Part shown: piece after piece, positions 1 through 64,000 of the stretch | How the letters are laid out: the number at the start of each line of letters is the position of its first letter | How positions within the stretch are numbered: position 1 is the stretch's first letter | From: Prorocentrum cordatum | Lineage: Eukaryota | Assembly (NCBI GenBank): GCA_963575745.1 | Contig: CAUYUJ010000079.1 | Span: 1 to 64,000, forward strand | Direction: 5' to 3' | Length of the DNA stretch: 64,000 nt | The notes under the pieces: generated by a model | Told to the model about the DNA's origin: nothing | What the model saw: only the letters and a program-made list of their open reading frames with translations | Databases searched by the model: none | Made by a program: the position numbers and the translations under genes

Positions 1-116
1 GCTGGACCAAAAGGTTCTCTGCCTGGCAACCAGTGGCGCGCGATGTCCCGCAAGTGTCCCGCTGGTGTCCCGCTGGTGTCCCGCCGGTGTCCCGTCGTTG
101 TCCCGCGGTGTCCCGT

Positions 117-420
117 GGTGAGATCGACAGTGAGATCGATAGTGAGATCGATAGTGAGATCGATAATGAGACCGATAGTGAGATCGATAGTGAGATCTAT
201 AGTGAGAGATCGATAGTGCGATCTATAGTGAGATCGACCGTGATATCGATAGTGAGATCGATAGTGAGATCGATCGAGTGGGATCGATAGCGAGATCGAT
301 AGTGGAATCGATAGTGAGATGAATAGTGAGATCGAAAGCGAGATCGATAGTGAGATCGATAGCGAGATCGATAGTGGGATCGATAGTGGGATGGATAGTG
401 AGATCGACAGTGAGATCGAT
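117..420. repeat. 12-bp tandem repeat (GATAGTGAGATC)n
   Basis: About 25 slightly degenerate copies, read directly; preceded by short GGTGTCCCGC(T/C) repeats at ~45-115. Confidence 0.95.
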
Positions 421-2162
421 TGTGGACCGCTCGACACCAAGGCTCCCAGGAGCGAGCGGCAACGCAACGATCTCCACTGGCATCGTCAGGACAACAATCA
501 CCACTGTTGCCCATTGCTGGCCCCCTCCCCCCCAAACCTCCTTATCACCCGCAGGGTAGTCGTATAGGGAAGGAATCCAGGGTCTCGAGACCTGTGGAAC
601 TCCAAGCGAGGCTCGGCCATGGATATCACCACCACCCTCATCAGATAAGGAATCTTCCAGGGTCTGAAGCCTCCTGGGCGCATTCCTCAACCAAGGCCCC
701 CACCGTATTTTTTCATGACGCCGACCCCTCAGAGGTCTCGACCCACTCCCCGGGATCAGTTCCTCGTCCGGGGTCGCTTCTTGACGGCCCGGAGGCCCGG
801 CGAGGGCCACCAGAGGCCGGGAATAAGTAACACAATACCTGCCGTCGTGATCTGTTTCTACTGCCCGAGGGGGCCTGGGCTCTACGGTCCCCGAGTCGGC
901 GGCGAGCGAGGGGGGGGAAATGAGAAGGAGAAGGCCCTCCCAGAAGGTTCGGAGGTGCGCCGGCCTTCTGGGGAGTTCTCCGAGCCTCCCCCGAAGACGG
1001 AAAGAACTTCCTCCCAGGGGGGGGGGACAAAAAAGGGGGGGCGGGCGGGGCCTATGAGAAGTTCCCGCCCGCCTGCCCTCTGCTGAGAAGGCCTTCTCCT
1101 TCTCGGGTCTTCGCCGGGGGGACCTCCTTCTTGCCTCCTCCTCATCCTCATCCTCATACTCCCTCCTGCTCCTCAGCATCCTCCACCTCCTCCTCCTCCC
1201 GCTCCTCCTCCTGCCCTGCTCCTCCTCCCCCGCCTCGTCCTCGTCCTCCTCATCCTCCCTCCTCCTCCTACTCCTCTTCCTCGTGTTATTCTCCCTTCCT
1301 CCCTTCGTCCTCGTACCTCGTCCTCCTCCTCCTCCTCCTCCTCCTCCTCCTCCTCCTCCTCCTCCTCCTCCTCCTCCGCGTCCTCCTCCTCCTCCTCGTC
1401 CTCGTCCCCCCGTCGCTCGCCGCCAATCCTCCCTCCTCCTCCTTCTCATCCCTCGCTCGCCGCCGATCGAAGGCAGGGCCCGTTCTGCGCCGGCCGCCAG
1501 AAGCGGCGCGCGGGCATCTGGACGCCCCCTCGCGCCGCCAGCCTGGAGAGGGGGGCAGCTCTCCATGATCGCCTGGGCCGCGGCGCGCGGGGCGCGAGCG
1601 CCTTCGCGCCCCTGAGACGAAGCCAGGGGTGAGGATAAAACGAGAATCTCTGAGATCCGGCGGCTCTGGAGGAAGTGTCGGACTCCGCGGCCCTCTCAGA
1701 GCGTTCCGCAACGCTCTGCGAGCGTTCCAGAATGCTCTGGAACGGCTTTATCTTCGTCCCAGCCTGGTTCGAAGGGTCCTCTCCTCCACTCTGCCGCCTC
1801 TGATCGGGCGTTGGCAAGACTGGCTTTGGTGGGACCTGGTTTCGTGACGGGTACCGGGGGATGCCCCCGCCCCAAGCCACGAACCAGAACTGCCGTCACC
1901 CGAAGAAACACCAGCTACGGCAGACGTGGCCTCGTGATTCTGGCCAATTTGGGGGGCTTCGGGGCCCAATCAATACATAACCAGCTCCCTATCTGAGAAC
2001 GGAAGGGGTGGGACGGTCGGAGGGTGAAGTGGAGGAGGGCATGATGCGGCCTGAATGCTCATGACCTGCAGGACAGGCTCTTGGCTGTCTTGGGTAGGTT
2101 TCTGCGTCTGGTTTACGCAAAATCCTAAGCAATATGATCACCATGCCCTTTACTTCTGCTCC

Positions 2163-2335
2163 CTGTATCCTCGATGTCGTTCCACTCGAGACCTATGGAT
2201 ACAGCCAAGCGGTCACATGTGCACTCCTTGGCCCACTCCGCCAACTTGCCGAGCGCAGATGCTCCCACATAGTTCATCGAGAGGTCCAAATCCAAGACTC
2301 GCGCCGGCTCGCTGACAGCGGCCGCGATCAATACC
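2163..2335 (-). CDS. Putative exon of a leucine-rich-repeat (RI-like) protein gene; boundaries approximate
   Basis: Translation VLDLDLSMNYVGASALGKLAEW...IGLEWNDIED matches the LxLxxNxIxxxG LRR pattern twice. Confidence 0.55.
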
Positions 2336-3242
2336 TCCCGCTGTCACCAGAAAAATGCAGGAACGAACCCACCCCAGAGGGCATCCGACCATGAAAAGTG
2401 TTGCCCCTCCTCCTCCTCCTCCTCCTCCTCCTCCTCCTCCTCCTCCTCCTCCTCCTCCACCAAGTCCAATGGGTCAAGGCCCCTGGAGCGCACTGAGATT
2501 TGCCGCCTCACCACTCGCGGATCAGGCCAGCCGGAGTCGATGTAGAATCGGATCGATCGGAGCGAAATTTACCCTGGCACCTGGCTGCGCGAGGAAACGC
2601 AAAAGGTGGAGGCCAGCAGGAGGGCAGGCAGGAGGGCATGGGTGGGACGAGAGCATCTGGCAACAGGGGGGCGGGGGGGGGACGAGTTCTCAGGAACCAG
2701 ATGGATCCCTTCCAAGGAAGGAGATTCCAAGAATGATCCGAACGCATTCGCATGAATCCCCTCCGAGGGGACAGGATGACCCCTCAGCACTCTCAGGAGT
2801 CTGGACTCCTAGCCTCCAGCCCCCAGCAACTGCGGATGAGCGTGCGACGTCGGGCGGGCCGACCTGGGGTGGGTCGCAGGGTTGGGTCGCAGCTGGGCCG
2901 CGAAGTGGGTCGCGGGGCGGTCGCGGATGGGACGACGACGACCGCAGTTACCAGCCTGGAACATATCCCCATCCCTATGCTGGGCATCCCCTCATCACGA
3001 TGGCAATCTTAGGAATTCCCTTATTTTTTGAGGGCGGACCCCTAAGATTGTCATCGCCTTTTGGCGTGTCAATCTTAGGGATAGGGATAAGTTCGAGGCT
3101 GGTGAAGCAGCAATAAACAACAAACAGGGAACAACGAACAGCAACCGAGCAGAATGCGGGCCACGGAGCCCCACTTCACAGACGCGCATCCAGGGATGGT
3201 GCCAGGCCGCTCGGCCCCCTCACTCTGAGAAAGGCCAGTGGT

Positions 3243-3412
3243 TGGCGGCGCGCACAGGGGGGGTAGGGGGAGGGGGGAAGGCTTCTTAGAAGGAGGCTGC
3301 AACTTAGAAGGCGCCGGCCTTACATCTACAAAGAAGGCCCGCGCCTTCTAAGAAGCAGGGGCGTTTCTAAGAAGCCTTCCCCCCTCCACCTACCCCCTTG
3401 TGCGCGCCGCCA
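3243..3412. repeat. ~170-bp fold-back inverted repeat (MITE-like)
   Basis: Arms of ~78 bp (TGGCGGCGCGCACA...AAGGCTTCTTAGAA... versus its reverse complement ending TGTGCGCGCCGCCA) around a ~12-nt loop. Confidence 0.85.
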
Positions 3413-5091
3413 GAGTGGACTCACAGGATGCCTGGCGGACTGGGATGAGATGAGCACGAGAAGCTGGCGGGGATGGCGGGCAGGCTCGAGGGCCAGATGT
3501 GGGCCAACGAAAAAACCCGGCTCGGCGGCGCGCCCGGGGTTATGTTGCTCCCGTCGTACTCTAAGGACCACACCCCAGAAATGTATTCGAGCACCCAGAA
3601 CAGTGTCGAAAGAGTGTCGAAGGAGTGTCAAAAGAGCGTCGAACGAGTGTCTCCCAGGGCCCGACACGCGAAAACCATCGAGTTTCGATGTTTTTTTTTC
3701 TGGCGCTCGAAATTATTTCTGGTGATCCAGGCTAAAGTCGGTTGGAGCATCATAAGCCCAGGTTCCAAGAAGCCGCCTGAGTCTGCTCCGACACCGCAGG
3801 GGGCTTCTCAGGAGGCCGGAGGGCTTCTGAGAAGCCCCGCCCCCTTCTGAAGAGGCCTGGCTCCTCTCACCTCCCCTCTCGGCGCACCGCCGAGTGGCAG
3901 CGACGGAGGGCAAGTGCGAGGCCCACCCCATCAGTAGGGGCCACTCCGAGGGAAGGGAGAGCACGAGAGAGGCAGCCCTCAGCGCAGCCACTGCTTCAAA
4001 GCACATCAAGCAGCATCCCGTGCTTGGGCCCGCCACCCGAAAACTGAGACACGGATGCTGCTGTGACGGAACCAGGGCGGCCCCTCGCGTGCCGGGTTCG
4101 ACGGCGGAGCTCACGGGGCCAAGCGAGGGCAGCCGAACGAGCATCTTCAAGGATGCCCCACCTGGAGGGATCATGCGGCGCGTTGCCACTCAAAGGGTCC
4201 AGCGGCATGTCGGTGCGGCTAGGATGAGCTCCTGGGGTGGACGGGATCCCCTCTAGCAAAATGCCCTTGAGTGACAACTGCCAAGCACAATCCACGTGCG
4301 CGCGGCACCGCATTCCGAGTAGATCCGGGCGGGGTAGCTAATCGACGTCCAAAACAAGTGAATGCATATGCCGAAACGCACGTCGATTAGCGAAACCGAC
4401 TGGGTACTGCACCTGTACACTCGAATATCGATGTCGAGTGAACCATTTCAGATTCCTCAGTAGGCTTGTCTGGGAGGGCGTTCTCTCATTGCCCGAGGCG
4501 TCTGGGATCAACGAGGGTGAGGATCCCACGCAAACACCTTCAGCACACTCGAGCGCTGCACCCCTGCGACTCTGCGCAAGTCGGCGCGGCACCGCGCCAC
4601 CCCTCTTCCTTCCGCAACCTTCTTGGAGGTCTCGTCGAACAGCCCTGACTCTACTCGTCTCTTTGACGCCGTAATCTTTTCTGGACGTTGCTGGCCCTCG
4701 GCCCTGGGGTGATGAGCAAAGGCCCTGGGGCGATGAGCAAGGCGATGAACAACTGGTAACACTGGAATTGGACTTCGGCACTTGTAACGCGTGTTCCCTG
4801 TATAGGCCTGCCATGCAATCTGCGATCAGTTTCCCAAACTTGGGAGGCAAAGTCCAGCTCCTGGTTAATTCAGACGATGTGTGTCTGGGGGGCTGGCAAC
4901 GGCCGAACCCGAGGTCACAACTTCACGCGCCTCTGAGCATTCGCATCTCGATCCCCTCCGAGCCCTCCGCAGCACTCCAGCAGCCATGCCGTGGTCCTGG
5001 GAGCTCTTGAACAACAGTGCAGTGACAACGCACGCCGTCCGAACAGCGAGAAACCGTCTGGTGGCCTCTTCTTTCGCAACCCCCCCGCCCA

Positions 5092-5160
5092 CGCGACCTC
5101 GGCGCCCTCCGAGCCGAGCGTGTTGCCGCTCAGCCCGAGCCTCTGCAGCGTCCGCGGGGG
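5092..5160 (-). CDS. Putative LRR exon fragment
   Basis: Minus-strand translation PRTLQRLGLSGNTLGSEGAEV is a canonical RI-like LRR unit. Confidence 0.55.
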
Positions 5161-6219
5161 CGCCTCCGGCTCATCGCCTCTTGGCCCCGTCAGGAGCGAA
5201 GCCTGGCGGGCACAAGCACGGCCCGCAGCGCGCGCGGCAGGATCTTGGGAGAGGACGCGGAAAGAGAGAGAGAGAGGGAAAGATAGAGAGGAAGAGAGAG
5301 AGGACGTGGAAGCAAGGACGAGGCAAGGCGCGGGGGGCAGTTCCCCGCAAAAGCTCTGACGGACACCGGCCGAAGGGACAGAAGAGCAACAGCACAGTCT
5401 TCAGTGGTAGCCGGCCGGCTGGGAACCTGCGCCTCACAGCTCTACGAAGATGAGGAGGGAGAGGAGGGAGGAAAGAGAGCGGTGGCAACCAGTGCGGTGG
5501 GGGTGACGCGGCTGGGACGGCGCAGGGCAGAGCTGGCTTCGAGAGCGGCGGGCAACGCATTCCCCAACTACCTTGGCACTTCCCTTCTTTCCTGCGAGCT
5601 CGTGCGAAAAAACACTCGAGGCAGCATACTGTCGAGGCGTTGACCTAAGGAACCCTAAATAAGGAACGAGGCCCTGTTTTTCATAAGTTCAACTTCGACT
5701 CCCCATCGAAAACCTAAGGAACACCTCAGGCAGGGTGTGGAATACTTAAAAAAACACCGAGCTCCTCCACAACGAAAAGGGTTCCTTCTTCAGCGCCCCG
5801 ACTGTAGCAAAGCATCACTTTGTGAGCTTGTGAGCCGGAAGACGTGATGCGGACGAGCAGGACAGCGATGTGTCCGAGGGGCCGGCCCCCCCGAGGACTG
5901 CTGGCCCCGGCTCTGGCCTGCCCCCCCCCCTTGCGCTTGCGCCCTCTCCTCCCCCTTCCTTCCGCCTCTCGCCCTTCGCTTCCCTCCTCTTGTCCCTTTT
6001 TGCATCCCTCGCCCTCTCCTCGCCTCCCGTTCCCGTCCCCCTCGTCCCTTCCACCGCCTTTCTCTCTTTCCCTGCCCCCTCTCCTCCCCTCTCCTCCCAC
6101 GCCGACCGCCTCCCACGCCCCTCTCGTCCCCACCCCATCATCCCCTCCCCCCCCTCCCTCCCACTTCTTCCTTCCCCTCCCACGCCCCTCCCCCTTCCCA
6201 TCTCCCCACCTCCCCCTCC

Positions 6220-7050
6220 ACAATGCCACAGTCTGAAGACTACTTCCCTCTCTCCCCTGACTCGGCCCGTAAGATGTTCGGCTCTCTCCGAACACTGCTC
6301 TTCTCACACTGGATTTCAAGCACTGGTTGTTCTTATGGTAGTTTACAACCCGGCTGTTTTCGGTGTTTCAAGAGGGTACTCCCGCTGCAGCGTGGGCCTC
6401 ATCTTTCGAATCGGTGTTTTGCTCCCGTCGTTCAGAAAGACTTTTCTAGATCCGAGTCCTTGTTCATCTTTGTCACCCCCGTCAAGTCCCCTGATTTGCC
6501 TTCCCCGTGTCCTCCTGCTCCTCCCGATCCTTCCACTCCAGCTCCTGCTGCTGCTGTTCGCATCTTCCTCCTGCTCATCCTCCTGCTCAGCCGCCACCAC
6601 CAGCACCTCGTCCTCCTCCTCCTCCTCCTCCTCCTCCTCCTCCTCCTCCAATGAAGCCGCAAAAAGGTCCAAACAACACGCCAACATTGGAGACATTATC
6701 ATTAGATGCGCGTTTTTTTCGAACGATTGGGACTCACAACGATACAGGAGAAATGATTATTCCCCTGCGGCGGCCACTGCTGATGATCAGGGGGGATGAG
6801 GATCCCTGATGGTGAGGATGATGATGGGATGGACGAGGAGGCGAAGGTCGACTTTTATTGCCAACCGAGGGCTGTAGGGGGGGATCCCCCACAGCAGTAA
6901 AAACCGTTCCCGAATACATAGCTCCCTTTTTCCGATTGTGAATAACACGATGGAGTTTTCTTCAGAGTTCTAGGTCCACTATGACACGGCTCGGAGGCGG
7001 ATTAAAAAACAGCGCGATGGGACGGATATGGCGTGACTTCACCTAGCTTC
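6220..7050. mobile_element. Non-autonomous dispersed element, family A (divergent copy)
   Basis: Shares the TAC..CCTCT..CCCCTGA left end, the internal CTCCCGCTGCAGCGTGGGCCTCAT motif and the CACCTAGCTT right end with the other copies. Confidence 0.5.
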
Positions 7051-7087
7051 CCCTCCTCTCCTCTTTCCCCCCGCCATCCCCCGCTTC

Positions 7088-7984
7088 ACAATTAAACAAT
7101 CCGGATACTACTCTCCTCTCCCCTGATGACGTCCGGAAAATGTATGGCCCCCCTCCACGTACTGTTTTTTACACAAGATTCCCGGGAATTGGGTTTTCGT
7201 TTTCTTTTTTGCTCCCGCTGAAGCGCTGGCCTCATTTTCGGGCTTCCTCTCGTTCCGAATCGTGCTCCCGCTGCAGCGCTGGCCTCATTTCCGCGCTTCC
7301 GCTCGTTCCAGCCCGTGTTCCCGCTGCAACAGTGGCCTCATTCTGCCCTTCTTTCCGAATCGTGCTCCCGCTCCAGCGTTGGCGTCATTATTTCCTGTGC
7401 CATGCCACGGCGTGCAATGCAATGCGATGTGTTCCGCTGTGCGATGCCATGCCCCAGAATCAAAACAATTGCCCCCCGAAAGAACCATCGGAAGGGAATA
7501 CACATTCGGTGTCGATTTGTTGATTTTTGGAGCCGCAAAAGCACCGTTTTCGTTTCTACTTTGAGAAGGCGATGTTGGAAGCAAAACCAGCGGGTGCTCT
7601 CCATCAACCCTGCCTTGTCTGGAGCTTTTCAGGGAGCCCAAGGAGCAAAAACATGGAACCACGACCCCAGACCGGCCCACACCTCCCGAAGACGATCCAC
7701 GTACCCTCCAAGGAACCCGGCGCCATGCTATGACATGCTGCGCGGTGTTGTGTTATGTGTCGCTGTGCGATACCATTCTTTGCGTTGCAATGCTGTGTGA
7801 TGGAGTTCGTCACTTCGCAACACCACGCTAGGCTATGGCATGTTACTCTTTGCCGTGTTCTTCTACGCCCTGCTCTGCCGTGCTCCGACATCCAACGGTG
7901 CGAATAGAAAGGAAACCTACGCCTTGGTAAGGCATGGGAGGGAGGGTTAGGACGTCAGATATGACGCGATCGCACCTAGTTTGT
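7088..7984. mobile_element. Non-autonomous dispersed element, family A
   Basis: Left end ACA...TACTCTCCTCTCCCCTGATGACGTCCGG; right end GGTAAGGCATGGGAGGGAGGG...CGCACCTAGTTTGT; 7540-7880 is homologous to 22225-22560. Confidence 0.75.
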
Positions 7985-8641
7985 CCCCCCCCCTCCTTCG
8001 CCCTAGTATTGCAAAAAGGCTCCGAAACGCTGCTCCTCAGATCTGTCCCTGGCGCATTATGACCAGACCTTCGAGGGGAACTCGGCCGTGGTGACGAGTT
8101 CCCTCCAAGAAGAGCAGGAGCATCAACACCTCTTCCTTTTCAGACTCCCCACCCACACTTTCCCCGAACCTCTCCTAATAATGTGAACTTGTGATAAACA
8201 AATCCGTGGGGTGGGCACATTTAAACAAAAAGTTTCCGCGTTCGCGCGAATCGCGGGGGTGGCGCCTGCCAAATTGAAGCACAACGGCGGCGGCGCCGGT
8301 GACTAGCGCCGACGCCCGGCCGCCGGCGAGAAGGCGGGCAGTCCTCCTCCCCCCGTCTGTAGTGGTCTGTCTGCAGTCGTCGACGACGACGACGACGTCG
8401 ACGAGCGGGCCCGGTGTAGTCGTCGACGACGACGACGAGGACGAGGACGAGGAGGACGAGACGAGGACGAGGACGAGGAGACGGACGGCGGACGGCGACG
8501 GCGACGACGACGACGCACTGCGAATGCCCTACGGGGAGGGGGGGGGGCTGCGCAGGCCTGCTGCAGTCGACGGTGACGACGACGCCGACGACGACCTGTG
8601 GATGCCGCATGAGGTGGGGGGGCTGCGTAGGCCAGCTGTAG

Positions 8642-8693
<52 letters not shown>

Positions 8694-9167
8694 CTGAGAG
8701 GGGGAAAATAATTCGCCTCGGATGTATACGACCCCTATAACAACTTCTATACGACAGGGATTCGCTTTGAGGCTGTCATGCAGGAGGGTCCACGATCCCC
8801 TCGGCGGTGCCCGCGACAACCCCCTGGCGCGCGCGATGAAAAAATGTTTCGCGCCCCGCGGGGTCTATTCATCGGCGCGGGGGGGGGGCTCATTTGTGAA
8901 CCACAAGCTGACATTCAGGCTATGGGTTGAGCACAGTCAACGCCCCAGCTGGTCTCAACAGGCCCCCGGAGTGGTCCAGGGCGGTCGACACCCTGGCGCC
9001 GCATCCGGCGGCGCCCCCCATCAGGCGGCGCCCCCCTGGGGTGCTCCGCGCCCCAGAGGGCTGGGGTGCTGAGACCGCCCGGGACTACTCGGGGGGTCTT
9101 GCGAGGCCAGCTGGGACTACTCTGGGCCGCCTGTGGAGTCCAGCCGAGAGACGAGCGTTAGGTCTGG

Positions 9168-9307
9168 CCTGTCCTCCTACAGGGGGATTTTGGACGAAAA
9201 ATAAAAAATAGTAAAAACATACCCCAAAGTTGCCAAACAAAAATCAAAAAATAGCCCCCAGACTATTATTTGACTATTTCTGAACGTTCCCCCTGTAGAG
9301 GGACAGG
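9168..9307. mobile_element. ~140-bp MITE-like element
   Basis: Inverted termini CCTGTCCTCCTACAGGGGGA / TCCCCCTGTAGAGGGACAGG enclose an AT-rich core; a related terminus occurs at ~35997. Confidence 0.6.
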
Positions 9308-9642
9308 CTCGACTTAAGACGAGCGCCTGGGGGGACCGTCTGTGCGCCACCCGAAGCCTTACGTGCCAGCCGTCCTCGCCCCGCTCGCCCTCGCCTCGGC
9401 TACACGCAAGAGCGACCCTGGGTAAGAGTGACCTTTGGTGCGCGGCTAAGCGGGGGCCGCCTGGGGGCCAAACACAGGCGCGCAAGCCGGCGCCATCGCC
9501 TCGCACTCGGCGAATTTCGGCGATTGGGGGGCCCTATTGGGCCCGCACTAAAAGTCCTCCTCCTCCTCCTCCTCCTCCTCCTCCTCCTCCTCCTCCTCCT
9601 CATCCTCCCCCCCCTCCTCCTCCTCCTCGTCGTCCTCACGGG

Positions 9643-9735
9643 GCCGCGGGCGTGCCAGCGACGGCCCGCACGCCGAGGAGAGCTCGTTCCAGCCGAGCTC
9701 GAGGGCCCTCAGGCGCGGCAGCGCTCCTTTCGGGG
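9643..9735 (-). CDS. Putative LRR exon fragment
   Basis: GALPRLRALELGWNELSSACGPSLAR, embedded between (CCT)n/(GGA)n tracts. Confidence 0.55.
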
Positions 9736-10768
9736 CGCGCCGCCCCCCCCCACACCCCCCACACCACCCCCTCGGGTGGAGGGGAGGGGAAGGCAGGAGG
9801 GGCGGGGGAGGGGAGGGGGAGGAGGAGGAGGAGGCGGAGGAGGAGGAGGAGGAGGAGGAGGAGGAGGAGGAGGAGGAGGAGCGAGGGAGGAGGAGGAGGA
9901 GAGAGGAGGAGGAGGAGGAGGAGGAGGAGGTGGAGGAGGAGGAGGAGCGAGGAGGAGGAGGAGGAGGAGGAGGAGGAGGAGGAGGAGGAGGAGAGGAGCG
10001 AGGAGGAGGAGGAGTGAGGAGGGGAGGAGGAGGAGGGGGAGGAGGAGGGAGGAGGAGGAGGAGGAGGAGGAGGAGGAGGCGGAGGAGAGGAGAATGGTGG
10101 AGTGAGGAGGAGGAGGAGGAGGAGGAGGAGGAGGAGGAGGAGGAGGAGGAGGAGGAGGAGGAGGGAGAGTGAGGAGGAGGAGGAGGAGGATGGAGGAACA
10201 CGGAGATCCAGGCGTTGCATTTTTGCACGCCGGGCGTTTTCGCCAGGTCTCGGGCCGTGGGGACATCACCGATCGATCCGACTCGAAAAATGCCGCAGGA
10301 AGATGGGATCTATAGGGCTCCGATCATGATTTGTCCCGGTGTTTCGCGTCGTCGGATCTCAGGGAAGGAGGAGGAAAGAGGAGGGAAGGAGGGAGGAGGG
10401 AGGGAAAGATGGAGGATGAGGAGGGGGATGGACGACAGGAGGGAGGGAGGGAAGGGAGGAGGGGGGGGAGGGAAGGGAGGAGGGAGGGAGGCAGGGAGGA
10501 TGGAGGGAGGGAAGGAGGGAGGAGGAGGAGAGAGAAGGACGCAGGAAGGGGAACGACACGACAAGGAGGGAAGCAGTGGAGGGAAAGGGCAACGAGGGGG
10601 GAAGGGGGGAGGGAGGAGGAATGGTAGATGAATGAGGAAACGGAGGAAGAGGGTGAAGGAGGAGTAAGGAGGAGGGAGCAGGATGGCGGTGGAGGAAGCA
10701 GGTTGAAGGAGGGAACAGGGGATGATGATGGTGATGGGGAGGAGGAGGAGGAGGAGGAGGAGGAGGAG

Positions 10769-10803
<35 letters not shown>

Positions 10804-11670
10804 GGAGGAGGAGGACGAAGGATGAGCACCGAGGAGGAAGGAAGATGGATGCGGAATACGGAGGAAGCAGGAGGAAAGATGAACAGGATTTTTCTAGGGG
10901 GGCTCGCGCCCGAAGCCTCCAGAGACACCTCCTGGGGACATCCGATGGCCTCCAGGAACTCACCCTATCTCCCAGGGGCATCCGGAGGCTTCCAAGAACC
11001 TTACCTCAAGCTTTGTCCACTACGCGTGGAGGTTGGGATCTGGGTGTTAAAGGTCGCACCACGGACCCGTCCTGGGGCGTGATCTGGCCAAAACTTGAAT
11101 TTGGACGCCCGAAATAGATACGGAAGAACTCGGTACGATGCCCAACAATAAATGTTGTCCAAAACCGACAGCGGCCGCTGTTGGACAAGCGGCCCTCTTT
11201 CTCAAATGGACAACGTCCGTGTCGACACCGACAGCGGGTCATGTTCAACATGAGCAGGACATGCTGCCAGTCTTTGTGCCCACTCTTTCCGTACCCACCT
11301 CGGTCGCCCTGATTTGAGGCGGGCCCGGCTGCTGTGGCGAGCAGCCCCCGGTGGCGCAAGAAGGGCGACAAGAAGTCCGACAACCTCCAAGTTCGGCCCC
11401 TCCCCAGAACTATGACGCCGTGGCTTTGTTCGCAGGGTGCGCGCCCCTCGAGGTCTGGATCCCTTCCCTCGAGCCGGCTTGTCATCTCGAATCGTTTCTT
11501 GCCCAATAAGGGCCCCAGGAGGCCGACAACTGAAAAGAAGCATCAGCCGAGAGGAGAAGGAGGAGGAGGACGACGAGGAGGAGGAGGAGGAGGAGGGAAA
11601 GGAGGAGGAGGAGGAGGAGGAGGAGAAGGATGAAAAGGAGAAGGAGGAGGAGGAGGAGGAGAAGGAGGAG

Positions 11671-12831
11671 GCGACACCGTCCGTCTTGAGTGCTTTCGCA
11701 GCGAAGGGAAGTGGCGGTCGTCCCAGCAGCCAGGCGCAGCCCATGGGGGTCACCACTACGTCGGGGGAACCCCGCAGACGCCCGAAAGCCGTCCCACACC
11801 TTCTTCGATACTCGATCATCCCCCCCTCCTCCTCCTCCTCATCCTCCTCTTCCTCCTCCTCCTCCTCCTCCTCCGCCTCCTCCTCCTCCTCCTCCTCCTC
11901 CTCCTCCTCCTCCTCCTTCTTCTCAATCCTAGATTCCAAGGGCAGCTGGTGCCCCCAGCCTATAGCGGTGACTCCCTTGGCACTGACCGACCAGCACATG
12001 CCCCCCGCCCCTCCTGGGAAGGGGCGGCGTGGCGGGGCTCTTTGGACCCCCCCCCCAGGCTCCAGCGGCCAGCGCCGCGCACATCTCCCTGGAGGGTGGA
12101 GGGGCGACGACAGGAGGAGGCGAGGATGGGAGCAGGAGGAAGAGGAGGAGGAGGAGGAGGAGGAGGAGGAGGAGGAGGTGGAGTGAGGAGGGGGGAGGAA
12201 GGAGGAGGAGGAGGAGGAGGAGGAGGGAGGGAGGGGAGGATGAGGAGGAGAGGAGGAGGAGGGACGGAAAGAAGGATTGGATAAGGAAACAAGGATGAAA
12301 AGGAGAAGGAGGAGGAGGAGGAGGAGGCGACACCGTCCGTCTTGAGTGTTTTCGCAGTGAAAGGACGTGGCGGTCGTCCCAGCAGCCAGGCACAACCCAT
12401 GGGGGTCACCACTGCGTCGGGAGAACCCCGCAGAGTCTCCCAAGACACCCCAAAGACGCCCGAAAGCCGTCCCAAGCCTTCTTCGATACCGATCATGCCC
12501 CCCTCCTCCTCCTCCTCCTCCTCCTCCTCCTCCTCCTCCTCCTCCTCCTCCTCCCCTCCTCCTCCCCTCCTCCTCCTCCTCCTCCTCCTCCTCCTCCTCC
12601 TCCTCCTCCTCCTCCTCCTCCTCCTCCTCCTCCTCATTCTCGATCCAAGATTCCAAGAGCACCTGGTGCCCCCGGCCTATAGCGGTGACTCCCTTGGCAC
12701 TGACCGACCAGCACGTGCCGCCCGCCCCTTCTGGGAAGGGGCGGCGTCGGCGTGGCGGGGCTCTTTGGACCCCCCCCCAGGCTCCAGCGGCCAGCGCCGC
12801 GCACATCTCCCTGGAGGGTCGAGGGGCGACG
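11671..12831. repeat. Direct duplication of ~450-500 bp (11671-12110 and 12327-12831)
   Basis: Both copies start GCGACACCGTCCGTCTTGAGTG, contain an internal (CCT)n tract and end CTGGAGGGT..AGGGGCGACG. Confidence 0.9.
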
Positions 12832-13499
12832 CCAGGACGAGGCGAGGAGGACGAGAAGGAGGAGAAGGAGGAGGAAGAGGAGGAGGAGGAGGAGGAGGGG
12901 GGGGGGAGGAGGCGGAGGGGGAGGAGGAGGAGGAGGAGGAGGAGGAGGAGGAGGGGGTGGAGGAGAAGGAAAAGGAGGAGGAAAAGGAGGAGAAGGAGGC
13001 ACGTGGCGACTTGTGCCTGAGGTGTTCCCTCGCATCCGGGGCTTCCTCACGATTTTGCGTCCTAGCGCGTCCAGCTCCACGTGGCGACTGTTGCCTGAGG
13101 TGTTCCCACGCTTTCGGGGCTTCCTCCGGTCTTTGCGTCCTAACGCCAGGGTCGTAATGTCGGCATTCACCGGTGTCGGCCTGCTGGTGTGGTTGGTGCT
13201 GGGGTCTCTGGTCGTGTTTGCGTTGGTCGCGTCGTTGTTGTGCGGGGCCGTCGTCTTGGTAGTGTTGGCGGTGTTCGTGGTGGTCGTTGCTGCCGTTCTT
13301 TGCTGGTATCGGCAGTGGGTGCGTGTTGGGAGATCGTAGACATGTAGTGTGATGATGATTGTGCTCGTTGTCGTCCTCATGGAACTGCGCGGTGGATTCC
13401 TGGAAGGAAGGCTTGTCAACTCGGAAAGGCTGTATTGCGGCAGTGTGCAAAGTTGATCGTGGAGGGTTGGCTGGTACTCGAGCTGTAGTCCCCTGGGAA

Positions 13500-16400
13500 A
13501 GCAAATCGGTGTCCAGGGATGCGTTCAGGGCTGCCGCCCGTTCCTTTGGTTCCCAAGCTCCGTTGCTATCGTCGTGGGGCTGGGGTTGCGAGGTGTGGCA
13601 GATGCAGGGTGGTCGTTGTCATGCTGAAGATGTTCTGGTAACTCGGGTTGGGCGTCGAGGCGCTGAGGGTCCTCCTCTATGTCCTCGAAGATGTAGAAGC
13701 GGTTACAGGTTGGAAAGATGGGCGTGCTGGATGCTTGGTTCCGCGTACGGAGCTTCCGTTGTACTCGAGCGAAACGTCGTCGTGCAAGCGCGTCGTCGAC
13801 GTGGTCGATGTGATCGGCGTGGTCCCGGTTGGCGGAATCGCTGTGGTGATCCAAGTCGTGTGTTGAGTTCTGGTCGCGCTCGAGCTTAGCGTCGCGATGC
13901 TACGTCTCCTCGAAGTTCGCCGCCAAGGTCTCGTGCCGGTCATCGCGCACGCTGCCACGATGCGCAAACGAGCCGATAAAGAAGGTCTTCTCGATATCGC
14001 TGAAGCTGCTGCTCGCGATGGAGTGGTCGCGCGGGGCCTGGTGAGAACTCGCGCCGGTGCGAGGCGGTCGCTCTTGAGGCGTCTCATCGCAGGGCCTGCG
14101 GGCAGAAGAATAAAATTGTCGTGTTCGAGCCAAGGTGGCTAGTCGCGGCATGAGGTCTCGGCCCTGTGCGCGAGGTGGCCTGGGAGGGGTGTCGGGGGGG
14201 GGGGGGGGGGGGGGTCGGTGGCGCGGGCGGGGCAGAGGATCGAGCCTGGGTTGTGGGCGCCCCAGCCTGGGCACCCAGCTGTCGCTCCACGAGTTGGGCT
14301 GAGGGGAGTGCCCCCGGTCCCGGCGTTCATGCCCCGCCTACAGGTTGTGGTGCAGGAGCGGCGCGCGAGTGGATCTCCCACTCTTGAGGGCGCCGTCTCC
14401 CTGCGTCGGAGCGTTGGGTTGAGCGGTGTGGATTCTGGAAGCTGACCATATCTTTTGGTCTTTTTGGAGCGTTGGATGGCGGTACTGTTGCATGCCATGT
14501 CGCTGTTTTGCCGTGTCCAATGGCAGTGCGCAGCGGTCACGAGTCGAAGCTAGGGTGGGAAACGTAATAAGTGAAACGGGCGATGGTTGAATGTCGCGTG
14601 GTCGATCAGAGCTTGCCAGGGGCTCGATGGGGAGCGCCGGTGTCAGCGCTGCAACGTCACCGAAGGGGTCTCGGTCGACGCGCTTAGTCGGGGCCCCTTC
14701 TTCCGGCGCGTGCCGCGCGCTGCATGCCTGGCACAGTTGCCCGCCAAGGTGCATCGGCGTATCTAGTTTTCTGGTCGCGGCCCCTCAGGCACGTCGTCGT
14801 GGCCTATGAAGCCGGGCTGCCTGTCGCCAGGATCCACGAATCCATCGCCAGTGTCGCAGATGCGGACCGTCTTGGGTGGCTCGGCGTTGCGCTTGTGGAT
14901 CTGTCTGTCTTTTTGATGCAGCTCGTGGGTGACGGGCTGAACTGCTACGCTCGGGCGTTCTGATGTGGAGCCTGGGTGGGGGCGGTGCTGGATCGAATGG
15001 TTGAGTCGGGCTGACACTGGCGATGGGCCGGCGAGTGGGCGCGCTGGGCGGGGCGTCGCAGTCGACAAAATTGATTAGGATGGCGTTGGCGGGTAGAGGG
15101 GGTGATCCGCCGCCCTCGCGTCGGGAGGCACGGGGGGGCAGACGTGGCGCGCACTTCTGGGGAGATGCTGGCGGGGTCAACTATTGCGGCGGGAGGTGCG
15201 TGACTGAGGGGGGTGGGCTGCTCTCTGGGCATGGGCGTCGAGCGCGCTCTTTGGGTGGGGGCGTGGGCATCGTCGTCGGCGGGGTCAGAGTCGCGTCGAG
15301 CGTCGGGTATAGGGGCGTTGGAACTCTCGCGGGGCGACGATCCGCATCCGCCGTCGGCGATGGGCGCGGGCGAGAGCGTCGCAGGATGGGGGGGGAAAGG
15401 GTCCGTTGCGGGCACTCGCCGGGGTGGTGGGGGGGGGGGGGCGGCGGCGGCGGGGGGCGGCGGCGTCGGGCCATGGGAGGTCGGCGGTGCGAAGCCCAGA
15501 TTCTGGAAGCTGAAACCGCTGTCGGGAAGGGTGCCTGGAGCCGCGGTCGCGGTCGCGGCCCTTGCTTTTCCGGGGTGCTCCGAGATGTAGACGGCGCATT
15601 CGGGTGGCGTTTGGTCATGTATTCCTGCTATGACGGCGCTCAGGCATTGCTCCGTCTCCTTCTAGATGCGGGTCTCCTCGATCTCGGCAAGGTGCTGGAT
15701 GCGGCGGCGCGCGCCCTCCCGATCTCGGAGGTCGCGCGTGAGCCCCCCGAAGATGTCCTTGTCGAAGTCGTCCGGGGTGATTTTGGCTCGCTGCAGGGCT
15801 TTCTCGATATGTTCTTCCTGAACTCGATCACGGTGAGCTTCTGCTTCTAGCGTCGCCTGGAATGCTTCGTGCCGTTGATGGTGCCGTTGCTGTTGGATCA
15901 GGATGGAGCCCCTGGCCCGCTGCTCCTCATGTTCCTTCCATTCTTCGAGCTGGCGAAACTGGTTGCGCTGCTTATCCGGGGACTGAGCCTGAACCTCTCC
16001 GTGCTCGATGAATAGTTGCTCCTTCGCGTGGGCGTCCTCGGCCGCCCCCATCTGCTGCCTCAGCCTCGCGTTGAACATATCGTGGTAGATATGATGTTGT
16101 CGTTGCTGTTATTCGATGCTTCTCTTCTGGATCTCCGCTGAGTAGGCATGCAGATTCTCGGATGGTAGCTGTTCAGCATGTAGCCGCTCTCTGCCTTCGG
16201 CAGCATGAAGTTGGCGCTTCTCCTCGCACTCGCGTTGGAACTGGGCGGCTACGTCGCATGGCGCATGCTCTCTCAGTTTCACACGGTTGCAGGTGGCCTC
16301 GTCGCATTGCATCTTCTGGCGGTGGGCATTGGCAAGGTTCTCGTTCATCACTTCGCGGTACCTGTGCTCGAACGAGGACATCTCGTTGTGCAGTCTGCGG

Positions 16401-17700
16401 TTCAGATCCTCAACTTCCTTGCGGTGTACTCCCTCGTCGTTCACCGATTGTCCAGATCGTAGCTGGTGTTGTAGGTTGTGCTGCATCTCCGTCTCGAGCT
16501 TCTCGGTGAGCGCCCGTCCTGCCGCTTGTTCCTGGCGCTTCAGGGCACTAGCGGTACGTCGAGGGGTCTCCTGGGCAACCTCGTGCTCGTAATCGGTGAG
16601 CTGCTGCTTCTGCCGTGCGCATTCGAGATGGCATTCCTTGAGCTCATCATCGCGTGGTTGTTGTGCTCTGCGCTGCTCGTCGAAGTAATCGAGGTGCTGG
16701 TGATGCTCCGACTGGTAGTACTGCTGCTGGTCGAGCCGTTGGTTGAGGGCCTTGCGCGTTGTTTCGACGCGTCCTTGTTCGCATGTTCGTTCTTTGCCTG
16801 GCATATTGTCGATGTTCTTCGCTGGGTGTGGAGTGCATCCGTGCGTTGTCTTTGTAGCTTCGTCCTTGGCAATACCCCCCCTTTCCCCGTCTCAGCTAGA
16901 GTCGTCGAGCATATCCTTGAGGCCGCGCATCTCTTTAGATTCTTTGACCAGGGCACGTGAAGTTTCGATGCAGTTGTTGATGTAGTCCTCTTCCTTGGGG
17001 AGATCCTTCTTCTGTTGCATGATCTCGCTCTTTCGGTTCAGCCGGTTGTCGATCTTTTGTCGGTAATCATGGGCTCGCTCGCTTGGTTCCGTCATTGCGG
17101 CGATCATGCATGTCGCAATGCTAACTTCGTGCTTCAATCTGCTCGGGTCAACTTGGGCCTGGACTGCATCAGTCACCTAGTCAGCTAGGCGCACGAGTCG
17201 CGAAACGTTGGTGGCCCTCCAGATTCTTCTGATGTCGGGCTCGCGGGGTGGAAAAGTGCAGCTCTCGTGCTGGCGTGCCACAGCAATCGTGGATGGCAAG
17301 ATGCGTCCAACAACTTCTTACTTGACGCTGAAGTGGACCCTGTTGTTGTCGTAGTAGTCGCTGCTCTGCGCTCCGATGTTGTGTTTTCTCTGGCCCTTTC
17401 GCGAGGCTGCCCTTTTTTTCGAGAGCTCTTCCATCCATTCTTCTGCCAGGTCGTGGGCATTCAGGTGGCCAGGCTGCTTGTCGTCGTGCGGCTTCTGATC
17501 GTCGCGCTGTCCGTTGCCGTTGTACTTGCGTTGTTGTCCGCCCTGAGCGGAGTCGCCGTGGTGCTTTGGCATTCTCCAAGGCCATGGCTGTCCATCAACT
17601 GGAGGTCCCGTAGGTCGGCGTCCGTCGGGCTTCGCGCTTCTGTTCGCCACCTCGTCAACGTAGTGGTACTGCAGGTGCTGCTGGTTGCGCTGGTGCTGCT
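13500..17700 (-). pseudogene. Decayed coding relic with coiled-coil-rich frames (possibly retroelement/gag-like or a retrocopy)
   Basis: Successive E/Q/R/K-rich minus-strand ORFs (16892-17176, 16109-16804, 15662-16078) broken by frameshifts; lies downstream of the DinoSL at 18044-18065. No catalytic motif recognised. Confidence 0.4.
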
Positions 17701-18043
17701 GCGCCGAGTGGTGGGCGTTGCGGACGCTGGCTGCCTCCACCACCCGAAGCAAGGCCCGAGCCGAGGCAGGGCGAGCTCTCTCCCGCCTGTGCCAGGCGGG
17801 CTCCTGGGGTTTTGGGTCCCCTCCAGGCGCGCCTGGGGCGCGCAGCAGCGGGCGGGGCGCGGCTACAGCAACGGCGAATGGCCGACCCGCCGCGGCGCGC
17901 AAGCCCGGCCCCGCGGGCGGCCTATCACGAGCGGGCGTGAGCCGATCGACGCGATGATCGGCCCCGCGGGCGCGCCGATCGACCCCGAGCGGAAGATCGG
18001 TCACGGCCGATGCCCGCCAGAGGCCAGATGGGCTTGAGATGGG

Positions 18044-18065
18044 CTTGAGCCAAAATGGCTACGGA
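18044..18065 (-). other. Perfect dinoflagellate spliced leader (DinoSL) sequence in genomic DNA
   Basis: The plus strand reads CTTGAGCCAAAATGGCTACGGA, the reverse complement of TCCGTAGCCATTTTGGCTCAAG (22/22 match to DCCGTAGCCATTTTGGCTCAAG). Confidence 0.97.
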
Positions 18066-21000
18066 CTCCTCCTCCTCCTCATCCTCCTCCTCCTCCACCC
18101 TGCTTCCCTCCCTCCCTCCCTGCATCCTTCTCTTTGTCCTTCTACTCCAACTCCTCCTCCTCCTCCTCCTCCTCCTCCTCCTCCTCCCTTCCCCCCTCCT
18201 CCTCCTCCTCCTCATTTCAATCCTCCCCCTCCTCCTCCTCCTCCTCCCCCTCCTCCTCCACCTCCTCTTCCTCCTCCTCCTCCTCCTCCTCCTCCTCATT
18301 CAATCCTCCTCTTCCTCCTCCTCATCCTCAAGAACTGGGGGATGGTCGAGGCACTCCCGCCAACGGAGCTGGCGGGCGGTCGACTGCCGGGTGAATGTCG
18401 GGGTAGCAAAACCAGAGGCTGCACCTGGACGGATGCAGTGGGCGACCGACCCAAGGACCAGCTGAGGAGGGGCTCATTTTGGGTTGTCGGGAGCGCCGCA
18501 CCCAGAGGTGGCGGGTCGGCGGTGGGGGGGACTGTGCCCCGCTCCTCCGCTCGTCGTTGGTTCCTTGGCTCCTCTCTCGTCCCTTCCCCCCCCTCCTCCG
18601 CTTTCGCCTTCCTCCTCCCTGGGGGTGGGGGTGGAGCTCTGGGTGGGGCGGGCTCGGGATGCCCCCCGTTGCCAGGCCCCCCCCTGGAGCGGGGTCCCTG
18701 CGGCTCGCCCTACTTGGTGGCCCTCCTCCTCCTGGGGCCCCCGTCCCCCCCTGGCTTCTTCCCTCTCCTGCGGTCCACAGTCCAACCACGGTCCACCCGC
18801 CCGCTGGGATGGCGGCTGGTGGCCCCGGGGCGCTGCGAAGGCGCCGAGGAGACGAGCCAGCCACGGCGGTTCGAAGGCTCTCCCCTTAGTCCTTCGCCTC
18901 CCGAGGTTTCGTTGTCCTCGGCGCTCTGGCAGGAGTGACTAAGGTCCCCAGGGTGGTGAGTCAGCCGCCTAATGGCACGGGGATGCGCGGTCCCTCGTCG
19001 GGACGCCTTTCGCAGGACGCCGCGCGGGCGTCGAGGAGGCGAGCAGGCCACGGCGGCATGTGGCTTCGCCGCCTCACTAGAACAGAGTCCGTTACCAAAC
19101 AGGTCAAACAGGTCCTCCTCCTCCTCCTCCTCCTCTTCTTCCTCCTCCTCCTCCAACTCCAATCCTCCAAGCCTCCTCCTCATTCAATCCTCCTCCTCGT
19201 CCTCCTCCTCCGCCTCCTACTACTGCTCCTCCTACTCTTCGTCCTCCTCCGCCTCCTCCTCCTCCTCCTTCTCCTCCTCCTCCTCCTCCTGGTTTCTGGT
19301 TCCTGGTGGCATGAGGTCCCGGTGGGTGCTGCCTCCCTCCTCCTCCTCTCACTCCTCCTCCTCCTCCTCCTCCTCCTCCTCCTCCTCATCCCTCCTCCTC
19401 CTCCCCACAACTCTGGAATAAAACACGCCAGTGCTGCTTGGCCGTGCTGGCCCCCTTACGTGATGCGTCCCCCTTCGCCAGCGCCGCGGTCGCCCAGTCA
19501 TCCGCAGCGGACGATGCGACAGCGACCACTAGGAGGGTGGCAGCTGCCCTGCTACGACCTATCCCGCCAGTCGACGGGAACATACAACTGCATAGACATA
19601 CACTTTGACGCTCCGCGCGGACTTCTTGCATCGGCGCTCGGCCCTCCCCTGAGGCGCCTCTGGCGCCGCCCCTGGAGCGCTCCGCGCGCTAGGGAGGGAG
19701 GTCCAGCGCCGACCCAAGAATTCCGCGCGGAGCTCCAGAAGCTTGTGCTTATGCCGTTTCTCTCCTCCCCGCCGGACGGCGAGGCGCTGGGAAGTCTCCA
19801 GGGACAGGCTGGCACGCACGAGCCAGGCAGACGCCCGGCAGGGGTCCGCTGGACCCTCTGCGCGAGGGCGCCAGGCTGCACGGCAGCACAGGCTGCTTCC
19901 TCGACTGCCGTCTTCGGCACGCCCCTGGGCCCCGCAGAGCACGCAGTGCTGTGAATCCGAGGTCCAGGGGCAACGGCTTCTCCCCAGAAAACGACGGGTC
20001 CGCGCTCCCGAGACGGTGGTCACCCGTACGAGTTCGAGGGGCCCGCGCTCCCAGGTAAAATGCGCACGTGCGGCCTACACACCCGCGCATTTGACACAAG
20101 GATCCTTTGCGCGAGGATCACGGGAGAGAGGGACAGAGTGGGCGAGTGAGGAAGAGAGGGGGCGGAGGGGAAGAAGGTCGGGGCTGCTAGGAGCGAAGGC
20201 TAGCCTCTGCTCCCTTGGAGGCCTCCAGAGGGGGCCGTATCACATGGCGCCGAAGGATCGCACCGCAAGCGCCGATGCACCGGCGGCGTCGGGATGGAGG
20301 GTACCGGGCTCCAGACTGCGCCGGCCACATCTGGGCGGCCTGAACCCCTGCATCGCAACCAGTTTGACGGGAACTGGTCCAGGGAACCGTGGGCCAAACG
20401 GGCTCCGTCCTTTGCGAGGTCGGCCGCTTCTGGCAAGTGCCAGGCTGCTCGGCCATTCCATCCGTGGCCGCCTTGGAGTCGAATCACGGCCGGGCTGGGC
20501 CTCCCAGAAAGTGGTACAGCTCGTATAGAGCAGCCGACTCCCCTCCTCCTCCTCCTCCGCCCGCCCCGAACCTAATACATCAGACCAAGGAACAAAAAAG
20601 AATCAGCCGATAAGATCAGCATACTAAAAGCATACTCCTAGAATAATACTCCTGCTACCATCATTCAGCCTTTTCACACTCAAACGCAACCCTCCTCCTA
20701 TTAGATACTCCGACATCCTCCTCCTCCTCCTCCTCCTCATCTCCTCCTCCCTCTTGTTTTCCTTGTCCTTCCTCCCTCCTCAATCCAGGCCCCCCCTCCC
20801 ACCTCACCCTCGTCCATTTCCTCATGCTCCTCCTGTTCCTTTTCCTATTTCTGTTTTCAGGCTTTACGGCATATGTATCCCAGGCCAAGGATTTGGCCTT
20901 GCAAATGTTTGCCCTCATCCTTCTCTTTCCTCCATTCCTTGGTTCCTCCAGCCTTCCTTCTTTCCTTCCGTCCTTGCTTCCTTCTCCTCCTCCTCCTCCT

Positions 21001-21775
21001 CCTCCATATCCTCCTCCTCCTCCTCCTCCTCCTCCTCCTCCTCCTCAATCCCTTCACCATATATATATATATATATATGTGTGTGTATACACGCGTGTAT
21101 ATATATATATATATAGAGAGAGAGATTCTCCCTGTCGTACCCCCAGGCGTGTCGGTAGGGCGGGCTGGGCGTTTCGATTGAGACTTCTCCACCATTTATG
21201 ACCCTGAAGTTACAATGGTGGGCGGGCCGTTTTCAAAATGCCGTTCTCGCCTCAGCGCCGCTCACATAGGTTTCAAAGGTTTGCAGCAGCTCCTTGAAAA
21301 CAGGACAGGTGGGTTTCAAAATGCGGCTCTCGTCTCAGCGCCGCGCGCATTCGTCATACAAATTTGCAACAGGTTCAAAGATGGAGGACGTCTTTTTCCT
21401 TTTGGAACTTTACGTGGCTTTCGCCAAATTCGTCCTGACAGCTTGTCGCATGTTCAAGGATCCGTATGGTTGAAGTCCCAGGAACGGCGTCCTGGCACGA
21501 TGTAAGGTTCTCAGGACGCAACAGTCACGTTCTCAGGACGCAACAGTCCGAGGAAAGATTTCTGGCACAGTTTAGGACTGTCAGGACACAGCAGTCACGT
21601 TGCCTCGCGGCGCTGAAATTCCAGGAGCGGTGTTTTGGCACGATCAAGGATTCTCAGACGGTTGTCGTCCAATGGGACACTTCCCGCAATACAAATCAAT
21701 CTTTGCAGGGACCTATAACTCCTGAATTTGCACTCATCCTCCTCCTCCTCCTCCCCCTCCTCCTCCTCCTCCTCC

Positions 21776-22693
21776 ACACATACACAATATGAATACTAAT
21801 CTCCTTTCTCCCCTGATGGCGTCCGTGTATCGTTTTTAACACAGAGCATTGCCGGGAGTTGGCATGCCATAGTGTGTTTCTCACGATCAGAAGCCTCGGG
21901 CATTATTTTTTATACACTGATTGGCTGGAGTTCGCATTATCAGAAAGTGTTTTCGCAATCATAAGCCTTCCGACCCTTGAAAAATTTACTCCCACTACAA
22001 CGCTGGCACAATTTCTGCGCCTCTTGTTGGTCCAAATCGTGCCCCCGCTACAGCGCAGGCGTTTCCGGCCCTTCCAAATAAGCCTCCAATCTAGAAAGTG
22101 CCACCCCAAAAAAACATCGGATGTGATTATACATCTGCTGTCGATTCGTTGAATTTTTAGGCCGTGGACCCCCCCCCCCCAAACTTGCGGGCGTCGTTTT
22201 TTCAGGAAGTATCAGGCGGAAGCCCTGTTTCTGCTTTGAGAAGGCGATGTTGAAAGCAGAGCCAGCGGGTGTTGTCCATCAGCCCCACCTCGTGGGGAGC
22301 TTTCCAGGGAGCCCAGGGAGCTGGACATGGAGCCGCGACTCCAGACCGGACCGGATCTTTCGACGACGATCCATCTACCCCCCAAGGAACCGGGTGCCAT
22401 GCCATGGCATGCAGTGCGGTGTTGTGTTTTGTGCCGCTGTGCGATGCCATGCTTTGCGTTGCAATGCTTTGTGGTGCAAAATTTCACTACGCAGTGCCAT
22501 ACTGTGCTATGACATGCTGCACTCTGCCGTGCTCTTCTACGCCATGCTATGTCGTGCTGTACCATGCATCGCCCCTAGGGATGATTGCCCTGTTCGACAG
22601 TCGATAGTGCGAGTAGAGAGGAGATCTACGTCATGGTAAGGGATAGGAGGGAGGGGTATGAGTTCAGATGTGACACTAGCGCGCCTAACTTGT
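21776..22693. mobile_element. Non-autonomous dispersed element, family A
   Basis: ACA...AATATGAATAC...CCCCTGATGGCGTCCG left end; CATGGTAAGGGAT.GGAGGGAGGGG...CCTAACTTGT right end; inserted within (CCT)n. Confidence 0.75.
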
Positions 22694-22790
22694 CCTCCTC
22701 CTCCTCCTCCTCCTCCTCCTCCTCCTCCTCCTCCTCCTCCTCCTCCTCCAAGAGAGTTGTATGACCCCAATGAAACATCCGCCGCCCCAT

Positions 22791-22991
22791 TCAACGTTCC
22801 TCCACGGCCGCCCACGCTTCCGAACAGTGCCGACATCGAATCAGATGGCCCCAGAGATCCCTTGCTGCCCACTCTGCGCGCCACCGCCTGCACGCGTCGT
22901 CCCCGATGCCGTTCATCTCGACACTGAGGTGCTCGAGGCTGCCTGCCCACGACGCCGCTGCCGCCATGAGCCTCGGCACGCCAGCGAACAT
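22791..22991 (-). CDS. Putative LRR exon fragment
   Basis: AGSLEHLSVEMNGIGDDAC matches LxxLxLxxNxIGDxG. Confidence 0.5.
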   Translation of the reverse strand: MFAGVPRLMAAAASWAGSLEHLSVEMNGIGDDACRRWRAEWAARDLWGHLIRCRHCSEAWAAVEER

Positions 22992-24860
22992 CGAAGCAGG
23001 ACAAGTTGAGAGAACGACAGCTCAGCCTCGACCTCTGGACCCCGTCTGGGGTCTGAACGCACCAGTTTTCCGAGCTGCGTCCAGCCGTGGCGACGAGGAG
23101 GCCCCCGAAAGCCAACTACGGTCGGGAATTTTTGCTTAGCGTGTTGCTGCGGCGGCCCCGGCGACACGCTATCCCCTGCAAGAGGATAGCGCGTCGCTCC
23201 GCTCCGCGGGCAGGAGGTCGGGAAAGGCTCAGAACAGTGACGCTCGGGGACCCAGAAATGGATAGCGTGTCGCGCCGAAGCCTGGTGGGCCAGAACCGGC
23301 GGAGCGACGCGCTATCCAAAAGTTCCCACCAGCCCTCTGGGCGTAGGTGGTTCCGGGAGTTTCCTCTTCCATCTTCCCTTCTTCCCCTTCGGGGAGGGGT
23401 TTACCCCTCCCTCTAACCCCCTCCCCTGGACCTGGACGGGGGGGTTCGCTGGTAGTTGGAGCGTCCAAAACGGCCTCGGCGAGGAAGCCAAAATCATCGG
23501 TTTTACTAGGGTTGCGGCAGATTTTAGAGGCTCCCGAGGCGGGAGGCTAATTGGGGGACCCCTTTCCTTTGATCGATCACCTCCAAGATGGCCCCAAGAG
23601 CGCTCCCAAGGCTCCCAAGAGCGCCCCAAGAGGGCCTCAAGAGGCGCCCAGGAGGCCCCAAGAGGTCCCCAAGAGGCCCTCAAGAGGCTCCCTAGACCCC
23701 CAAGAGGCCTCAAGAGGATCCCCGAGGCATCCAAGAATCCCCCAGGCGCTCCAAGAGGACTCCAAAACAACTTCCAAGGGACATCCTAGGAGGCTCTTGT
23801 GCACGTCATTGTTCTTGTTCCTTCTCATCTTTCTCATCCTCCTCCTCCTCCTCCTCCTCCTCCTCCTCCTCCTTGTCGGCCTACTCCTCCTCCTTCTCCT
23901 CCACTTTATCAGCCTCATCCTCCTCCTTTCCTCTTCTCTTCCTCCCCCTCCTCATCCTCCTCCTCCCCCTCCTCCTCATCATCCGCCTATTCCCCCTCCT
24001 CCCTCCTCCCTCCTCCCACTTTTCCCACCTGCTGCCCCTCCTCCCCCTCCTCCTCCTCCTCCTCCTCATCCTCCTCCGACTCCTCCTCCATCCTCGCCCT
24101 CTTGGGTAAGACGGGTCCCCAAGCCCTTTGCTACTCTGTATGCTCCCTCACTTCCCTGATCACCGCAATTCGCCTGGGCATCGTTTTTGGATGGGCTGGT
24201 GGGGATACGCGAAGCGTCAAGAATCCCGACCGTTCCGCTGTTTTGACTGGCCATCCTGTGAGAACAGCGAGCGCGCTGATTGCCGATCTTGGTGCTCCTG
24301 CGCCTGGCACTGACCGCCTCGGGCTCCACCCCCCTGGTGAGGGGCAACGTCCGGGGGGCCCCCAGCTCAGGAGGGAGACGTCGACCTGGGAGCGGCGATA
24401 CCTCGCCGATAGATCGGCCATTGTCCCCAGACGGCGAATCCCAGCGTTCCTGGGCGGGGTGGGCAATCGGGCCCCTATCGGCGATGGATGGGCGATCGGG
24501 GGTCGATGCATCCCCCCTGAGACTACCCAGACATCCGCCAACATGTTTTGTTCAATGCGCGGCCACACGGATTCCGACCCCTTCCCCAGAGCCAGCTTCT
24601 CGCCCCGGATGCATTTTTTGATGGTCCTGTGGCCCGAAGGCCCGTTCCACAAGCCGAAATTCAGGACAAACGCCCAGATTGAAAGGCTCGTGTCGTCGTC
24701 CTCCCCCTCCTCCTTCCTCCTCCTCCTCCTCCTCCTCCTCCTCCTCCTCCTCCTCCTCCTCCTCCTCCTCTCACTCCTCCTCCTCCCTCCTCCCCCTCCT
24801 CCTCCTCTCCTCCTCGCTCCTCCTCCTCACTCCCCCCCCCTCCGCGCCTCCGCAGCCGGC

Positions 24861-25558
24861 ACATGATTCAATATGAATATACTCTCCCTCTTCCCCTGAT
24901 GGCGTCCGGGTGATGGCCGCGCACCCTCCGCGTACTGTTTTTTTACACACAGGATTCCCGGGAAATCCCGGGAAACGACTCTCGCTGAGGCGCCGGCGTC
25001 ATTTTTTCCCAAAATGCTGCTCTCGTTGAGGCGCCGGCCTCCTTTCTGCTCCCGAATCGTTCCGAATCGTGCTCCCGCTGCAGCGTGGGCCTCATTTTCG
25101 GATCGGTGTTTGGCCTCCGTCGTTCAGGATGGCGTTCTCGCCCCAGCGCGGGCCTTTTTCTCGCGCGCCCATCCGCCCCCCACCACCGCGCCGCACCGCC
25201 ACCACCACCACCACCACCACCACCACCACCACCACCACAACCACCACCAGCACCAGCACCAGTACCAACACCACCACCAGCAACCACCACACCACCATCA
25301 CCACCACCACACCACCATCACCACCACCACCACCACTACCACCACCACCACCACCACCACCACCACCACCACCACCACCACCACAACCACGCACACACGC
25401 ACGCACGCACGCACGCGCACCACCACCCACTACGCACGCGCGCGCGGAGCCACAGGTCCGCTACGACACGCGTCCGCGGATCGAGAAAATCAGCGCCATG
25501 GTAAGGGATGGGAGGGAGGGGTAGGACGTCAGATATGACGCGAGCGCACCTAGCTTGT
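24861..25558. mobile_element. Non-autonomous dispersed element, family A
   Basis: Same ACA...TGT termini and subterminal blocks as 7088-7984 and 21776-22693; internal (CCA)n expansion. Confidence 0.75.
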
Positions 25559-26247
25559 CCTCCTCCCCCTCCCCCTCCTCCTCTTCCTCCTCCTCCGCCT
25601 CCTCCTCCTCCTCCTCCTCCTCCCATCTCCTCCCTCCTCCTCCTCCCTCCTCCTCCTCCGCCTCCTCCCTCCTCCTCCTCCTCCACCCTCCTCCTCCTCC
25701 TCCCATCCCGAGTTGCCCCGACCGTCCCCCCCGCGGCTGGGGGTTTCGGGGCAGCCCGGCTCGCCCCGTCCTGCATCCGCCCTCGCTGCGTTGGCCCACT
25801 CGTGCGAGTCGCTCCGGGCCTCCTCGTCGTCCCCTCGGTCGGCCCCTCCTCCTCCTCCGCCTCCTCCTCCTCTCCCCTCCTTCCTCCTCTCCTCCTCCTC
25901 CTCTCCATCCTTCCTCTCCTCTCCTCCTCCCCTCCTCGTCTACTCGACCGTCCCCCCCTCCTCCTTGCCCTACCCCCTTCTTGATAGTCGTCGCTCCTCC
26001 TCCTCCTCCTTCTCCTCCCCCTCCTCGTCGTCGTCCTCCTCCTCCTCCTCGTCGTTGTCGCCCGCCTCCTCGTCGTCCTCCACCTCCTCGTCGTCGTCCT
26101 CCCCTCACCCACCTCCTCCTTCCTCTCCGAAGAGGCCTAGAGAGAGGGGGCCCACCAGGACGTGGCCGACCGCTGAGACTTTGACAGTTCCGCGAGGATG
26201 AAGTGTCCGATGGAGAGTGCCTCGCCCTACGGCCCACTCGAGGCCTT

Positions 26248-26430
26248 CCAGATGGGGTCGGAGCAGCTGGGGTCGAGGGATCGCGCCGTATTATTGGTGC
26301 ATCACTGATGCATCGGCGCCGTCCGCGTGGAGGAAATCGGGCTCCACATCGAGCCGCATCGGAGATGCATCGGCGATGCATCGGCGATACGGCGCGATCC
26401 TCCAACCCCATATGCTCGGACCCCATCTGG
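26248..26430. repeat. Imperfect ~56-bp inverted repeat pair (MITE-like)
   Basis: CCAGATGGGGTCGGAGC...GATCGCGCCGTA versus TACGGCGCGATCC...GCTCGGACCCCATCTGG. Confidence 0.7.
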
Positions 26431-26989
26431 GAGACCAAGAAGAGTAGAGAGTGTGTCTCGACCCACGGCTGAGGCTTTCTGGGGCGCGTCCAATACCCCA
26501 GTTTATCAACATCCCCGTTTAGGGAGTCCTAAGGTGCTTGCCCACGACCCGCTTAGGGAGCCCCGAGGTGCTTGCCCACGACGGCGCCCCCACTGGCACT
26601 GATCACGAAACGCAAGGCACGATGCATCGTAAGGTTAGATCAAGGACACCGCCGGACCGCCCATCCGCTCACGTGCCCCGGGGCATAGTTATGACGTATG
26701 ACGGCTGCGCACGCGGGCGAGGGAAAGAGCCGTCGAACACCACAGCAATCCAGAGGCCAGCGAGCCGCAGGGACCCCCTGCCGCGCCGCTCATCCCGGGG
26801 TCGGAAGCCGAAAGGTGCCGATTGTTGCTCCACGGACCTCCCCCCGGGCGCGCCCCGACCAGAATTTCGAAGCGAACCCAGCCGCGGCGACGAGGGCCTC
26901 CCAGGAAGCCCAACAGGGAGGCGAACACGAGGGAAGAGTAGCCGGGTCGGTACGTCTTCTCCTCTGAAGGCCAGCACGCGCTGAGGCAC

Positions 26990-27110
26990 CCGCGCGCTGG
27001 CGCCAGGCGGCCCCAAGACGTTGTAGCCCAGGCAGAGCCGGCGCAGAGGCTGGCCTGCCAGGCCGGCGTAGAACGCGTCGAAGGCGCCCGCGCCGCCCGA
27101 ACACCTGGCT
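26990..27110 (-). CDS. Putative LRR exon fragment
   Basis: FDAFYAGLAGQPLRRLCLGYNVLGPPGA. Confidence 0.55.
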
Positions 27111-27164
27111 GGCGCTGAGACGCGCGCTTCTGCACCGCTCGAAAGTGCGGGTTCACCGTGAGTT

Positions 27165-27580
27165 ACGTCAACAGCGTACTGTCAACAGCGTAGTGTGCCA
27201 ACAGCGTAGTGCGTCAACAGCGTAGTATCAACAACGTATTGTCAACAGCGTAGTGTCAACCGCGTAGTGCCAGCCGCGTAGTGTCAACAGCGTGGTGTCG
27301 ACAGCGTAGTGTCAACAGCGTAGTGTCAACAGCGTCGCGTCAACAGCGTAGTGTCAGCAGCGCAGTGTCAACAGCGTCGCGTCAACAGCGTAGCGTCAGC
27401 AGCGCAATGTCAACAGCGTAGCGTCAACAGCACAGTGTCAACAACGCACGCTTTTCGGCGATTTTCAGCAAACTCATTCTGGGCAGTTCTGGGCGCGACG
27501 GGCAGCAGAGCAGTTTCAACAGCGCAGTGTCAGCAGCGTAGTGTCAGCAGCGTAATGTCCAGAGCGCAGTATCGACAACG
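27165..27580. repeat. 14-bp tandem repeat (TGTCAACAGCGTAG)n
   Basis: Read directly. Confidence 0.9.
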
Positions 27581-27599
27581 CACGGGCGTTGGGAACCGC

Positions 27600-28900
27600 A
27601 GTGATTCCTACGCAGTGTTTCCTACGCAGTCTTTCCTACGCAGTGCTTCCTGCGCAGTGATGTCTGCTTAATGTTTTCTGCGTAATGTTTTCGGCGTGGT
27701 GTGTCCTGCGTAATGGTTTCTGCTTGGTGCTTCCTGCGTCGCGTTTTCTGCGGGATGTCTCCATCGAATGGTTTTGCACGCAGTGTCTTCTACGCGATGT
27801 TCTTGTTGTTTATACGCAGCGTTTGTTTACGTAGTGTTTCCTGCACAGCGCATGTTTTTGTTTTGTACGTAAGGTGTCTTGCGCAGCGTGTCTGGCGTAG
27901 TGTTTGTTGTGTACGCTGTGTTTTTTTGTTCCGCGGTGTTTTTCTTGTTACGCGGTGTTTGTTTGCGCAATTTTATTATTACGCGCTTTCTTACGCTGTG
28001 CTCTTTTGACTACCTACCAGACCACCCCAACCCAACCCGAAGACCCGAATTTCGGGTTGGGGGGGGGGTAAGGGTTCCACATGTGTTTTTTCAACGTTTC
28101 CCGACCCCCCCCACACTGGAAATCGAGGGTAAATTTGAGCCTTCGGGTTGGGTTGGGGTGGTTTGGTGGGTGGTGATCTTTACGTGTGATTTCCTGCATA
28201 GTGCTTCCTGCGTAGCGTTTCCTTATATTACTACCGCGTAGTGCTTCCTGCGCAGTGTTTCCACGCAGTGTGTTTACGCATTGTTTAAAGCGCATTCTTT
28301 TGGTCGTCGTGTATTTTGCGCTGTGTTTTTGACGTTGCTTGTTTTACGTCGTTTGTGTTTGTTTTGTTACGCAGTGTTGTTTTTAAACGTGGTCTGCGTA
28401 GTGTGTCCTGCGTAGTGTTTCCTGCGTAGTGTTTCCTACGAGCAGTGTTTCCTACGCAGTGTTTCCCACGCAGCGTTTCCTACGCAATGTTTCCTGCGCG
28501 CAGTGTTACCCACGCAGTGCTTCCTACGCAATGTTTCCTACGCAATGTCTCCCACACAGAGTTGCCTACGCCGTGTTTCCCACGCAATGTTTCCTACGCA
28601 ATGCATCCTACGCAATGTTTCCTACGCAGTGTTTCCTACGCAATGTTTCCTGCGAAGTACTTCCTACGAAATACTTATGACGCAATGCTTCCTACGCGGT
28701 GTGTCCTACGCCGTGTTTCCTACGCAATGTTGCCTGCGCAATGTTTTCTGCGTAATGGTTTCGGCGTAGTGTTTCCTGCGTAATGTTTCCTGCGTCGCGT
28801 GTTCTGCGTAGTGGTTCCTGCGTATTGTTTCCTGTGCAGAGGTTCCTGCGTAGTGCTTCCTGCGTAGTGTTTCTGCCGTAACGTTTGCTGTGTAGTGGTT
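27600..28900. repeat. Degenerate 14-bp tandem repeat (GTGTTTCCTACGCA)n, interrupted by a MITE
   Basis: Read directly; cleanest at 28400-28870. Confidence 0.9.
28007..28176 (+). mobile_element. 170-bp MITE, family B, with 5-bp TSD TCTTT
   Basis: TIRs ACCAGACCACCCCAACCCAACCCGAAG / CTTCGGGTTGGGTTGGGGTGGTTTGGT; TCTTT at 28002-28006 and 28177-28181. Confidence 0.85.
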
Positions 28901-29047
28901 CTGGTATAGTGTTTTTCCCAACCATCCTGTGGTGTTGGGTCCTCGTTTTGAAGAGACGGTGCCCCGCGTTTCTCCTCCTCCTCCTCGCCCTCCTCCCTCT
29001 TAGGGTTCGCATGCCTCCCCACCACCCATGTCGGCACACCCCTCACA

Positions 29048-30582
29048 CGTTTCGTGGCCCCATAGGGAACCCCACCGAAGGCCCCAGTGGGGGTGTTCGC
29101 ATGCGGTTCCCCCACCCAGGGCAGCGTTTCGTGGCCCCATAGGGAGCTCCACCGAAGGCCCCAGTGGGGGTGTTCGCATGCGGTTCCCCCACCCAGGGCA
29201 GCGTTTCGTGGCCCCATAGGGAGCTCCACCGAAGGCCCCAGTGGGGGTGTTCGCATGCGGTTCCCCCACCCAGGGAGCTCCACCGAAGGCCCCAGTGGGG
29301 TTGTTCGCAGCGGTTCCCCCACCCAGGGCAGCGTTTCGTGGCCCAATAGGGAGCTCCACCGAAGGCCCCAGTGGGGGTGTTCGCATGCGGTTCCCCCACC
29401 CAGGGCAGCGTTTCGTGGCCCCATAGGGAGCTCCACCGAAGGCCCCAGTGGGGGTGTTCGCATGCGGTTCCCCCACCCAGGGCAGCGTTTCGTGGCCCCA
29501 TATAGGGAGCTCCACCGAAGGCCCCAGTGGGGGTGTTCGCATGCGGTTCCCCCACCCAGGGCAGCGTTTCGTAGCCCCATAGGGAGCTCCACCGAAGGCC
29601 CCAGTGGGGGTGTTCGCATGCGGTTCCCCCACCCAGGGCAGCGTTTCGTGGCCCCATAGGGAGCTCCACCGAAGGCCCCAGTGGGGGTGTTCGCATGCGG
29701 TTCCCCCACCCAGGGCAGCGTTTCGTAGCCCCATAGGGAGCTCCACCGAAGGCCCAGTGTGGGGGTGTTCGCATGCGGTTCCCCCACCCAGGGCAGCGTT
29801 TCGTGGCCCCATAGGGAGCTCCACCGAAGGCCCCAGTGGGGGTGTTCGCATGCGGTTCCCCCACCCAGGGCAGCGTTTCGTAGCCCCATAGGGAGCTCCA
29901 CCGAAGGCCCCAGTGGGGGTGTTCGCATGCGGTTCCCCCACCCAGGGCAGCGTTTCGTGGCCCCATAGGGAGCTCCACCGAAGGCCCCAGTGGGGGTGTT
30001 CGCATGCGGTTCCCCCACCCAGGGCAGCGTTTCGTAGCCCCATAGGGAGCTCCACCGAAGGCCCCAGTGGGGGTGTTCGCATGCGGTTCCCCCACCCAGG
30101 GCAGCGTTTCGTGGCCCCATAGGGAGCTCCACCGAAGGCCCCAGTGGGGGTGTTCGCATGCGGTTTCCCCCACCCAGGGCAGCGTTTCGTAGCCCCATAG
30201 GGAGCTCCACCGAAGGCCCCAGTGGGGGTGTTCGCATGCGGTTCCCCCACCCAGGGCAGCGTTTCGTGGCCCCATAGGGAGCTCCACCGAAGGCCCCAGT
30301 GGGGGTGTTCGCATGCGGTTCCCCCACCCAGGGCAGCGTTTCGTGGCCCCATAGGGAGCTCCACCGAAGGCCCCAGTGGGGGTGTTCGCATGCGGTTCCC
30401 CCACCCAGGGCAGCGTTTCGTGGCCCCATAGGGAGCTCCACCGAAGGCCCCAGTGGGGGTGTTCGCATGCGGTTCCCCCACCCAGGGCAGCGTTTCGTAG
30501 CCCCATAGGGAGCTCCACCGAAGGCCCAGTGGGGGTGTTCGCATGCGGTTCCCCCACCCAGGGCAGCGTTTCGTGGTCCCAT
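29048..30582. repeat. 77-bp minisatellite, ~20 near-identical units
   Basis: Unit CAGGGCAGCGTTTCGTGGCCCCATAGGGAGCTCCACCGAAGGCCCCAGTGGGGGTGTTCGCATGCGGTTCCCCCACC; degenerate relatives at ~31150-31320 (inverted) and ~34100-34320. Confidence 0.97.
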
Positions 30583-31318
30583 GGATGGGGCTATGGGGGG
30601 CACCCTAGGACACAGGTTTGCCTGTCCCCCACCCAGCATCACCAAGGAAAGCGTTGCGAGGAGGAGGAGGGGAGGAGAAGGAGGAGGAGGAGGAGGAGGA
30701 GGAGGAGGAGGAGGAGGAGGAGGAGGAGGAGGTGAGAGAGGAGGAGGAGGAGGAGGAGTGTCCTTTGGGCACATCTCACAGGCTTCGTTGCCTCATTGGG
30801 AGCTTCACCTGAGGTCCCAGTGGCGGAACTCGCCTGGCGGCCAAGTGGCGGAGGCCGCGTGGTGGCGACCTCGTCTTTGTCTTCGGCGTATGGAGGACGC
30901 TTCCGGGCCCCGGGGCCATCAGAAATCGTTCCGGGGGAGAGGGGGGAGGAGGAGGAGGAGGGGGAGGAGGAGGGGGGGGAGGAGGGGGAGGAGGAGGAGG
31001 AGGAGGAGGAGGAGGAGGAGGAGGAGGAGGAGCAGGAGGAGGAGGAGGCGGAGGGGGAGGAGGAGAGGGGGGGGAGGAGGTGGGGGCCGATAACGGCAGG
31101 GCAGACCTGGCGAAGGACCCAACCATATGCAATTGTGAGTAACGCGTTGTGGGTGCCGCTTTCGGTGGGCCCCGAAACGCGTGAGGGGCGTGCCGTAATG
31201 GGTTGAGGGAACGCAAGCGGGCGGTCCCACTGGGGCCTCCGGTGGAGCTTTCTGTGGCGCCGCGGAACGCTGTACTGGGTGGGGGGGGACGCATGCGGGC
31301 GGTGCCACCGGGGGGCTT

Positions 31319-31338
31319 GATGATGACGATGATGATGC

Positions 31339-31386
<48 letters not shown>

Positions 31387-31730
31387 CGATGATGATGACG
31401 ACGACGACGACGACGTCGACGACGACGACGACGACGACGAAGATGACGATGCCGACGATGCCGAGAGGAGGAGGAGGATGAGGGAGAAGGGGAGAGGAGG
31501 GAGGAGAGAGCAGGGAGGAGGAGGCAGGAGGAGGAGGTGGAGGCTCGCGTGCTGCCAGCTCGGCTGGAGTCCTCGGCTGACGGCGCAGAAAACTGGCCAG
31601 CTTGGACCCGGGAGGGGTCCGAGGATCGATTTCCAGCGGGTGCTGGCCCAGGGTGGCGCGAAGGGGGTGGCCTTCCAAGAAGCCAAGGGGGGGTTCTTGG
31701 AGGGGCTCGGAAGAACGAGGGAGTGACGAC

Positions 31731-31782
<52 letters not shown>

Positions 31783-31789
31783 GTGATGG

Positions 31790-31822
<33 letters not shown>

Positions 31823-31942
31823 CGATGACGATGGCGATGGCGATGAAGACGATGATGATGATGATGATGATGATGATGAGGATGAGGATGACGATGACGA
31901 CGACAACGACGATGACGATGACGACGATGCCGATGACGATGC

Positions 31943-31978
<36 letters not shown>

Positions 31979-32129
31979 CGATGATAATGATGATGGCGAT
32001 GATGATGACGACGACGATGATGATGGTAATGATGATGACGACGGCGACGTCGACGACGACGATGATGATGATGACGACGACGAATACGATGGCTACGATT
32101 CGGATTCAGACTATCACGACGGCGGTGAC

Positions 32130-32160
<31 letters not shown>

Positions 32161-32414
32161 ATGACGACGACGATGATGATGATGATGATGATGATGATGA
32201 CGACGACGATGATGATGATGATAATGATGATGATGGTGACTACGACGGTGACGGTGATGATGACGATAACGATGACGGTGATGATGATGATGATGCTGAT
32301 GATGATGATGATGATGATGACGATGATGATGATGATGATGATGATGACTACGGTGGTGACGGTGATGGTGACGATGACGATGACGGTGACGATGACGATG
32401 ATGACGATTATGAC

Positions 32415-32458
<44 letters not shown>

Positions 32459-32483
32459 CGATGATGATGATGACGATGATGAT
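31319..32483. repeat. (GAT/GAC)n microsatellite blocks
   Basis: Read directly (31319-31460 and 31724-32483). Confidence 0.95.
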
Positions 32484-32656
32484 CACGGGGAGGCGGAGGA
32501 AGAGGCACAGGGAGAGGGAGAGGGAGGAGGCTGCGCAACTGTTTTGTCTCAAGCCCGGGGCGGGGTCGCTCCCCCGCCACACGACCCCGAGACGAACCCC
32601 GCTCGTTGCTGGGACTCCCTCCGGGGACGACCGGCACGAGTCGCGGGTGACTCTGG

Positions 32657-33997
32657 ATGTCGGTGCGGATGGCTCCCGCGGATGCTCTGGATTTGACTTG
32701 CGACATCCTGGGGTGCCGCGAGGAGTTTCCTATGCAGCGGGCTGGTGTCGACTGTCCTATTAGTGATCTCTTGAAGGACCTCTGCTCCGCCGAAGGCGTC
32801 ACCCCAGCTTTCAGGCGCTTCTGGAGCCACAGTGTGGCTTACCAGAAATACAGCAACGACGTGGGTGATTGGGTAGATAGGACGACACAGGTTGATAAGA
32901 TGCTAATCCTCAGGGAACGCAAGCTGAATTACGAGGAGAACGACGCATGCACCCTGTTGAATCTGGATTCGGGCCGGCGGATGTCAAAGCACGAGAGCCG
33001 ACACCGGAGAATCTTCTGCGCTACGATGAGCCTCGTGAACTCGCGGGAATTCTGTGTGCATGTCAACGACCAGACCCGCGGCGAGGAGAACGTCAAAGGT
33101 TCTCGGATCATCCAGCTGGCCCAGGACTTCACCGGTGAACCTTTTACGGATAGTTTCGACAGGCGCTCCTTCTACCTTGGCCCTGCGGAAAAAGAGGACC
33201 GGAAACGCTCTCGCCTGGAAGCCGTCCTCAGCACTGAAGGAAAATGTGCGCTGACGCTCAAGGCCGGGCCGAGCGGGGTGCCTTTCCGGAAGCCTTTCTG
33301 CATCGCCCGGAGCCGCGCTTACGGGGGCTTGTTCGGAAAGAACACGGTCGCCCTGTACACCCTGCTTCTCGCGGAGGAGCCGGCCGGCGGCTTTCAAAAG
33401 GAGGGCGGCTGCGTCCCCGGGCCCGGCGCCCGGTCCGGGCTGCAGTTCTTGAAAGGCCGTTCCTTGGGCATGGGCGGCGGCTCCACGTGCTGCGGGGTCC
33501 TCTCTGACGAATTCGACGATGCCGTCAAGGACTACAAGCAGCTTCGCACGCGGCTGCTCACGGTGAAGCGGCGCTACGAGGCCTGCGCGAGGGAGGCTAC
33601 GCTGCCGGGGGAGCGCGACTTCTGGACTCGCCTGGCCAACAGGATGGCGCTGTGGCGCGGGTGCGACGACTTGCGCCTGCAATTCCGGCTGTGCGAGACG
33701 TCCAAGGTGGCCGGGATGGTGCTCGCGAGCCGCGGCCGGTGGCGAGCGGGGGCGGGCCCGCGAGACGCGCCCCAGCGCGAGGACGGCGACGGCGACGCGC
33801 TGGGCGACGAGGACAACGACGAGCCCGCCGCCGCCGCGGGCGCCCCCCCCGACGCACTCCGGCTCCTGCTCGACGCCCTGCGCGACCGCGAGGACTCCGA
33901 GGGCCAGCCGCAGCGGCGCGGCCGCACGCGGCCGGACTACGCCGAGAAGAAGCTTGAGCGGGCCGCGCTCAAGCGCGCGCGCTCTTCTCCCGGGTAG
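32657..33997 (+). CDS. aGPT-PPLase1 / 5-hmdU DNA kinase helical-domain-like protein (putative amino acid:DNA transferase, thymidine hypermodification family), 446 aa, intronless
   Basis: Ordered motifs W..SVAYQKYSN....DRTTQ, IF...SLVN, FTDSF, GGLF, VPGPGARSGL and LQFRLCETSK match the family pattern N-x-R-xx-DR-x-T ... GPGAxxGL ... LCExxK. Complex sequence; relict SL and paired motif upstream. Confidence 0.7.
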   Translation: MSVRMAPADALDLTCDILGCREEFPMQRAGVDCPISDLLKDLCSAEGVTPAFRRFWSHSVAYQKYSNDVGDWVDRTTQVDKMLILRERKLNYEENDACTLLNLDSGRRMSKHESRHRRIFCATMSLVNSREFCVHVNDQTRGEENVKGSRIIQLAQDFTGEPFTDSFDRRSFYLGPAEKEDRKRSRLEAVLSTEGKCALTLKAGPSGVPFRKPFCIARSRAYGGLFGKNTVALYTLLLAEEPAGGFQKEGGCVPGPGARSGLQFLKGRSLGMGGGSTCCGVLSDEFDDAVKDYKQLRTRLLTVKRRYEACAREATLPGERDFWTRLANRMALWRGCDDLRLQFRLCETSKVAGMVLASRGRWRAGAGPRDAPQREDGDGDALGDEDNDEPAAAAGAPPDALRLLLDALRDREDSEGQPQRRGRTRPDYAEKKLERAALKRARSSPG

Positions 33998-34001
33998 GCA
34001 G

Positions 34002-34038
<37 letters not shown>

Positions 34039-34043
34039 GTCTC

Positions 34044-34085
<42 letters not shown>

Positions 34086-34339
34086 TCTCTCTCTGGCACA
34101 CCCCCAGAGCCCCGGCTGAGGTCCCAGCGGCGCAGTTCGCATGGCGGCGCCGCACCACGTTGGCAACACCCCACGCACGTTTCGTGGCCTCAGAGGGAGC
34201 TCCACCTAAGGTCCCAGTGGCGCAGTCCGCATGGTGGCGCTGCCCGATTTCGGTCACCCCTCACACGTTTCCTGGCGCCATAGGAAGCTCCACACAAGGT
34301 CTCAGTGGCGCAGTTCGTTGAGTGGGGTGGAAAGCGCGG

Positions 34340-35430
34340 GCGTGGATGGAAATTCGTGGAGAGTTTTCGAGTGCGTAGAAGGGCAAGACCATCGCGAGTT
34401 TGTTTGAAATTGTTTTCGGCGGCTCGTTGGGGCGCTCGCCTTGCGCACGCGCTATCGGACTCTCGCACGTGGGTCGGTTGCTCAGAAGGACAGGGCCATC
34501 GCGAAATTTTTGAAACTGCGTTCTGCGCTCGTTGGAGCGTTCGCTTTGCGCTCGCGCGTTCTGATGGTCGCGTGTTGGCTGGCGGGGGGGGCAGCGCGGG
34601 AGAGGGTGGAGATGCGTTGAGAGTGTTCGAGTGCGTAGAAGGACAAGACCATCGCGATTTTTGAAATTGTTGTCGGGGGCTCGTTGGGGCGTTCGCACTG
34701 CGCATGCGCTATCGGACTCTCGCGCGTGGGTCGGTGGCTCAGAAGGACAGGACCATCGCGAAATTTTGAAATTGTGTTCTGCGCTCGTTGGGGCGTTCGC
34801 TTTGCGCTCGCGTGTTCAGGGGGTCGCGCGTTGGCTCGTGGGGAGGAAAGCGCGGGATTGTATGGAAATTCGTTAAGATTTTTCAGATGCGTGGAAGGAC
34901 AAGACCATCGCGATTTTTTGAAATTGTTTTTTGGGGTTCGTCGGGCCGTTCGCATTGCGCGCGCGCTATCGGACTGTCGCACGTGGATCGGGGGCTCAGA
35001 AGGACAGGGCCATCGCGAAATTTCGAAACTGCGTTCTGCGCTCGTCGGAGCGTTCGCTTTGCGCTCGCGTGTTCAGGGGGTCGCGCGTTGGCTGGTGAGG
35101 AGGAAAGCGCGGGATTGAATGGAAATCCGGTAAGATTTTTCAGATGCGTAGAAGGACAAGACCATCGCGATTTCTTGAAATTGTCGTCGGGGGTGCGTTG
35201 GGTGGCCGCCTCGCGGATGCGCTACCGGACCGTCGCCAGTAGGTCGTTGGCTTAGAAAGATAGCGGCATCGCGAAATTTATTTGGGATTGTGTTTTGCGT
35301 TCGTTGGAGCGTTCGCTCTGCGCGCGCGCGTGTTCTGTGGGTCGGACGTTGGCCGGTGGGGAGGAAAGCCCGGGAGTGGGCGGAAATTCGCCGGGAGTTT
35401 TTGAGTGCGTAGAAGAAAAGACCATCGCGG
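34340..35430. repeat. ~258-bp tandem repeat (~4 units, each made of two related subunits)
   Basis: TGCGT(A/G)GAAGG(A/G)CAAGACCATCGCG-type anchors at ~34370, 34629, 34885, 35143 and 35403; AGAAGGACAGGGCCATCGCGAAATTT-type anchors in between. Confidence 0.9.
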
Positions 35431-37360
35431 ATTTTTTTGTATTTTTTGGGGGGATGGGCCGGGCCGCCCGTTGAGCTTCAGTCGCGCATTGCCCGTTCAC
35501 CTCCTGACCGCCTGCCCGCTTTGGTTTGTGTTGTTTTCTATGCCAAAAGCATTTCTGGAAAAAGGCGCGCGTTTTGATATTCATGCGAACGTCCTATTGA
35601 TTGGCCACGACATCGCTGCGAGGGAGGAGCGGGGAGACCCCCGAGATTTTCATTGCAGAATCTCGGGGGTCTCCCGTTTTTTTGCGGTTTCCTATAGCGA
35701 CGTAAAAAAAAACGACGGACATCCAGAACGCACGGCTGCTCCAACCCATAGGACGTCATCGACATTTTCGGGCCTTTGCGAATTTTGACACAAAGACCCC
35801 CCCCAACAAACAGCACCCCAAAGCACCTTCCAACCTCCACCGCGACGCTCGGCGAGGGCGATGATCCTCCGCTCCCCTCCCTCGTTCTCGGCCTCCTCCG
35901 CCTGCCCTCCCCCCTCCGGCCCCGAATGTCTGTCATGGTCTGTGTGCCACGCGCAAACGCAAACGGCACTGCAGGCGCTGCCGGCCTGAAGTCGGGCCTG
36001 TGCCTCTACAGGGGGAATCTTCAAACACAGTCAAAAGATCGTCAGGGGACAATTTTTTGAATACTTTTTGACCATTTGGGGGTACGGTAGGTTCGTGCCG
36101 TGTCGACCGGCGGCGACCCCGCCAGCGGCGTTCAACGTTGAACGCCGCGAGCGACCCAAAATCGCTCGATGCAAAACGATTTAGACGTTTCGGAAACGGC
36201 CGATCGTTCAAGGCTGAACGATCCCCGCGGTGTCAGAAACCAGCGCCGAAGTCGGCACGACGCGAACCTAACGTATCTTTGTAGTATCTTTTATTTTTCG
36301 TGGAAGCTCCCCCTTTAGGGGGACACGCCCGACGTCACGCGGGCCGACTCCGGCCTGTCTGCTCGGCCCGGGCTCGCGCGCCAGCCGCCGCGGAGCGGCT
36401 CCGGGCCTGGCCGGGCGCCGCAGTGCCCGGCCACGGCATGGAACTGGATCTCGAGCTGGCGAGTGCACGCGCCCAGCGTTTCCTCTTTTTCCGTTCGGTC
36501 TCCTGCCCATCCTCCCCTCCTCCTCCTCCTTTTCCTCCTTCCTCCTCCTCCTCCTCCTCCTCCTCCTCCTCCTCCGCCTCCTCCCCTGCCTCCCCCTCCC
36601 CCTCGTCTTCCCCCTCCTTCCCCTCCTCCTCCTCCTTCTCCTCCTCTTCCTCCTCCTCCTCATCCCCCTCCTCCTCCTCCTCCTTTTTCCCGCCGTCGGC
36701 GTGGTCGGTTCCAGGGCATGTCTCTCTCACTTGCGATCGGCAGGGCGTCTGAAAAGGCGGGCAGTGCCAGGCTTCTCTTCGGTTGTCGCTGTGTCGAGCC
36801 CGGTTATTGAGTGGTCGTCTGGACCATGGGGGATGCACGCACAACGCCATTGTTCCTCTTCCTCCTCATCCTTCTCCTCCTCCTCTTCCTCATCTCCTCC
36901 TTTTAACCCTCGTCCTAGACCTGCGGGATGTCCGTGCACCGATTTCAGGACATCGGCATGTGCCCTGCCCCAGTTCAGGGTTTTTCATTCGGGCCTGCCG
37001 GGTAGAACGTGGGTGAGTGCACGTGGCAATTGGCAGCCTGACTGTGGAGACATCGTGCTGGGGTCGTTGGTTGGTGCTTCGCGTGTTCCCTTCCCTTCTG
37101 TTTCAAGCAAATGTTCTTCGTGTTTGCTGGATGTTCTTTTCCGTCCTGGGTAAGGGTACCCTCGAATGCTCTTTAGTTTGGCCGGTGGAGTGTCTCATGC
37201 TCTTGAAGGATGTTATTTGTCCAAGATCGGGCTGTACTTTGCGCTTCTCCTGCACCTCCTTGTCCCCGCCCCCCCCCCTCGTCCTTCATCTCCCGTGGAG
37301 CCATCTTGCCGCAGACCCTGAACACTCAGGATCGGGTGGGGTGGCCGGGGCGTCAGACTC

Positions 37361-37531
37361 TCCCCACCCACCAAACCACCCCAACTCAACCCGAAGGCTC
37401 GGATTTGCCCTCGATTTCTAGTTGGGGGGGGGGTCCGGGAACATCGAAAAAACATATATGGAGCCCATACCCCCCCCCCAACCCGAAATTCGGGTCTTCG
37501 GGTTGGGTTGGGGTGGTCTGGTAGGTAGTCA
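37361..37531 (-). mobile_element. 171-bp MITE, family B (inverted copy), with 5-bp TSD GACTC
   Basis: Reverse-complement homolog of 28007-28176; GACTC at 37356-37360 and 37532-37536. Confidence 0.85.
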
Positions 37532-37917
37532 GACTCCAGGCGCGCCTTCCCCTCCTCCCATCGGGCGTGCAAGAGCTCTCCTGCCGGCCCGCACGATCGG
37601 CTCTGGCAGACTCCCAGCTGCCCCGATGGCGCATCCACGTGTTGCCAGAGGGCGTCCTGGGCCGACCCTCCTCCTCCTCCTCCTCCCTCTCCTCCTCCTC
37701 CTCCTCCTCCTCCTCCTCCTCCTCCTCCTCCTCCTCCTCCTCCTCCTCCTCCTCCTCCTCCTCCTCCTCCCCCCCTCCCTCCTCCTCCTCCCCTCCTCCT
37801 CCTCCTCCTCCTCCATCCTCCTCTCCTCCTCCTCCTCCTCCTCCTCCTCCTCCTCCTCCTCCTCCTCCTCCTCCTCCTCCTCCTCCTCTTCTCGTCCAAC
37901 CTTCACTTGGATGATGG

Positions 37918-38001
<84 letters not shown>

Positions 38002-38329
38002 CGACCGGCTGGCTCAAATGGCCCCCGCAGCCTCCAAGATGGCCACACGACGCCCCAAGAGGCCCCCATGGTGGCTCCAAGAGGGTCCCGCCACGGCCCA
38101 AGAGGGCTCCAAGACGCTCGAGATGGCCTCCAAGACGGCGCCGCGACGCAGCCCAGCGACGGCACCTCGACCAGACAGAGGACGAAGTCCTTGAGATTTC
38201 GAGCTATCAGAGGACCCCGATCAAGAAGCCCCCGGGCTCGGAGACTCCGAGCTATCAGCAGATCTCCGTAGCATCTATCGGTTCAAGCTTCAGCAGCTTA
38301 CGCGACGACTTCCCAGGCAACAGCTCATA

Positions 38330-38446
<117 letters not shown>

Positions 38447-38454
38447 GCAGCGTG

Positions 38455-39036
38455 ATGTCCGCGCTCGGCGCCGCGATGTCCCCGGAGCCGGAGCGGCGGC
38501 GCGCCGCCGACGGCGCGGCTTACACCCGCCTCGAGTTTGAGCAGCACTACGGCGTGAGCCGCGGGCGCCGCGAGTGGGATCAGGCATCTCCGTGCGAGAT
38601 CTCCTCCGAGCTCGTGGATGTCGGCCCCCTTGCCATCGCCCCCTTCGCGGCCGACCGGGCGTCCGCGGGCGAGGGTTTCTTTCTGGACGGCGACGCGTTC
38701 ATGATCGGGCCGGAGTCGTACGGGTACGTCTACATGGCCACGACTGCGACCTGGCACGGGTATCCCATGTACCAGTGCCATCGCGGTCGCGATTCGAAGC
38801 CCGGCGTCGTCTTCCTGCTGTTCAATGGCGCGCGCTGGGAGGCCGGCCACGTCGCGGGGCTTGCTCCCAACTCGGCCGAGGAGGTTGCGCAGCGGATGCA
38901 GCCTGCCTTCCGCGGCCCCATCGGCGAGGACATCCGCGCGGCTGGCCGGCACCTGTGGGAGTGCTTCGACGACCGCCGGGGGGCGTGGTACCCGCCTTCC
39001 AGCTTCCGCACCACGGCGCTGCGGGGGCCTGAGTGA
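38455..39036 (+). CDS. Hypothetical protein with an N-terminal ERRxAxDGxxYTxxEFxxxYG...W motif
   Basis: 193-aa complex ORF with strong GC3 codon bias; relict SL at 38265-38287. Confidence 0.7.
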   Translation: MSALGAAMSPEPERRRAADGAAYTRLEFEQHYGVSRGRREWDQASPCEISSELVDVGPLAIAPFAADRASAGEGFFLDGDAFMIGPESYGYVYMATTATWHGYPMYQCHRGRDSKPGVVFLLFNGARWEAGHVAGLAPNSAEEVAQRMQPAFRGPIGEDIRAAGRHLWECFDDRRGAWYPPSSFRTTALRGPE

Positions 39037-39867
39037 GGCGCGCGGGCTCCGACGTCGCCGCGGGGCGGACGACCCGCGCGCGTCGCCGGGACTCCTCAGG
39101 GACGACCGGCGCGCGTCGCGGGGACTCTTGCGCTGCGCATGTCATCGGCCGCCGGCCTTTTTCGTCTGCGCGCCGCGGACGGCCCCCCCGCGCGTTGCCG
39201 GGGCGCTCGCGCGCTGCTCTGTCCGGCGCCTGGCTCGTTGTGAGCCGCTTGCTTCTGTTCTGCCCCGCGCCGCGGACGACCCGCGCGCGTCGCCGGGACT
39301 CCTCCGGGACGACCGGCGCGCGTCGCGGGGACTCCGCGGCGCGCTCTGCCAAGAGCTGCCAGCTTGGGCGTCTTCCGCAAAAAGCTGCTGCCGGATTTCC
39401 CTGGGTCTCTGAGGGGGGCGCGTTCGCCGTGGCGGCGCGTGGGCACCCTCCCCGCGATCGCCCGTCGCTCGCCGCGGATTATCTTGGAAGCTCGGGAGGC
39501 GGCCCTGGGATCCAGAGCCATCGTTTACATATCGGGTGTCGGGAGATTTCCACATTCTCGCCTGCTCAGCGTGGACTGCCGAGATCGCTTCGAGATCGCG
39601 TCGAGAGGACAGGCCACCCCAGGAAATATCCAAGGCGATTGAGAGACGGCCCGGAGGGGGGCTCGAGAACCCGCGAGACGGCGCCAGCGTCGCCGAAGTC
39701 TTCCGTCGCCATTCGGGATCAGGAGCGCGAGGTGCCCCGCTGTTTCTCGCTCGGAACGAGTCGCGGGGACTCCGCGCGGCGCCGGCGCTTCCACCAGGAC
39801 GACCCTCGCTGGTTGCTGGGACTCCCTCCGGGGACGACCGGCGCGAGTCGAGGGGGCTCCGGGCGGC

Positions 39868-42680
39868 ATGGCGCTCGGCGGGTCGGGGTCCTGGGCGGCG
39901 CGCCTGCGGGCGCATGCTGGGTGCGAGGACGCCCTGGCGGGAGTGGGGCTGCAGACGGCGGCGGGCCAAGCAGGGTACGAGAGCAGCCTGCTCTCGGTGC
40001 CAGGCTTCCTCCAGGCCCACGTCGCGCGCCAGTGGTTCCACGAGCTGGCGAGCATCGCGCATCGGGACGCAGTCTTCATCGGCCGCAGCCCGGAGACGCC
40101 GTCCACGTTCGTCGACCCGTTGCCGTGGAGGTACCGCACGGCGCAGTACTTCCGCGAGAAGTGTATCTGCAAATGCGACTACGCAGGCCAGCCTTGAACG
40201 ACCCCCCCTCGCTCCTCCGGGCGCGTCCCCGCGCCGCCCCCCCCCCACCCCCCATCGCTGCCGTCGCCTCCCGCGCTTCCTCCGCAGGCACCGCCAAGCA
40301 CTCCTCGCACACGTACGGCCCGGCCAGTTTCTTTTGGAAGGTCGAGGATTTCTTGATGGAGGCCATGGGGCTCGCGTCGCGCGAGGAGGTCCCAGACCTC
40401 TGGGTCGTCAATGTTTACGACGACCCCGCCAGGCACATCCGTCGTCGTCGTCGTCGCTGGCGCCGTCGTCGTCGTCGTCGCCATCGTCGTCGCCGTCGTC
40501 GCCGTCGATCGTTCGAGGTCGGAGGGCCGAAGACTTTGGAAGTTCTCGAAGCGTCGGCGCCGGGCTCGCGCGGACCCCCCGCGAGCCCGGCGCCGAACAG
40601 CAGCCCTCGGGGGCTCGAGGTGCACGCCGCCGCCGCCGCTGCCGTCGTCGTCGTCGTCGTCGTCGTGGTCGCGGTTCTCGCCCACCAGGCACATCGCCTG
40701 GCACAGCGACGACGACGACCTCTTCGACGCGATCCGCAGCCCCGCGGACATCGTGTCGCTCTCCCTCGGCGCCGACGGCCTGTTCGCTTTCCAGGTCAAG
40801 CCGAGGGGCCCGCTGGCCAGCGACGTGCTCGGCGCGCAGGAGCGGGGCATCCGCGGCGCCGTGGCTCTGGCGTCGGGGACGCTGGCTCTAATGTCCGGGC
40901 GTTTCCAGCGGGACTTCCAGCACGCGACCATCCCGAGCTGCGAGTGGGACACAAGCTGGGCCGCGAGCTTGCCGGCGAGGCAGCGCTGCCGCGTCGCGCC
41001 GGGTCCAGGGGCGCCCCGCATCAACCTCACTGGCCGGTGGGTGCGGAGGTCCGAGGGGAAAGAAGCGACGCCGCCCTCGCCACTTGGGGATGGGGCGGGG
41101 GTGGGGGGGGCACTTCCCACGAGGAGGTCCACGATGCCTTTCCGGGCTGGAACTCGAGGGTGTCTCTCGAACGGGAGGGGGGCGAATGCAACGCCACGAG
41201 GGAGAATCCGCCTGGGCCTTACGCCCTGGTGATGGCGGCGTCGCTTTCCCCCGTTCCCTCGAAGGCAGAACGCGGCGTGCCCGAGGCACAAGGGCCCTTC
41301 GCCGATGGCGGCGTTCCTGCAGCCAGCGCCAGCGCCCGCGCCGGCGCGCCCGCCCGCGCCCCCTCCGGGCGACGGCGAGGCGGTGCAGCGGCTTCAGGCG
41401 GAGGTGGGCGGGCTGCGGGCGCAGGTAGCGACGCTCACCGCCGACGTTGACCGCAGGCGGTCCGCGGAGCTGGACTACCTACAGTCATTTCGCGAGCTCC
41501 AGGGCAAGCTGCTGCGAGCCGAGGAGGAGCTGGCGAACGCGCAGGCTACCGCCCAGGTGAGCGACGCCTGAAAACTTAGAGATCCGACGTCATGAAAAAT
41601 TCGTGACGGCGGTTTTTCGTTGCTTTCAGTCCCGGAGGCCCTCAACGGGCCCTTGGACCGTCAAAAATCAATTCAGGGCGAGAAACCGGCCCCGGGGAAG
41701 TCGTCGAGACCTCCGGGGACTTCCGGGGGCCACGCGTCGAAAAGTTCATGACATCGAATGTCTGGGACTGGGTCGACCGCGCGGACATGGCGCGCGAGTT
41801 GCCCGCGTAAGGTCGCACGGAGCGCCGCGCCGCTGCCCCGTGCTCCGCGGAATTGACTGGCCCGCGCGAGCCACCGCGCAGGGTGCAGCGCCGCCGCGCA
41901 TGAGACCCCGTCTTCTCCGTCGCTCAGGCAGACGCGCGCGGGCCCGCCGCCGCCTCTGCGCCGGCGAGCAGCGCGGCGGGCGAGGTTCCTGGGGCTGCCG
42001 GTGACGGGGGGCTCTCGCAGGGCGTGGCTCGCGTCGCGGCTTTGCGCGCCTCCTCCAACGCCGACTTGCTCCTGCACGTCGCGGATCTCTGGGAGGGGCT
42101 CCGGGGCTTCACCGTCGCGGAGCAGGCCTCGCAGAACGACCCGCTCTTCAGGCTCGGCCGCGGCACCCGGGAGTCGCGCACCCACCGCGTCTTGATGCCC
42201 TACGGTTGCCTCCAGGCCTGCTTGCGGAGCGTGGCCTCGCGCCACGTGGAGGCGCTCCGCGAGTTCGGGTGGTTCGCCTTCGACCTGGAGCCGGGCGTCG
42301 CCGAGTCGCTCTGGCGCTTGAAGGGGGGGCGCGCGTCGGAGCGGTTGCAGGCGACGACCGTCGAGGGGGGGCCCTGGGACGGCTCCGAGACGCACCTCCG
42401 GATCATCGCGTTCGAGCTGGGCTCCGCGTTCGACGAGGGGGTGGCGCGCTGCCTTCCGCGCAAGCCGCCTGCCCGCCGCGGCGGTCGCGAGGCAGCGGCT
42501 GAGGCCGCGCACCTTGCCTGGTGCGCACTGCTGCGCGCCGACAAGGTTCGGCAGTGGGAGGACCTGGAGCAGGGGCGGATGGTTCTCCCGGCTCTGCCCC
42601 TCGAGTGGGGCCCGGTAGACTCCCTGGAGCGGATGCCGTGCGCTGTGTGGCTGCACGTCCCAAAGAGAGTCTGCGGGTAG
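39868..42680 (+). CDS. alkB: AlkB-family (ALKBH2/3-like) 2OG-Fe(II) dioxygenase fused to a coiled coil and an unknown C-terminal domain; exons 39868-40186, 40288-40432, 40689-41048, 41265-41556, 41928-42680 (622 aa)
   Basis: The spliced frame is continuous and gives VNVY, WHSDDD (HxD), IVSLSLGA, GTLALMSG.FQ..FQH and RINLTGR. All introns end AG|G with GC/GC/GT/GT donors and correct phases. Confidence 0.85.
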
Positions 42681-43375
42681 ACGCTCTTCTCTGGCCGCGT
42701 CAGGGGACGACCCCCGCCAGTCGCCGGGACTCCCTCGCGGGACGACCGGCGCTGGTCGGGGGGGCTCCGCCCGGCGAGGCTTGGACCGCTCTGCAGAGGA
42801 CGACCCCCGCCAGTCGCCGGGACTCCCTCGCGGGACGACCGGCGCTGGTCGGGGGGACTCCATCCCCGCGGCAGACCCCGCCAGTGGCCGCGCCGCTCGC
42901 TCCTGCCGAAAAAGGAACACTCCGCACACCCATCGCTCTCGAGCCGCCCGCGTAAGATTGTCGCGCGCGCGGTCTCAACACCGCGCCGCGCGCCTCGCAA
43001 GCTAACTGCGTGGGCCACCGGGTAAGGTCGCAGCGTCCTCGTTCCCTGAAGGGTGCTGCTCACGTTATACCAGTGTCGTTCGGTCCACCTCGCCGCTGCG
43101 CCTGGCGCCTGGGTCGCGGGTCAGAGACCCCTTACTCGGGTGTCGCGGGATGCTTATCGGGTGCCCCCTGGGGAGGCGACGAGGGCATGCGTGAGGGTAA
43201 TTCTTGATCGGGTACCATGGGGGCTTCCTGGAGGCCTCGCGGAGCAAGGGGGAGGAGGAGGAGGAGGAGGAGGAAGCGTCGACGCCGTCGTGGCTCAAGC
43301 CTTGTTCGGGTTCGAGTTTGTGGCGGCACTTCCGGCCCTTCCAGCGAGGTGCTGAGTTCTTCCCCGCAGTATCTC

Positions 43376-45570
43376 ATGGCGACCAGCTCGCAGTCGCAGC
43401 AGCAGCAGGGCCGCGACAAGCTCCCGCGCGACATCCGCGCGCCCGGGCCGCTGCGCAACGACGCGGTCGTGGGGCGCATTCTCCTCGTGGAGTCCCGCTC
43501 CCTGGGCTCGGCCGCTGCGACCGGCGAGGGTGCCCCGAGCCAGGTCGCCGCCACCGGCGCCAGCAAAAGCAAGGGCAAGGGCAAGGGCAAGGGCAAGGGC
43601 GCCCGCTCCGACGCCGTCCTGGAGATCACGCTGTGCGGGGGGAAGAGCCCGGCGGACATCATAATGTTCCAGGCGTGGGAGTCCAACGTGCGCGCGCGCC
43701 TGCAGGGCAGCGCGGGCGTCGGGGACACGGTGCGCATCAGGCGCGGCCTCGTCGTGGCGCACACCGACAAGACCCGCTTCCACTGCACCTCGCGCTCGCC
43801 CATGTTTCTGAAGGCGCAGAGCGACACGACCATGGAGCGCATCGAGGACAAGCCAGAGTTCTTGAGGTACCACCCCGTCACGCCCATCTCGTCGCTGCCG
43901 CTGCTGCCGCCCCGGTCTCCGGTCTGCCTCGCTGGCCGCGTGGTGGAGGCGGGCGAGGTGCAGAAGGTGGAGACGCCCGACGGCGACACCGACGTGCCGG
44001 TGGCGCACCTGGCGCTCCGCGTCTCGGAGGACTTGATTCGTGTGAATTTCTGGCGGGAGACGGCCTCGATGTTGAAGAGCCTTGGCAAGGGCGACCTCAC
44101 GTTCCTCTGGGGCGTGGCGAAGCAGTGGCCCAGGGCCGGCGAGGACCCGAAGACGCAGGTGGAGCTCCGCGCCACGGCGCGCACGAGGGTGCTGAGCTGC
44201 CCCGAGCCGCTTCCGGGCACCCTCGCGAGCACGCCGGCCGACCTGTCCGGCGCGAAGATCTGGTCTGCGCGCCTGTCCAGGGAGAGGAAGGATTACGCCA
44301 CCGCCAAGGGGACGTCGATGTCCTTGTCGGTGCTGGAGGGTCTGATGGCCTCGAAGGTGATCCGCGATCTCGACCGCGTCTTCGAGGTGCCTAGCGTGTT
44401 CCTGGAGTTCGGCTCGCAGCTGACGTACCCCGGGTGCGGCACGTGCCTGAAGGCCTGGCGCGAGGAGGGCACGATGCCGTGCCAGTGCCCCGCTGCGGAG
44501 CGTGTCCACCTGTGGCGCGCCAGGCTCGGTCTCCGAGACGCCTCGGGCCAGGTCCAGGCCGTCTGCTTCAAGGCGCTCGAGTCCGTCGTGGATGTCTACG
44601 GGGACGTCTCCGGCGACGCCGAGAAGGCGCCGGAGCATTTCAGCTCCGAGGAGGTGGCGGAGCGCCTGGCCAGCTCCGTCGCCGCGGTGCCCTTCACCGC
44701 GCGCATCACGGTGGCGGCGGACGGCTACAAGGAGGCCATGGAGGCGACGGTCCAGCTGCTCACCCCGACGTTCTCGACCGCCGGCGTCAAGCACCCGTTG
44801 AAGCCCGTCGTGCAGGTGGGCCAGTCCGCGGGCGCGTGCCCGCCTTTCCGCCTGGCGCAGACGGTATACTCGGAGGGCATCGGCATGACGGAGGCCGACG
44901 GCAACGCGTACGAGTCGTTCCGCGCCCTCGTGACGTTCGCAGACGACGCCGGCGGCCTCGGCGCAGACGGCCGCACGGCGCGCGAGGTCAACTGCGCCCT
45001 CGACGCCGGGGTGGAGGCGCTCAAGTACAGGCTGGAGGTCGACGGAGACGGCTCCATGGCGCATGCCCTCGGCAGCGCCGAGAAGAGGAGCTCCGCGCAC
45101 GTGCTCCTGGCGTGGAGGTCGACGGAGGTCATCGGGGTGATCGCGATGTTGCCGGTGCCGGGCGAGAGCTTCGACGCCTTCGGCAGGTTCTTCGCCAGGG
45201 AGGTGGAGCTGTGCAAGGACTCGGCGGCTCGCGGAAGGGGGCAGCGCGGGGGGGGGGGGCTCCCAGGGCCCAGGGAGGCGAGGAGCTTCGTGGAATGCAG
45301 AGCGCTTCCTGGATGGCCCAAGAGGCTTCCAATGAGTTGTCCGGGAGGGCGGGAGTGCTTTCACGAAGCCCCCTGCTCTCAGAGGGGGCCGCCCCCCTGG
45401 CCTTGCCCCCTTGCGCGCGCCGCCGCGAGGACTCGGCGGCCGCTGGCTCGTCCAACTCAGCGGGCTTCGACGCGACGCCGACGAAGGTCTTGACCGCGGC
45501 CGAGGCGGCGAACGTGACCTCCCCGCCGCTGTGGAAGGTCCGCAAGACGCTCGCTGGGCCCACGGCGTGA
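43376..45570 (+). CDS. RPA70-like multi-OB-fold ssDNA-binding protein; exons 43376-45217 and 45430-45570 (660 aa)
   Basis: OB-like segments (PISSL...VCLAGRVVEAGEV...IRVNFWRETA) and a DBD-C-like Zn ribbon YPGCGTCLK...CQC...WRARLGLRDASGQVQAVCF. The intron is flanked by a 13-nt direct repeat. Confidence 0.75.
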
Positions 45571-46517
45571 CAGGATGGCGCGGGTGCTCGGCAGGCCGCC
45601 CGGGCAAGCCCTGCGCGTCGCCGCGATCCTTCCCTGGAGGGCGAGCGGCGCGCGTCGGGGCGATCTCAGGCTGGTCGACGTGCCCATAGGCTAGCGGCGC
45701 AGAGCGCTGCTCTGTTCCACCCCGCGCTGCCCGCTGCCTTGGCCAAGACATATTTCCCCCCCTTGGAGGGCGTATTTTGCAGTCGGCAGGGCATTATCTA
45801 GCTTCGTGGCCCAGAGTAGCGGCCGATGCGCCGCGTGTCCTGGACTTCCACTGGTAGGGCAGCGTCCTGCAGCAAGAGTTTAAGTATTGTGGACGACCCT
45901 CGCGCGTTGCCAGGACCCTCCTCCGGGGGCGACTGACACGCGTCGACGGGACTCCACAGTCCGATCGGAGCGCCCTTGCCGCGCGCCCGCAGCCGCTCGC
46001 CCTCGCCCTGCAAGGCAACCACAAATGCGCGCCCGGCTTGGAGCGGGATCTCTGGAGGTGCGGAGAGAAGAAGGAAGGGAGGAAGGAGGCGGACACGACA
46101 CGGCGGCGCCCGGGTTTAGGTCACCGCGGGAGAGGCGGGCAGGGACGCAACGCACAGGGGAGATTAGGAGACGGTCGGGGGATCACGGCGCAGGGGGCGG
46201 ACACGCGATAAAGCGGCAAACAGTGTTAGCGCCAAACGAGTAGGTCTGGCAATTGCGCCGCAATGGAAATCTCCCGGACCTTGCCATCCATAGGTACAGT
46301 GGAGCCTATTTCGGGCTCTCCCTGCCTGGGGACATCTTGGCTGGCCTCTTGGGGCCATCCTGGAGCACATCGGTCAAACCGGCATTAATCTGCAGGCGCC
46401 CGTGGGGCCGTCGTGGAGCAGGCCTCGCGGGGCCCCTGTCGAGGCTTTCGTCTTGCTCGAGCCCGCGAGTGCCTCAGCCGGCGCGCCCCGCCGACAACCC
46501 GCGGAAGACCAGGCGCC

Positions 46518-47162
46518 ATGCCGTCCCCGCACCTCGAGGACATCGTTTCAGTTTTGACCGGCTTTGGCCTTAACCCGGAGGTGGTCTACGAGGACGGGCC
46601 CCCGGTCTTGTTGCGGGTGCCCTTGCGCAGTGCGACGCCTCAGCAGGGCGCGGGGCACGGCGGAGGCGAGGCGGCGCGGCCGCCCTCCGCCGCCGCGGGG
46701 CCGAGCGCAGTGGTCGGGCCGGGCGCCGCGGAGCCACCGGGGCCGCCGCCGTTCGAGGAGCTGCCCGAGCGCATCCGCTGGCGCGCCCAGTGCCTCCACA
46801 TGGCCCCGCCGTTGCCGTCGGCCGAAGATCGCCTCCGTAGGGCTTTCTGGCTCGGGAGCGTGGATGCCGGGCGCACAGTGGGCGACCGCTCTGATCTGGT
46901 GGACGTCCCGATGCCCCTGCCGCACAACAAGTGCTACGTGGTCCTGCGCCCGGCGGCGCGGCATGGCGGGCTGGGCCCGAGCGTGGTCACGGCCGTGGCG
47001 CACCTCAAGGCGCTCGTCACGGACGGTGCAGGCGCGGACGACCCCTCGGCCATCAGCAGAGGCTTCAACAGCCTCGTGGAGGTCGAGAGCTACTTGGCCG
47101 GCGCGGGCCAGCCGCCCGAGATCGCATCTCCCGCGCGTCGCTGGCGGCCGGCGCCGGAGTAG
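46518..47162 (+). CDS. Hypothetical protein with a C-terminal RNase H1 N-terminal / viroplasmin (Cauli_VI)-like domain, 214 aa
   Basis: KCYVVLR...GPSVV...LV...AISRGFNSLVEVESYL resembles YxVxxGxxxGIYxxW...FxxxxEAxxYL; GC3-biased codons. Confidence 0.5.
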   Translation: MPSPHLEDIVSVLTGFGLNPEVVYEDGPPVLLRVPLRSATPQQGAGHGGGEAARPPSAAAGPSAVVGPGAAEPPGPPPFEELPERIRWRAQCLHMAPPLPSAEDRLRRAFWLGSVDAGRTVGDRSDLVDVPMPLPHNKCYVVLRPAARHGGLGPSVVTAVAHLKALVTDGAGADDPSAISRGFNSLVEVESYLAGAGQPPEIASPARRWRPAPE

Positions 47163-48045
47163 GGCCTCGCCGGGAAGCCTCCCCGCCCTTTCTCCTCGCG
47201 CCGCGGCCCTGCGGTGAGGCGCGCGCGCCGCGCGGCGTCAGTCGACGCCCAGGACGACCCTCGCGCGTTGATGGGATCCCATTCGGGTGGGCGACCGTCA
47301 CGCGTCGGGGGGACTCCTCACCTGTTTTCGCCCACGCAGTTTTTTTCTACCCCTCTGTCCGCGACGCAGGGGGGCCCGTGCGTCTGCCTGCCGCCTTGCT
47401 GTGTCTAGCTGCCGACCTTTTCAACCACCCGTGGTGAGCGACCTCCGCGTGTCCCTGGAGTTTCGCCAGGATGGGCAGCGCGGCCGCCCGCGTGAGGTTA
47501 GCCGCATGCCGATTGCGTAGACGTTTGCCTCGAAGCGCGGCCGACCTGCGCGCGTCGCCGGAACTCCTGCGGGACGCCCGGCGCGCGTCGCGGGGACTCC
47601 GCGCGTTATTCTGCCTGGGGCCGCCGCCGTCGGGTCGCGAGGAGAAAAAAGGGGAGAGCGATTAGGGAAGGAAAGAGGCACGAAACGACGGCGGTCAGGG
47701 CTCGGGCCACCGCAGGACAGTCAGGCAAGAGCAGTGCACGACGGCACCTGGGAGAGAGGAGACCCCTTCCGCTAACTTTGTGTCAAAAGTTTGTTGTTTT
47801 TGAAAGAAGCGGGGTCTGGGTCGAGCCCTGAGATTTCCGGCAAACTCCCCCCCCCCCTTCCGTGTCCGTAAACATGGAGGCCCGAGCAGGCGCCGCCGCG
47901 CGTTCCGGCGCGCGCCCACCGCCATCTTCGACGGACGACCCCCGCTCGTGGACGGGACTCCCCGCGCGGGACGACCTTCCCGAGTCGGGGGGACTCTGGC
48001 TCGCACGAGCGGGCCATCGCCGCGCGCCATCGGGGCCCCGCGCGG

Positions 48046-48999
48046 ATGCCGCCGAAAGGCAGCGGGGCGAGATGCCGGATCAATGTGGTCAAGAGGGAGC
48101 GGGGTGGGGCAGTGACCTTCCGCGTGCGGCTGCGGGCCGCAGGCGAGCCCTGCATATACGGTCCTGACCGCGACGACCTGGCCGCGGCCACAGCGGATAA
48201 GGCTCGCCTCGCGAGGATGCCGGAGACGGGGCAGCGTGCGGAGCTCCGCCGCTTGCAAGCAGAGCACGCGCAGGCCCCAGGGGAGGGCCCCCAAACGCCA
48301 CGGCGCCAGCTGGAGGCGCCCCCTCGGCGCCGAATGACTGGGAAACGAGGACCGTCGCCTCGCCCTTCCCCAGCGCCGAGAGCCGCCGCCGGCACTCCAG
48401 CATCGGGCCCGAAGACTGGGGGCCCTCAGACGCCAGGCGCCTCGGCCGCGGGCAGGCGCCCCCAACAGACTCCCAGGGCGGCGCGCAGCCGGGGCCCGAC
48501 TCCTCGGACGGCGGGAGGCCGACGGGACGTCGCGGCCGCGACGTTCCACGACGTTCTGGCCTGGCACAGTGACCGGGGCCGCTTTCCGCGGCGCTCCAAG
48601 TCCAGGAAGGGCCTCGAGAATGACTTGGCGCAGAGGTGGCGGAGGTGGGAGCGGTCGACCAGGCTGCAGCCAGCGGCCCTGATCCTGAAGCAGCGCATCG
48701 ACGCGCTGCTGCAGACCGAGCGGGAGTCAAAGCTGGGGGATGAGCGAGCCGAGGGCGCAGAGCAGGCGCTGCTAATGCTGCACCAGCATTGGTGCGAGGG
48801 GAACGACGTCCACGACGAGGATCGTTGGAGGCAGCCTGCCCTGCATCGATCTCGCGGCGGCCAGCACCCGTACCCGGGCTTCTCGAACTTGTTCAACACC
48901 TGCTACCTCAACGCGCCCCTGCAGTGCCTGCTCCACTGCCCCGCCGCGCGCGCCGCGCTCCTGGGGGCGGAATGCGAGGGCGAGCCGCTGCTTGTGCAG
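48046..48999 (+). CDS. RepHel gene exon 1: N-terminal region, HA-like domain and USP (peptidase C19) Cys box
   Basis: FHDVLAWHSDRGRFP...ENDLAQRW (48541-48648); YPGFSNLFNTCYLNAPLQCL (48871-48930). The CAG|GA donor at 48999/49000 joins in phase to 55722. Confidence 0.75.
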
Positions 49000-49275
49000 G
49001 ACGCTGGGTGAAATCTCGTCGTCGTCGTCCTCATCCTCGTCGTCGTCGTCAAGCCGCCACGAAGCTTCGAGCTGCGTCGGCGCGGGCGGCTCCCAACCCC
49101 TCCCCTCGGCGCCCCGCGAGGCCGCTGCGGGGGGCCCCCACGAGCCCGCGGCGCTGTGCGCGGCGCTCGCGGCGGGGGCTGTGGCGGGGCGTGGGGGGCA
49201 CGGGCAGGCCTCTTTCCCCTCCCGTCCCTCGGCCCCTCCCACACACGCACCTGTACATGTGCACGCGCGCGCGCC

Positions 49276-52200
49276 ATGGCACACAAGCTGCGGGTCGTGG
49301 GATGGAACCCGTTCACCCTCCTGGGCACGGGCCGGGTCGTGGAGGTCTCCGACGCGTTTAGGAACTCAGACGTGCTCCTCTTGGCGGGGACCAAGCTCCG
49401 CTCCAGGCCGGGGTCACCCCACATGTACGATAAAGTCCACCGCCACCTCTTCATCAATTTCGGGTGGGCCAGGGGGAGCATGACCAACGCGTCGGCGGGA
49501 TGTTCGATCGGACTCTCGCACAGCAGATTTCGGGCCAAAGACGTCATCAGAGTAAACACCCCCCCCTCTGAGCTCCAGGGCAGAGGGGGATCGGTGGACA
49601 TCTTTCAGGGATCCTTCAGAGCTAGGTTTATTGTTGCGTATTTCCAGCCACGTCCATCAGCAGCTGCACAACTTCGTCAATGGCGTGTGGCCTACCAGCG
49701 TTTGCTAAACTGGGTCCTCGAAGAAATCACCAGCACACCGTCCAGGGTCATCCCCATATTCTTTGGAGACCTTAACATGAACCTTGGACGGCAGAACGGG
49801 ACAGTCACGGACGACGACGCAGTAGGTCCGTTCCAGGCGGCAGCTGAAAGTGACATCGGCCAACTCGTTCACCGACGGCTTCTTGAACATGAGTTGGCAG
49901 CGGCCAACAGTTATTATGATCTAGGTTACTCTTTCTTTGGCAACGGCGGTGCACGATCTAGGATCGATTATTTTATTGTACCTCAGCCATTGTTATGTCA
50001 CATCACCCGCATGGCCATGTGTTGGCGTAGCCACCGACGTCTGCAGGTACTCCCTCATATGCTAGATCACATACCCATGGCCATGGACGTTACGGTTACC
50101 GCCCCTCCCTCCCCTCAAGACATTGGGTACTGTGTCTGGGATTGGGGATTGATTGCAGCAGGTCTTCAGATTGGGCACGCCAGGCGCGAATTCCTTCGAG
50201 ACCTGCACGAGGGACTACAACGAGCCTCCCCGATCCTAGACATTGTCATTGAGGACGATGACCCCACGAGACACGCGGCGGTAGTCAGCCATATTATACG
50301 CTCCACGGCTCAGAAGTACTACTCTAAGCACTATAGTACGCCACAGTGGGTTGTTGATGCACGAGCGGAGCGCCTCACACTTCTTCGGGAACGTGCGCGA
50401 CTACGTGAGCAGGGTGCACATGTGCATTCGACTGAGATCAAAACGGTCACTCGCAACCTTAAGAAATTCCAGCGGTGGAAAGATGATTGGTGGAAGTACT
50501 CCATTGAATCCGAGCTTCGGGAAGCATGGGCACGGCGAGAGACAGCACGCGTAGCAGAATTGGCACGACTACGAGCAGGCACACGCATGGGCGCGCGCAA
50601 ACGTTCTTATCTGGCACTCCCTGCAGCACGTCCCCTCGCCTCCTCCTTCCTGGCAGCGGTCTCTCTTCCGGGTGTAGCAGGAGGATTGTCAGCAGCAGAG
50701 GTTCACGACAGCATGTGGACACGGGACAGTCAAGCCGTCGAGACCCTCCTCAGCACCCCGCCCTCCGACGTCCACCCCATCGGCACGACGCGAGCGAGCC
50801 CGTCCCCCGAGGATTACACGCAGGCCTTCGACGATCTCCGATTCATGGGGGAACGAATCTGGACACAACGACACCGTAGGTACAGTCCCCCTTGGAGTTG
50901 GCCCGTGGAGCTCACGATGATGATGTTTAGCCCTCTGACCCTCACCAAGCCAGGAATTCCACGGATCGGTATCGGACACGAAGATGCTGACTACACCCTC
51001 ACTGGGCCTCCGGATCACGCGGGCTTAGGATGGGAAGGCACCCGCATCAAGGTTCGACGACCCGATCGACGGAAGCTAGGTGCCCTTGGAAATGATGTGA
51101 TTGCCGAGGGTCCCGCGGTCCTGGTCTCGTTGCTGGCCCACGTCCGATGCTCGAAACGTCTCCCGAGACAGGCCGTCACGAGTCAGGGTATTCTCATCCC
51201 CAAGAAGGGCAAGCGACCGACAGGAGATCCCGTGAAAGATATTACTGCGTGCTTGAGAACGATCCATTGTTTCTGCCCCTGGTGGCGCTTCTATCTCAGA
51301 ATCGGCTTGACCGTGTATGGTTCGGAGTTTTCCCCACCCGACTGGGCATACGGAGGTATTCGCAAACGTCGACGGGAGGCCCTCATGTCCATCGTAAAAA
51401 TACTCGAGTGGAAACTTCGACACCAAGGTTTTGCTTATATGATAAAGTCTTACGATATGCGAAATGCTTTTGGAACTGGTCTTACCTCACGACTCATCGA
51501 TGCGCAGGCTGCTCGGCAACCGTCGAGGCATTTTACTCGCATGTTGGAGCTGCACCGCACGGAGGCGGTGATTCGCATCGACGCGGCGGACGGGCCCCTT
51601 TGTGTGCGACCTGGGGAGGGCGGGAGGATGGGCGACTCTAACGAGCCAGAGCTGTTTATGGGCGCCTTCTATCTACCCGTCGAGCGTTGGCACGCCACCC
51701 TCACTGACATCACGGGCCCCCTCTTCGACTCCCCTTGCCCGATTACGAACACCGTCCAGGACTTGAGTCGCGGGGGGTTCATCGATGATTTGATCAAGAT
51801 TTTCATCGTCCCCGAGGGGTCCCCCCAGAATGCCCTCCTCTTGGATAAAATCGACAACGACATCCTGAACATAGAGCTCCAGAAGGATGGATACGCCCAA
51901 AATGTTGATAAACAAGATACATTAGTCCGACTACGACGTGCACAGGAAACGAAGTTAGTGGAAAAGGAGATCCTTGGCACCCCCGTCGTTAACCTGATCC
52001 ACCTTGGAGGCTATATTAATATCAACGGGTCCAACACAAAGGAAATCACTGAACGAATACGATCTGGGAACATTGGCTGGTGTAACCTCAGCAGATTCTG
52101 GACTGCCCCTGGACCCCTTCGGTGTAAACGCATGTCGTTTATTTCCAACGTAGCGGGCAGAATGTGGTCGGGGTTAGAATCCTACGTTCTCCTGGAGAGT

Positions 52201-54687
52201 GAGTCTAGGCGCCTGGATAGGTCTCTGGCGAAGAAGATGCGCGCCCTCCTCCTAGGCAAGGCCCATGAGGTTTCTGACGACGAGGTCCACTCCTCTCTCA
52301 CGAATAAGCAGGTATTCGAGGAATTGGACATTGTCCCGACCGCCATAGAGCTGCTAATACGTCGGCTGTGCTGGTGGCAATCCATCGTAGCCGAACCCGC
52401 TCACCACGCACACTTTCTCTCGGCCATGTTCGGCCAATGCAGGTTCGAGCAGGCTGGGCCCGATTCCGACGCGAAGTCGACCCTCACCGAGACTGGACTG
52501 CTCCGCGATCATCCCGATGTGCATCCATGGGCCCGACAATTCGGCGAGGATCTCGAGATCTTGTTACGACACCCCATGGCTTCTGATCTGAGCGACATCT
52601 GGAAACCGAGGATCATCCCGAGATTATTTCACGACCCGTCGATCAGCGAGCGGTTCCGACAGTACGACATGAGAGAGATTCGCACCACCTTCGTCTCCAA
52701 GGAATGGGCCCCTCCTGAAGCTCTACCCATCACCAACCACCTCCCCCTGCCGACCCCGATCGGCGAGGACTCGGACGACGAGGAAACTGATCTCGTGTGC
52801 ACTCTTGGGGACTGTAATAAACGATTTCCGACCCTTCACAGACTTGTGATCCATCAGGTCCAATCGAAAGCCCCAGGACACGGCTGGCCCCCGATCCTCA
52901 CGACCGTCACCGTTGACAACAGGTGCCTGATGTGCAACACTGTGTTCTCGAACGTCGACCACACAGTGAGACACCATCGAAGATCTTGGTTGCAGGGACG
53001 TTGCTTACCCGATCAAACTCGTCATTGTTATGAGTATGTCCCTACCACTATGCGATTGTGTCCCTATTCGAACGTCTCGAGTAATCCTGGGTGCTGCGAG
53101 CCCTTCCAGAGTGCCGAGGCCCTACGGAAACATCTCTGTGAACACGTTCCTCCGTCTCCATCTGGCTCGAAATGGACCAGGCTGATTGCACCGACCGCGC
53201 CGACCCCGAGGGCGCGCGGCGCGCCCGTGGCCCCCCCTGCCGCGGTCGACCGCGGCACCGGCTTCGCGGACACCGCGGAGGCCAGACGTGCGCTGCAGCG
53301 CGCCTCCCACCGTCTTCTCCTTCCACGTGCTGCACCAGCCGCCAAGCCGAGAGGCACTCGGCGGACCCCGCAGCCTGGGACTGCGCCACCTCACCTACAC
53401 GAAGCAGGTGCACCGCCGACTGCGTCGGCCCTCCCCTCGCCAGCGGCCGCCGCGCCACAGTTACCAGGCCAAGGAGCCACAGCAACCCCGACCTGGCGCA
53501 CAGATGGGAGGGGAAGGAGCTGCAGCAGCCGCTCGCCCGTCCGACAGGCCCGACGTCCAGATGAAGAGCGGCAACGGCGCCCCCCCACGCAGGGCGGCCT
53601 GGCGGCTGGGGGGCTCATCGCGCCCCTCATTGAATGGTGGGAACAACGAGTCGCACGGCGCGCCGCCCTACAAGAAGCCCACCCTGGCAGCACCAGCATC
53701 GGCATCGGCGGCATCGGCAGCAGCAACACCGCCCCAGGGAGCTGCCGCAGCCCCCGCCCGTCGGCGACGCGGAGGCAAGCGCCGCCGCCGCGGGGCCCAC
53801 ACAGAGAAGACGTGGACCAGCAAGGACAAGAACCTGCAGCAGATGATGACAGTCATGGGAAAGCTAGTATTGCAAACCAGCCACCGCGCCCGCCTCGCCC
53901 TCGCCACCGCAGTGGACACAGTGACGCTCGCGACGACACACCCGCTGATCGTGGCCATCTCGGACGAGCTCGAGACCTTCAAGCAGGAGGTCCAGACGCT
54001 CCGCGAGGGCGACGAGGCGCAGCAGGCAGCGCTCAAGACTCTCGGATCGCCGACTGCCTCTCTCGTCCTGGCAGTAGTCGAGGCCCTGATCGGCTGCGAC
54101 ATCGGCGGCGCGTGCAAGAAGATCCTGGAGGCATGGCTCATCAGGGCCAACGGGGCGCCCGAGGACGACACCACGATAGCGAAGACCACGATCGAGGACG
54201 CGGTCACTTTCATCAGGCTCGAGAAATGCCACGAGACGAAGAACACGAAGATCCTCTTCGCCATGAACGAGTGGGACATGCGCCCACACATCCTCGCCGC
54301 CCTCCGCTGCGAGGGCTCGGCCATCATCCATACGGGGGTCATGCCAGCGGGCTGGCTCGAGGAGGAGCTGTCGACGTGGCTCGACGCGCTCGCTCAGTAG
54401 ACGGAGCTCCTGATGATCACGAACTGAAGGCGCCTGTGCTACCTCTGTCGCGTGGCCCCGCCGCGCGTGACCTCTCTCTTCCCATCCTCTTTGTTCGTTC
54501 AAGCTCGCCGCCTCGCGCGGCACCGGTCCAGACACCAGTCATCAGCATTAGATACGCTCGCCCGTCGGCCGCACCCACAGACTCACACGGCGATCGGGAG
54601 GTTGAATCGCCGAGTCTAGGAGCTGAGGTCGCCCCAGAGCATGACTTCTCGGCCGACGAAGCGGCGGCAGCAGACTTCGGACTATAG
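49276..54687 (+). CDS. LINE polyprotein: APE endonuclease, reverse transcriptase, C2H2 zinc fingers and a low-complexity tail (1803 aa)
   Basis: APE motifs VVGWN, GDLN, SRIDYF, LDHIP; RT motifs ILIPKK, YDMRNAF, GGRMGD, FIDDL, HLG; three C2H2-like units at ~52800-53145. Confidence 0.9.
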   Translation: MAHKLRVVGWNPFTLLGTGRVVEVSDAFRNSDVLLLAGTKLRSRPGSPHMYDKVHRHLFINFGWARGSMTNASAGCSIGLSHSRFRAKDVIRVNTPPSELQGRGGSVDIFQGSFRARFIVAYFQPRPSAAAQLRQWRVAYQRLLNWVLEEITSTPSRVIPIFFGDLNMNLGRQNGTVTDDDAVGPFQAAAESDIGQLVHRRLLEHELAAANSYYDLGYSFFGNGGARSRIDYFIVPQPLLCHITRMAMCWRSHRRLQVLPHMLDHIPMAMDVTVTAPPSPQDIGYCVWDWGLIAAGLQIGHARREFLRDLHEGLQRASPILDIVIEDDDPTRHAAVVSHIIRSTAQKYYSKHYSTPQWVVDARAERLTLLRERARLREQGAHVHSTEIKTVTRNLKKFQRWKDDWWKYSIESELREAWARRETARVAELARLRAGTRMGARKRSYLALPAARPLASSFLAAVSLPGVAGGLSAAEVHDSMWTRDSQAVETLLSTPPSDVHPIGTTRASPSPEDYTQAFDDLRFMGERIWTQRHRRYSPPWSWPVELTMMMFSPLTLTKPGIPRIGIGHEDADYTLTGPPDHAGLGWEGTRIKVRRPDRRKLGALGNDVIAEGPAVLVSLLAHVRCSKRLPRQAVTSQGILIPKKGKRPTGDPVKDITACLRTIHCFCPWWRFYLRIGLTVYGSEFSPPDWAYGGIRKRRREALMSIVKILEWKLRHQGFAYMIKSYDMRNAFGTGLTSRLIDAQAARQPSRHFTRMLELHRTEAVIRIDAADGPLCVRPGEGGRMGDSNEPELFMGAFYLPVERWHATLTDITGPLFDSPCPITNTVQDLSRGGFIDDLIKIFIVPEGSPQNALLLDKIDNDILNIELQKDGYAQNVDKQDTLVRLRRAQETKLVEKEILGTPVVNLIHLGGYININGSNTKEITERIRSGNIGWCNLSRFWTAPGPLRCKRMSFISNVAGRMWSGLESYVLLESESRRLDRSLAKKMRALLLGKAHEVSDDEVHSSLTNKQVFEELDIVPTAIELLIRRLCWWQSIVAEPAHHAHFLSAMFGQCRFEQAGPDSDAKSTLTETGLLRDHPDVHPWARQFGEDLEILLRHPMASDLSDIWKPRIIPRLFHDPSISERFRQYDMREIRTTFVSKEWAPPEALPITNHLPLPTPIGEDSDDEETDLVCTLGDCNKRFPTLHRLVIHQVQSKAPGHGWPPILTTVTVDNRCLMCNTVFSNVDHTVRHHRRSWLQGRCLPDQTRHCYEYVPTTMRLCPYSNVSSNPGCCEPFQSAEALRKHLCEHVPPSPSGSKWTRLIAPTAPTPRARGAPVAPPAAVDRGTGFADTAEARRALQRASHRLLLPRAAPAAKPRGTRRTPQPGTAPPHLHEAGAPPTASALPSPAAAAPQLPGQGATATPTWRTDGRGRSCSSRSPVRQARRPDEERQRRPPTQGGLAAGGLIAPLIEWWEQRVARRAALQEAHPGSTSIGIGGIGSSNTAPGSCRSPRPSATRRQAPPPRGPHREDVDQQGQEPAADDDSHGKASIANQPPRPPRPRHRSGHSDARDDTPADRGHLGRARDLQAGGPDAPRGRRGAAGSAQDSRIADCLSRPGSSRGPDRLRHRRRVQEDPGGMAHQGQRGARGRHHDSEDHDRGRGHFHQAREMPRDEEHEDPLRHERVGHAPTHPRRPPLRGLGHHPYGGHASGLARGGAVDVARRARSVDGAPDDHELKAPVLPLSRGPAARDLSLPILFVRSSSPPRAAPVQTPVISIRYARPSAAPTDSHGDREVESPSLGAEVAPEHDFSADEAAAADFGL
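53504..54400 (+). CDS. Second LINE ORF of unknown function, nested in an alternative frame of the pol C-terminal tail (~298 aa; start could be 53561)
   Basis: Basic N-terminus (RRRRGGKRRRR) followed by a globular helical sequence ending PAGWLEEELSTWLDAL. GC3 bias is in this frame, while the overlapping pol frame is low-complexity. Confidence 0.7.
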   Translation: MGGEGAAAAARPSDRPDVQMKSGNGAPPRRAAWRLGGSSRPSLNGGNNESHGAPPYKKPTLAAPASASAASAAATPPQGAAAAPARRRRGGKRRRRGAHTEKTWTSKDKNLQQMMTVMGKLVLQTSHRARLALATAVDTVTLATTHPLIVAISDELETFKQEVQTLREGDEAQQAALKTLGSPTASLVLAVVEALIGCDIGGACKKILEAWLIRANGAPEDDTTIAKTTIEDAVTFIRLEKCHETKNTKILFAMNEWDMRPHILAALRCEGSAIIHTGVMPAGWLEEELSTWLDALAQ

Positions 54688-55011
54688 TTATCTTCTGACA
54701 GATACCATTCATCGTATAGTTGTGTGCAGAGATCGGGCACCGTGATGGCTGTCACGGAGTCTGCGCTTGAATCCCTCTTCATTGTAGTGCCGCCACCCCT
54801 CACCCCGCACAGCCAGCCACGCCGCTCGAGCACCTGCCTGTGCACGCGCTTTGCGAGTTACGGAGTCCAGCCCTCCGTGCGACGGGATTCTTTTCGAAGC
54901 GGTGGTATAGCCATCGAAGCCTTCTTTTTGCAAGACTCCAGCCATCCATTCAGGCCAGAGCACTCATCCCAGATGTCGACGAATAATAATAAGTCGTCGT
55001 CGTCTTCGTCT

Positions 55012-55058
<47 letters not shown>

Positions 55059-55721
55059 GTCGCCAGGAGGAGGAGGAGGAGGAGGAGGAGGAGGAGGAGG
55101 AGCGGAGAAGAGGGCAGGCGGGGGGAGAAGGAAATGGCGCAGGACGGAGGATCTCGAATGGGGGAGAGAGGAGAGGGGTGAGAGGAGAGAGGTGGGTGGA
55201 GGGAAAGGTCAGGACGCATGGGAGGGAAGAGAAGAAGGTACGGGAGGAGCCAGGCATAAGGGAAATGGAGGAGGGAGAGCACCATCCCAGCCAAACCAGT
55301 ATCGACCCCCCCGTCATCCCTGTCAAATTATGCCGCGCGCACACGCGTTGATATTTAAAGACATGTCCCATGATCCCATGAGGCCCCCAAGAGGGCCCCA
55401 AGACGGTGCAAGATGGCCTCCAAGACGTCTAAGATAGCCCAGGATGGACTCCACGACGGCCAAGATGGACTCCAAGACGGCCAGGATGGCCTCCAAGACG
55501 GCCAGGATGGCTCTATCTGGCATCCAAGACGGTCCAAGGTGCTCTCCAAGACAGCCTTATGAGGGGGGCGGCAGGGGAAAGCTCGTCATTGTCTTCGTTC
55601 AGGCACGGCCCCTGGCAGACGCTGGAGCTTTTCCCCCCGCAAGGCGAGGAAGGCGAATCGTGCGCCGCGGCGCGGGGGACGGGGGGCACACGTCAGGGGT
55701 TTCACCCCCCCCTCTCTCGAG

Positions 55722-58700
55722 GAGCTGCGCGCCCTGGCAAGCGCCTGCGTGCGCGGAGCGCCGCTGCCCGCGGAGGACGTCGGTGGCGCGGCGCCCGCGC
55801 CCGCCCGCGTGGACCGCTGGTCCCCGCACGCCTTCTTGGACGCGTTCCTCGAGATGCACTGGGTGGACTTCAGGCTGGGGAGGCACGGGGACGCGAGCGA
55901 GGCGCTGTCGTTCGTCGTGGATGACACGCAGGGTCTCCGCCGTCTCTTCCAGACAGGATGCGGCGAGGAGGTCATGCTGAGGCTGCCAGCTTTCGTGGAC
56001 GGGGCAGACGACGGCGACGACGCCTTGTCGCCGCAGGACTTCTTCCTCGACGGGGGCGCCCAGAGATTGGACGCGCGAGAGCTGCTCCGCCGCGGCGTCT
56101 CCATGGGCGGGCGACTGCGATCGAAGCCCGAGCTGCTGGCGGTCCACGTGCCCCAGAGATGGGAGCGAGGCGACGGCACGGCGCTCTTCCTCGGCAGCTG
56201 CGACATCGCGCCCTACTGGAGCGAGCTCCCAGAGGTGGTTCTGAGGGCGGGGGGGGAAGACGTCGCATACCGCCTGCGCGCCTACGTGCAGTACATCCTG
56301 CCCGAGGGATCGGACGTCATCCCATCCCACGTCCTGAGTGACCCGCAGGGCCACTTCGTGGCCCACTTCGAGGAGGACGGGAGCTGGTACACTGCGGACG
56401 ACCTGGGCGATCGGCCGCACGTGGTCCGGTGGGCGCCGGGCACCGAGCACAAGATGCCATTCGTGATCTTCCTCGAGAGGATGGACTCCAGGGCGGCCGG
56501 CGCCGATGCCTGCCCGTGGCCGCCCGGGCCAGTCGTCGACGACGCGGAGGGCCTGGGCGACGGCGGCGACGTCGACGCGGACGGCGAGGACAGCTTCGGC
56601 CCCGACGGAGCGCCCGAGGAGGAGGGCGGGGCCGGCGACGCCAGCCATTCGGGCGCACGGAAGCGGCCCGCGGCGTCCGCGAGGAGCGGCGCCCCTGCCA
56701 AGAAGCGGCTCCGCCTCCGAGGGAAGCAGAGCCGCGACGGGAGGCAGCAGATCCGCGATGGGAGGCAGCAGAGCCGCGACGGGAGGCAGCAGAGCCGCGA
56801 CGGGAGGCAGCAGAGCCGCGCTGGGTGGCTGCAGAAGGATAAGCAGCGCGGTTGCAAGCCGGAGGATGTGCTCCGGCAGGGGCGGAAGCCGAAGGGCAAG
56901 GGCGACAACGCCGACGGGTCCAGGCAGGACGCCCAGAACAACGCCACCGCGCCTGTCCTGCGCAGCAGCAGGGAGGCGAAGAGCTTGCAGACCGCCAGCG
57001 AGGAGCGCCGGAAGTGCGGAGACCTCTTCTTGCTCTTGCACCTGATGGAGCCGCTGGCCGCTGCCGATGACCTGCTGGAGCACTACCCTGATTTCTTCGT
57101 CTACGCGGGCGACGACTGCACCCGCCGATGGGCGACGTTCCTGCAAGCGCCCGATCGGTCCGACAAGTTGGCCGGCAGGTTGCGGGAAGCGCTCGGGGTC
57201 ACGGAGAACGAAATATCCGACGCCAAGCGCCGACTGGAGAGCGGGGAGTGGCACGGGCACCACGTCGCGGAGCTCCTGGACGAGCGCCTGGACTCCGCCC
57301 ACGGCGCCCACTCCGTGGCGGCCACAGTCAGGCTGGCGGCGGGCGACGCGTCGGCCGCGCTGGGCGACGGCAACCCGCTGAGGGCGCACCTGGCGGAGGC
57401 GTGGCAGCGCAGACCCTGCAACCGTGGGCCGCCCCGGCACGCCGCCATGCCTGCCCGCCTTCGGGATCGCTCCGAGTGGTTCCAGTGCCCCGCGCCTGCC
57501 CTGCAGTATGCCTGCCGCTTGTGCGAGGCCGAGTTCCCCAACAGGGAGGCGTTCAAGGCGCACCAGGGCAGAGTCCACGGAGGGCAGCGGTGGTACCAGG
57601 CGCAGTACGTGGCGCGGTGCGAACTGGAGCCCTACCAGCCGTCGCCGACCGAGGAGCGCCAGGCGAGCGAGCGGCGGGGAATTGCGCTCGACCCCCCCGC
57701 CCTTTCCCCCTGGGATAGTCTCTTAGCGCTGGCGCTCCCAGCGTCTGCGTTAAGGGCATCGAGTTTCTCCGGGCGGGGTGACCGCCTAGATCTGGGGGTC
57801 GGGCTGCACTTCCTGGTCGCGCCGCAGGTTGTTGCCAGGTTCCACGTCTCCCAGTGCTGCGCCACCGTGGAACCCGTGGACGAGACGTTCGTCCCGAAGC
57901 CCGAACCGGAGGTGCAGAAGCAGCTGCTCCACGCGGCGATCGTCGGCAGCATCGCTGGCAGGATCGGGCAGGGGGGCTTCGCGGAGGAGATCTCCCGGCA
58001 GGCGGCCGGCGCGGCGGAGTCGGCGGCCCGCGATCAGGCCGCGTGCCAGGCGAGGGAGCCCCGTGCTTTCCGGGCCTGCGTCTGCTGCGCCATGCAGCAG
58101 TGGTCCGAGAACCTCCACTCGGAGTTCCTGGTCGGGGACAAGTGCGGCATAAAAAACCGGGCCCTGTTCGCGGAATGCCTGTCGGCCGAGTGGTATCATC
58201 AACGATGGCCCCTCATACCGCGCGAGGAGCTGATGTCGTCTGCCGTGGACTTCCCACACGAAGACAGCGAGGGCTCGCCGACGTGCACGAAGATACTCCT
58301 GCACAAGAGGCGCGTGCCGCCAGAGGCGCTCACAGGGGAAGCGCCCGTGAGAGTGTGCGAAGCTTGCAGGAGAGACCTGTGGTCTGATCATCCCAAGGTG
58401 CCGCTCATGGCCCTGGTGAACGACCTCTGGCTGGGCCGCCACCACCCGCTGCTCAGGAAGGCCGCTCTCGCGCACCAGATGCTGCTCGCGCTGGGCCGCG
58501 TCGTGTCCACGAAGATCTACCTGTCCAGCAAGGGCGCCGACAAGGCCGTCCGGCAGGAGCAGGAGTCATGGAGGCAGAAGTTCCTGCAGTACGCCATGCA
58601 GGGCACCGCCATCGTGTTCGGGAACGGGAACGTGGACCACGCGATGCGGAGCTTCCCGCCGGAGCCCGACATGCTCAGGGACACGTTCGTGGCCGTCTTC

Positions 58701-61700
58701 GCGGGCGCCGACGACGACGAGGACGGCGCCCCCCTGACAGAGGAGCAGAAGCAGGAGAGAGCCTTGAGAGCCATGAGGGAGGAGGTGGCGTTGCACGTCG
58801 ACAAGGCGGAGTACGACGCACAGGCGCGGTTGTTGAAGCAGCACAACTACGTGTACAATGACCCGGGCGTGCAGTACCGATCGGACCTCGTGGACAGGTT
58901 CCCCCCGCAGCCTGGCGTGCCCGACTGCATGCTGGCCTGCGCGAAGTATGTCCCCACGGACGCGGCGTTGGACGACGTTGCGCAAGCGCAAGGGCCCGCC
59001 TCGGCCACCACTGGCGCGCAGGCCGACATGGGCGCGGCCGCCGGGGACGCGCAGGAACTGACCAAGTGGCTGTCCGTCCTCGAGGACCACATGGACGACG
59101 TCAGCGAGATCACGTCCCTGCCGGCACTGCAGGGCATGCTCGAGAGGATGGAGAGCCAGGCGGGGCGCGTGGTGGCCAACGAGCTGATGTCCCGGCTCGA
59201 GAACGAGAGAGGCGAGGATGGGGCGCTGCAGCTGGACGAGATCGGGCGTCACCGCCTGCGGGATCTCTGCAAGGAGTTCCACGCGCGCTGTCGGAAGATC
59301 TCCCCGGGGGAAGACGTGGCGAAGCTGCACTGGCGCGTCCAGAGGCTGGAGACGAACAACTGCCAGGCGGGAGAGGACGCGGGCGACCTGGCGCGACCTG
59401 CAGGAGTCGCGGGGACTCCCGCCGAGGACGACCCGCGCTCCTTGCAGGAACCGCCCGGCCCAGACGGCCAGCGAAAGGCGAGGCTTGTGGTGCCCACTTC
59501 GAAGAAGGCGGAGACCTGGTGGGACCCGAAGTACTGGTCGATTGCCAGGCCCACGGACTTCTGCTACGGGGACTGCGCATGGGGCCTCGGCGATAAGGAG
59601 GGTCGGCTCTGCTTCAGCGTGGCGCACTTCATCCAGAATCTTCTCACGCGGGAGGAGATGGAGTATGACGTTCCCGGCGACGAGGAGAAGTACGTGGCCA
59701 GGCCCATCAATCGTTTCCGGAGCTCCTGGTACGACGTGCACCTGCTGCACTCCTTCTGGAGAGTTACGGAGACGACCAACAGCACCTACACTTTCATGAA
59801 GACGCCCGGGGCGTTCGGGGCCGCTCGCGCCTGCGCAGACATCACGCCAGAGATGATCGAGCAGGTGCAGCTCAGGGCGCAGCAGACGGGCGGGAAGGCA
59901 ACGCTGCACGGCATCCTCAAGGACAAGGACACCCCCAACAAGGTGCGCCAGGCCTTCGCCACCCTGGGCCAGGCCACTGCCAGTCAAGTCGGGTCCGACG
60001 GACACAGGCGCGAGCTGCGCGGAGAGGGCGAGGCGTATACCCTGCGCTTTGGCCCGCCCGTCCTGTTCGTCACCCCGAATCTGGCAGACACCAAGCAGCC
60101 CCTGATCCTCATCGTGCAGGGGGAGGAGTACAACTTCAACGCCGACCTGTCCGAGGCGGAGCAGGTCACGTTGAGGGAGATGTCGCAGCGCCTCGCCGCG
60201 GATCCCGTGGGCCAGGCCGTGGTATTCGAGCTGATGATGAGGCTGTTTTTCGTCCACGTGCTCGGCCTGCGCCGGGAGACCGTCGGGTGGCGGAGAGGAG
60301 AAGTTCGACAGATTTCGGAGCACTGGGTCTCCGACGGCGTGGCGGCCGACCTCATGGGCGTCCCCACTGTGTTCGGCCCCCTCGCGGCCGCCTTCGGCCC
60401 TGTGGAGGCCCAGGGCCGCGGCTCGCTGCACCCGCACATCCTCATCTGGCTGCTGCAGGGTCAGCTGCGCGTGCTCCTCGACATGCTGCAGCGCGACCAG
60501 GCGCGCTTCCAGGAGCGCTTGAACCTGTGGATGCGGCAAGTGGTGCAGGCCGTCGTCGCCACTCAGCAGAGCGCTGTGGAACTGCTGCCCCTGCATCTGC
60601 AGGGAGGCGAGAACAAGTGCGGAGCCGAGGTGCCGCCGCTCCCGTTCGGGCCCAACGAGAAGCGGCATTGCAGGGCCGACGGCGGCAAGGAGACAGCGAC
60701 GCCAGAGCAGCTCGGTAAGGAAGGCGAAAAAAGAGAGGATCTGTATTACTACGATCCCTCGTCAGACGACTACCACGAGGCCATTCGCGCCGATCTGCCG
60801 CTGCGCGACACCAATGGCGGGATCGTGGGAGACGCGGCGACGTGGACAGAGCAGCGGGCCGCGGAGACCAAGAATTACTGGGCGCAGCCGCTCTCCAGCA
60901 GCGCCTCCGGCATTTTCCCGAGGTACCGCGGCGGATGCACCCTGGCAGGGTCCCTCCCGAGCGACGAGTGGATTCGCGAGATGTGCCACGACGTGCGCCA
61001 GCTCGTCATCGGTTGCGGCATCCACGTCTGCAGCCCCTCCTGCTACAAATACCATTCGGACAAAGCGCGCGGCTCGCAGATCTGCCGCCACAACTTCTAC
61101 AACCTGGTCACATTGTGCACATGGCCCGAGGATGGGGACTCCCAAGAGTGCCGGCTCCGGACGCGCGGGAAGGCGCTGCGTGGCTGCATCGGCATATTCC
61201 TGGAGACGGAGTACGGCATGGCCGGGCGCATCATTACCTTCCAGCTCCACCCTGGGGAGACCTCCACCAAGTACGCGGCGGTCGTCTCGGCGCGGTGCAA
61301 CGTGGACGTGCAGGACATGAGACGGGTACTGCCCCCGCGCCTGTGGATGGATCCGTTAGAGCTGGAACCTCCAGCGAACGAGGGGGACCGCAATAGCTAT
61401 AACCATGGCCTGTACCCTCAGCGATATGCCAACTTCTCAGTGGGCGCCCGAGAGGATTGGGGGTGGTTCCAGCACCTGAACACCACGTCCGAGGAGAAGT
61501 GGGAGCTCGTCGTAGTCACCGACTGGCACAAGATCTACAGAGAGCTCGCGAACTGCGTCAGCCCGATCGTGGACGGTGACGACGCTGCGCGGGCCGATCT
61601 CCAACGCGACCTGGAGCGGCACGCGATCGCCACCTTCGTGGATGCTCACAACACGAGCTATTACGTGAATTCGTACACCACGAAGGTGAACCCCAGCATG

Positions 61701-64000
61701 GACGACGTGCTCTGCAAGCTCCTCGACGGCGTGCGCCGCCTCAAGAGCCAGTGGAACGACAGGGAGGTGCAGGGCGCGGGCGACGCCAGCGACGAGCCCC
61801 AGTTGACCGCTGCAGCGAAGCGCAAGGAGGATTTCAAGCGCACGCTGCAGGTGTTGTCCCGCTTCGAGACCTGCTTCCGCAGGGCCTCCTGGAAGAGCGG
61901 CTGCGAGATGGTCTTCCCCATGCTCTTCGGGCACCTCTCCTTCATGACGCACCGCTGCTGGAAGGTGTCCATGCGGAAGTCCATCTACCTCGCCGCGGAG
62001 TCCTGGCGCAGGCGGCACGGCCACGCCGACACCGCGGAAAGCCCACCCGCCGCCTCGATCACGTACGCGGTACCCGGCACTGGACAGCAGGTCGCGATGC
62101 CGGGGTGGAGCGAGGTGCAGCGCGAGGGCGAGACAGTGTACGTCAGCCCCGACGGCGAGGAGTTCGACACGATCGAGTACGCGCACCAAGCGTTCCAGAT
62201 TGCGAACGCCAGCGGCGGCTCGCTGCGCGACGTGACTAAGGCTTTGAACAAGATGCGGGAAGGCGAGGAAGAAGAGCAGCCCGATGCACCGGGGCCGACC
62301 GTCGAGGGCCTCGCGCAGGGCAAGTTCAGGGGCGCCGTGTTGAGCCAGCACGACGACTGGATGCATCGCGGAGATCACCCTATTGTCCGAGACATGAGCT
62401 TGTACGTCTACAGCATCTGGGTGTACCGCGTGGAACTGCCGTTGCACGCCCTTCCGGCCGGGGAGCTGGAGCCCGAGGGCAGCGGGGGGCGCACCCTGCA
62501 CGTGGACATCGCCTTCGACTCGTCCTACTCGGCGGCGCGGAACTGGACGCAGAGGCTGGCCGCCGAGCCGCGCATCCCGAAGCCGGACGGCTTCCAGTTC
62601 GTGAGCGCGGAGTCGAACGTGGAGACGCACTACCTCATGAAGTCTGTGCTGCTGCGACCGGTGCACCTGCCGGACGCCGACGGGCCCAACGACACGAAGG
62701 AGCTGCGCTACCTCCGCGCGTACGAGCACCTGTGCGCGGCGCCGGAGGGCGAGCCGGAGTGGCCGGCGCAGCCGGCGGGGGAGGGCGTCTCGGGCCCGTT
62801 CCAGCGCGGGTGGGAGTCGTTCGCCACCACCCAGGAGCAGCTGGCGAAGACGGCGCGGGCGAAGTGCCTCAAGAATGACGTGGGGTCGTGGGCAACTCCC
62901 AGCATCTGGAACACGCAGGAGGTCGAGGCCGCGCTGCGCGAGAAGCACAGCGACCGCGGCGAGGACGTGCAGCCTCCTTGTCAGTGCGCCCAGTGCACGG
63001 AAATGGGCAACTGGCTGGACAGTATGCTGACGGTGCAGGAGTACCTGGCCCTGGAGAGCACGAAGACCGCGGCCAACTTCGACGGCATCTCCAAGGCGAG
63101 GGCTTCGAAGCCGAAGAGGCCGCAGAAGGACGACGTGCAGGTCGCCGAGGCCCCCGTGTTCCAGGAGGGCGCCGAGGACTCGGGTGCGGGCGCCGCGCAG
63201 GTGGAGGCCCAGGGCATCCGTGCTCAGGAAGGCCTCGCGAAGCTGGGCGCCAACACGGCACTGGAGCATCACTTCGACCCCGAGACGCTAGGGCAGATCT
63301 TGCGCTTCGACACCGCCGAGCGCACGCAGGCCTTCGTGAAGGAACTCAAGAAGGCCGCTACGATGATGGAGAACGGCGCGCTGCCCGGGCCGACTGACGC
63401 CGACGCATCGCGGCGCGCTGCCCGCGCCCTGAAGGACAACGTCCTCGCTCCGTTCAGGGCCCTGCGCGACCTCGACGCAGACGAGCTGAAGAGCTTGGTG
63501 GAGACCCAGCGGAAAAGGTTCGCCAAGGGAGGCACGATGGATGCGGACGTGCCCGTGGCCGACGCACCCGCGCCGGACGACGTCGGCGCAGCGGCCGCTG
63601 GCGCGATGCCAGCCGAGGCGGCGCAGGCACGGTGGGAGCCTTCGGAGGAGATGCAGCGGCCCAGCGACTTCGTCAAGCTCCTCGTTACAAAGTTCGAGGA
63701 CGGCGTGGTCAACCCGAGAACGGGGCGGCAGGAGCCCCGCCCTCTGAAGCCAGACCAGGCCCTGTTCGTCACGGCGTTCGCGAACGCCTGCAACGTGGTG
63801 TGGGACGAGGAGCAGAAGATCGAGGACGGCAGCATGGCCAAGCACGCCAAGCGGAAGACGTTCCAGTTCCTGCTCCTCGGCCAGGGCGGCAGCGGGAAGA
63901 CCGCCATGGTGCAGGAGATCGTGCTGCCGGCCATGGACGCACTGTTCCCTGTGGAACCGGGCAAGGCGAAGTCCACGCAGATAGTCTGCGCGAAGTGGTC
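55722..64000 (+). CDS. RepHel gene exons 2-3 (probable intron 57663-57827): USP His box, C2H2 finger, DUF6570-like region, HUH Rep (Helitron_like_N) and start of a PIF1-type helicase; runs off the window
   Basis: One frame with no stop to the window end. Motifs: GHFVAHF...WYTADD (56349-56402), CRLC...HQGRVH, CEAC...PLMALVNDLWLG, FGPPVLFVTPN (~60050-60080), VEAQGRGSLHPHILIW (60402-60449), YYVNSYTTK (61659-61685), GQGGSGKT (63879-63902). Confidence 0.9.
56722..56820 (+). repeat. In-frame 21-bp tandem repeat encoding GRQQSRD units
   Basis: GGGAGGCAGCAGAGCCGCGAC, about 4.5 copies, within the RepHel linker. Confidence 0.85.

What the first reader, a model, noticed from the sequence alone, without database searches (positions are those of the whole stretch)
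32532..33997. Phage-type thymidine-hypermodification enzyme (aGPT-PPLase1-like) in a dinoflagellate, linked to Helitron cargo
Seen: an intact 446-aa ORF with N..DRTT / GPGAxxGL / LCExxK motifs, a relict SL (16/22 match, 32532-32553) and the same paired motif that precedes the AlkB and RepHel genes. Established: phage members of this family attach amino-acid-derived groups to phosphorylated 5-hydroxymethyluracil in DNA, and dinoflagellate DNA is unusually rich in 5hmU. Inference: a mobile-element-associated enzyme could further modify host 5hmU, implying an undescribed hypermodified base or a counter-silencing mechanism. No 5hmU kinase is visible in this window.
Basis: partly seen in the sequence, partly recalled or inferred. 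Interest (0 to 1): 0.9.

Follow-up and report, generated by a model that had tools for sequence, protein, structure and literature searches.

The report
Phage-type DNA-modifier homolog beside dinoflagellate Helitron
An intact dinoflagellate gene encodes a very distant relative of phage proteins that belong to the machinery for decorating hydroxymethyl-uracil in DNA, and it sits in a gene cluster with a Helitron transposase, which raises the testable idea that dinoflagellate DNA carries a further, undescribed thymine modification.

Summary
The intact 446-aa ORF at 32657-33997(+), the GPGAxxGL and LCExxK motifs, the 16/22 relict spliced leader and the upstream 'paired motif' are all present. No kinase is visible in the window.

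The homology guess is supported by four concordant but individually weak lines:
- Three of 11 family members give sub-threshold hits to the same PHROG (phrog_2396), and one hits Pfam HMUDK_hel. These are the families of a bona fide phage aGPT-Pplase1.
- hhalign gives P=1.7e-4 over 255 co-linear columns and beats all shuffles.
- The AlphaFold models' best viral matches are HMUDK_hel/Pplase1 proteins, and the fold is that of HhH DNA glycosylases.
- Language-model neighbours of a homolog are phage HMUDK_hel clusters.

The family matches clade 1, not the biochemically proven clade 2 (ADDT). The transferase activity is therefore inferred, not established.

The Helitron link gains support. The 'paired motif' is a covarying 23-bp hairpin with 12 copies, all on the + strand between 32.5 and 59.5 kb, in front of this gene, the AlkB-like gene, other ORFs and the Rep/Hel ORF. 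One homolog elsewhere is joined to the same RepHel N-terminal region (E=5e-45).

Substrate and chemistry remain untested. I rate it a new variant of a known kind, interest about 0.7.

The parts
32532..32553 (+). Relict dinoflagellate spliced leader, 16/22 match, 104 nt upstream of the ATG
   Evidence: 5 matches >=16/22 in the window against 0.7 expected. The 90%-identical paralog P0040 keeps it (8/8 translated residues identical).
32585..32663 (+). Its stem ends about 3 nt before the ATG.
   Evidence: CM hit 77.5 bits, E=3e-18. Single-sequence folding is unremarkable (RNA z=-1.9, DNA z=-0.46).
32657..33997 (+). Intact ORF of 446 aa (P0001): remote homolog of HMUDK_hel / aGPT-Pplase clade 1 with an HhH-glycosylase-like fold
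32921..32953 (+). Conserved KLNxEExDxxT motif (residues 89-99), aligned to the phage CNxFRELDxVT motif
   Evidence: E94, D96 and T99 are identical to phage-invariant residues
33419..33442 (+). GPGARSGL (residues 255-262): helix-hairpin-helix hairpin. G255-P256-G257 and G261 are invariant in both families.
33689..33706 (+). LCETSK (residues 345-350): C346 (18/18), E347 (16/18) and K350 (17/17). These align to the phage clade-1 LCExxK and, through it, to the LCK cysteine of clade-2 transferases.
   Evidence: An essential Cys and a nearby Glu in clade 2 are reported in passages of PMC8989533.
33914..33982 (+). C-terminal K/R cluster (residues 420-442) after an acidic low-confidence tract: putative nuclear localisation signal
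   Evidence: 8 of 18 homologs that reach this far end in a K/R cluster. Calling it an NLS is inference.
39702..39723 (+). Relict SL (17/22) upstream of the AlkB-like gene
39062..39869 (+). Three hairpin copies (39062-39138, 39269-39344, 39792-39869). The last abuts the ATG at 39868.
40357..41229 (+). AlkB-like 2OG-Fe(II) oxygenase domain ORF
   Evidence: PF13532 E=1.3e-9 (39 bits, cutoff 31.2)
42700..42870 (+). Two hairpin copies (42700-42777, 42793-42870) upstream of the 758-aa ORF starting at 43217
45597..45964 (+). Two hairpin copies (45597-45676, 45886-45964)
47247..48006 (+). Three hairpin copies (47247-47326, 47534-47609, 47928-48006). The last lies 40 nt before ATG 48046 of a UCH-like ORF.
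59386..59463 (+). Hairpin copy inside the long open frame, between the DUF6570 region and the Rep domain, 195 nt before ATG 59658
   Evidence: 62.6 bits, E=2.8e-14
55563..63998 (+). Long open frame with DUF6570 (aa 944-1100), Helitron_like_N (aa 1434-1628) and a helicase Walker A (aa 2773). This is the Helitron Rep/Hel, and it runs off the window.
   Evidence: Residues 848-1183 are 35% identical to the C-terminal part of homolog P0013.

Best explanation
SHOWN. 32657-33997(+) is an intact, intron-less gene for a 446-aa protein of a small family; the only named member is dinoflagellate. The protein is a very remote homolog of the phage 'aGPT-Pplase clade 1 / HMUDK_hel' proteins (Pfam PF18723, phrog_2396). 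Those proteins lie next to, or are fused to, the 5-hydroxymethyl-dU DNA kinase in thymidine-hypermodifying phages. The dinoflagellate protein has their helix-hairpin-helix DNA-glycosylase-like fold. It keeps 20 of their 60 invariant aligned positions, including the HhH hairpin (G255-P-G...G261) and the C346-E347...K350 motif. The gene belongs to a co-oriented cluster (32.5-64 kb). In it this gene, an AlkB-like gene, further ORFs and the Helitron Rep/Hel ORF are each preceded by one to three copies of the same covarying 23-bp hairpin. At another locus a homolog is joined to the same RepHel N-terminal region.

INFERRED. The protein enters the nucleus through its C-terminal K/R cluster. It binds DNA through the HhH domain and flips out a 5-substituted uracil: 5hmU, which replaces 12-68% of T in dinoflagellates, or an activated derivative of it. 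It then uses the Cys346 thiolate to attack C6, so that the group on the C5-methylene can be exchanged, as shown for the clade-2 relatives. The result would be a derivatised 5hmU. Because 5hmU silences transposons in dinoflagellates, an element-borne enzyme of this kind could rewrite that mark on or around the element.

The substrate, the chemistry, the donor molecule and the need for a kinase are all inference.
For: Family and coding status:
- 38 relatives in 1.84 billion representatives, with conserved motifs. The only named relative is from Prorocentrum cordatum.

Homology to clade 1:
- A bona fide phage aGPT-Pplase1 (SN1_020) is HMUDK_hel at 1e-55 and phrog_2396 at 9e-109.
- P0001, P0020 and P0002 hit phrog_2396 at E=0.0031, 0.0026 and 0.074, all starting at profile position 230. 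That is 3 of the 11 family members scanned.
- P0020 hits HMUDK_hel at E=0.039, the only one of 19 scanned.
- hhalign of 24 family sequences against 48 diverse phage clade-1 sequences scores 40.9, P=1.7e-4, probability 49%, over 255 columns.
- Controls: reversed alignment 21.1; 60 column shuffles, maximum 20.0; 60 motif-preserving block shuffles, mean 29.7, sd 2.0, maximum 36.8.
- 20 identical and 6 similar of the 60 phage-invariant aligned columns.

Structure:
- AlphaFold models reach pLDDT 81.6 (full length) and 88.5 (core).
- Foldseek against BFVD, full model: 7 of the top 9 are named HMUDK_hel, Pplase1 or SP10 5-hmdU DNA kinase, and 1 unnamed has probability 0.98. Core model: ranks 1, 2, 4, 5, 7, 9 and 11, and rank 3 unnamed at 0.99. 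Best E=0.013-0.019, TM 0.4-0.5.
- Language-model features: 23 of the 30 nearest clusters to homolog P0041 belong to the set carrying PF18723 (scores 0.93-0.94).

Helitron link:
- 12 hairpin copies, all + strand, confined to 32.5-59.5 kb.
- Covariation: 95.7% of cells paired against 87.0% in shuffles (0/500 reach it), and 7 pairs with compensatory changes (2/500 reach it).
- P0013 residues 247-546 are 35% identical (E=5e-45) to RepHel residues 848-1183.
- RepHel is genuine: Helitron_like_N at 1.3e-14 plus a helicase Walker A.

Literature (passages read):
- Clade-2 mechanism, with the essential Cys and Glu and the exocyclic-methylene intermediate (PMC8989533).
- SP10 has only the clade-1 domain, fused to its kinase, and no clade 2 (PMC5889632 Table 3).
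- 5hmU abundance and its role in transposon silencing in dinoflagellates (PMC11572971 passages and search-listing title).
Against: - No Pfam family is hit by P0001 even at E<=10.
- The M6 gp55 protein, which I infer to be clade 1, was omitted from the M6 reconstitution without loss of product, and none of the papers I read reports an assay of a clade-1 protein. The enzymatic role of this clade is therefore open.
- The Glu at -4 from the Cys in clades 1 and 2 is a conserved Gln (Q342) in this family.
- No 5-hmdU DNA kinase or other P-loop kinase was found in the window.
- The gene is 22 kb from the RepHel ORF, and no Helitron termini were identified.
- The hairpin could be a general feature of this species' gene arrays.
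- P0013 may be a merged gene model, and its source is unknown.
- The relict SL points to an mRNA-derived retrogene. That is not the usual DNA-level route of Helitron gene capture.
Confidence: 0.6

Rival explanations
1. The homology is the same, but this is an ordinary host gene. It would be a retroposed, trans-spliced dinoflagellate gene of 5hmU/DNA metabolism that merely lies in the same unidirectional gene array as a Helitron insertion. The hairpin would be a general intergenic or 5'-UTR element of this genome, not a mobile-element feature.
For: - A relict SL lies upstream of this gene and of the AlkB-like gene, typical of dinoflagellate retrogenes.
- The gene is 22 kb from RepHel.
- No Helitron termini were found.
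- Co-oriented arrays are normal in dinoflagellates (abstract of PMC11071213 in the listing).
- The putative NLS and intact motifs fit a host function.
Against: - The 12 hairpin copies are confined to 32.5-59.5 kb and absent from the first 32 kb. One sits in front of the Rep ORF.
- Homolog P0013 is joined to the RepHel N-terminal region at a second, diverged locus.
- Similarity to paralog P0040 continues about 1 kb upstream of the relict SL, so that copy arose by DNA-level duplication.
Confidence: 0.22
2. It is a non-catalytic or accessory DNA-binding module. As the Pfam name 'kinase helical domain' suggests, clade-1 proteins may only present 5hmU in DNA to a partner enzyme or read the mark, and the dinoflagellate protein would be a 5hmU reader or adaptor.
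For: - M6 gp55, inferred to be clade 1, was not needed for product formation in vitro.
- The domain is fused to the kinase in SP10 (BFVD hit F8WQ30).
- The Glu at -4 is replaced by Gln in this family.
Against: - Cys346, Glu347 and Lys350 are nearly invariant across members down to about 25% identity, which suggests a chemical role.
- SP10 has no clade-2 gene listed and, as I recall, still makes a glutamyl-thymine, so its clade-1 domain is the only candidate transferase there.
Confidence: 0.12
3. It is a DNA glycosylase or lyase of the HhH superfamily, for example one that excises 5hmU or a damaged base. The similarity to the phage family would reflect mainly the shared fold.
For: - An AlkB-like repair-type oxygenase is a neighbour.
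Against: - No Pfam glycosylase family is hit at E<=10.
- Every sequence-level signal points to HMUDK_hel/phrog_2396.
- There is no Lys after the hairpin GxG, where bifunctional HhH enzymes carry one (that position is recalled; the sequence is read).
Confidence: 0.06

Closest known systems
Phage aGPT-Pplase clade 1 / Pfam PF18723 HMUDK_hel / phrog_2396 (e.g. Sphaerotilus phage SN1_020; SP10 gp186 C-terminal domain; PhiW-14 and phiRSL1 proteins; M6 gp55 by inference from SN1 gene order)
   Same: - All-helical HhH-glycosylase-like fold.
- Co-linear motifs: KLNxEExDxxT against CNxFRELDxVT, FTxSFDxR against YTGAYMIR, PGPGAxSG against AGPGAxRG, and QFRLCExSK against EHxLCEFDK.
- 20 of 60 invariant positions are identical.
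- These proteins are the nearest structural neighbours.
   Different: - Eukaryotic.
- About 14% identity. It fails the Pfam threshold.
- About 80 extra residues: a beta-hairpin at 57-80 and long helices at 279-335.
- An acidic tail plus a K/R cluster.
- Gln instead of Glu at -4 from the Cys.
- No adjacent 5-hmdU DNA kinase.
- Embedded in a Helitron-linked cluster rather than a phage DNA-modification operon.
Amino acid:DNA transferases, clade 2 (Pfam PF18724 ADDT; M6 gp51, ViI gp247, PaMx11 gp46/PUGT PDB 8z2m, PhiW-14 gp109)
   Same: - The LC(K) cysteine of clade 2 aligns, through clade 1, with C346.
   Different: - No direct profile similarity: hhalign score 16.4, P=0.35.
- The motif after the Cys differs (CE..K against CKWK).
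- This is the only clade with demonstrated transferase activity.
HhH DNA glycosylases (AGOG, OGG, Mag1/AlkA, EndoIII/NTHL1, MutY)
   Different: No sequence-profile match. A conserved Cys-Glu-x-x-Lys motif is present that I do not know from the HhH-GPD signature (recalled).
DNA-modification genes carried by eukaryotic transposons (TET/JBP genes with Kyakuja-Dileera-Zisupton transposons in basidiomycetes; recalled, paper not read here)
   Same: A base-modifying enzyme family of phage and bacterial ancestry is physically associated with a DNA transposon in a eukaryote. aGPT-Pplase homologs in basidiomycetes are mentioned in PMC5889632.
   Different: A different transposon class (Helitron), a different enzyme family and a different host lineage. 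Here the host DNA is already rich in the presumed substrate, 5hmU.

Membership tests
Pfam PF18723 HMUDK_hel (aGPT-Pplase clade 1) | Scores above the Pfam gathering threshold (25 bits) | tested here: not met
   P0001 has 0 families at E<=10. The best family member, P0020, scores 13.8 bits, E=0.039.
Pfam PF18723 HMUDK_hel (aGPT-Pplase clade 1) | Co-linear profile-profile similarity over the whole domain | tested here: met
   hhalign score 40.9, P=1.7e-4, probability 49%, 255 columns. It exceeds the reversed alignment (21.1), 60 column shuffles (maximum 20.0) and 60 block shuffles (maximum 36.8). The strength is moderate.
Pfam PF18723 HMUDK_hel (aGPT-Pplase clade 1) | Invariant residues: HhH hairpin GPGA..G and LCE..K | tested here: met
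   G255, P256, G257, G261, L345, C346, E347 and K350 are identical. In all, 20 identical and 6 similar of 60 aligned invariant columns. The Glu at -4 is Gln.
Pfam PF18723 HMUDK_hel (aGPT-Pplase clade 1) | Predicted structure most similar to family members; HhH-glycosylase-like fold | tested here: met
   BFVD top hits. PDB fold neighbours are AGOG, OGG, gp46 and Mag1. E-values and Z are modest.
Pfam PF18723 HMUDK_hel (aGPT-Pplase clade 1) | Genomic association with a 5-hmdU DNA kinase (adjacent or fused) | tested here: not met
   No kinase in the window. The rest of the genome is not held.
Pfam PF18723 HMUDK_hel (aGPT-Pplase clade 1) | Activity on 5hmU- or 5-phosphomethyl-dU DNA | not testable with these tools
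   In the papers I read, no clade-1 protein is assayed on its own.
Pfam PF18724 ADDT (clade-2 amino acid:DNA transferase) | Profile similarity to the family | tested here: not met
   hhalign against 26 clade-2 sequences scores 16.4, P=0.35. Pfam gives no hit.
Pfam PF18724 ADDT (clade-2 amino acid:DNA transferase) | Essential Cys and neighbouring Glu | tested here: inconclusive
   The Cys aligns through clade 1. The candidate Glu at -4 is Gln, and a Glu follows the Cys instead. Which clade-2 Glu is the essential one was not readable from the passages.
HhH-GPD DNA glycosylase superfamily | HhH fold with a Gly/Pro loop and catalytic Asp (and Lys) | tested here: inconclusive
   The fold is met. 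There is no Pfam hit. Catalytic-residue equivalence could not be read from the tool output.
Helitron (gene is part of the element) | Rep/Hel transposase on the same strand in the same unit | tested here: met
   Helitron_like_N at 1.3e-14, DUF6570 at 2.3e-11, and a helicase Walker A. The hairpin element is shared by both genes.
Helitron (gene is part of the element) | Element termini (5' TC, 3' hairpin + CTRR) enclosing the gene; several copies with the same ends | not tested
   The motif is recalled. The window holds a single copy and the genome is not held. Flanks of the internal hairpins show no common CTRR-like end by eye.
Helitron (gene is part of the element) | Co-occurrence of homologs with RepHel at other loci | tested here: inconclusive
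   One of 41 family proteins (P0013) carries a RepHel N-terminal segment. No DNA context could be fetched for the others.
Dinoflagellate SL-bearing retrogene | Relict spliced leader upstream of an intron-less ORF | tested here: met
   16/22 match, with an enrichment of 5 against 0.7 expected. However, homology to paralog P0040 continues upstream of it.

The most novel reading that the evidence does not exclude
A Helitron-type mobile element of dinoflagellates carries its own DNA-base-editing kit: a phage-derived, cysteine-dependent enzyme that modifies 5hmU, plus an AlkB-like oxygenase. Each gene is set behind a conserved hairpin cassette signal. The kit would convert the host's 5hmU silencing mark into a further, so far undescribed hypermodified thymine, or erase it. 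That would be the first thymidine hypermodification pathway of the phage type in a eukaryotic nucleus and a transposon counter-silencing mechanism.
Probability: 0.15. Interest if true: 0.95.

Novelty: new variant of a known kind. Interest (0 to 1): 0.7.

Why it matters
Dinoflagellates replace 12-68% of thymine by 5hmU, and the mark was recently tied to transposon silencing (PMC11572971, passages and search-listing title). Whether 5hmU is an end product or a precursor in these organisms is open.

In the papers I read, the only enzymes that build on 5hmU in DNA are the trypanosome base-J glucosylation step (mentioned in PMC11572971) and the phage kinase/transferase pathway. A conserved, intact dinoflagellate homolog of the phage machinery, invisible to Pfam, gives a concrete candidate and a direct experiment: nucleoside LC-MS plus a recombinant assay.

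Its association with a Helitron Rep/Hel and with a repeated covarying hairpin also suggests a new cassette-like organisation of accessory genes in a eukaryotic rolling-circle transposon.

I found no report of this family in dinoflagellates. The searches were 'aGPT-Pplase1' (2 papers), 'aGPT-Pplase'+'dinoflagellate' (1, unrelated), 'HMUDK' (9, none on eukaryotes), and dinoflagellate/5-hydroxymethyluracil/Helitron and Helitron/dinoflagellate/Symbiodinium, for which only the listings were read.

Tried and rejected
- Pfam on P0001: nothing at E<=10.
- Foldseek against PDB: no match at E<=1e-3; the top hits were influenza nucleoproteins at probability <=0.14.
- Profile of A1 against PDB sequences: only proteasome noise, E>=0.28.
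- Own genome not held, so copy number, termini and a genome-wide kinase search were impossible.
- The search for homologous proteins gave names for only one homolog.
- The ESM Atlas did not hold P0001. The stored homolog P0041 was used instead. The structure half of that answer is useless because the Atlas model has pLDDT 0.45.
With A3 there were 142 pattern matches and 0 relatives.
- The hairpin DNA pattern had 0 matches in metagenome contigs.
- Sequencing runs: no RNA holder listed. Laying 4 runs showed a DNA contig of 1421 nt with 10 differences and contigs of a 92-94% relative in a run only guessed to be RNA. Nothing on expression, transcript ends or trans-splicing.
- Rfam: no family in 31-49 kb.
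- A direct relation to clade 2/ADDT was rejected.
- Additional copies of the domain in the window: none; the other hits are low-complexity tails at E>=0.13.
- Single-sequence thermodynamics of the hairpin is not exceptional for this GC content. Its support rests on covariation.
- Iyer et al. 2013, the paper that defined the family, is not held. What I say of it comes from quotations in PMC8989533 and PMC5889632 or from recall.
- Earlier-findings look-ups returned nothing.
Full report
**1. The observation**

The frame 32657-33997(+) is open for 446 codons. GC-rich DNA like this (about 61% GC) produces many long chance ORFs; a 396-aa antisense ORF overlaps this one. Coding status therefore rests on relatives. 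An exhaustive phmmer pass over 1.84 billion representative proteins found 38 with E<=1e-3, of which 25 are <=1e-10 and 10 are <=1e-30.

An alignment of 16 of them (A1) shows conserved blocks: KLNxEExDxxT, NSRxF, FTxSFDxR, GKNxxA, PGPGAxSG and QFRxCExSK. It also shows a shared MSxR N-terminus that fixes the start codon.

The only named relative is an 'unnamed protein product' of Prorocentrum cordatum at 40% identity. A 90%-identical paralog or ortholog (P0040) is in ENA.

His N..DRTT (67-77) is present but not conserved.

**2. Dinoflagellate origin and the relict SL**

A scan with the 22-nt spliced-leader consensus (recalled) found a perfect 22/22 copy at 18044-18065(-). It found five matches of >=16/22 where 0.7 are expected (30 first-order Markov simulations, maximum 2). 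Among them are 32532-32553 (16/22), 104 nt upstream of this ATG, and 39702-39723 (17/22), upstream of the AlkB-like gene.

The gene is thus an intron-less, SL-marked retrogene of the dinoflagellate type. The translated upstream region of paralog P0040 matches the window beyond the relict SL, at 31590-31664 with 88% amino-acid identity. At least that duplication happened at the DNA level.

**3. Is it an aGPT-Pplase1-like protein?**

*Sequence searches.*
- Pfam gives nothing for P0001, even at E<=10.
- PHROGs gives one weak hit, phrog_2396 (E=0.0031), with residues 253-358 on profile positions 230-309.
- To learn what that PHROG is, I fetched the annotated aGPT-Pplase1 of Sphaerotilus phage SN1 (named in PMC9476957; record ON165687). 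It is phrog_2396 at 9e-109 and Pfam PF18723 HMUDK_hel at 1e-55. The neighbouring aGPT-Pplase2 is PF18724 ADDT, and the kinase is PF18748.
- Of 10 further family members scanned against PHROGs, P0020 (E=0.0026) and P0002 (E=0.074) hit the same PHROG from the same profile position. The others hit nothing, or unrelated PHROGs once each.
- Of 18 homologs scanned against Pfam at E<=1, only P0020 hit HMUDK_hel (E=0.039, 13.8 bits, below the 25-bit cutoff). The other weak hits were scattered.

*Profile-profile comparison.* I built a diverse clade-1 profile of 48 sequences, down to about 41% identity, translated unchanged from IMG/VR loci.
- hhalign against 24 family sequences gives score 40.9, P=1.7e-4, probability 49%, with 255 co-linear columns.
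- Controls: reversed alignment 21.1; 60 column shuffles, mean 13.8, maximum 20.0; 60 shuffles of 15-column blocks, which keep the motifs, mean 29.7, sd 2.0, maximum 36.8.
- Of 60 aligned columns that are >=90% conserved in the phage family, 20 have the same commonest residue in the dinoflagellate family and 6 a similar one. These are that family's own invariant sites: D80, E94, D96, T99, N128, T164, K183, G255-P-G257, G261, G267, C346, E347, K350, G360 and R363.
- Against a 26-sequence clade-2 (ADDT) profile the family scores only 16.4 (P=0.35). Clade 1 against clade 2 scores 24.1 (P=0.019).

*Structure.*
- AlphaFold2 on A1 gave pLDDT 81.6 and pTM 0.79. On the core (residues 1-366, alignment A5) it gave 88.5 and 0.85.
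- Foldseek against BFVD, full model: 7 of the top 9 rows are named 5-hmdU-DNA-kinase-helical-domain, Pplase1 or SP10 5-hmdU DNA kinase, from phiRSL1, Lucky3, PhiW-14, SP10 and a Nodularia phage among others. One unnamed row has probability 0.98. The best row has E=0.019, probability 1.00 and TM(target) 0.50.
- The core model repeats this at ranks 1, 2, 4, 5, 7, 9 and 11, with rank 3 unnamed at probability 0.99. The intervening rows have probability <=0.14. An ADDT protein appears at rank 13.
- Foldseek against the PDB finds nothing.

*Language-model features.* For the Prorocentrum homolog, 23 of the 30 nearest Atlas clusters fall in the set carrying PF18723, with scores of 0.93-0.94.

*Conclusion.* These are four different kinds of evidence. 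None is strong alone, and all name the same family out of tens of thousands. I put the homology at about 0.85.

**4. What that homology does and does not imply**

From passages of PMC8989533:
- The 5-HMUDK phosphorylates 5hmU in DNA.
- Clade-2 enzymes then displace the phosphate with glycine, serine or putrescine.
- They use an essential Cys, which attacks C6 and gives an exocyclic methylene, and an essential neighbouring Glu.
- All enzymes in that paper's Table 1 with transferase function are clade 2.
- Lysates lacking M6 gp55 still made the product. I infer that gp55 is the clade-1 protein from the identical gene order in SN1.

Table 3 of PMC5889632 lists SP10 as having only the clade-1 domain, fused to its kinase, and no clade 2. 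That leaves clade 1 as the only candidate transferase in that phage; this is my inference.

In my clade-1/clade-2 alignment the clade-2 ...E-T-V-L-C-K... cysteine falls on the clade-1 E-H-x-L-C-E cysteine, which is C346 here. The Glu at -4 is a conserved Gln (Q342) in the dinoflagellate family, and the Glu directly after the Cys is kept.

**5. Context and the Helitron link**

*Neighbouring genes.* A Pfam scan of 95 ORFs >=110 aa finds, all on the + strand:
- an AlkB-like 2OG-Fe(II) oxygenase (40357-41229, E=1.3e-9);
- a weak UCH Cys-box ORF (47872-49008);
- a long frame (55563-63998, open at the window end) with DUF6570 and Helitron_like_N (1.3e-14).

The long frame also carries the only convincing Walker A of the window, at aa 2773, the start of the helicase.

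*The 'paired motif'.* It is a unit of about 78 nt whose two halves pair into a 23-bp hairpin.
- In an alignment of nine copies, 95.7% of cells pair against 87.0% in shuffles (0/500 reach it).
- 7 pairs show compensatory changes (2/500 reach it).
- The covariation score is 0.329 against 0.149 (0/500), and slid registers pair only 45-53%.
- A covariance model (R1) run over the whole window without filters finds 12 full-length copies at E<=1e-11. All are on the + strand and all lie between 32585 and 59463. The next best hit has E=0.011.

*Where the copies lie.* They lie in front of ATG-initiated ORFs:

| ATG | ORF | Position of the nearest hairpin |
|---|---|---|
| 32657 | this gene | stem ends about 3 nt before |
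| 39868 | AlkB-like locus | abutting |
| 43217 | 758 aa | upstream |
| 48046 | UCH-like | 40 nt before |
| 59658 | 1447 aa to the window end, containing the Rep domain | 195 nt before |

*A second locus.* Homolog P0013 (547 aa, source unknown, 40% identical to P0001) continues after its aGPT-like part with 300 residues that are 35% identical (E=5e-45) to residues 848-1183 of this window's RepHel frame. It is the only one of 41 family proteins with such an extension. It may be a merged gene model, but it shows adjacency on one strand at a second, diverged locus.

*Against the link.*
- 22 kb separate the gene from RepHel, and no termini could be defined.
- The genome is not held.
- Two metagenome scans found no further loci.
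- I cannot exclude that the hairpin is common throughout this genome.

I put membership of one mobile or co-mobilised unit at about 0.6.

**6. Missing partner**

No 5-hmdU DNA kinase was found. The evidence is the Pfam scan, a 59-sequence kinase profile against all six frames (best E=5), and the Walker-A scan. Whether one exists elsewhere in the genome could not be tested.

**7. Mechanism proposed**

*Shown:* fold, conserved residues, gene integrity, cluster organisation.

*Inferred:*
- nuclear import through the terminal K/R cluster, which is present in 8 of 18 homologs that extend that far;
- HhH-mediated binding and base flipping;
- Cys346 addition to C6 of a 5-substituted uracil, with exchange at the C5-methylene.

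5hmU replaces 12-68% of T in dinoflagellates and is linked to transposon silencing (PMC11572971, passages and search-listing title). The most economical reading is therefore an enzyme acting on 5hmU or an activated 5hmU. An element-borne copy could alter that mark.

Rivals are an unrelated host gene in the same array, a non-catalytic reader or adaptor, and a glycosylase.

**8. Novelty**

Homologs in basidiomycete fungi and bacteria were noted before (PMC5889632). I found nothing on dinoflagellates or on Helitron association. The family is invisible to Pfam.

I rate it a new variant of a known kind. Interest is about 0.7, because it makes the question 'is 5hmU further modified in dinoflagellates?' directly testable. 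The biochemical claim itself is still unproven.

Noticed in passing
window 18044-18065 (-): A perfect 22/22 dinoflagellate spliced-leader sequence on the minus strand. It could be an SL gene copy or a fresh retrogene leader. A further 16/22 match lies at 20388-20409(-).
   Followed up: no
window 32585-59463 (+), 12 copies: A conserved element of about 78 nt forms a 23-bp covarying hairpin. It is unknown to Rfam, lies only on the + strand and only in this 27-kb segment, and occurs one to three times in front of each ORF of the cluster, including the Rep ORF. It could be a cassette or recombination signal for the HUH Rep, or a 5'-UTR structure. Single-copy folding energy is not exceptional.
   Followed up: partly
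window 39702-41450 (+): An AlkB-like 2OG-Fe(II) oxygenase locus with its own relict SL (17/22) and three hairpin copies. The ATG at 39868 opens only 109 codons and the oxygenase domain is in another frame (40357-41229), so there is an intron or a frameshift.
   Followed up: partly
window 55563-63998 (+): The RepHel frame is open for 2812 codons across a hairpin copy (59386-59463). The DUF6570 part (upstream) and the Rep/Hel part (from ATG 59658) may be two genes or one fused one. The N-terminal ~850 residues have no Pfam match.
   Followed up: partly
window 43217-45493, 48046-49011, 49276-54687 (+): Three further co-oriented ORFs of 758, 321 and 1803 aa with no secure family. Only a weak OB-fold hit and a UCH Cys-box hit were found. 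They could be further accessory genes of the unit.
   Followed up: no
window 31600-32480; 28953-30695; 34402-35171: Large simple repeats flank the gene. A (GAT)n-type microsatellite of about 0.9 kb lies immediately upstream, interrupting sequence that is contiguous in the translated paralog P0040. There are about 20 copies of a 77-nt tandem repeat, and three 257-nt repeats downstream.
   Followed up: no
P0013 (homolog, source unknown): Its aGPT-like part lacks the segment after the PGP of the HhH hairpin and part of the N-terminal region. It may be a decayed copy or a mis-spliced gene model joined to RepHel.
   Followed up: partly

What the first reader, a model, noticed from the sequence alone, without database searches (positions are those of the whole stretch)
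32591..59438. Paired ~28-bp motif punctuates the whole cargo cluster
The unit GACGACC-N7-GTCGCNGGGACTCC occurs as tandem pairs 5-8 nt apart at 32591-32653, 39068-39127, 39275-39335, 39798-39860, 42706-42768, 42799-42861, 45892-45955, 47253-47317, 47541-47600 and 47934-47996. A partial copy lies inside RepHel at 59406-59438. All have the same orientation, and I did not see the motif in the first 32 kb. Pairs end 3, 7 and ~50 nt before the ATGs of the aGPT, AlkB and RepHel genes, and others follow stop codons. Each unit has an internal CGAC...GTCG dyad. Candidate roles are an element-specific promoter or UTR signal, Rep-binding iterons, or cassette recombination sites. The motif ties these genes into one system.
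Basis: partly seen in the sequence, partly recalled or inferred. Interest (0 to 1): 0.8.

Follow-up and report, generated by a model that had tools for sequence, protein, structure and literature searches.

The report
Conserved 70-nt hairpins flanking Helitron-linked genes
The "paired motif" is really the two arms of one conserved 70-base hairpin, present twelve times on the sense strand next to the genes around a dinoflagellate Helitron transposase, most likely a structured signal in their untranslated regions.

Summary
The motif is real: 18 units, all on the + strand, 0 expected by chance. The reading as "tandem pairs" is wrong. Each pair is the 5' and 3' arm of one ~70-nt imperfect hairpin.

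A covariance model finds 12 copies, all on the + strand, at 32586-59458. The next best hit scores 15 bits. Covariation is strong: 93.6% of cells are paired against 77.5% in shuffles and 42-50% with slid partners, and 20 of 26 pairs change on both sides. Two CGA/GAC internal loops are conserved. Wobble pairs favour folding of the + strand (12 T.G against 2 C.A).

Ten copies fill the four spacers between genes at 39-48 kb. One lies between a relic spliced leader and an ATG. One lies in frame inside RepHel.

The nearest relatives of RepHel are Prorocentrum cordatum proteins.

Best reading (about 0.45): a UTR-embedded structured RNA element. Rivals are a single-stranded-DNA signal for the Helitron, a dispersed selfish palindrome, and double-stranded-DNA iterons. 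There is no Rfam match and no RNA data. Function is inferred.

The parts
32586..32658 (+). Hairpin copy 1. It lies between a relic spliced leader (32533-32553) and ATG 32657, which overlaps its base.
   Evidence: CM 74.3 bits. MFE -38.0 kcal/mol. Sequence.
39063..39132 (+). Hairpin copy 2, starting 26 nt after the stop codon at 39034-39036.
   Evidence: CM 75.4 bits. MFE -42.7.
39270..39339 (+). Hairpin copy 3, mid-spacer, 93% identical to copy 2. It is the site of the read-depth peak at 39309.
   Evidence: CM 79 bits. MFE -53.8. Identity. Depth about 13,000 in 62 contigs.
39748..39778 (+). Lone 3' arm (half copy).
   Evidence: Repeat family D12. Sequence.
39793..39864 (+). Hairpin copy 4, ending 3 nt before the ATG (39868) of the AlkB-like gene.
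   Evidence: CM 85.1 bits. MFE -39.4.
42701..42772 (+). Hairpin copy 5, starting 20 nt after the stop codon at 42678-42680.
   Evidence: CM 75.8 bits. MFE -48.0.
42794..42865 (+). Hairpin copy 6, 94% identical to copy 5.
   Evidence: CM 86.3 bits. Identity.
45598..45671 (+). Hairpin copy 7, not in the finding. It is the most divergent of the copies in the spacers, has the same architecture, and starts 104 nt after the stop at 45491-45493.
   Evidence: CM 57.6 bits; not in the training set. MFE -47.4.
45887..45959 (+). Hairpin copy 8.
   Evidence: CM 82 bits.
47248..47321 (+). Hairpin copy 9, starting 85 nt after the stop at 47160-47162.
   Evidence: CM 79.6 bits.
47535..47604 (+). Hairpin copy 10, same subtype as copies 2 and 3 (87-90% identity).
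   Evidence: CM 80.3 bits. Identity.
47929..48001 (+). Hairpin copy 11, ending 44 nt before the RepHel ATG at 48046.
   Evidence: CM 82.6 bits. Its 5' arm is kept in the upstream extension of paralogue P0050.
59387..59458 (+). Hairpin copy 12, in frame (24 codons) in the RepHel linker between DUF6570 and the Rep domain.
   Evidence: CM 60 bits; not in the training set. Its peptide is kept in 11 of 11 P. cordatum paralogues of 71-88% identity.
32533..32553 (+). Degenerate relic of the dinoflagellate spliced leader, directly after a (GGA)n run.
   Evidence: 15 of 21 positions match and the 3' hexamer is intact. Three such sites were found in the window against 0.084 in shuffles, 0 of 500 reaching 3.
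43279..43299 (+). Degenerate relic spliced leader after (GGA)n, 76 nt before the ATG of the OB-fold gene.
32657..33997 (+). Gene of unknown function (446 aa).
   Evidence: ORF. No Pfam family. Homologues P0032 (90%) and P0033 (40%).
38452..39036 (+). Gene of unknown function (about 194 aa).
   Evidence: ORF with GC3 0.86. No Pfam family.
39868..42680 (+). AlkB-like 2OG-Fe(II) oxygenase gene. Its frames are broken, probably by introns. It may run on to the ORF that ends at 42680.
   Evidence: PF13532 E 1.3e-9, 39 bits against a cut-off of 31.2, on 40357-41229. Frames.
43376..45493 (+). OB-fold gene resembling RPA70 or MEIOB (single-stranded-DNA binding).
   Evidence: PF01336 below threshold (22.9 bits). 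Atlas neighbours are MEIOB, REPA_OB and POT1 at 0.91-0.93, leads only. No PDB sequence match.
46518..47162 (+). Gene of unknown function (about 214 aa).
   Evidence: ORF with GC3 0.85. No Pfam family.
48046..48999 (+). RepHel exon 1: the N-terminal region and the start of the USP/UCH domain.
   Evidence: PF00443 24.2 bits. P. cordatum paralogues join it directly to 55722 onward.
55722..64000 (+). RepHel exon 2: rest of USP, DUF6570, Helitron_like_N and the start of the helicase. It runs off the window.

Best explanation
Each 'pair' is one ~70-nt hairpin that folds on the + (sense) strand.

Architecture, from base to tip:
- an outer stem of 3-7 bp
- a 3x3 internal loop, CGA opposite GAC, which can form tandem G.A/A.G pairs beside a C.C
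- a central stem of 16 bp with one bulged base on each side
- a second 3x3 loop, GAC opposite CGA
- an apical stem of 3-5 bp
- a variable loop of 4-7 nt

I think the hairpin acts in RNA, as a structured element carried in the 5' or 3' untranslated regions of the mRNAs of this gene set. That set is RepHel, the AlkB-like gene, the OB-fold gene and three genes of unknown function.

I propose that a factor, possibly a dimer, recognises the two conserved loops. Near the start codon the hairpin would gate translation. After the stop codon it would affect 3'-end formation or stability. The genes would then form one post-transcriptional group, in an organism that relies on such control.

Shown: the copies, the fold, the covariation, the strand bias and the positions.
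Inferred: that the hairpin is present in mature mRNA, that a factor binds it, and what effect it has.
For: 1. Fold. RNAalifold gives 26 pairs, 11 of them with compensatory changes, on 10 copies. On 12 copies, 93.6% of cells are paired against 77.5% in shuffles (0 of 500 reach it) and 42-50% with slid partners. 20 of 26 pairs change on both sides. Two copies outside the training set have the same architecture with different letters.

2. The loops are conserved while the stems vary. This is the pattern of a recognised structure, not of a small-RNA precursor.

3. Sense-strand folding. In the inner helices there are 12 T.G, 0 G.T, 2 C.A and 0 A.C among 240 cells. The + strand folds better than the - strand in 8 of 12 copies, with summed energies of -520 against -491 kcal/mol. 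All 12 copies are on the coding strand of all neighbouring genes.

4. Position. A copy starts 20-104 nt after each of 4 stop codons. A copy ends 0-44 nt before 3 start codons.

5. Copy 1 lies between a relic spliced leader and the ATG. A retrocopy of a trans-spliced mRNA would therefore have carried the hairpin in its 5' UTR. Homologous loci P0032 and P0037 keep the relic and the hairpin upstream, readable in their N-terminal extensions.

6. The three ATG-proximal copies resemble one another (0.77-0.84; two of the three pairings are best matches) and share CGAG in the 3' arm.

7. A 166-aa protein in a data set that I recall to be transcriptome-derived is 164 of 166 identical to the 32657 gene (count by eye).
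Against: - No RNA run was listed, so transcription of the hairpins is not shown.
- A hairpin of -38 to -54 kcal/mol 0-44 nt from the ATG should strongly hinder scanning. The idea therefore needs a regulated unwinding step.
- One copy is inside the RepHel coding sequence and is kept in paralogues. A UTR model does not predict this.
- In paralogue P0050 the upstream 5' arm is kept (13 of 13 residues), but the stretch where the 3' arm should be does not look canonical in any frame.
- One pair is broken in P0032, judged from its peptide.
- T.G pairs and tandem G.A also form in DNA, so the strand bias fits + strand single-stranded DNA equally well.
- Reads suggest that the subtype of copies 2 and 3 is high-copy in the genome. 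That would fit a dispersed repeat.
- Folding z-scores are modest, -1.5 to -4.9, because the sequence is GC-rich.
Confidence: 0.45

Rival explanations
1. The hairpin is a single-stranded-DNA signal of the Helitron. It would fold on the displaced + strand during rolling-circle transposition and be recognised by the HUH Rep domain, or coated or avoided by the OB-fold protein. It could serve as a pause, termination or strand-transfer site. This could also explain how separate genes came to lie between hairpins, in the manner of cassettes.
For: - RepHel is an HUH nuclease and helicase family that acts on single strands (Helitron_like_N).
- Neighbouring genes handle single strands: an OB-fold protein like RPA or MEIOB and an AlkB-like gene.
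- The fold is specific to the strand that carries RepHel.
- One copy lies inside RepHel and is kept in 11 of 11 close paralogues.
- Known Helitron-like elements use palindromes as terminal signals (passages of PMC4067079).
Against: - Known Helitron palindromes are 5-20 nt long and terminal, about 11 bp from a CTRR end (PMC4067079). These hairpins are about 70 nt long, number 12, and lie internal to and upstream of RepHel. None has a consistent CTRR after it (my reading).
- If they were terminators they would truncate the element before RepHel.
- The apical loops are variable, so there is no conserved nick site.
- Copy 1 belongs to a separate retrocopy whose upstream context differs in the homologous locus.
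- Element ends and other element copies could not be examined.
Confidence: 0.22
2. The hairpin is a dispersed selfish palindromic repeat, comparable to a miniature transposon or a REP element. It accumulates in non-coding spacers and has no role for these genes. The structure would be kept by its own propagation.
For: - The repeated unit is only the hairpin. Flanks are unrelated even for the 93-94% identical neighbours.
- Half copies and decayed arms exist.
- A ~100-nt depth peak lies at 39309: 62 contigs with summed depth about 13,000, against 6-17 for the neighbouring genes in X1. In X2 it is 27 contigs and about 830.
- Two unrelated short contigs encode two hairpin-like peptides each (P0034 and P0035).
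- One copy sits in a variable protein linker.
Against: - 12 of 12 copies are on one strand. That would need selection by orientation.
- I saw no target-site duplications or terminal signals by eye. This was not tested formally.
- Conserved loops with covarying stems point to recognition of a fold.
- None lies in the 32 kb of repeat-rich DNA upstream.
- The depth peak rests on short contigs, each perhaps placed only at its best match, and could partly reflect GC-rich simple sequence.
Confidence: 0.2
3. The motif is a double-stranded-DNA site. Four GGAC-type boxes would be bound by a transcription factor or by Rep as iterons, forming a promoter for each gene.
For: - The most conserved letters form four similar boxes (GGACGACC and GGGACTCC, twice each).
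- Copies lie upstream of three ATGs.
Against: - Compensatory changes between the arms (20 of 26 pairs) are not expected for a duplex site.
- Copies directly after stop codons and 3 nt from an ATG leave no room for a transcription start.
- The wobble asymmetry has no meaning in duplex DNA.
Confidence: 0.06
4. The hairpins are RNA-processing substrates: small-RNA precursors, or structured non-conventional introns (introner-like) that are excised from transcripts.
For: - Size and shape are like a precursor, about 33 stacked positions.
- The copies form a same-strand cluster.
- I recall that dinoflagellates carry many introner families. PMC12130899 was seen only for its abstract and its Helitron passages.
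Against: - The arms vary while the loops are conserved, the reverse of microRNA families.
- There is no conserved AG at the 3' end.
- Copy 1 was retained between a relic spliced leader and the ATG.
- Copy 12 is translated in 11 gene models.
- No Rfam match lies on any copy.
Confidence: 0.07

Closest known systems
Iron-responsive-element-type UTR stem-loops (comparison from my own knowledge)
   Same: A short hairpin with conserved unpaired bases and covarying stems. It is found in the 5' UTR of some mRNAs and, in several copies, in the 3' UTR of others, and it ties unrelated genes into one group.
   Different: There is no sequence or loop similarity. This hairpin is twice as long and has two symmetric G.A-type internal loops. 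No binding protein is known, and presence in mRNA is inferred.
Helitron, Helentron and Helitron2 terminal palindromes
   Same: A GC-rich palindrome on the RepHel-sense strand of a rolling-circle element. RPA-like and cysteine-protease genes accompany RepHel (PMC4067079 passages).
   Different: Those palindromes are 5-20 nt long, one or two per element, and lie at the termini, about 11 bp from CTRR. Here there are 12 copies of about 70 nt, internal, between genes, with no CTRR.
Integron attC sites (comparison from my own knowledge)
   Same: Imperfect palindromes between same-direction genes. The structure is conserved more than the sequence, unpaired bases are conserved, and one strand folds.
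   Different: Integrons are bacterial and use a tyrosine recombinase, with one attC per cassette. Here there are 2-3 hairpins per spacer, no integrase, and no evidence of cassette exchange.
REP elements with RAYT, and IS200/IS605 subterminal hairpins (comparison from my own knowledge)
   Same: Imperfect hairpins in intergenic DNA that are recognised as single strands by an HUH enzyme.
   Different: Those systems are prokaryotic and use single-tyrosine (Y1) enzymes. REP elements occur in both orientations. No link of this kind was tested here.
Giant-virus 'hairpin rule' 3'-end signals (comparison from my own knowledge)
   Same: Hairpins just downstream of stop codons in compact gene arrays.
   Different: Those hairpins are not conserved in sequence. 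These are, and they also lie before start codons and inside an ORF.

Membership tests
Canonical Helitron 3'-terminal hairpin | A 16-20-nt palindrome about 11 bp upstream of a 3' CTRR end (PMC4067079 passages). | tested here: not met
   The hairpins are about 70 nt long. No consistent CTRR is seen within 30 nt downstream (my reading). Only one copy, 45598, has a CTAG about 20 nt away.
Canonical Helitron 3'-terminal hairpin | One per element, at the 3' terminus downstream of RepHel. | tested here: not met
   11 of 12 copies lie upstream of the RepHel start, and one lies inside the gene.
Helitron-like element (the RepHel gene itself) | A Rep (HUH) domain joined to a Pif1-type helicase. | tested here: met
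   PF14214 E 1.3e-14 and PF20209 E 2.4e-11. A Walker-A-like start of a helicase stands at the window end. Relatives carry PF05970. The element termini are not in the window.
Integron attC | A tyrosine recombinase (IntI) nearby and one site per cassette with R and L core boxes. | tested here: not met
   No integrase domain was found in the ORFs scanned. There are 2-3 hairpins per spacer. The boxes differ.
Any Rfam RNA family | A covariance-model match at or near the gathering score. | tested here: not met
   cmscan of the whole window at E up to 1 gave 20 sub-threshold matches, none on a hairpin.
MicroRNA-type precursor | Conserved mature arm, variable loops, small-RNA reads. | tested here: inconclusive
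   The conservation pattern is the reverse: loops are conserved and arms covary. No RNA data were available.
Introner or miniature inverted-repeat transposon | Splice sites at or near the ends, target-site duplications, many dispersed copies on both strands. | tested here: inconclusive
   There is no conserved AG at the 3' end. The hairpin was retained in a retrocopy and in gene models. A high copy number is hinted for one subtype. Target-site duplications and the genome-wide strand distribution were not testable because no genome is held.
UTR regulatory stem-loop (a functional class, not a sequence family) | Present in mature mRNA and bound by a trans-acting factor. | not testable with these tools
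   There is only indirect support: the position between a relic spliced leader and an ATG, and positions after stop codons.

The most novel reading that the evidence does not exclude
The hairpins are folded single-strand recombination sites of a eukaryotic, Helitron-borne gene-cassette system. The HUH RepHel would cut and join at them on the displaced + strand, so that genes bounded by hairpins can be gained, lost or reordered. This would be a functional analogue of integron attC sites or of REP elements with RAYT, in a dinoflagellate.
Probability: 0.08. Interest if true: 0.9.

Novelty: new variant of a known kind. Interest (0 to 1): 0.62.

Why it matters
Almost nothing is known about cis-acting signals in dinoflagellate gene expression. 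I recall it to be mostly post-transcriptional, and the review I searched (PMC11453091, term search only) contains none of the words hairpin, palindrome or Helitron.

A hairpin with this much covariation support, placed at the ends of several unrelated genes beside a rolling-circle transposase, gives a concrete and testable candidate. It is either a UTR control element or a single-strand DNA signal of a Helitron family that carries ssDNA-handling genes.

Either outcome would be new for dinoflagellates and for Helitrons. The covariance model can be run on any dinoflagellate assembly at once.

Tried and rejected
- **Whole genome.** None is held for this window, so genome-wide enrichment could not be computed.
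- **Earlier findings.** Nothing was returned by place or by two sequences.
- **Collection scans for the motif.** Viral contigs gave 0. Genome contigs gave 0. Metagenome contigs gave one locus, L001, where only the apical 23 nt match (14.7 bits). I rejected it as a chance hit in GC-rich DNA.
- **RepHel relatives in viral contigs.** 83 pattern matches, none confirmed.
- **Sequencing runs.** No RNA holder was listed, so expression and transcript ends could not be mapped.
- **Contig laying**. It gave no usable joints at hairpins among those shown; 178 more were not shown. Parts without special depth are not evidence.
- **Rfam and tRNA scans.** Nothing on the hairpins.
- **PDB sequence search.** Nothing for the OB-fold protein or for the large intronic ORF.
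- **Pfam on the first 32 kb.** 144 ORFs gave only sub-threshold, low-complexity hits, so there is no ordinary host gene in the window to serve as a control.
- **My first reading that a LINE kills RepHel.** Withdrawn. Paralogue gene models join 48999 to 55722 (GA...AG), so the 6.7-kb stretch is an intron that holds the large ORF.
- **Loose spliced-leader scan** (at least 13 of 21 matches). It was not above shuffles, 9 against 9.1. Only the strict criterion is significant.
- **Literature.** Three searches and term look-ups in three papers found no description of such hairpins. This covers only the library held.

Full report
**Observation.** The pattern GACGACC-N7-GTCGCNGGGACTCC with up to three mismatches occurs 18 times. 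All hits are on the + strand and between 32591 and 59419, against 0.00 expected in 100 shuffles.

**What the pairs are.** I aligned the ten pairs with 10 nt of flank (A1). The variable triplets of the first and second unit turned out to be reverse complements of each other: CCAG/CTGG, CTCG/CGAG and GCGC/GCGC. RNAalifold folds each pair into a single hairpin of 26 pairs, 11 of them with compensatory double changes.

A covariance model built on this fold (R1) was run with filters off. It finds 12 copies in the window, all on the + strand, at 57.6-86.3 bits. The next hit scores 14.9 bits, E 0.18. Two of the 12 were not in the training set:

Each of the 12 folds on its own into the same shape, with energies of -36 to -54 kcal/mol. 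From base to tip the shape is:
- an outer stem;
- a 3x3 internal loop, CGA opposite GAC;
- a central stem of ten pairs, a bulged base, then six pairs;
- a second 3x3 loop, GAC opposite CGA;
- a short apical stem;
- a variable loop.

The near-symmetry of this design is why the arms look like direct repeats.

**Strength of the fold.** On the 12-copy alignment, 93.6% of 312 cells form standard pairs. Shuffles give 77.5% (0 of 500 reach the observed value) and slid partners give 42-50%. 20 of 26 pairs show a change on both sides. That alignment is fitted to the model, but the MAFFT alignment gave the same picture. Energy z-scores are modest, -1.5 to -4.9, because GC-rich shuffles also fold well. 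The covariation is therefore the main evidence, not the energy.

**Which strand folds.** In the two inner helices there are 12 T.G, 0 G.T, 2 C.A and 0 A.C among 240 cells. On the other strand, 12 wobbles would become mismatches. The + strand gives the lower energy in 8 of 12 copies. Some copies are near-duplicates, so these counts are not independent.

**Surroundings.** The window is GC-rich (54-71%) and looks eukaryotic. No genome is held for it. From 32.6 kb onward every gene lies on the + strand. The genes are:
- 32657-33997: unknown, 446 aa.
- 38452-39036: unknown.
- 39868 to about 42680: carries an AlkB-type 2OG-Fe(II) oxygenase domain (PF13532, E 1.3e-9). Its frames are broken, probably by introns.
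- 43376-45493: an OB-fold protein. The Pfam OB hit is below threshold. Atlas neighbours are MEIOB, RPA and POT1 at 0.91-0.93, which are leads only.
- 46518-47162: unknown.
- RepHel from 48046. It carries USP/UCH, DUF6570 and Helitron_like_N, and a helicase start stands at the window end.

Paralogue gene models join 48999 directly to 55722. The 6.7 kb between them is therefore a GA...AG intron that holds a 1,843-codon ORF, not a lethal insertion.

The closest relatives of RepHel are 11 Prorocentrum cordatum proteins at 71-88% identity. More distant ones come from Effrenium and Durusdinium. The source is thus a Prorocentrum-like dinoflagellate.

The first 32 kb holds micro- and minisatellites and no credible domain in 144 ORFs. 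Its lack of hairpins therefore says little about ordinary host genes.

**Placement.** Ten copies fill the four spacers between genes at 39-48 kb, two or three per spacer.
- A copy starts 26, 20, 104 and 85 nt after the four stop codons.
- A copy ends 3 nt before the ATG of the AlkB-like gene and 44 nt before the ATG of RepHel.
- Copy 1 overlaps ATG 32657.

The three ATG-proximal copies resemble one another at 0.77-0.84 identity, and two of the three pairings are best matches. They share CGAG in the 3' arm. Only the hairpin is repeated. The flanks are unrelated even between the 93-94% identical neighbours.

**Spliced-leader relics.** An exact copy of the 22-nt dinoflagellate spliced leader lies at 18064-18043 on the - strand, directly after a (GGA)n run. 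I first typed its consensus from memory. Two degenerate relics (15 of 21 positions, 3' hexamer intact) lie on the + strand, again directly after (GGA)n. One is at 32533-32553 and one at 43279-43299. Three such sites were found against 0.084 expected, and 0 of 500 shuffles reach three.

The first relic is followed by 32 nt, then hairpin 1, then the ATG. If this gene is a retrocopy of a trans-spliced mRNA, that mRNA carried the hairpin in its 5' UTR. This is an inference.

Homologous loci P0032 and P0037 are 90% identical in the protein. Their N-terminal extensions read through the same relic and the same hairpin, while the sequence further upstream differs.

A 166-aa member of the same protein cluster is identical to the window gene at 164 of 166 positions (counted by eye). 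It carries a EukProt label. I recall, and no call confirms, that this data set is transcriptome-derived.

**The copy inside RepHel.** It spans 24 codons in frame, in the linker between DUF6570 and the Rep domain. Its peptide is present in 11 of 11 P. cordatum paralogues. P0011 keeps only the part from the 3' arm, and it is absent in P0014-P0018. Several substitutions seen in the paralogues would keep pairing or restore the canonical GAC loop, and others would break a pair. This is read from peptides only.

**Elsewhere.**
- No Rfam family matches any copy.
- The motif is absent from viral contigs and from prokaryotic genomes, and the single metagenome hit is a chance match.
- A phmmer search with one reading frame of hairpin 3 against 1.84 billion representative proteins found two short proteins. 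Each holds two hairpin-like peptides in other contexts.
- Contigs of run X1 laid on 32-52 kb gave single-copy-like depth (6-17) for the genes at 42-48.6 kb. They also gave a narrow peak at 39309 inside hairpin 3: 62 contigs, summed depth about 13,000. In X2 the peak is 27 contigs and about 830. This hints that this hairpin subtype is present in hundreds or more copies. The contigs are short and may each be placed at only one site, so I treat it as a lead.

**Interpretation.** The covarying stems, the conserved loops and the one-strand wobble pattern show that a folded single strand is what is maintained. This rules against a plain duplex promoter box (about 0.06).

Two media remain, RNA and + strand DNA. 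I favour RNA at about 0.45, for three reasons:
- the copies sit where UTRs should be;
- one copy lies between a relic spliced leader and an ATG;
- I recall that dinoflagellates regulate mainly after transcription.

The single-strand DNA reading (about 0.22) draws on the HUH enzyme, on the ssDNA-handling neighbours and on the conserved copy inside RepHel. Against it, the hairpins meet none of the tested features of known Helitron palindromes, and as terminators they would truncate the element.

A selfish dispersed palindrome (about 0.20) fits the depth peak, the hairpin-only repeat unit and the decayed copies. It does not explain why 12 of 12 copies lie on one strand.

A small-RNA or introner reading (about 0.07) is weakened by the conservation pattern, the lack of a 3' AG, and retention in the retrocopy and in gene models.

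**Limits.** There were no RNA data, no genome and no DNA of the paralogous elements. The supplements of the papers were not consulted. Function is inferred throughout.

Noticed in passing
18043-18064 (- strand): An exact 22-nt dinoflagellate spliced-leader sequence, followed by a second partial relic (…CTCAAGCCCATCTCAAG…). This marks a recycled retrocopy on the - strand. No hairpin accompanies it.
   Followed up: partly
18065-18110 (-), 32490-32530 (+), 43240-43272 (+): All three spliced-leader relics are directly preceded by a (GGA)n microsatellite. This could be a target preference of the retroposition machinery or a by-product of it.
   Followed up: no
49000-55721: The RepHel intron has a GA donor and an AG|G acceptor. 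In this copy it holds a 1,843-codon + strand ORF (49156-54687) of lower GC. The ORF has no Pfam or PDB match at the thresholds used. By eye it looks like a non-LTR retroelement (endonuclease-like start, an FIDD motif), but this is unverified.
   Followed up: partly
48046-48999 and 55722-56500: A USP/UCH cysteine-protease domain is fused N-terminal to DUF6570, Rep and Hel. Several P. cordatum, Effrenium and metagenomic relatives share this arrangement (PF00443).
   Followed up: partly
29048-30582 and 34119-34314: A 77-bp satellite (17 copies, 97% alike) and a related 88-bp repeat. The bin at 34002-34668 reaches a depth of about 35,000 in run X1.
   Followed up: no
34322-35437: A 257-bp tandem repeat, 4.3 copies, 83% alike.
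   Followed up: no
1-32500: Dense trinucleotide repeats (CCT/GGA, GAT, CAC) with strong strand skews. No credible protein domain was found in 144 ORFs.
   Followed up: partly
40440-40512 and 40616-40680: (CGT)n runs inside the AlkB-like gene between its two coding blocks. Many contigs join or loop here. This is a probable intron with a variable microsatellite.
   Followed up: no
protein P0036 (cluster of P0032): A 166-aa protein labelled by its source as from a Pyramimonas data set is 164 of 166 identical (by eye) to the window's 32657 gene, although the window's other relatives are dinoflagellate. A mislabelled or mixed source is possible.
   Followed up: no

What the first reader, a model, noticed from the sequence alone, without database searches (positions are those of the whole stretch)
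39868..42680. AlkB dioxygenase fusion hidden across five ORF fragments
Manual splicing yields the complete HxD...H...RxNxTxR catalytic set, followed by a coiled coil and a ~220-aa unknown domain. ALKBH2/3-type enzymes demethylate 1mA/3mC, lesions typical of single-stranded nucleic acid. A role in protecting Helitron ssDNA, or in oxidising or erasing base marks alongside the aGPT enzyme, is inference.
Basis: partly seen in the sequence, partly recalled or inferred. Interest (0 to 1): 0.7.

Follow-up and report, generated by a model that had tools for sequence, protein, structure and literature searches.

The report
AlkB dioxygenase fusion gene beside Helitron
This is a real, apparently intact split gene for an AlkB-type base-repair oxygenase joined by a helical linker to a conserved domain of unknown fold, and it lies upstream of a Helitron-like transposase, a setting where AlkB domains have already been reported.

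Summary
Window 39868-42680 (+) carries a five-exon gene of 600 or 620 codons. It runs colinear, end to end, with a 585-aa uninterrupted homologue from a marine assembly (P0011).

- **Catalytic domain:** exons 1-3 encode an AlkB-family domain. Pfam 2OG-FeII_Oxy_2 scores 39 bits against a cut-off of 31.2. HxD, the distal His and RxNxTxR are all present.
- **Linker:** exon 4 encodes a Pro-rich linker and a roughly 60-aa helical segment. A coiled coil is plausible but not shown.
- **C-terminal domain:** exon 5 encodes a roughly 200-aa domain. It defines a small family of 39 representatives among 1.84 billion proteins. The model is confident (pLDDT 82.7), but no Pfam, PDB or BFVD match was found.
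- **Splice junctions:** junctions 1, 2 and 4 are supported by homology and codon-position composition. Junction 3 is unresolved. No RNA data were available.
- **Setting:** the gene lies 12.9 kb upstream of, and co-oriented with, a DUF6570 + Helitron_like_N ORF. The HELIANO survey (2024) already lists 2OG-FeII_Oxy_2, DUF6570 and UCH as domains of type-2 Helitron-like elements (HLE2), so the Helitron link is plausible and not new.
- **What is new:** the obligate fusion to the unknown C-terminal domain.

The parts
39791..39866 (+). Copy of a ~76-nt covarying hairpin repeat, ending just before the start codon
   Evidence: Covariance model R1, 85.5 bits; fold; alignment and pair counts.
39868..40186 (+). 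Exon 1: start codon and the N-terminal part of the AlkB domain, up to ...CKCDYA(G)
   Evidence: Aligns to P0011 residues 16-101 (tblastn piece 39922-40188). The N-termini align. GC3 is 0.90.
40187..40287 (+). Intron 1, 101 nt, GC-AG, with the 7-nt direct repeat CGCAGGC at both ends
   Evidence: Among the cuts allowed by the repeat, only GC..AG is a recognised intron type (read).
40288..40432 (+). Exon 2: ...TAKHSSHTYG...VPDLWVVNVYDDPA(R)
   Evidence: tblastn piece 40287-40424 matches P0011 residues 101-149. The spacing between the NVY and WH motifs equals that of P0051.
40433..40688 (+). Intron 2, 256 nt, GC-AG, with the 11-nt direct repeat CCAGGCACATC at both ends; contains (CGT)n
40689..41040 (+). 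Exon 3: catalytic core with HxD (40702-40710), the distal His (40921-40923) and RxNxTxR (41017-41037). The 3' end is uncertain (41040 or 41100)
   Evidence: Pfam 39 bits; ALKBH3 alignment. P0056, 82% identical, continues through ...RWVRRSEGEKATPPSP. GC3 falls after about 41050.
41041..41322 (+). Intron 3 (GT-AG; 282 nt, or 222 nt if it starts at 41101). It removes the single in-frame TGA at 41230-41232. Boundaries are unresolved
   Evidence: Exons 3 and 4 lie in the same frame. Both models are in frame. GC3 is 0.67-0.75 here.
41323..41556 (+). Exon 4: Pro/Ala-rich linker plus a ~60-aa helical, possibly coiled-coil, segment
   Evidence: Homologues have a non-conserved E/Q/L/R-rich segment of variable length at the same place. 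Weak Pfam coiled-coil hits. The heptad test was not significant.
41557..41927 (+). Intron 4, 371 nt, canonical CAG|GTGAGC ... pyrimidine tract, CAG|G
   Evidence: A DNA contig of run X1 runs through it (record 5), so that run is genomic DNA.
41928..42680 (+). Exon 5: low-complexity linker, then the conserved C-terminal domain (~200 aa) and the stop codon
   Evidence: Close relatives at 76-99% identity. Family of 39 representatives. AF2 model pLDDT 82.7. No fold match.
42699..42867 (+). Two copies of the same hairpin repeat; the first starts 19 nt after the stop codon
   Evidence: R1 scores 82.8 and 89.7 bits; folds.
43208..45493 (+). Next gene downstream: a 761-codon open frame with a sub-threshold OB-fold hit
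   Evidence: PF01336, 22.8 bits against a cut-off of 27. No PDB sequence match.
55563..63998 (+). Helitron-like transposase ORF (runs off the window) with DUF6570 and Helitron_like_N
   Evidence: 44.7 and 55.3 bits, both above their cut-offs. Coding-type GC3 throughout.

Best explanation
An apparently intact five-exon nuclear gene encodes a roughly 600-aa protein in three parts.

1. An AlkB-family Fe(II)/2-oxoglutarate dioxygenase domain with all metal- and 2OG-binding residues.
2. A Pro-rich linker and a helical, probably oligomerising, segment.
3. A conserved ~200-aa C-terminal domain of unrecognised fold that, wherever enough sequence is available, is joined to an AlkB domain.

Shown here: the gene structure, the domain identity, the conserved fusion, and its place in a co-oriented G+C-rich block upstream of a Helitron-like (type 2, DUF6570-bearing) transposase.

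Inferred:
- The gene is an accessory gene carried by that element.
- The enzyme oxidatively removes N-alkyl lesions (1mA/3mC type) from single-stranded nucleic acid. This follows the known AlkB chemistry, in which HxD...H hold Fe(II), R...R hold 2-oxoglutarate, and the hydroxylated methyl group leaves as formaldehyde.
- The C-terminal domain and the linker provide targeting or assembly rather than catalysis.
For: **Gene and domain**
- One open frame after splicing, colinear with P0011 from N- to C-terminus.
- tblastn piece ends coincide with the modelled exon ends at junctions 1 and 2.
- GC3 is 0.86-0.92 in exons against 0.65-0.79 in introns.
- Pfam 2OG-FeII_Oxy_2 scores 39 bits against a cut-off of 31.2, and 53.2 bits in P0011.
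- WHSD and the distal His align to ALKBH3.

**Fusion**
- Of the 5 family representatives of 380 aa or more (39 in all), 3 carry an AlkB part in front of the C-terminal domain: P0011, P0017 and P0031.
- So do P0042 and the cluster members P0047 and P0051.
- In locus L001 the whole fusion is a single ORF, 1044-2786.

**Element link**
- The DUF6570 + Helitron_like_N ORF lies on the same strand, 12.9 kb downstream.
- A UCH Cys-box hit sits at its cut-off, and an OB-fold hint lies in between.
- HELIANO reports 2OG-FeII_Oxy_2, DUF6570, UCH and Ssb-like_OB almost exclusively in HLE2, with RPA upstream of RepHel in HLE2 (PMC11417382, section 22 read; Table S11 row seen).
- A covarying hairpin repeat occurs 12 times, always on the + strand. 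Eleven copies lie between 39061 and 59460: they flank the AlkB gene and its neighbours, and one lies inside the transposase ORF.
- The AlkB exons and the transposase ORF share the same GC3 style.
Against: - No transcript evidence, so junction 3 is a choice between in-frame models, and a TGA stands in frame at 41230-41232.
- The tail R[YW][IV]xNHxC that four homologues carry after RxNxTxR is not seen in the window.
- The element's ends were not found. No second copy or whole genome was available, so membership in the element rests on context.
- The one distant relative with flanks (L001) has a neighbour ORF with no likeness to anything in the window.
- The OB-fold hit is below its cut-off, and the UCH hit covers only 29 residues.
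- One clade (P0031/P0047) has lost HxD (Q-x-H) and RxNxTxR (QITIIGK) but keeps the C-terminal domain. Catalysis is therefore not required in all members.
- The coiled coil is not shown.
Confidence: 0.55

Rival explanations
1. This is an ordinary cellular gene of the host: a lineage-specific AlkB repair or RNA-demethylase paralogue that merely lies next to a Helitron-like element.
For: - It has four spliceosomal introns and host-like codon composition.
- The family occurs in assemblies of very different G+C content; L001 is AT-rich.
- In L001 no Helitron-like domain is seen within 4.8 kb.
- The element's ends are not mapped.
Against: - The 25-kb co-oriented block contains AlkB, an OB-fold hint, a UCH hint and DUF6570-RepHel, matching the HLE2 accessory set reported by HELIANO.
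- The strand-specific hairpin repeat is shared between the AlkB flanks and the transposase ORF.
- Several 76-82% identical fragments exist in assemblies. They fit multiple copies, but they could equally be orthologues.
Confidence: 0.3
2. This is a decaying captured copy (a pseudogene): the in-frame TGA between exons 3 and 4 is a real nonsense mutation, and only a truncated AlkB domain, or nothing, is made.
For: - Exons 3 and 4 lie in one frame, interrupted by a single TGA.
- Both candidate donor sites for intron 3 (GTGCGG, GTGGGG) are weak.
- The NHxC tail is not seen.
Against: - All catalytic residues and all family-invariant C-terminal residues are kept.
- There are no frameshifts or stops in any of the five exons.
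- GC3 drops to 0.60-0.75 exactly across 41050-41260 and recovers afterwards, as expected of an intron.
- The linker length under the splice models (18 or 38 aa) is closer to the homologues' ~45 aa than the 112 aa without splicing.
Confidence: 0.1
3. The protein is not mainly a lesion-repair enzyme. It may read or erase a regulatory base mark, or act as a non-catalytic binder, with the C-terminal domain as the functional core. It could, for example, counter host silencing of the element.
For: - The C-terminal domain is the most conserved part.
- The P0031/P0047 clade keeps it while losing the Fe and 2OG ligands.
- The AlkB domain is only distantly related to any characterised subfamily.
- There is a family-specific ~30-aa insert between the distal His and RxNxTxR.
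Against: - The window's copy and 3 of the 4 homologue lineages compared (P0011, P0051, P0017) keep the complete catalytic motifs, or the part of them that is visible.
- No reader-domain fold was recognised for the C-terminal domain.
Confidence: 0.15

Closest known systems
ALKBH3 / ALKBH2 (animal AlkB homologues; 1mA/3mC dealkylases)
   Same: Same Pfam family, PF13532. The NxY, HxD, distal His and RxNxTxR motifs are all present. ALKBH3 is the best solved relative by sequence.
   Different: The likeness is distant: E 1e-4 to 5e-4, covering 79 residues of exon 3 or about 95 profile positions. This family has a ~30-aa insert before RxNxTxR, and it carries a helical linker and a ~200-aa C-terminal domain that ALKBH2/3 lack (the size of ALKBH2/3 is taken from the chain lengths).
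2OG-FeII_Oxy_2 domain 'stably included' in type-2 Helitron-like elements (HELIANO survey, PMC11417382)
   Same: The same Pfam domain, encoded in an ORF separate from RepHel, in elements that also carry DUF6570 and UCH (section 22 read). The window shows this same set.
   Different: The paper reports the Pfam domain only. It does not describe the exon structure, the linker or the C-terminal domain. Its per-species data for this domain were not found in the supplement text held.
AlkB domains inside replicases of plant flexiviruses
   Same: An AlkB dealkylase carried by a selfish replicon whose genome is exposed as single-stranded nucleic acid.
   Different: Those are RNA viruses with the domain embedded in the polyprotein. 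Here it is a separate spliced nuclear gene fused to another domain.
TET/JBP dioxygenase genes linked to Kyakuja-Dileera-Zisupton transposons
   Same: A 2OG/Fe(II) nucleic-acid-modifying dioxygenase travelling with a DNA transposon.
   Different: A different dioxygenase family and a different transposon class.

Membership tests
AlkB family (Pfam PF13532, 2OG-FeII_Oxy_2) | Profile score above the curated gathering threshold | tested here: met
   39 bits against 31.2 on the exon-3 frame alone. Homologue P0011 scores 53.2 bits.
AlkB family (Pfam PF13532, 2OG-FeII_Oxy_2) | Fe(II) facial triad: HxD plus a distal His | tested here: met
   WHSD and FQHAT align to WHSD and WQHRV of ALKBH3 chains.
AlkB family (Pfam PF13532, 2OG-FeII_Oxy_2) | 2-oxoglutarate-binding RxNxTxR at the end of the domain | tested here: met
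   R-I-N-L-T-G-R is encoded at 41017-41037. The Pfam match reaches profile position 194 of 194. The role of the motif is recalled knowledge.
AlkB family (Pfam PF13532, 2OG-FeII_Oxy_2) | Double-stranded beta-helix fold | not tested
   The second structure job (full-length homologue, alignment A3) was not accepted.
AlkB family (Pfam PF13532, 2OG-FeII_Oxy_2) | Oxidative dealkylation activity | not testable with these tools
   Needs an enzyme assay.
ALKBH2/ALKBH3 subfamily (orthology) | Closer to ALKBH2/3 than to other AlkB subfamilies over the whole domain | tested here: inconclusive
   With the family profile, ALKBH3 scores E 5e-4, ALKBH8 0.048 and ALKBH2 0.1, as partial matches. P0011 alone finds no PDB chain at E<=1. 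NCBIfam alkb scores 20.6 bits against a cut-off of 231. No tree was built.
Accessory gene of a Helitron-like element (HLE2 type) | RepHel transposase of that type nearby on the same strand | tested here: met
   DUF6570 at 44.7 bits and Helitron_like_N at 55.3 bits in ORF 55563-63998 (+). DUF6570 is described as HLE2-typical in PMC11417382.
Accessory gene of a Helitron-like element (HLE2 type) | The gene lies between the element's mapped terminal sequences | not testable with these tools
   No genome is held, no second copy with flanks was found, and the window ends inside the transposase ORF.
Accessory gene of a Helitron-like element (HLE2 type) | Same gene at the same position in other copies or relatives of the element | tested here: inconclusive
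   The only relative with flanks (L001, 4768 nt) shows no Helitron domain and no shared neighbour. It is a distant relative on a short contig.

The most novel reading that the evidence does not exclude
The C-terminal domain is a new fold that evolved as an obligate partner of AlkB. It would sit in a protein family that travels with type-2 Helitron-like elements of marine protists. Through this domain and the helical linker, the dealkylase would be tethered to the element's rolling-circle machinery or to its single-stranded DNA, possibly to the covarying hairpins that flank the accessory genes. There it would keep the exposed strand free of 1mA/3mC lesions, or strip host methyl marks from it. 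In the clade that lost the catalytic residues, the protein would survive as a pure binding factor.
Probability: 0.15. Interest if true: 0.75.

Novelty: new variant of a known kind. Interest (0 to 1): 0.45.

Why it matters
Rolling-circle transposons expose long single strands, which is the state in which 1mA and 3mC lesions form. A dedicated dealkylase carried by the element would be a repair function serving the transposon itself, parallel to the AlkB domains of some plant RNA viruses.

The presence of the Pfam domain in Helitron-like elements is already in print. What this locus adds:
- a complete gene model;
- evidence that the AlkB domain is consistently fused to a confidently folded domain that is unknown to Pfam and to solved structures;
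- a clade in which catalysis appears to have been given up while the partner domain is kept.

That makes the C-terminal domain a concrete target for finding what these enzymes are aimed at.

Tried and rejected
- **RNA evidence.** No RNA holder was listed for 39800-42750. The four runs laid were all DNA contigs, so no splice joint could be read. The joints listed all lie in the (CGT)n low-complexity part of intron 2 and were disregarded. Near-identical short pieces do stand in three metagenome runs of three studies: X2 record 13, X3 record 17 and X4 record 32.
- **Whole genome.** None is held.
- **Longer relatives of exon 3.** None were found among 859 candidates.
- **Related loci.**
  - Alignment A2 was too diverse to search with.
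  - A1 found nothing in metagenome contigs or viral contigs.
  - P0011 found nothing in viral contigs.
  - P0031 gave only its own contig, L001.
- **Fold of the C-terminal domain.**
  - Foldseek against PDB gave 0 matches at E<=0.001; best E 0.46.
  - BFVD gave 0 matches; best E 0.30.
  - VIA-align aligned 48161 chains and found none at Z>=5. The best was Z 4.4, a partial PDZ-like match with 80 residues aligned.
  - The ESM Atlas gave no usable hit for this domain. For P0011 it gave only AlkB-family clusters at 0.87, a lead only.
- **Charge of the C-terminal domain.** Mildly basic in most members, which is not informative.
- **Heptad test for the coiled coil.** Not significant: 498 of 2000 shuffles did as well.
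- **aGPT neighbour.** No such Pfam family appeared in 107 distinct ORF translations: 5; 11; 1 not scanned before; 90 not scanned before; rescans only.
- **OB-fold gene and the 1804-aa ORF.** No PDB sequence match for either.
- **Hairpin model on L001.** Only 15.4 and 12.4 bits, and the folds were no better than shuffles, so this was rejected.
- **Rfam.** No family matched in the window.
- **Earlier findings of this scan.** Nothing by place, by sequence or by words.
  - A full-length structure prediction of homologue P0011 was not accepted.
- **Papers.**
  - 'Helitron' + 'AlkB' gave 19 papers, of which 15 were listed; none had either term in title or abstract.
  - 'Helentron' + 'oxygenase' gave 3 papers. 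One (PMC11417382) was read in sections 4 and 22; its preprint version and PMC3510045 were seen in the listing only.
  - '2OG-FeII' + 'Helitron' gave 1 paper; its passages do not link the two.
  - The strain label of P0002 gave no paper.
Full report
**What is in the sequence**

The window is a G+C-rich eukaryotic stretch, and no whole genome is held for it. Between 39868 and 42680 on the + strand, five stop-to-stop ORF pieces in three frames carry protein-like sequence. Four introns join them into one open frame of 600 or 620 codons, depending on where exon 3 ends.

| Part | Coordinates | Notes |
|---|---|---|
| Exon 1 | 39868-40186 | start codon at 39868 |
| Intron 1 | 40187-40287 | 101 nt, GC-AG |
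| Exon 2 | 40288-40432 | |
| Intron 2 | 40433-40688 | 256 nt, GC-AG |
| Exon 3 | 40689-41040 (or -41100) | 3' end uncertain |
| Intron 3 | 41041 (or 41101)-41322 | 282 or 222 nt, GT-AG |
| Exon 4 | 41323-41556 | |
| Intron 4 | 41557-41927 | 371 nt, canonical GT-AG |
| Exon 5 | 41928-42680 | stop at 42678-42680 |

**Support for the splice model without RNA**

- *A distant homologue.* P0011 is an uninterrupted 585-aa protein from a marine assembly. tblastn gives four pieces in the window:

  | Window | P0011 residues |
  |---|---|
  | 39922-40188 | 16-101 |
  | 40287-40424 | 101-149 |
  | 40690-41043 | 152-274 |
  | 42096-42668 | 405-584 |

  The piece ends fall within 1-2 nt of modelled junctions 1 and 2. 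None of the 56 proteins fetched hits the window anywhere else. In the full alignment the spliced protein is colinear with P0011 from the first residues to the last. The text runs on across junction 1 (...CDYAG|TAKH... against ...YDYAGTRQH...). Across junction 2 the spacing between the NVY and WH motifs is identical to that in P0051.
- *Codon-position composition.* G+C at third positions is 0.86-0.92 in all five exons, with second positions at 0.40-0.57. Introns 1, 2 and 4, read in frame, give 0.65-0.79 and 0.70-0.85.
- *Intron 4.* It has a textbook donor and a pyrimidine tract.

Junction 3 is not settled. Exons 3 and 4 lie in the same frame, separated by a single TGA at 41230-41232. Two in-frame GT-AG introns are possible. 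An 82%-identical fragment, P0056, keeps ...RWVRRSEGEKATPPSP, which favours the later donor. The fall in GC3 at about 41050 favours the earlier one.

The laid runs were genomic DNA, and one contig runs straight through intron 4.

**The AlkB domain**

- The exon-3 frame alone passes Pfam's threshold for 2OG-FeII_Oxy_2 (39 bits against 31.2), matched to the last profile position.
- The best solved relatives are ALKBH3 chains (E 1e-4). WHSD and the distal His of FQHAT align to the corresponding ALKBH3 residues.
- R-I-N-L-T-G-R follows, after a family-specific insert of about 30 residues.
- A profile of the family's AlkB parts ranks ALKBH3 (5e-4) ahead of ALKBH8 (0.048) and ALKBH2 (0.1).
- P0011 alone finds no solved chain, and the bacterial AlkB model is far below its cut-off.

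So this is a clear AlkB-superfamily member with a complete catalytic motif set. It is only loosely 'ALKBH2/3-type'. I could not model its fold, because the second structure job was not accepted.

**The linker and the C-terminal domain**

Exon 4 encodes a Pro/Ala-rich stretch and a roughly 60-residue A/L/E/Q/R-rich segment. Homologues have a non-conserved segment of variable length at the same position, about 190 aa in P0047, which gives weak SMC coiled-coil hits. My crude heptad test was not significant. I therefore call it a helical linker that may form a coiled coil.

Exon 5 encodes a domain with close relatives at 76-99% identity. One, P0002, carries a EukProt label of a Pyramimonas strain. 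A profile of these found 39 representatives among 1.84 billion proteins, 22 of them at E<=1e-10. The AF2 model built on 25 sequences is confident (pLDDT 82.7, pTM 0.76). It shows a long helix followed by an alpha+beta body. It has no significant match in PDB by Foldseek, in BFVD, or among 48161 chains by VIA-align, where the best was Z 4.4. Pfam has no family for it.

**The fusion is a conserved architecture**

- Of the five representatives of 380 aa or more, three (P0011, P0017, P0031) have an AlkB part in front of the domain.
- P0042 and the cluster members P0047 and P0051 do too.
- Most other representatives are short fragments.
- In locus L001 the whole fusion is a single ORF.
- The P0031/P0047 clade has Q-x-H in place of HxD and QITIIGK in place of RxNxTxR, yet it keeps the C-terminal domain.
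- The window's copy, P0011 and P0051 keep the full set, and P0017 and P0056 keep the part that is visible.

**Context**

All recognisable genes from about 38 kb to the window's end are on the + strand. In order they are:
- the AlkB fusion;
- a 761-codon frame with a sub-threshold OB-fold hit;
- a frame whose end matches the Cys box of UCH at exactly the cut-off;
- an 1891-codon frame in a lower-G+C stretch;
- a frame of more than 2812 codons with DUF6570 and Helitron_like_N and coding-type GC3 throughout.

The HELIANO survey reports 20 accessory domains 'stably included' in Helitron-like elements. It finds 2OG-FeII_Oxy_2, DUF6570, UCH and Ssb-like_OB almost exclusively in its type-2 group, with RPA upstream of RepHel there (PMC11417382; sections 4 and 22 read, one row of Table S11 seen). 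The window reproduces that set.

A further link is a ~76-nt hairpin repeat. It has 25 pairs, 11 of them with compensatory changes among ten copies. It occurs 12 times, always on the + strand:
- it ends just before the AlkB start codon;
- it occurs twice just after the AlkB stop;
- it follows the neighbouring genes;
- it occurs once inside the transposase ORF.

I read the AlkB fusion as an accessory gene of a type-2 Helitron-like element, at roughly 60%. The element's ends are not mapped. The only relative with flanks gives no support.

**Mechanism**

By family knowledge, the HxD...H triad holds Fe(II) and the two arginines hold 2-oxoglutarate. The enzyme hydroxylates N-methyl groups on bases, which then leave as formaldehyde. 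1mA and 3mC arise in single-stranded nucleic acid, which a rolling-circle element exposes. These steps are inferred, not shown. The role of the C-terminal domain (targeting or assembly) is inference from its constant fusion and from its survival in the catalytically degenerate clade.

**Novelty**

The AlkB domain in Helitron-like elements is in print at the Pfam level. In my searches I found no description of the fusion, the C-terminal domain or the degenerate clade. I rate it a new variant of a known kind.

Noticed in passing
window 32584-32660, 39061-39134, 39268-39341, 39791-39866, 42699-42774, 42792-42867, 45596-45673, 45885-45961, 47246-47323, 47533-47606, 47927-48003, 59385-59460 (all +): A ~76-nt imperfect-palindrome hairpin repeat occurs in 12 copies, always on the + strand. 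In an alignment of ten copies, 11 of its 25 consensus pairs show compensatory double changes. It sits between the co-oriented genes, and one copy lies in frame inside the Helitron-like transposase ORF, between DUF6570 and the Rep domain. It has no Rfam match. It could be a processing or termination signal, a single-strand DNA signal of the element, or a small palindromic mobile element.
   Followed up: partly
window 40187-40287 and 40433-40688: Both GC-AG introns are bounded by direct repeats (CGCAGGC, 7 nt; CCAGGCACATC, 11 nt), so the cut site is ambiguous. Three of the four acceptors are followed by G. This pattern recalls introns created by insertion with target-site duplication (a recalled idea, not tested).
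   Followed up: no
window 49012-54687 (+): An 1891-codon frame lies in a lower-G+C stretch (0.57-0.63). By eye it starts with an endonuclease/exonuclease/phosphatase-like N-terminus and carries reverse-transcriptase-like motifs (YDMRNAFG, GGFIDDL). It looks like a retroelement nested between the accessory genes and the transposase ORF, right after the UCH Cys box at about 48880-48960. Neither Pfam nor the PDB sequence search confirms it.
   Followed up: partly
P0031 / P0047 / L001:1044-2786: One clade of the AlkB fusion family has lost the Fe(II) and 2-oxoglutarate ligands (Q-x-H for HxD; QITIIGK for RxNxTxR). It keeps the distal His, a ~190-aa helical linker and the C-terminal domain.
   Followed up: partly
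window 43208-45493 (+): A 761-codon frame directly downstream of the AlkB gene has a sub-threshold OB-fold hit. By eye it also has a C-x2-C...C-x-C cluster (YPGCGTC...PCQCP) that recalls the zinc motif of RPA70, though that resemblance is recalled. It has no PDB sequence match.
   Followed up: partly
window 37400-38470: Long trinucleotide arrays, (CTC)n, (GAT)n and (CGT)n, lie just upstream of the G+C-rich block that starts near 38 kb. The same (CGT)n motif recurs in intron 2 of the AlkB gene, and it attracted thousands of unrelated contigs when reads were laid.
   Followed up: no
window 38272-39036 (+): An open frame with protein-like sequence (…YTRLEFEQHYG…, …WHGYPMYQCHRG…) sits between the trinucleotide arrays and the first hairpin copies. 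It has no Pfam family.
   Followed up: no
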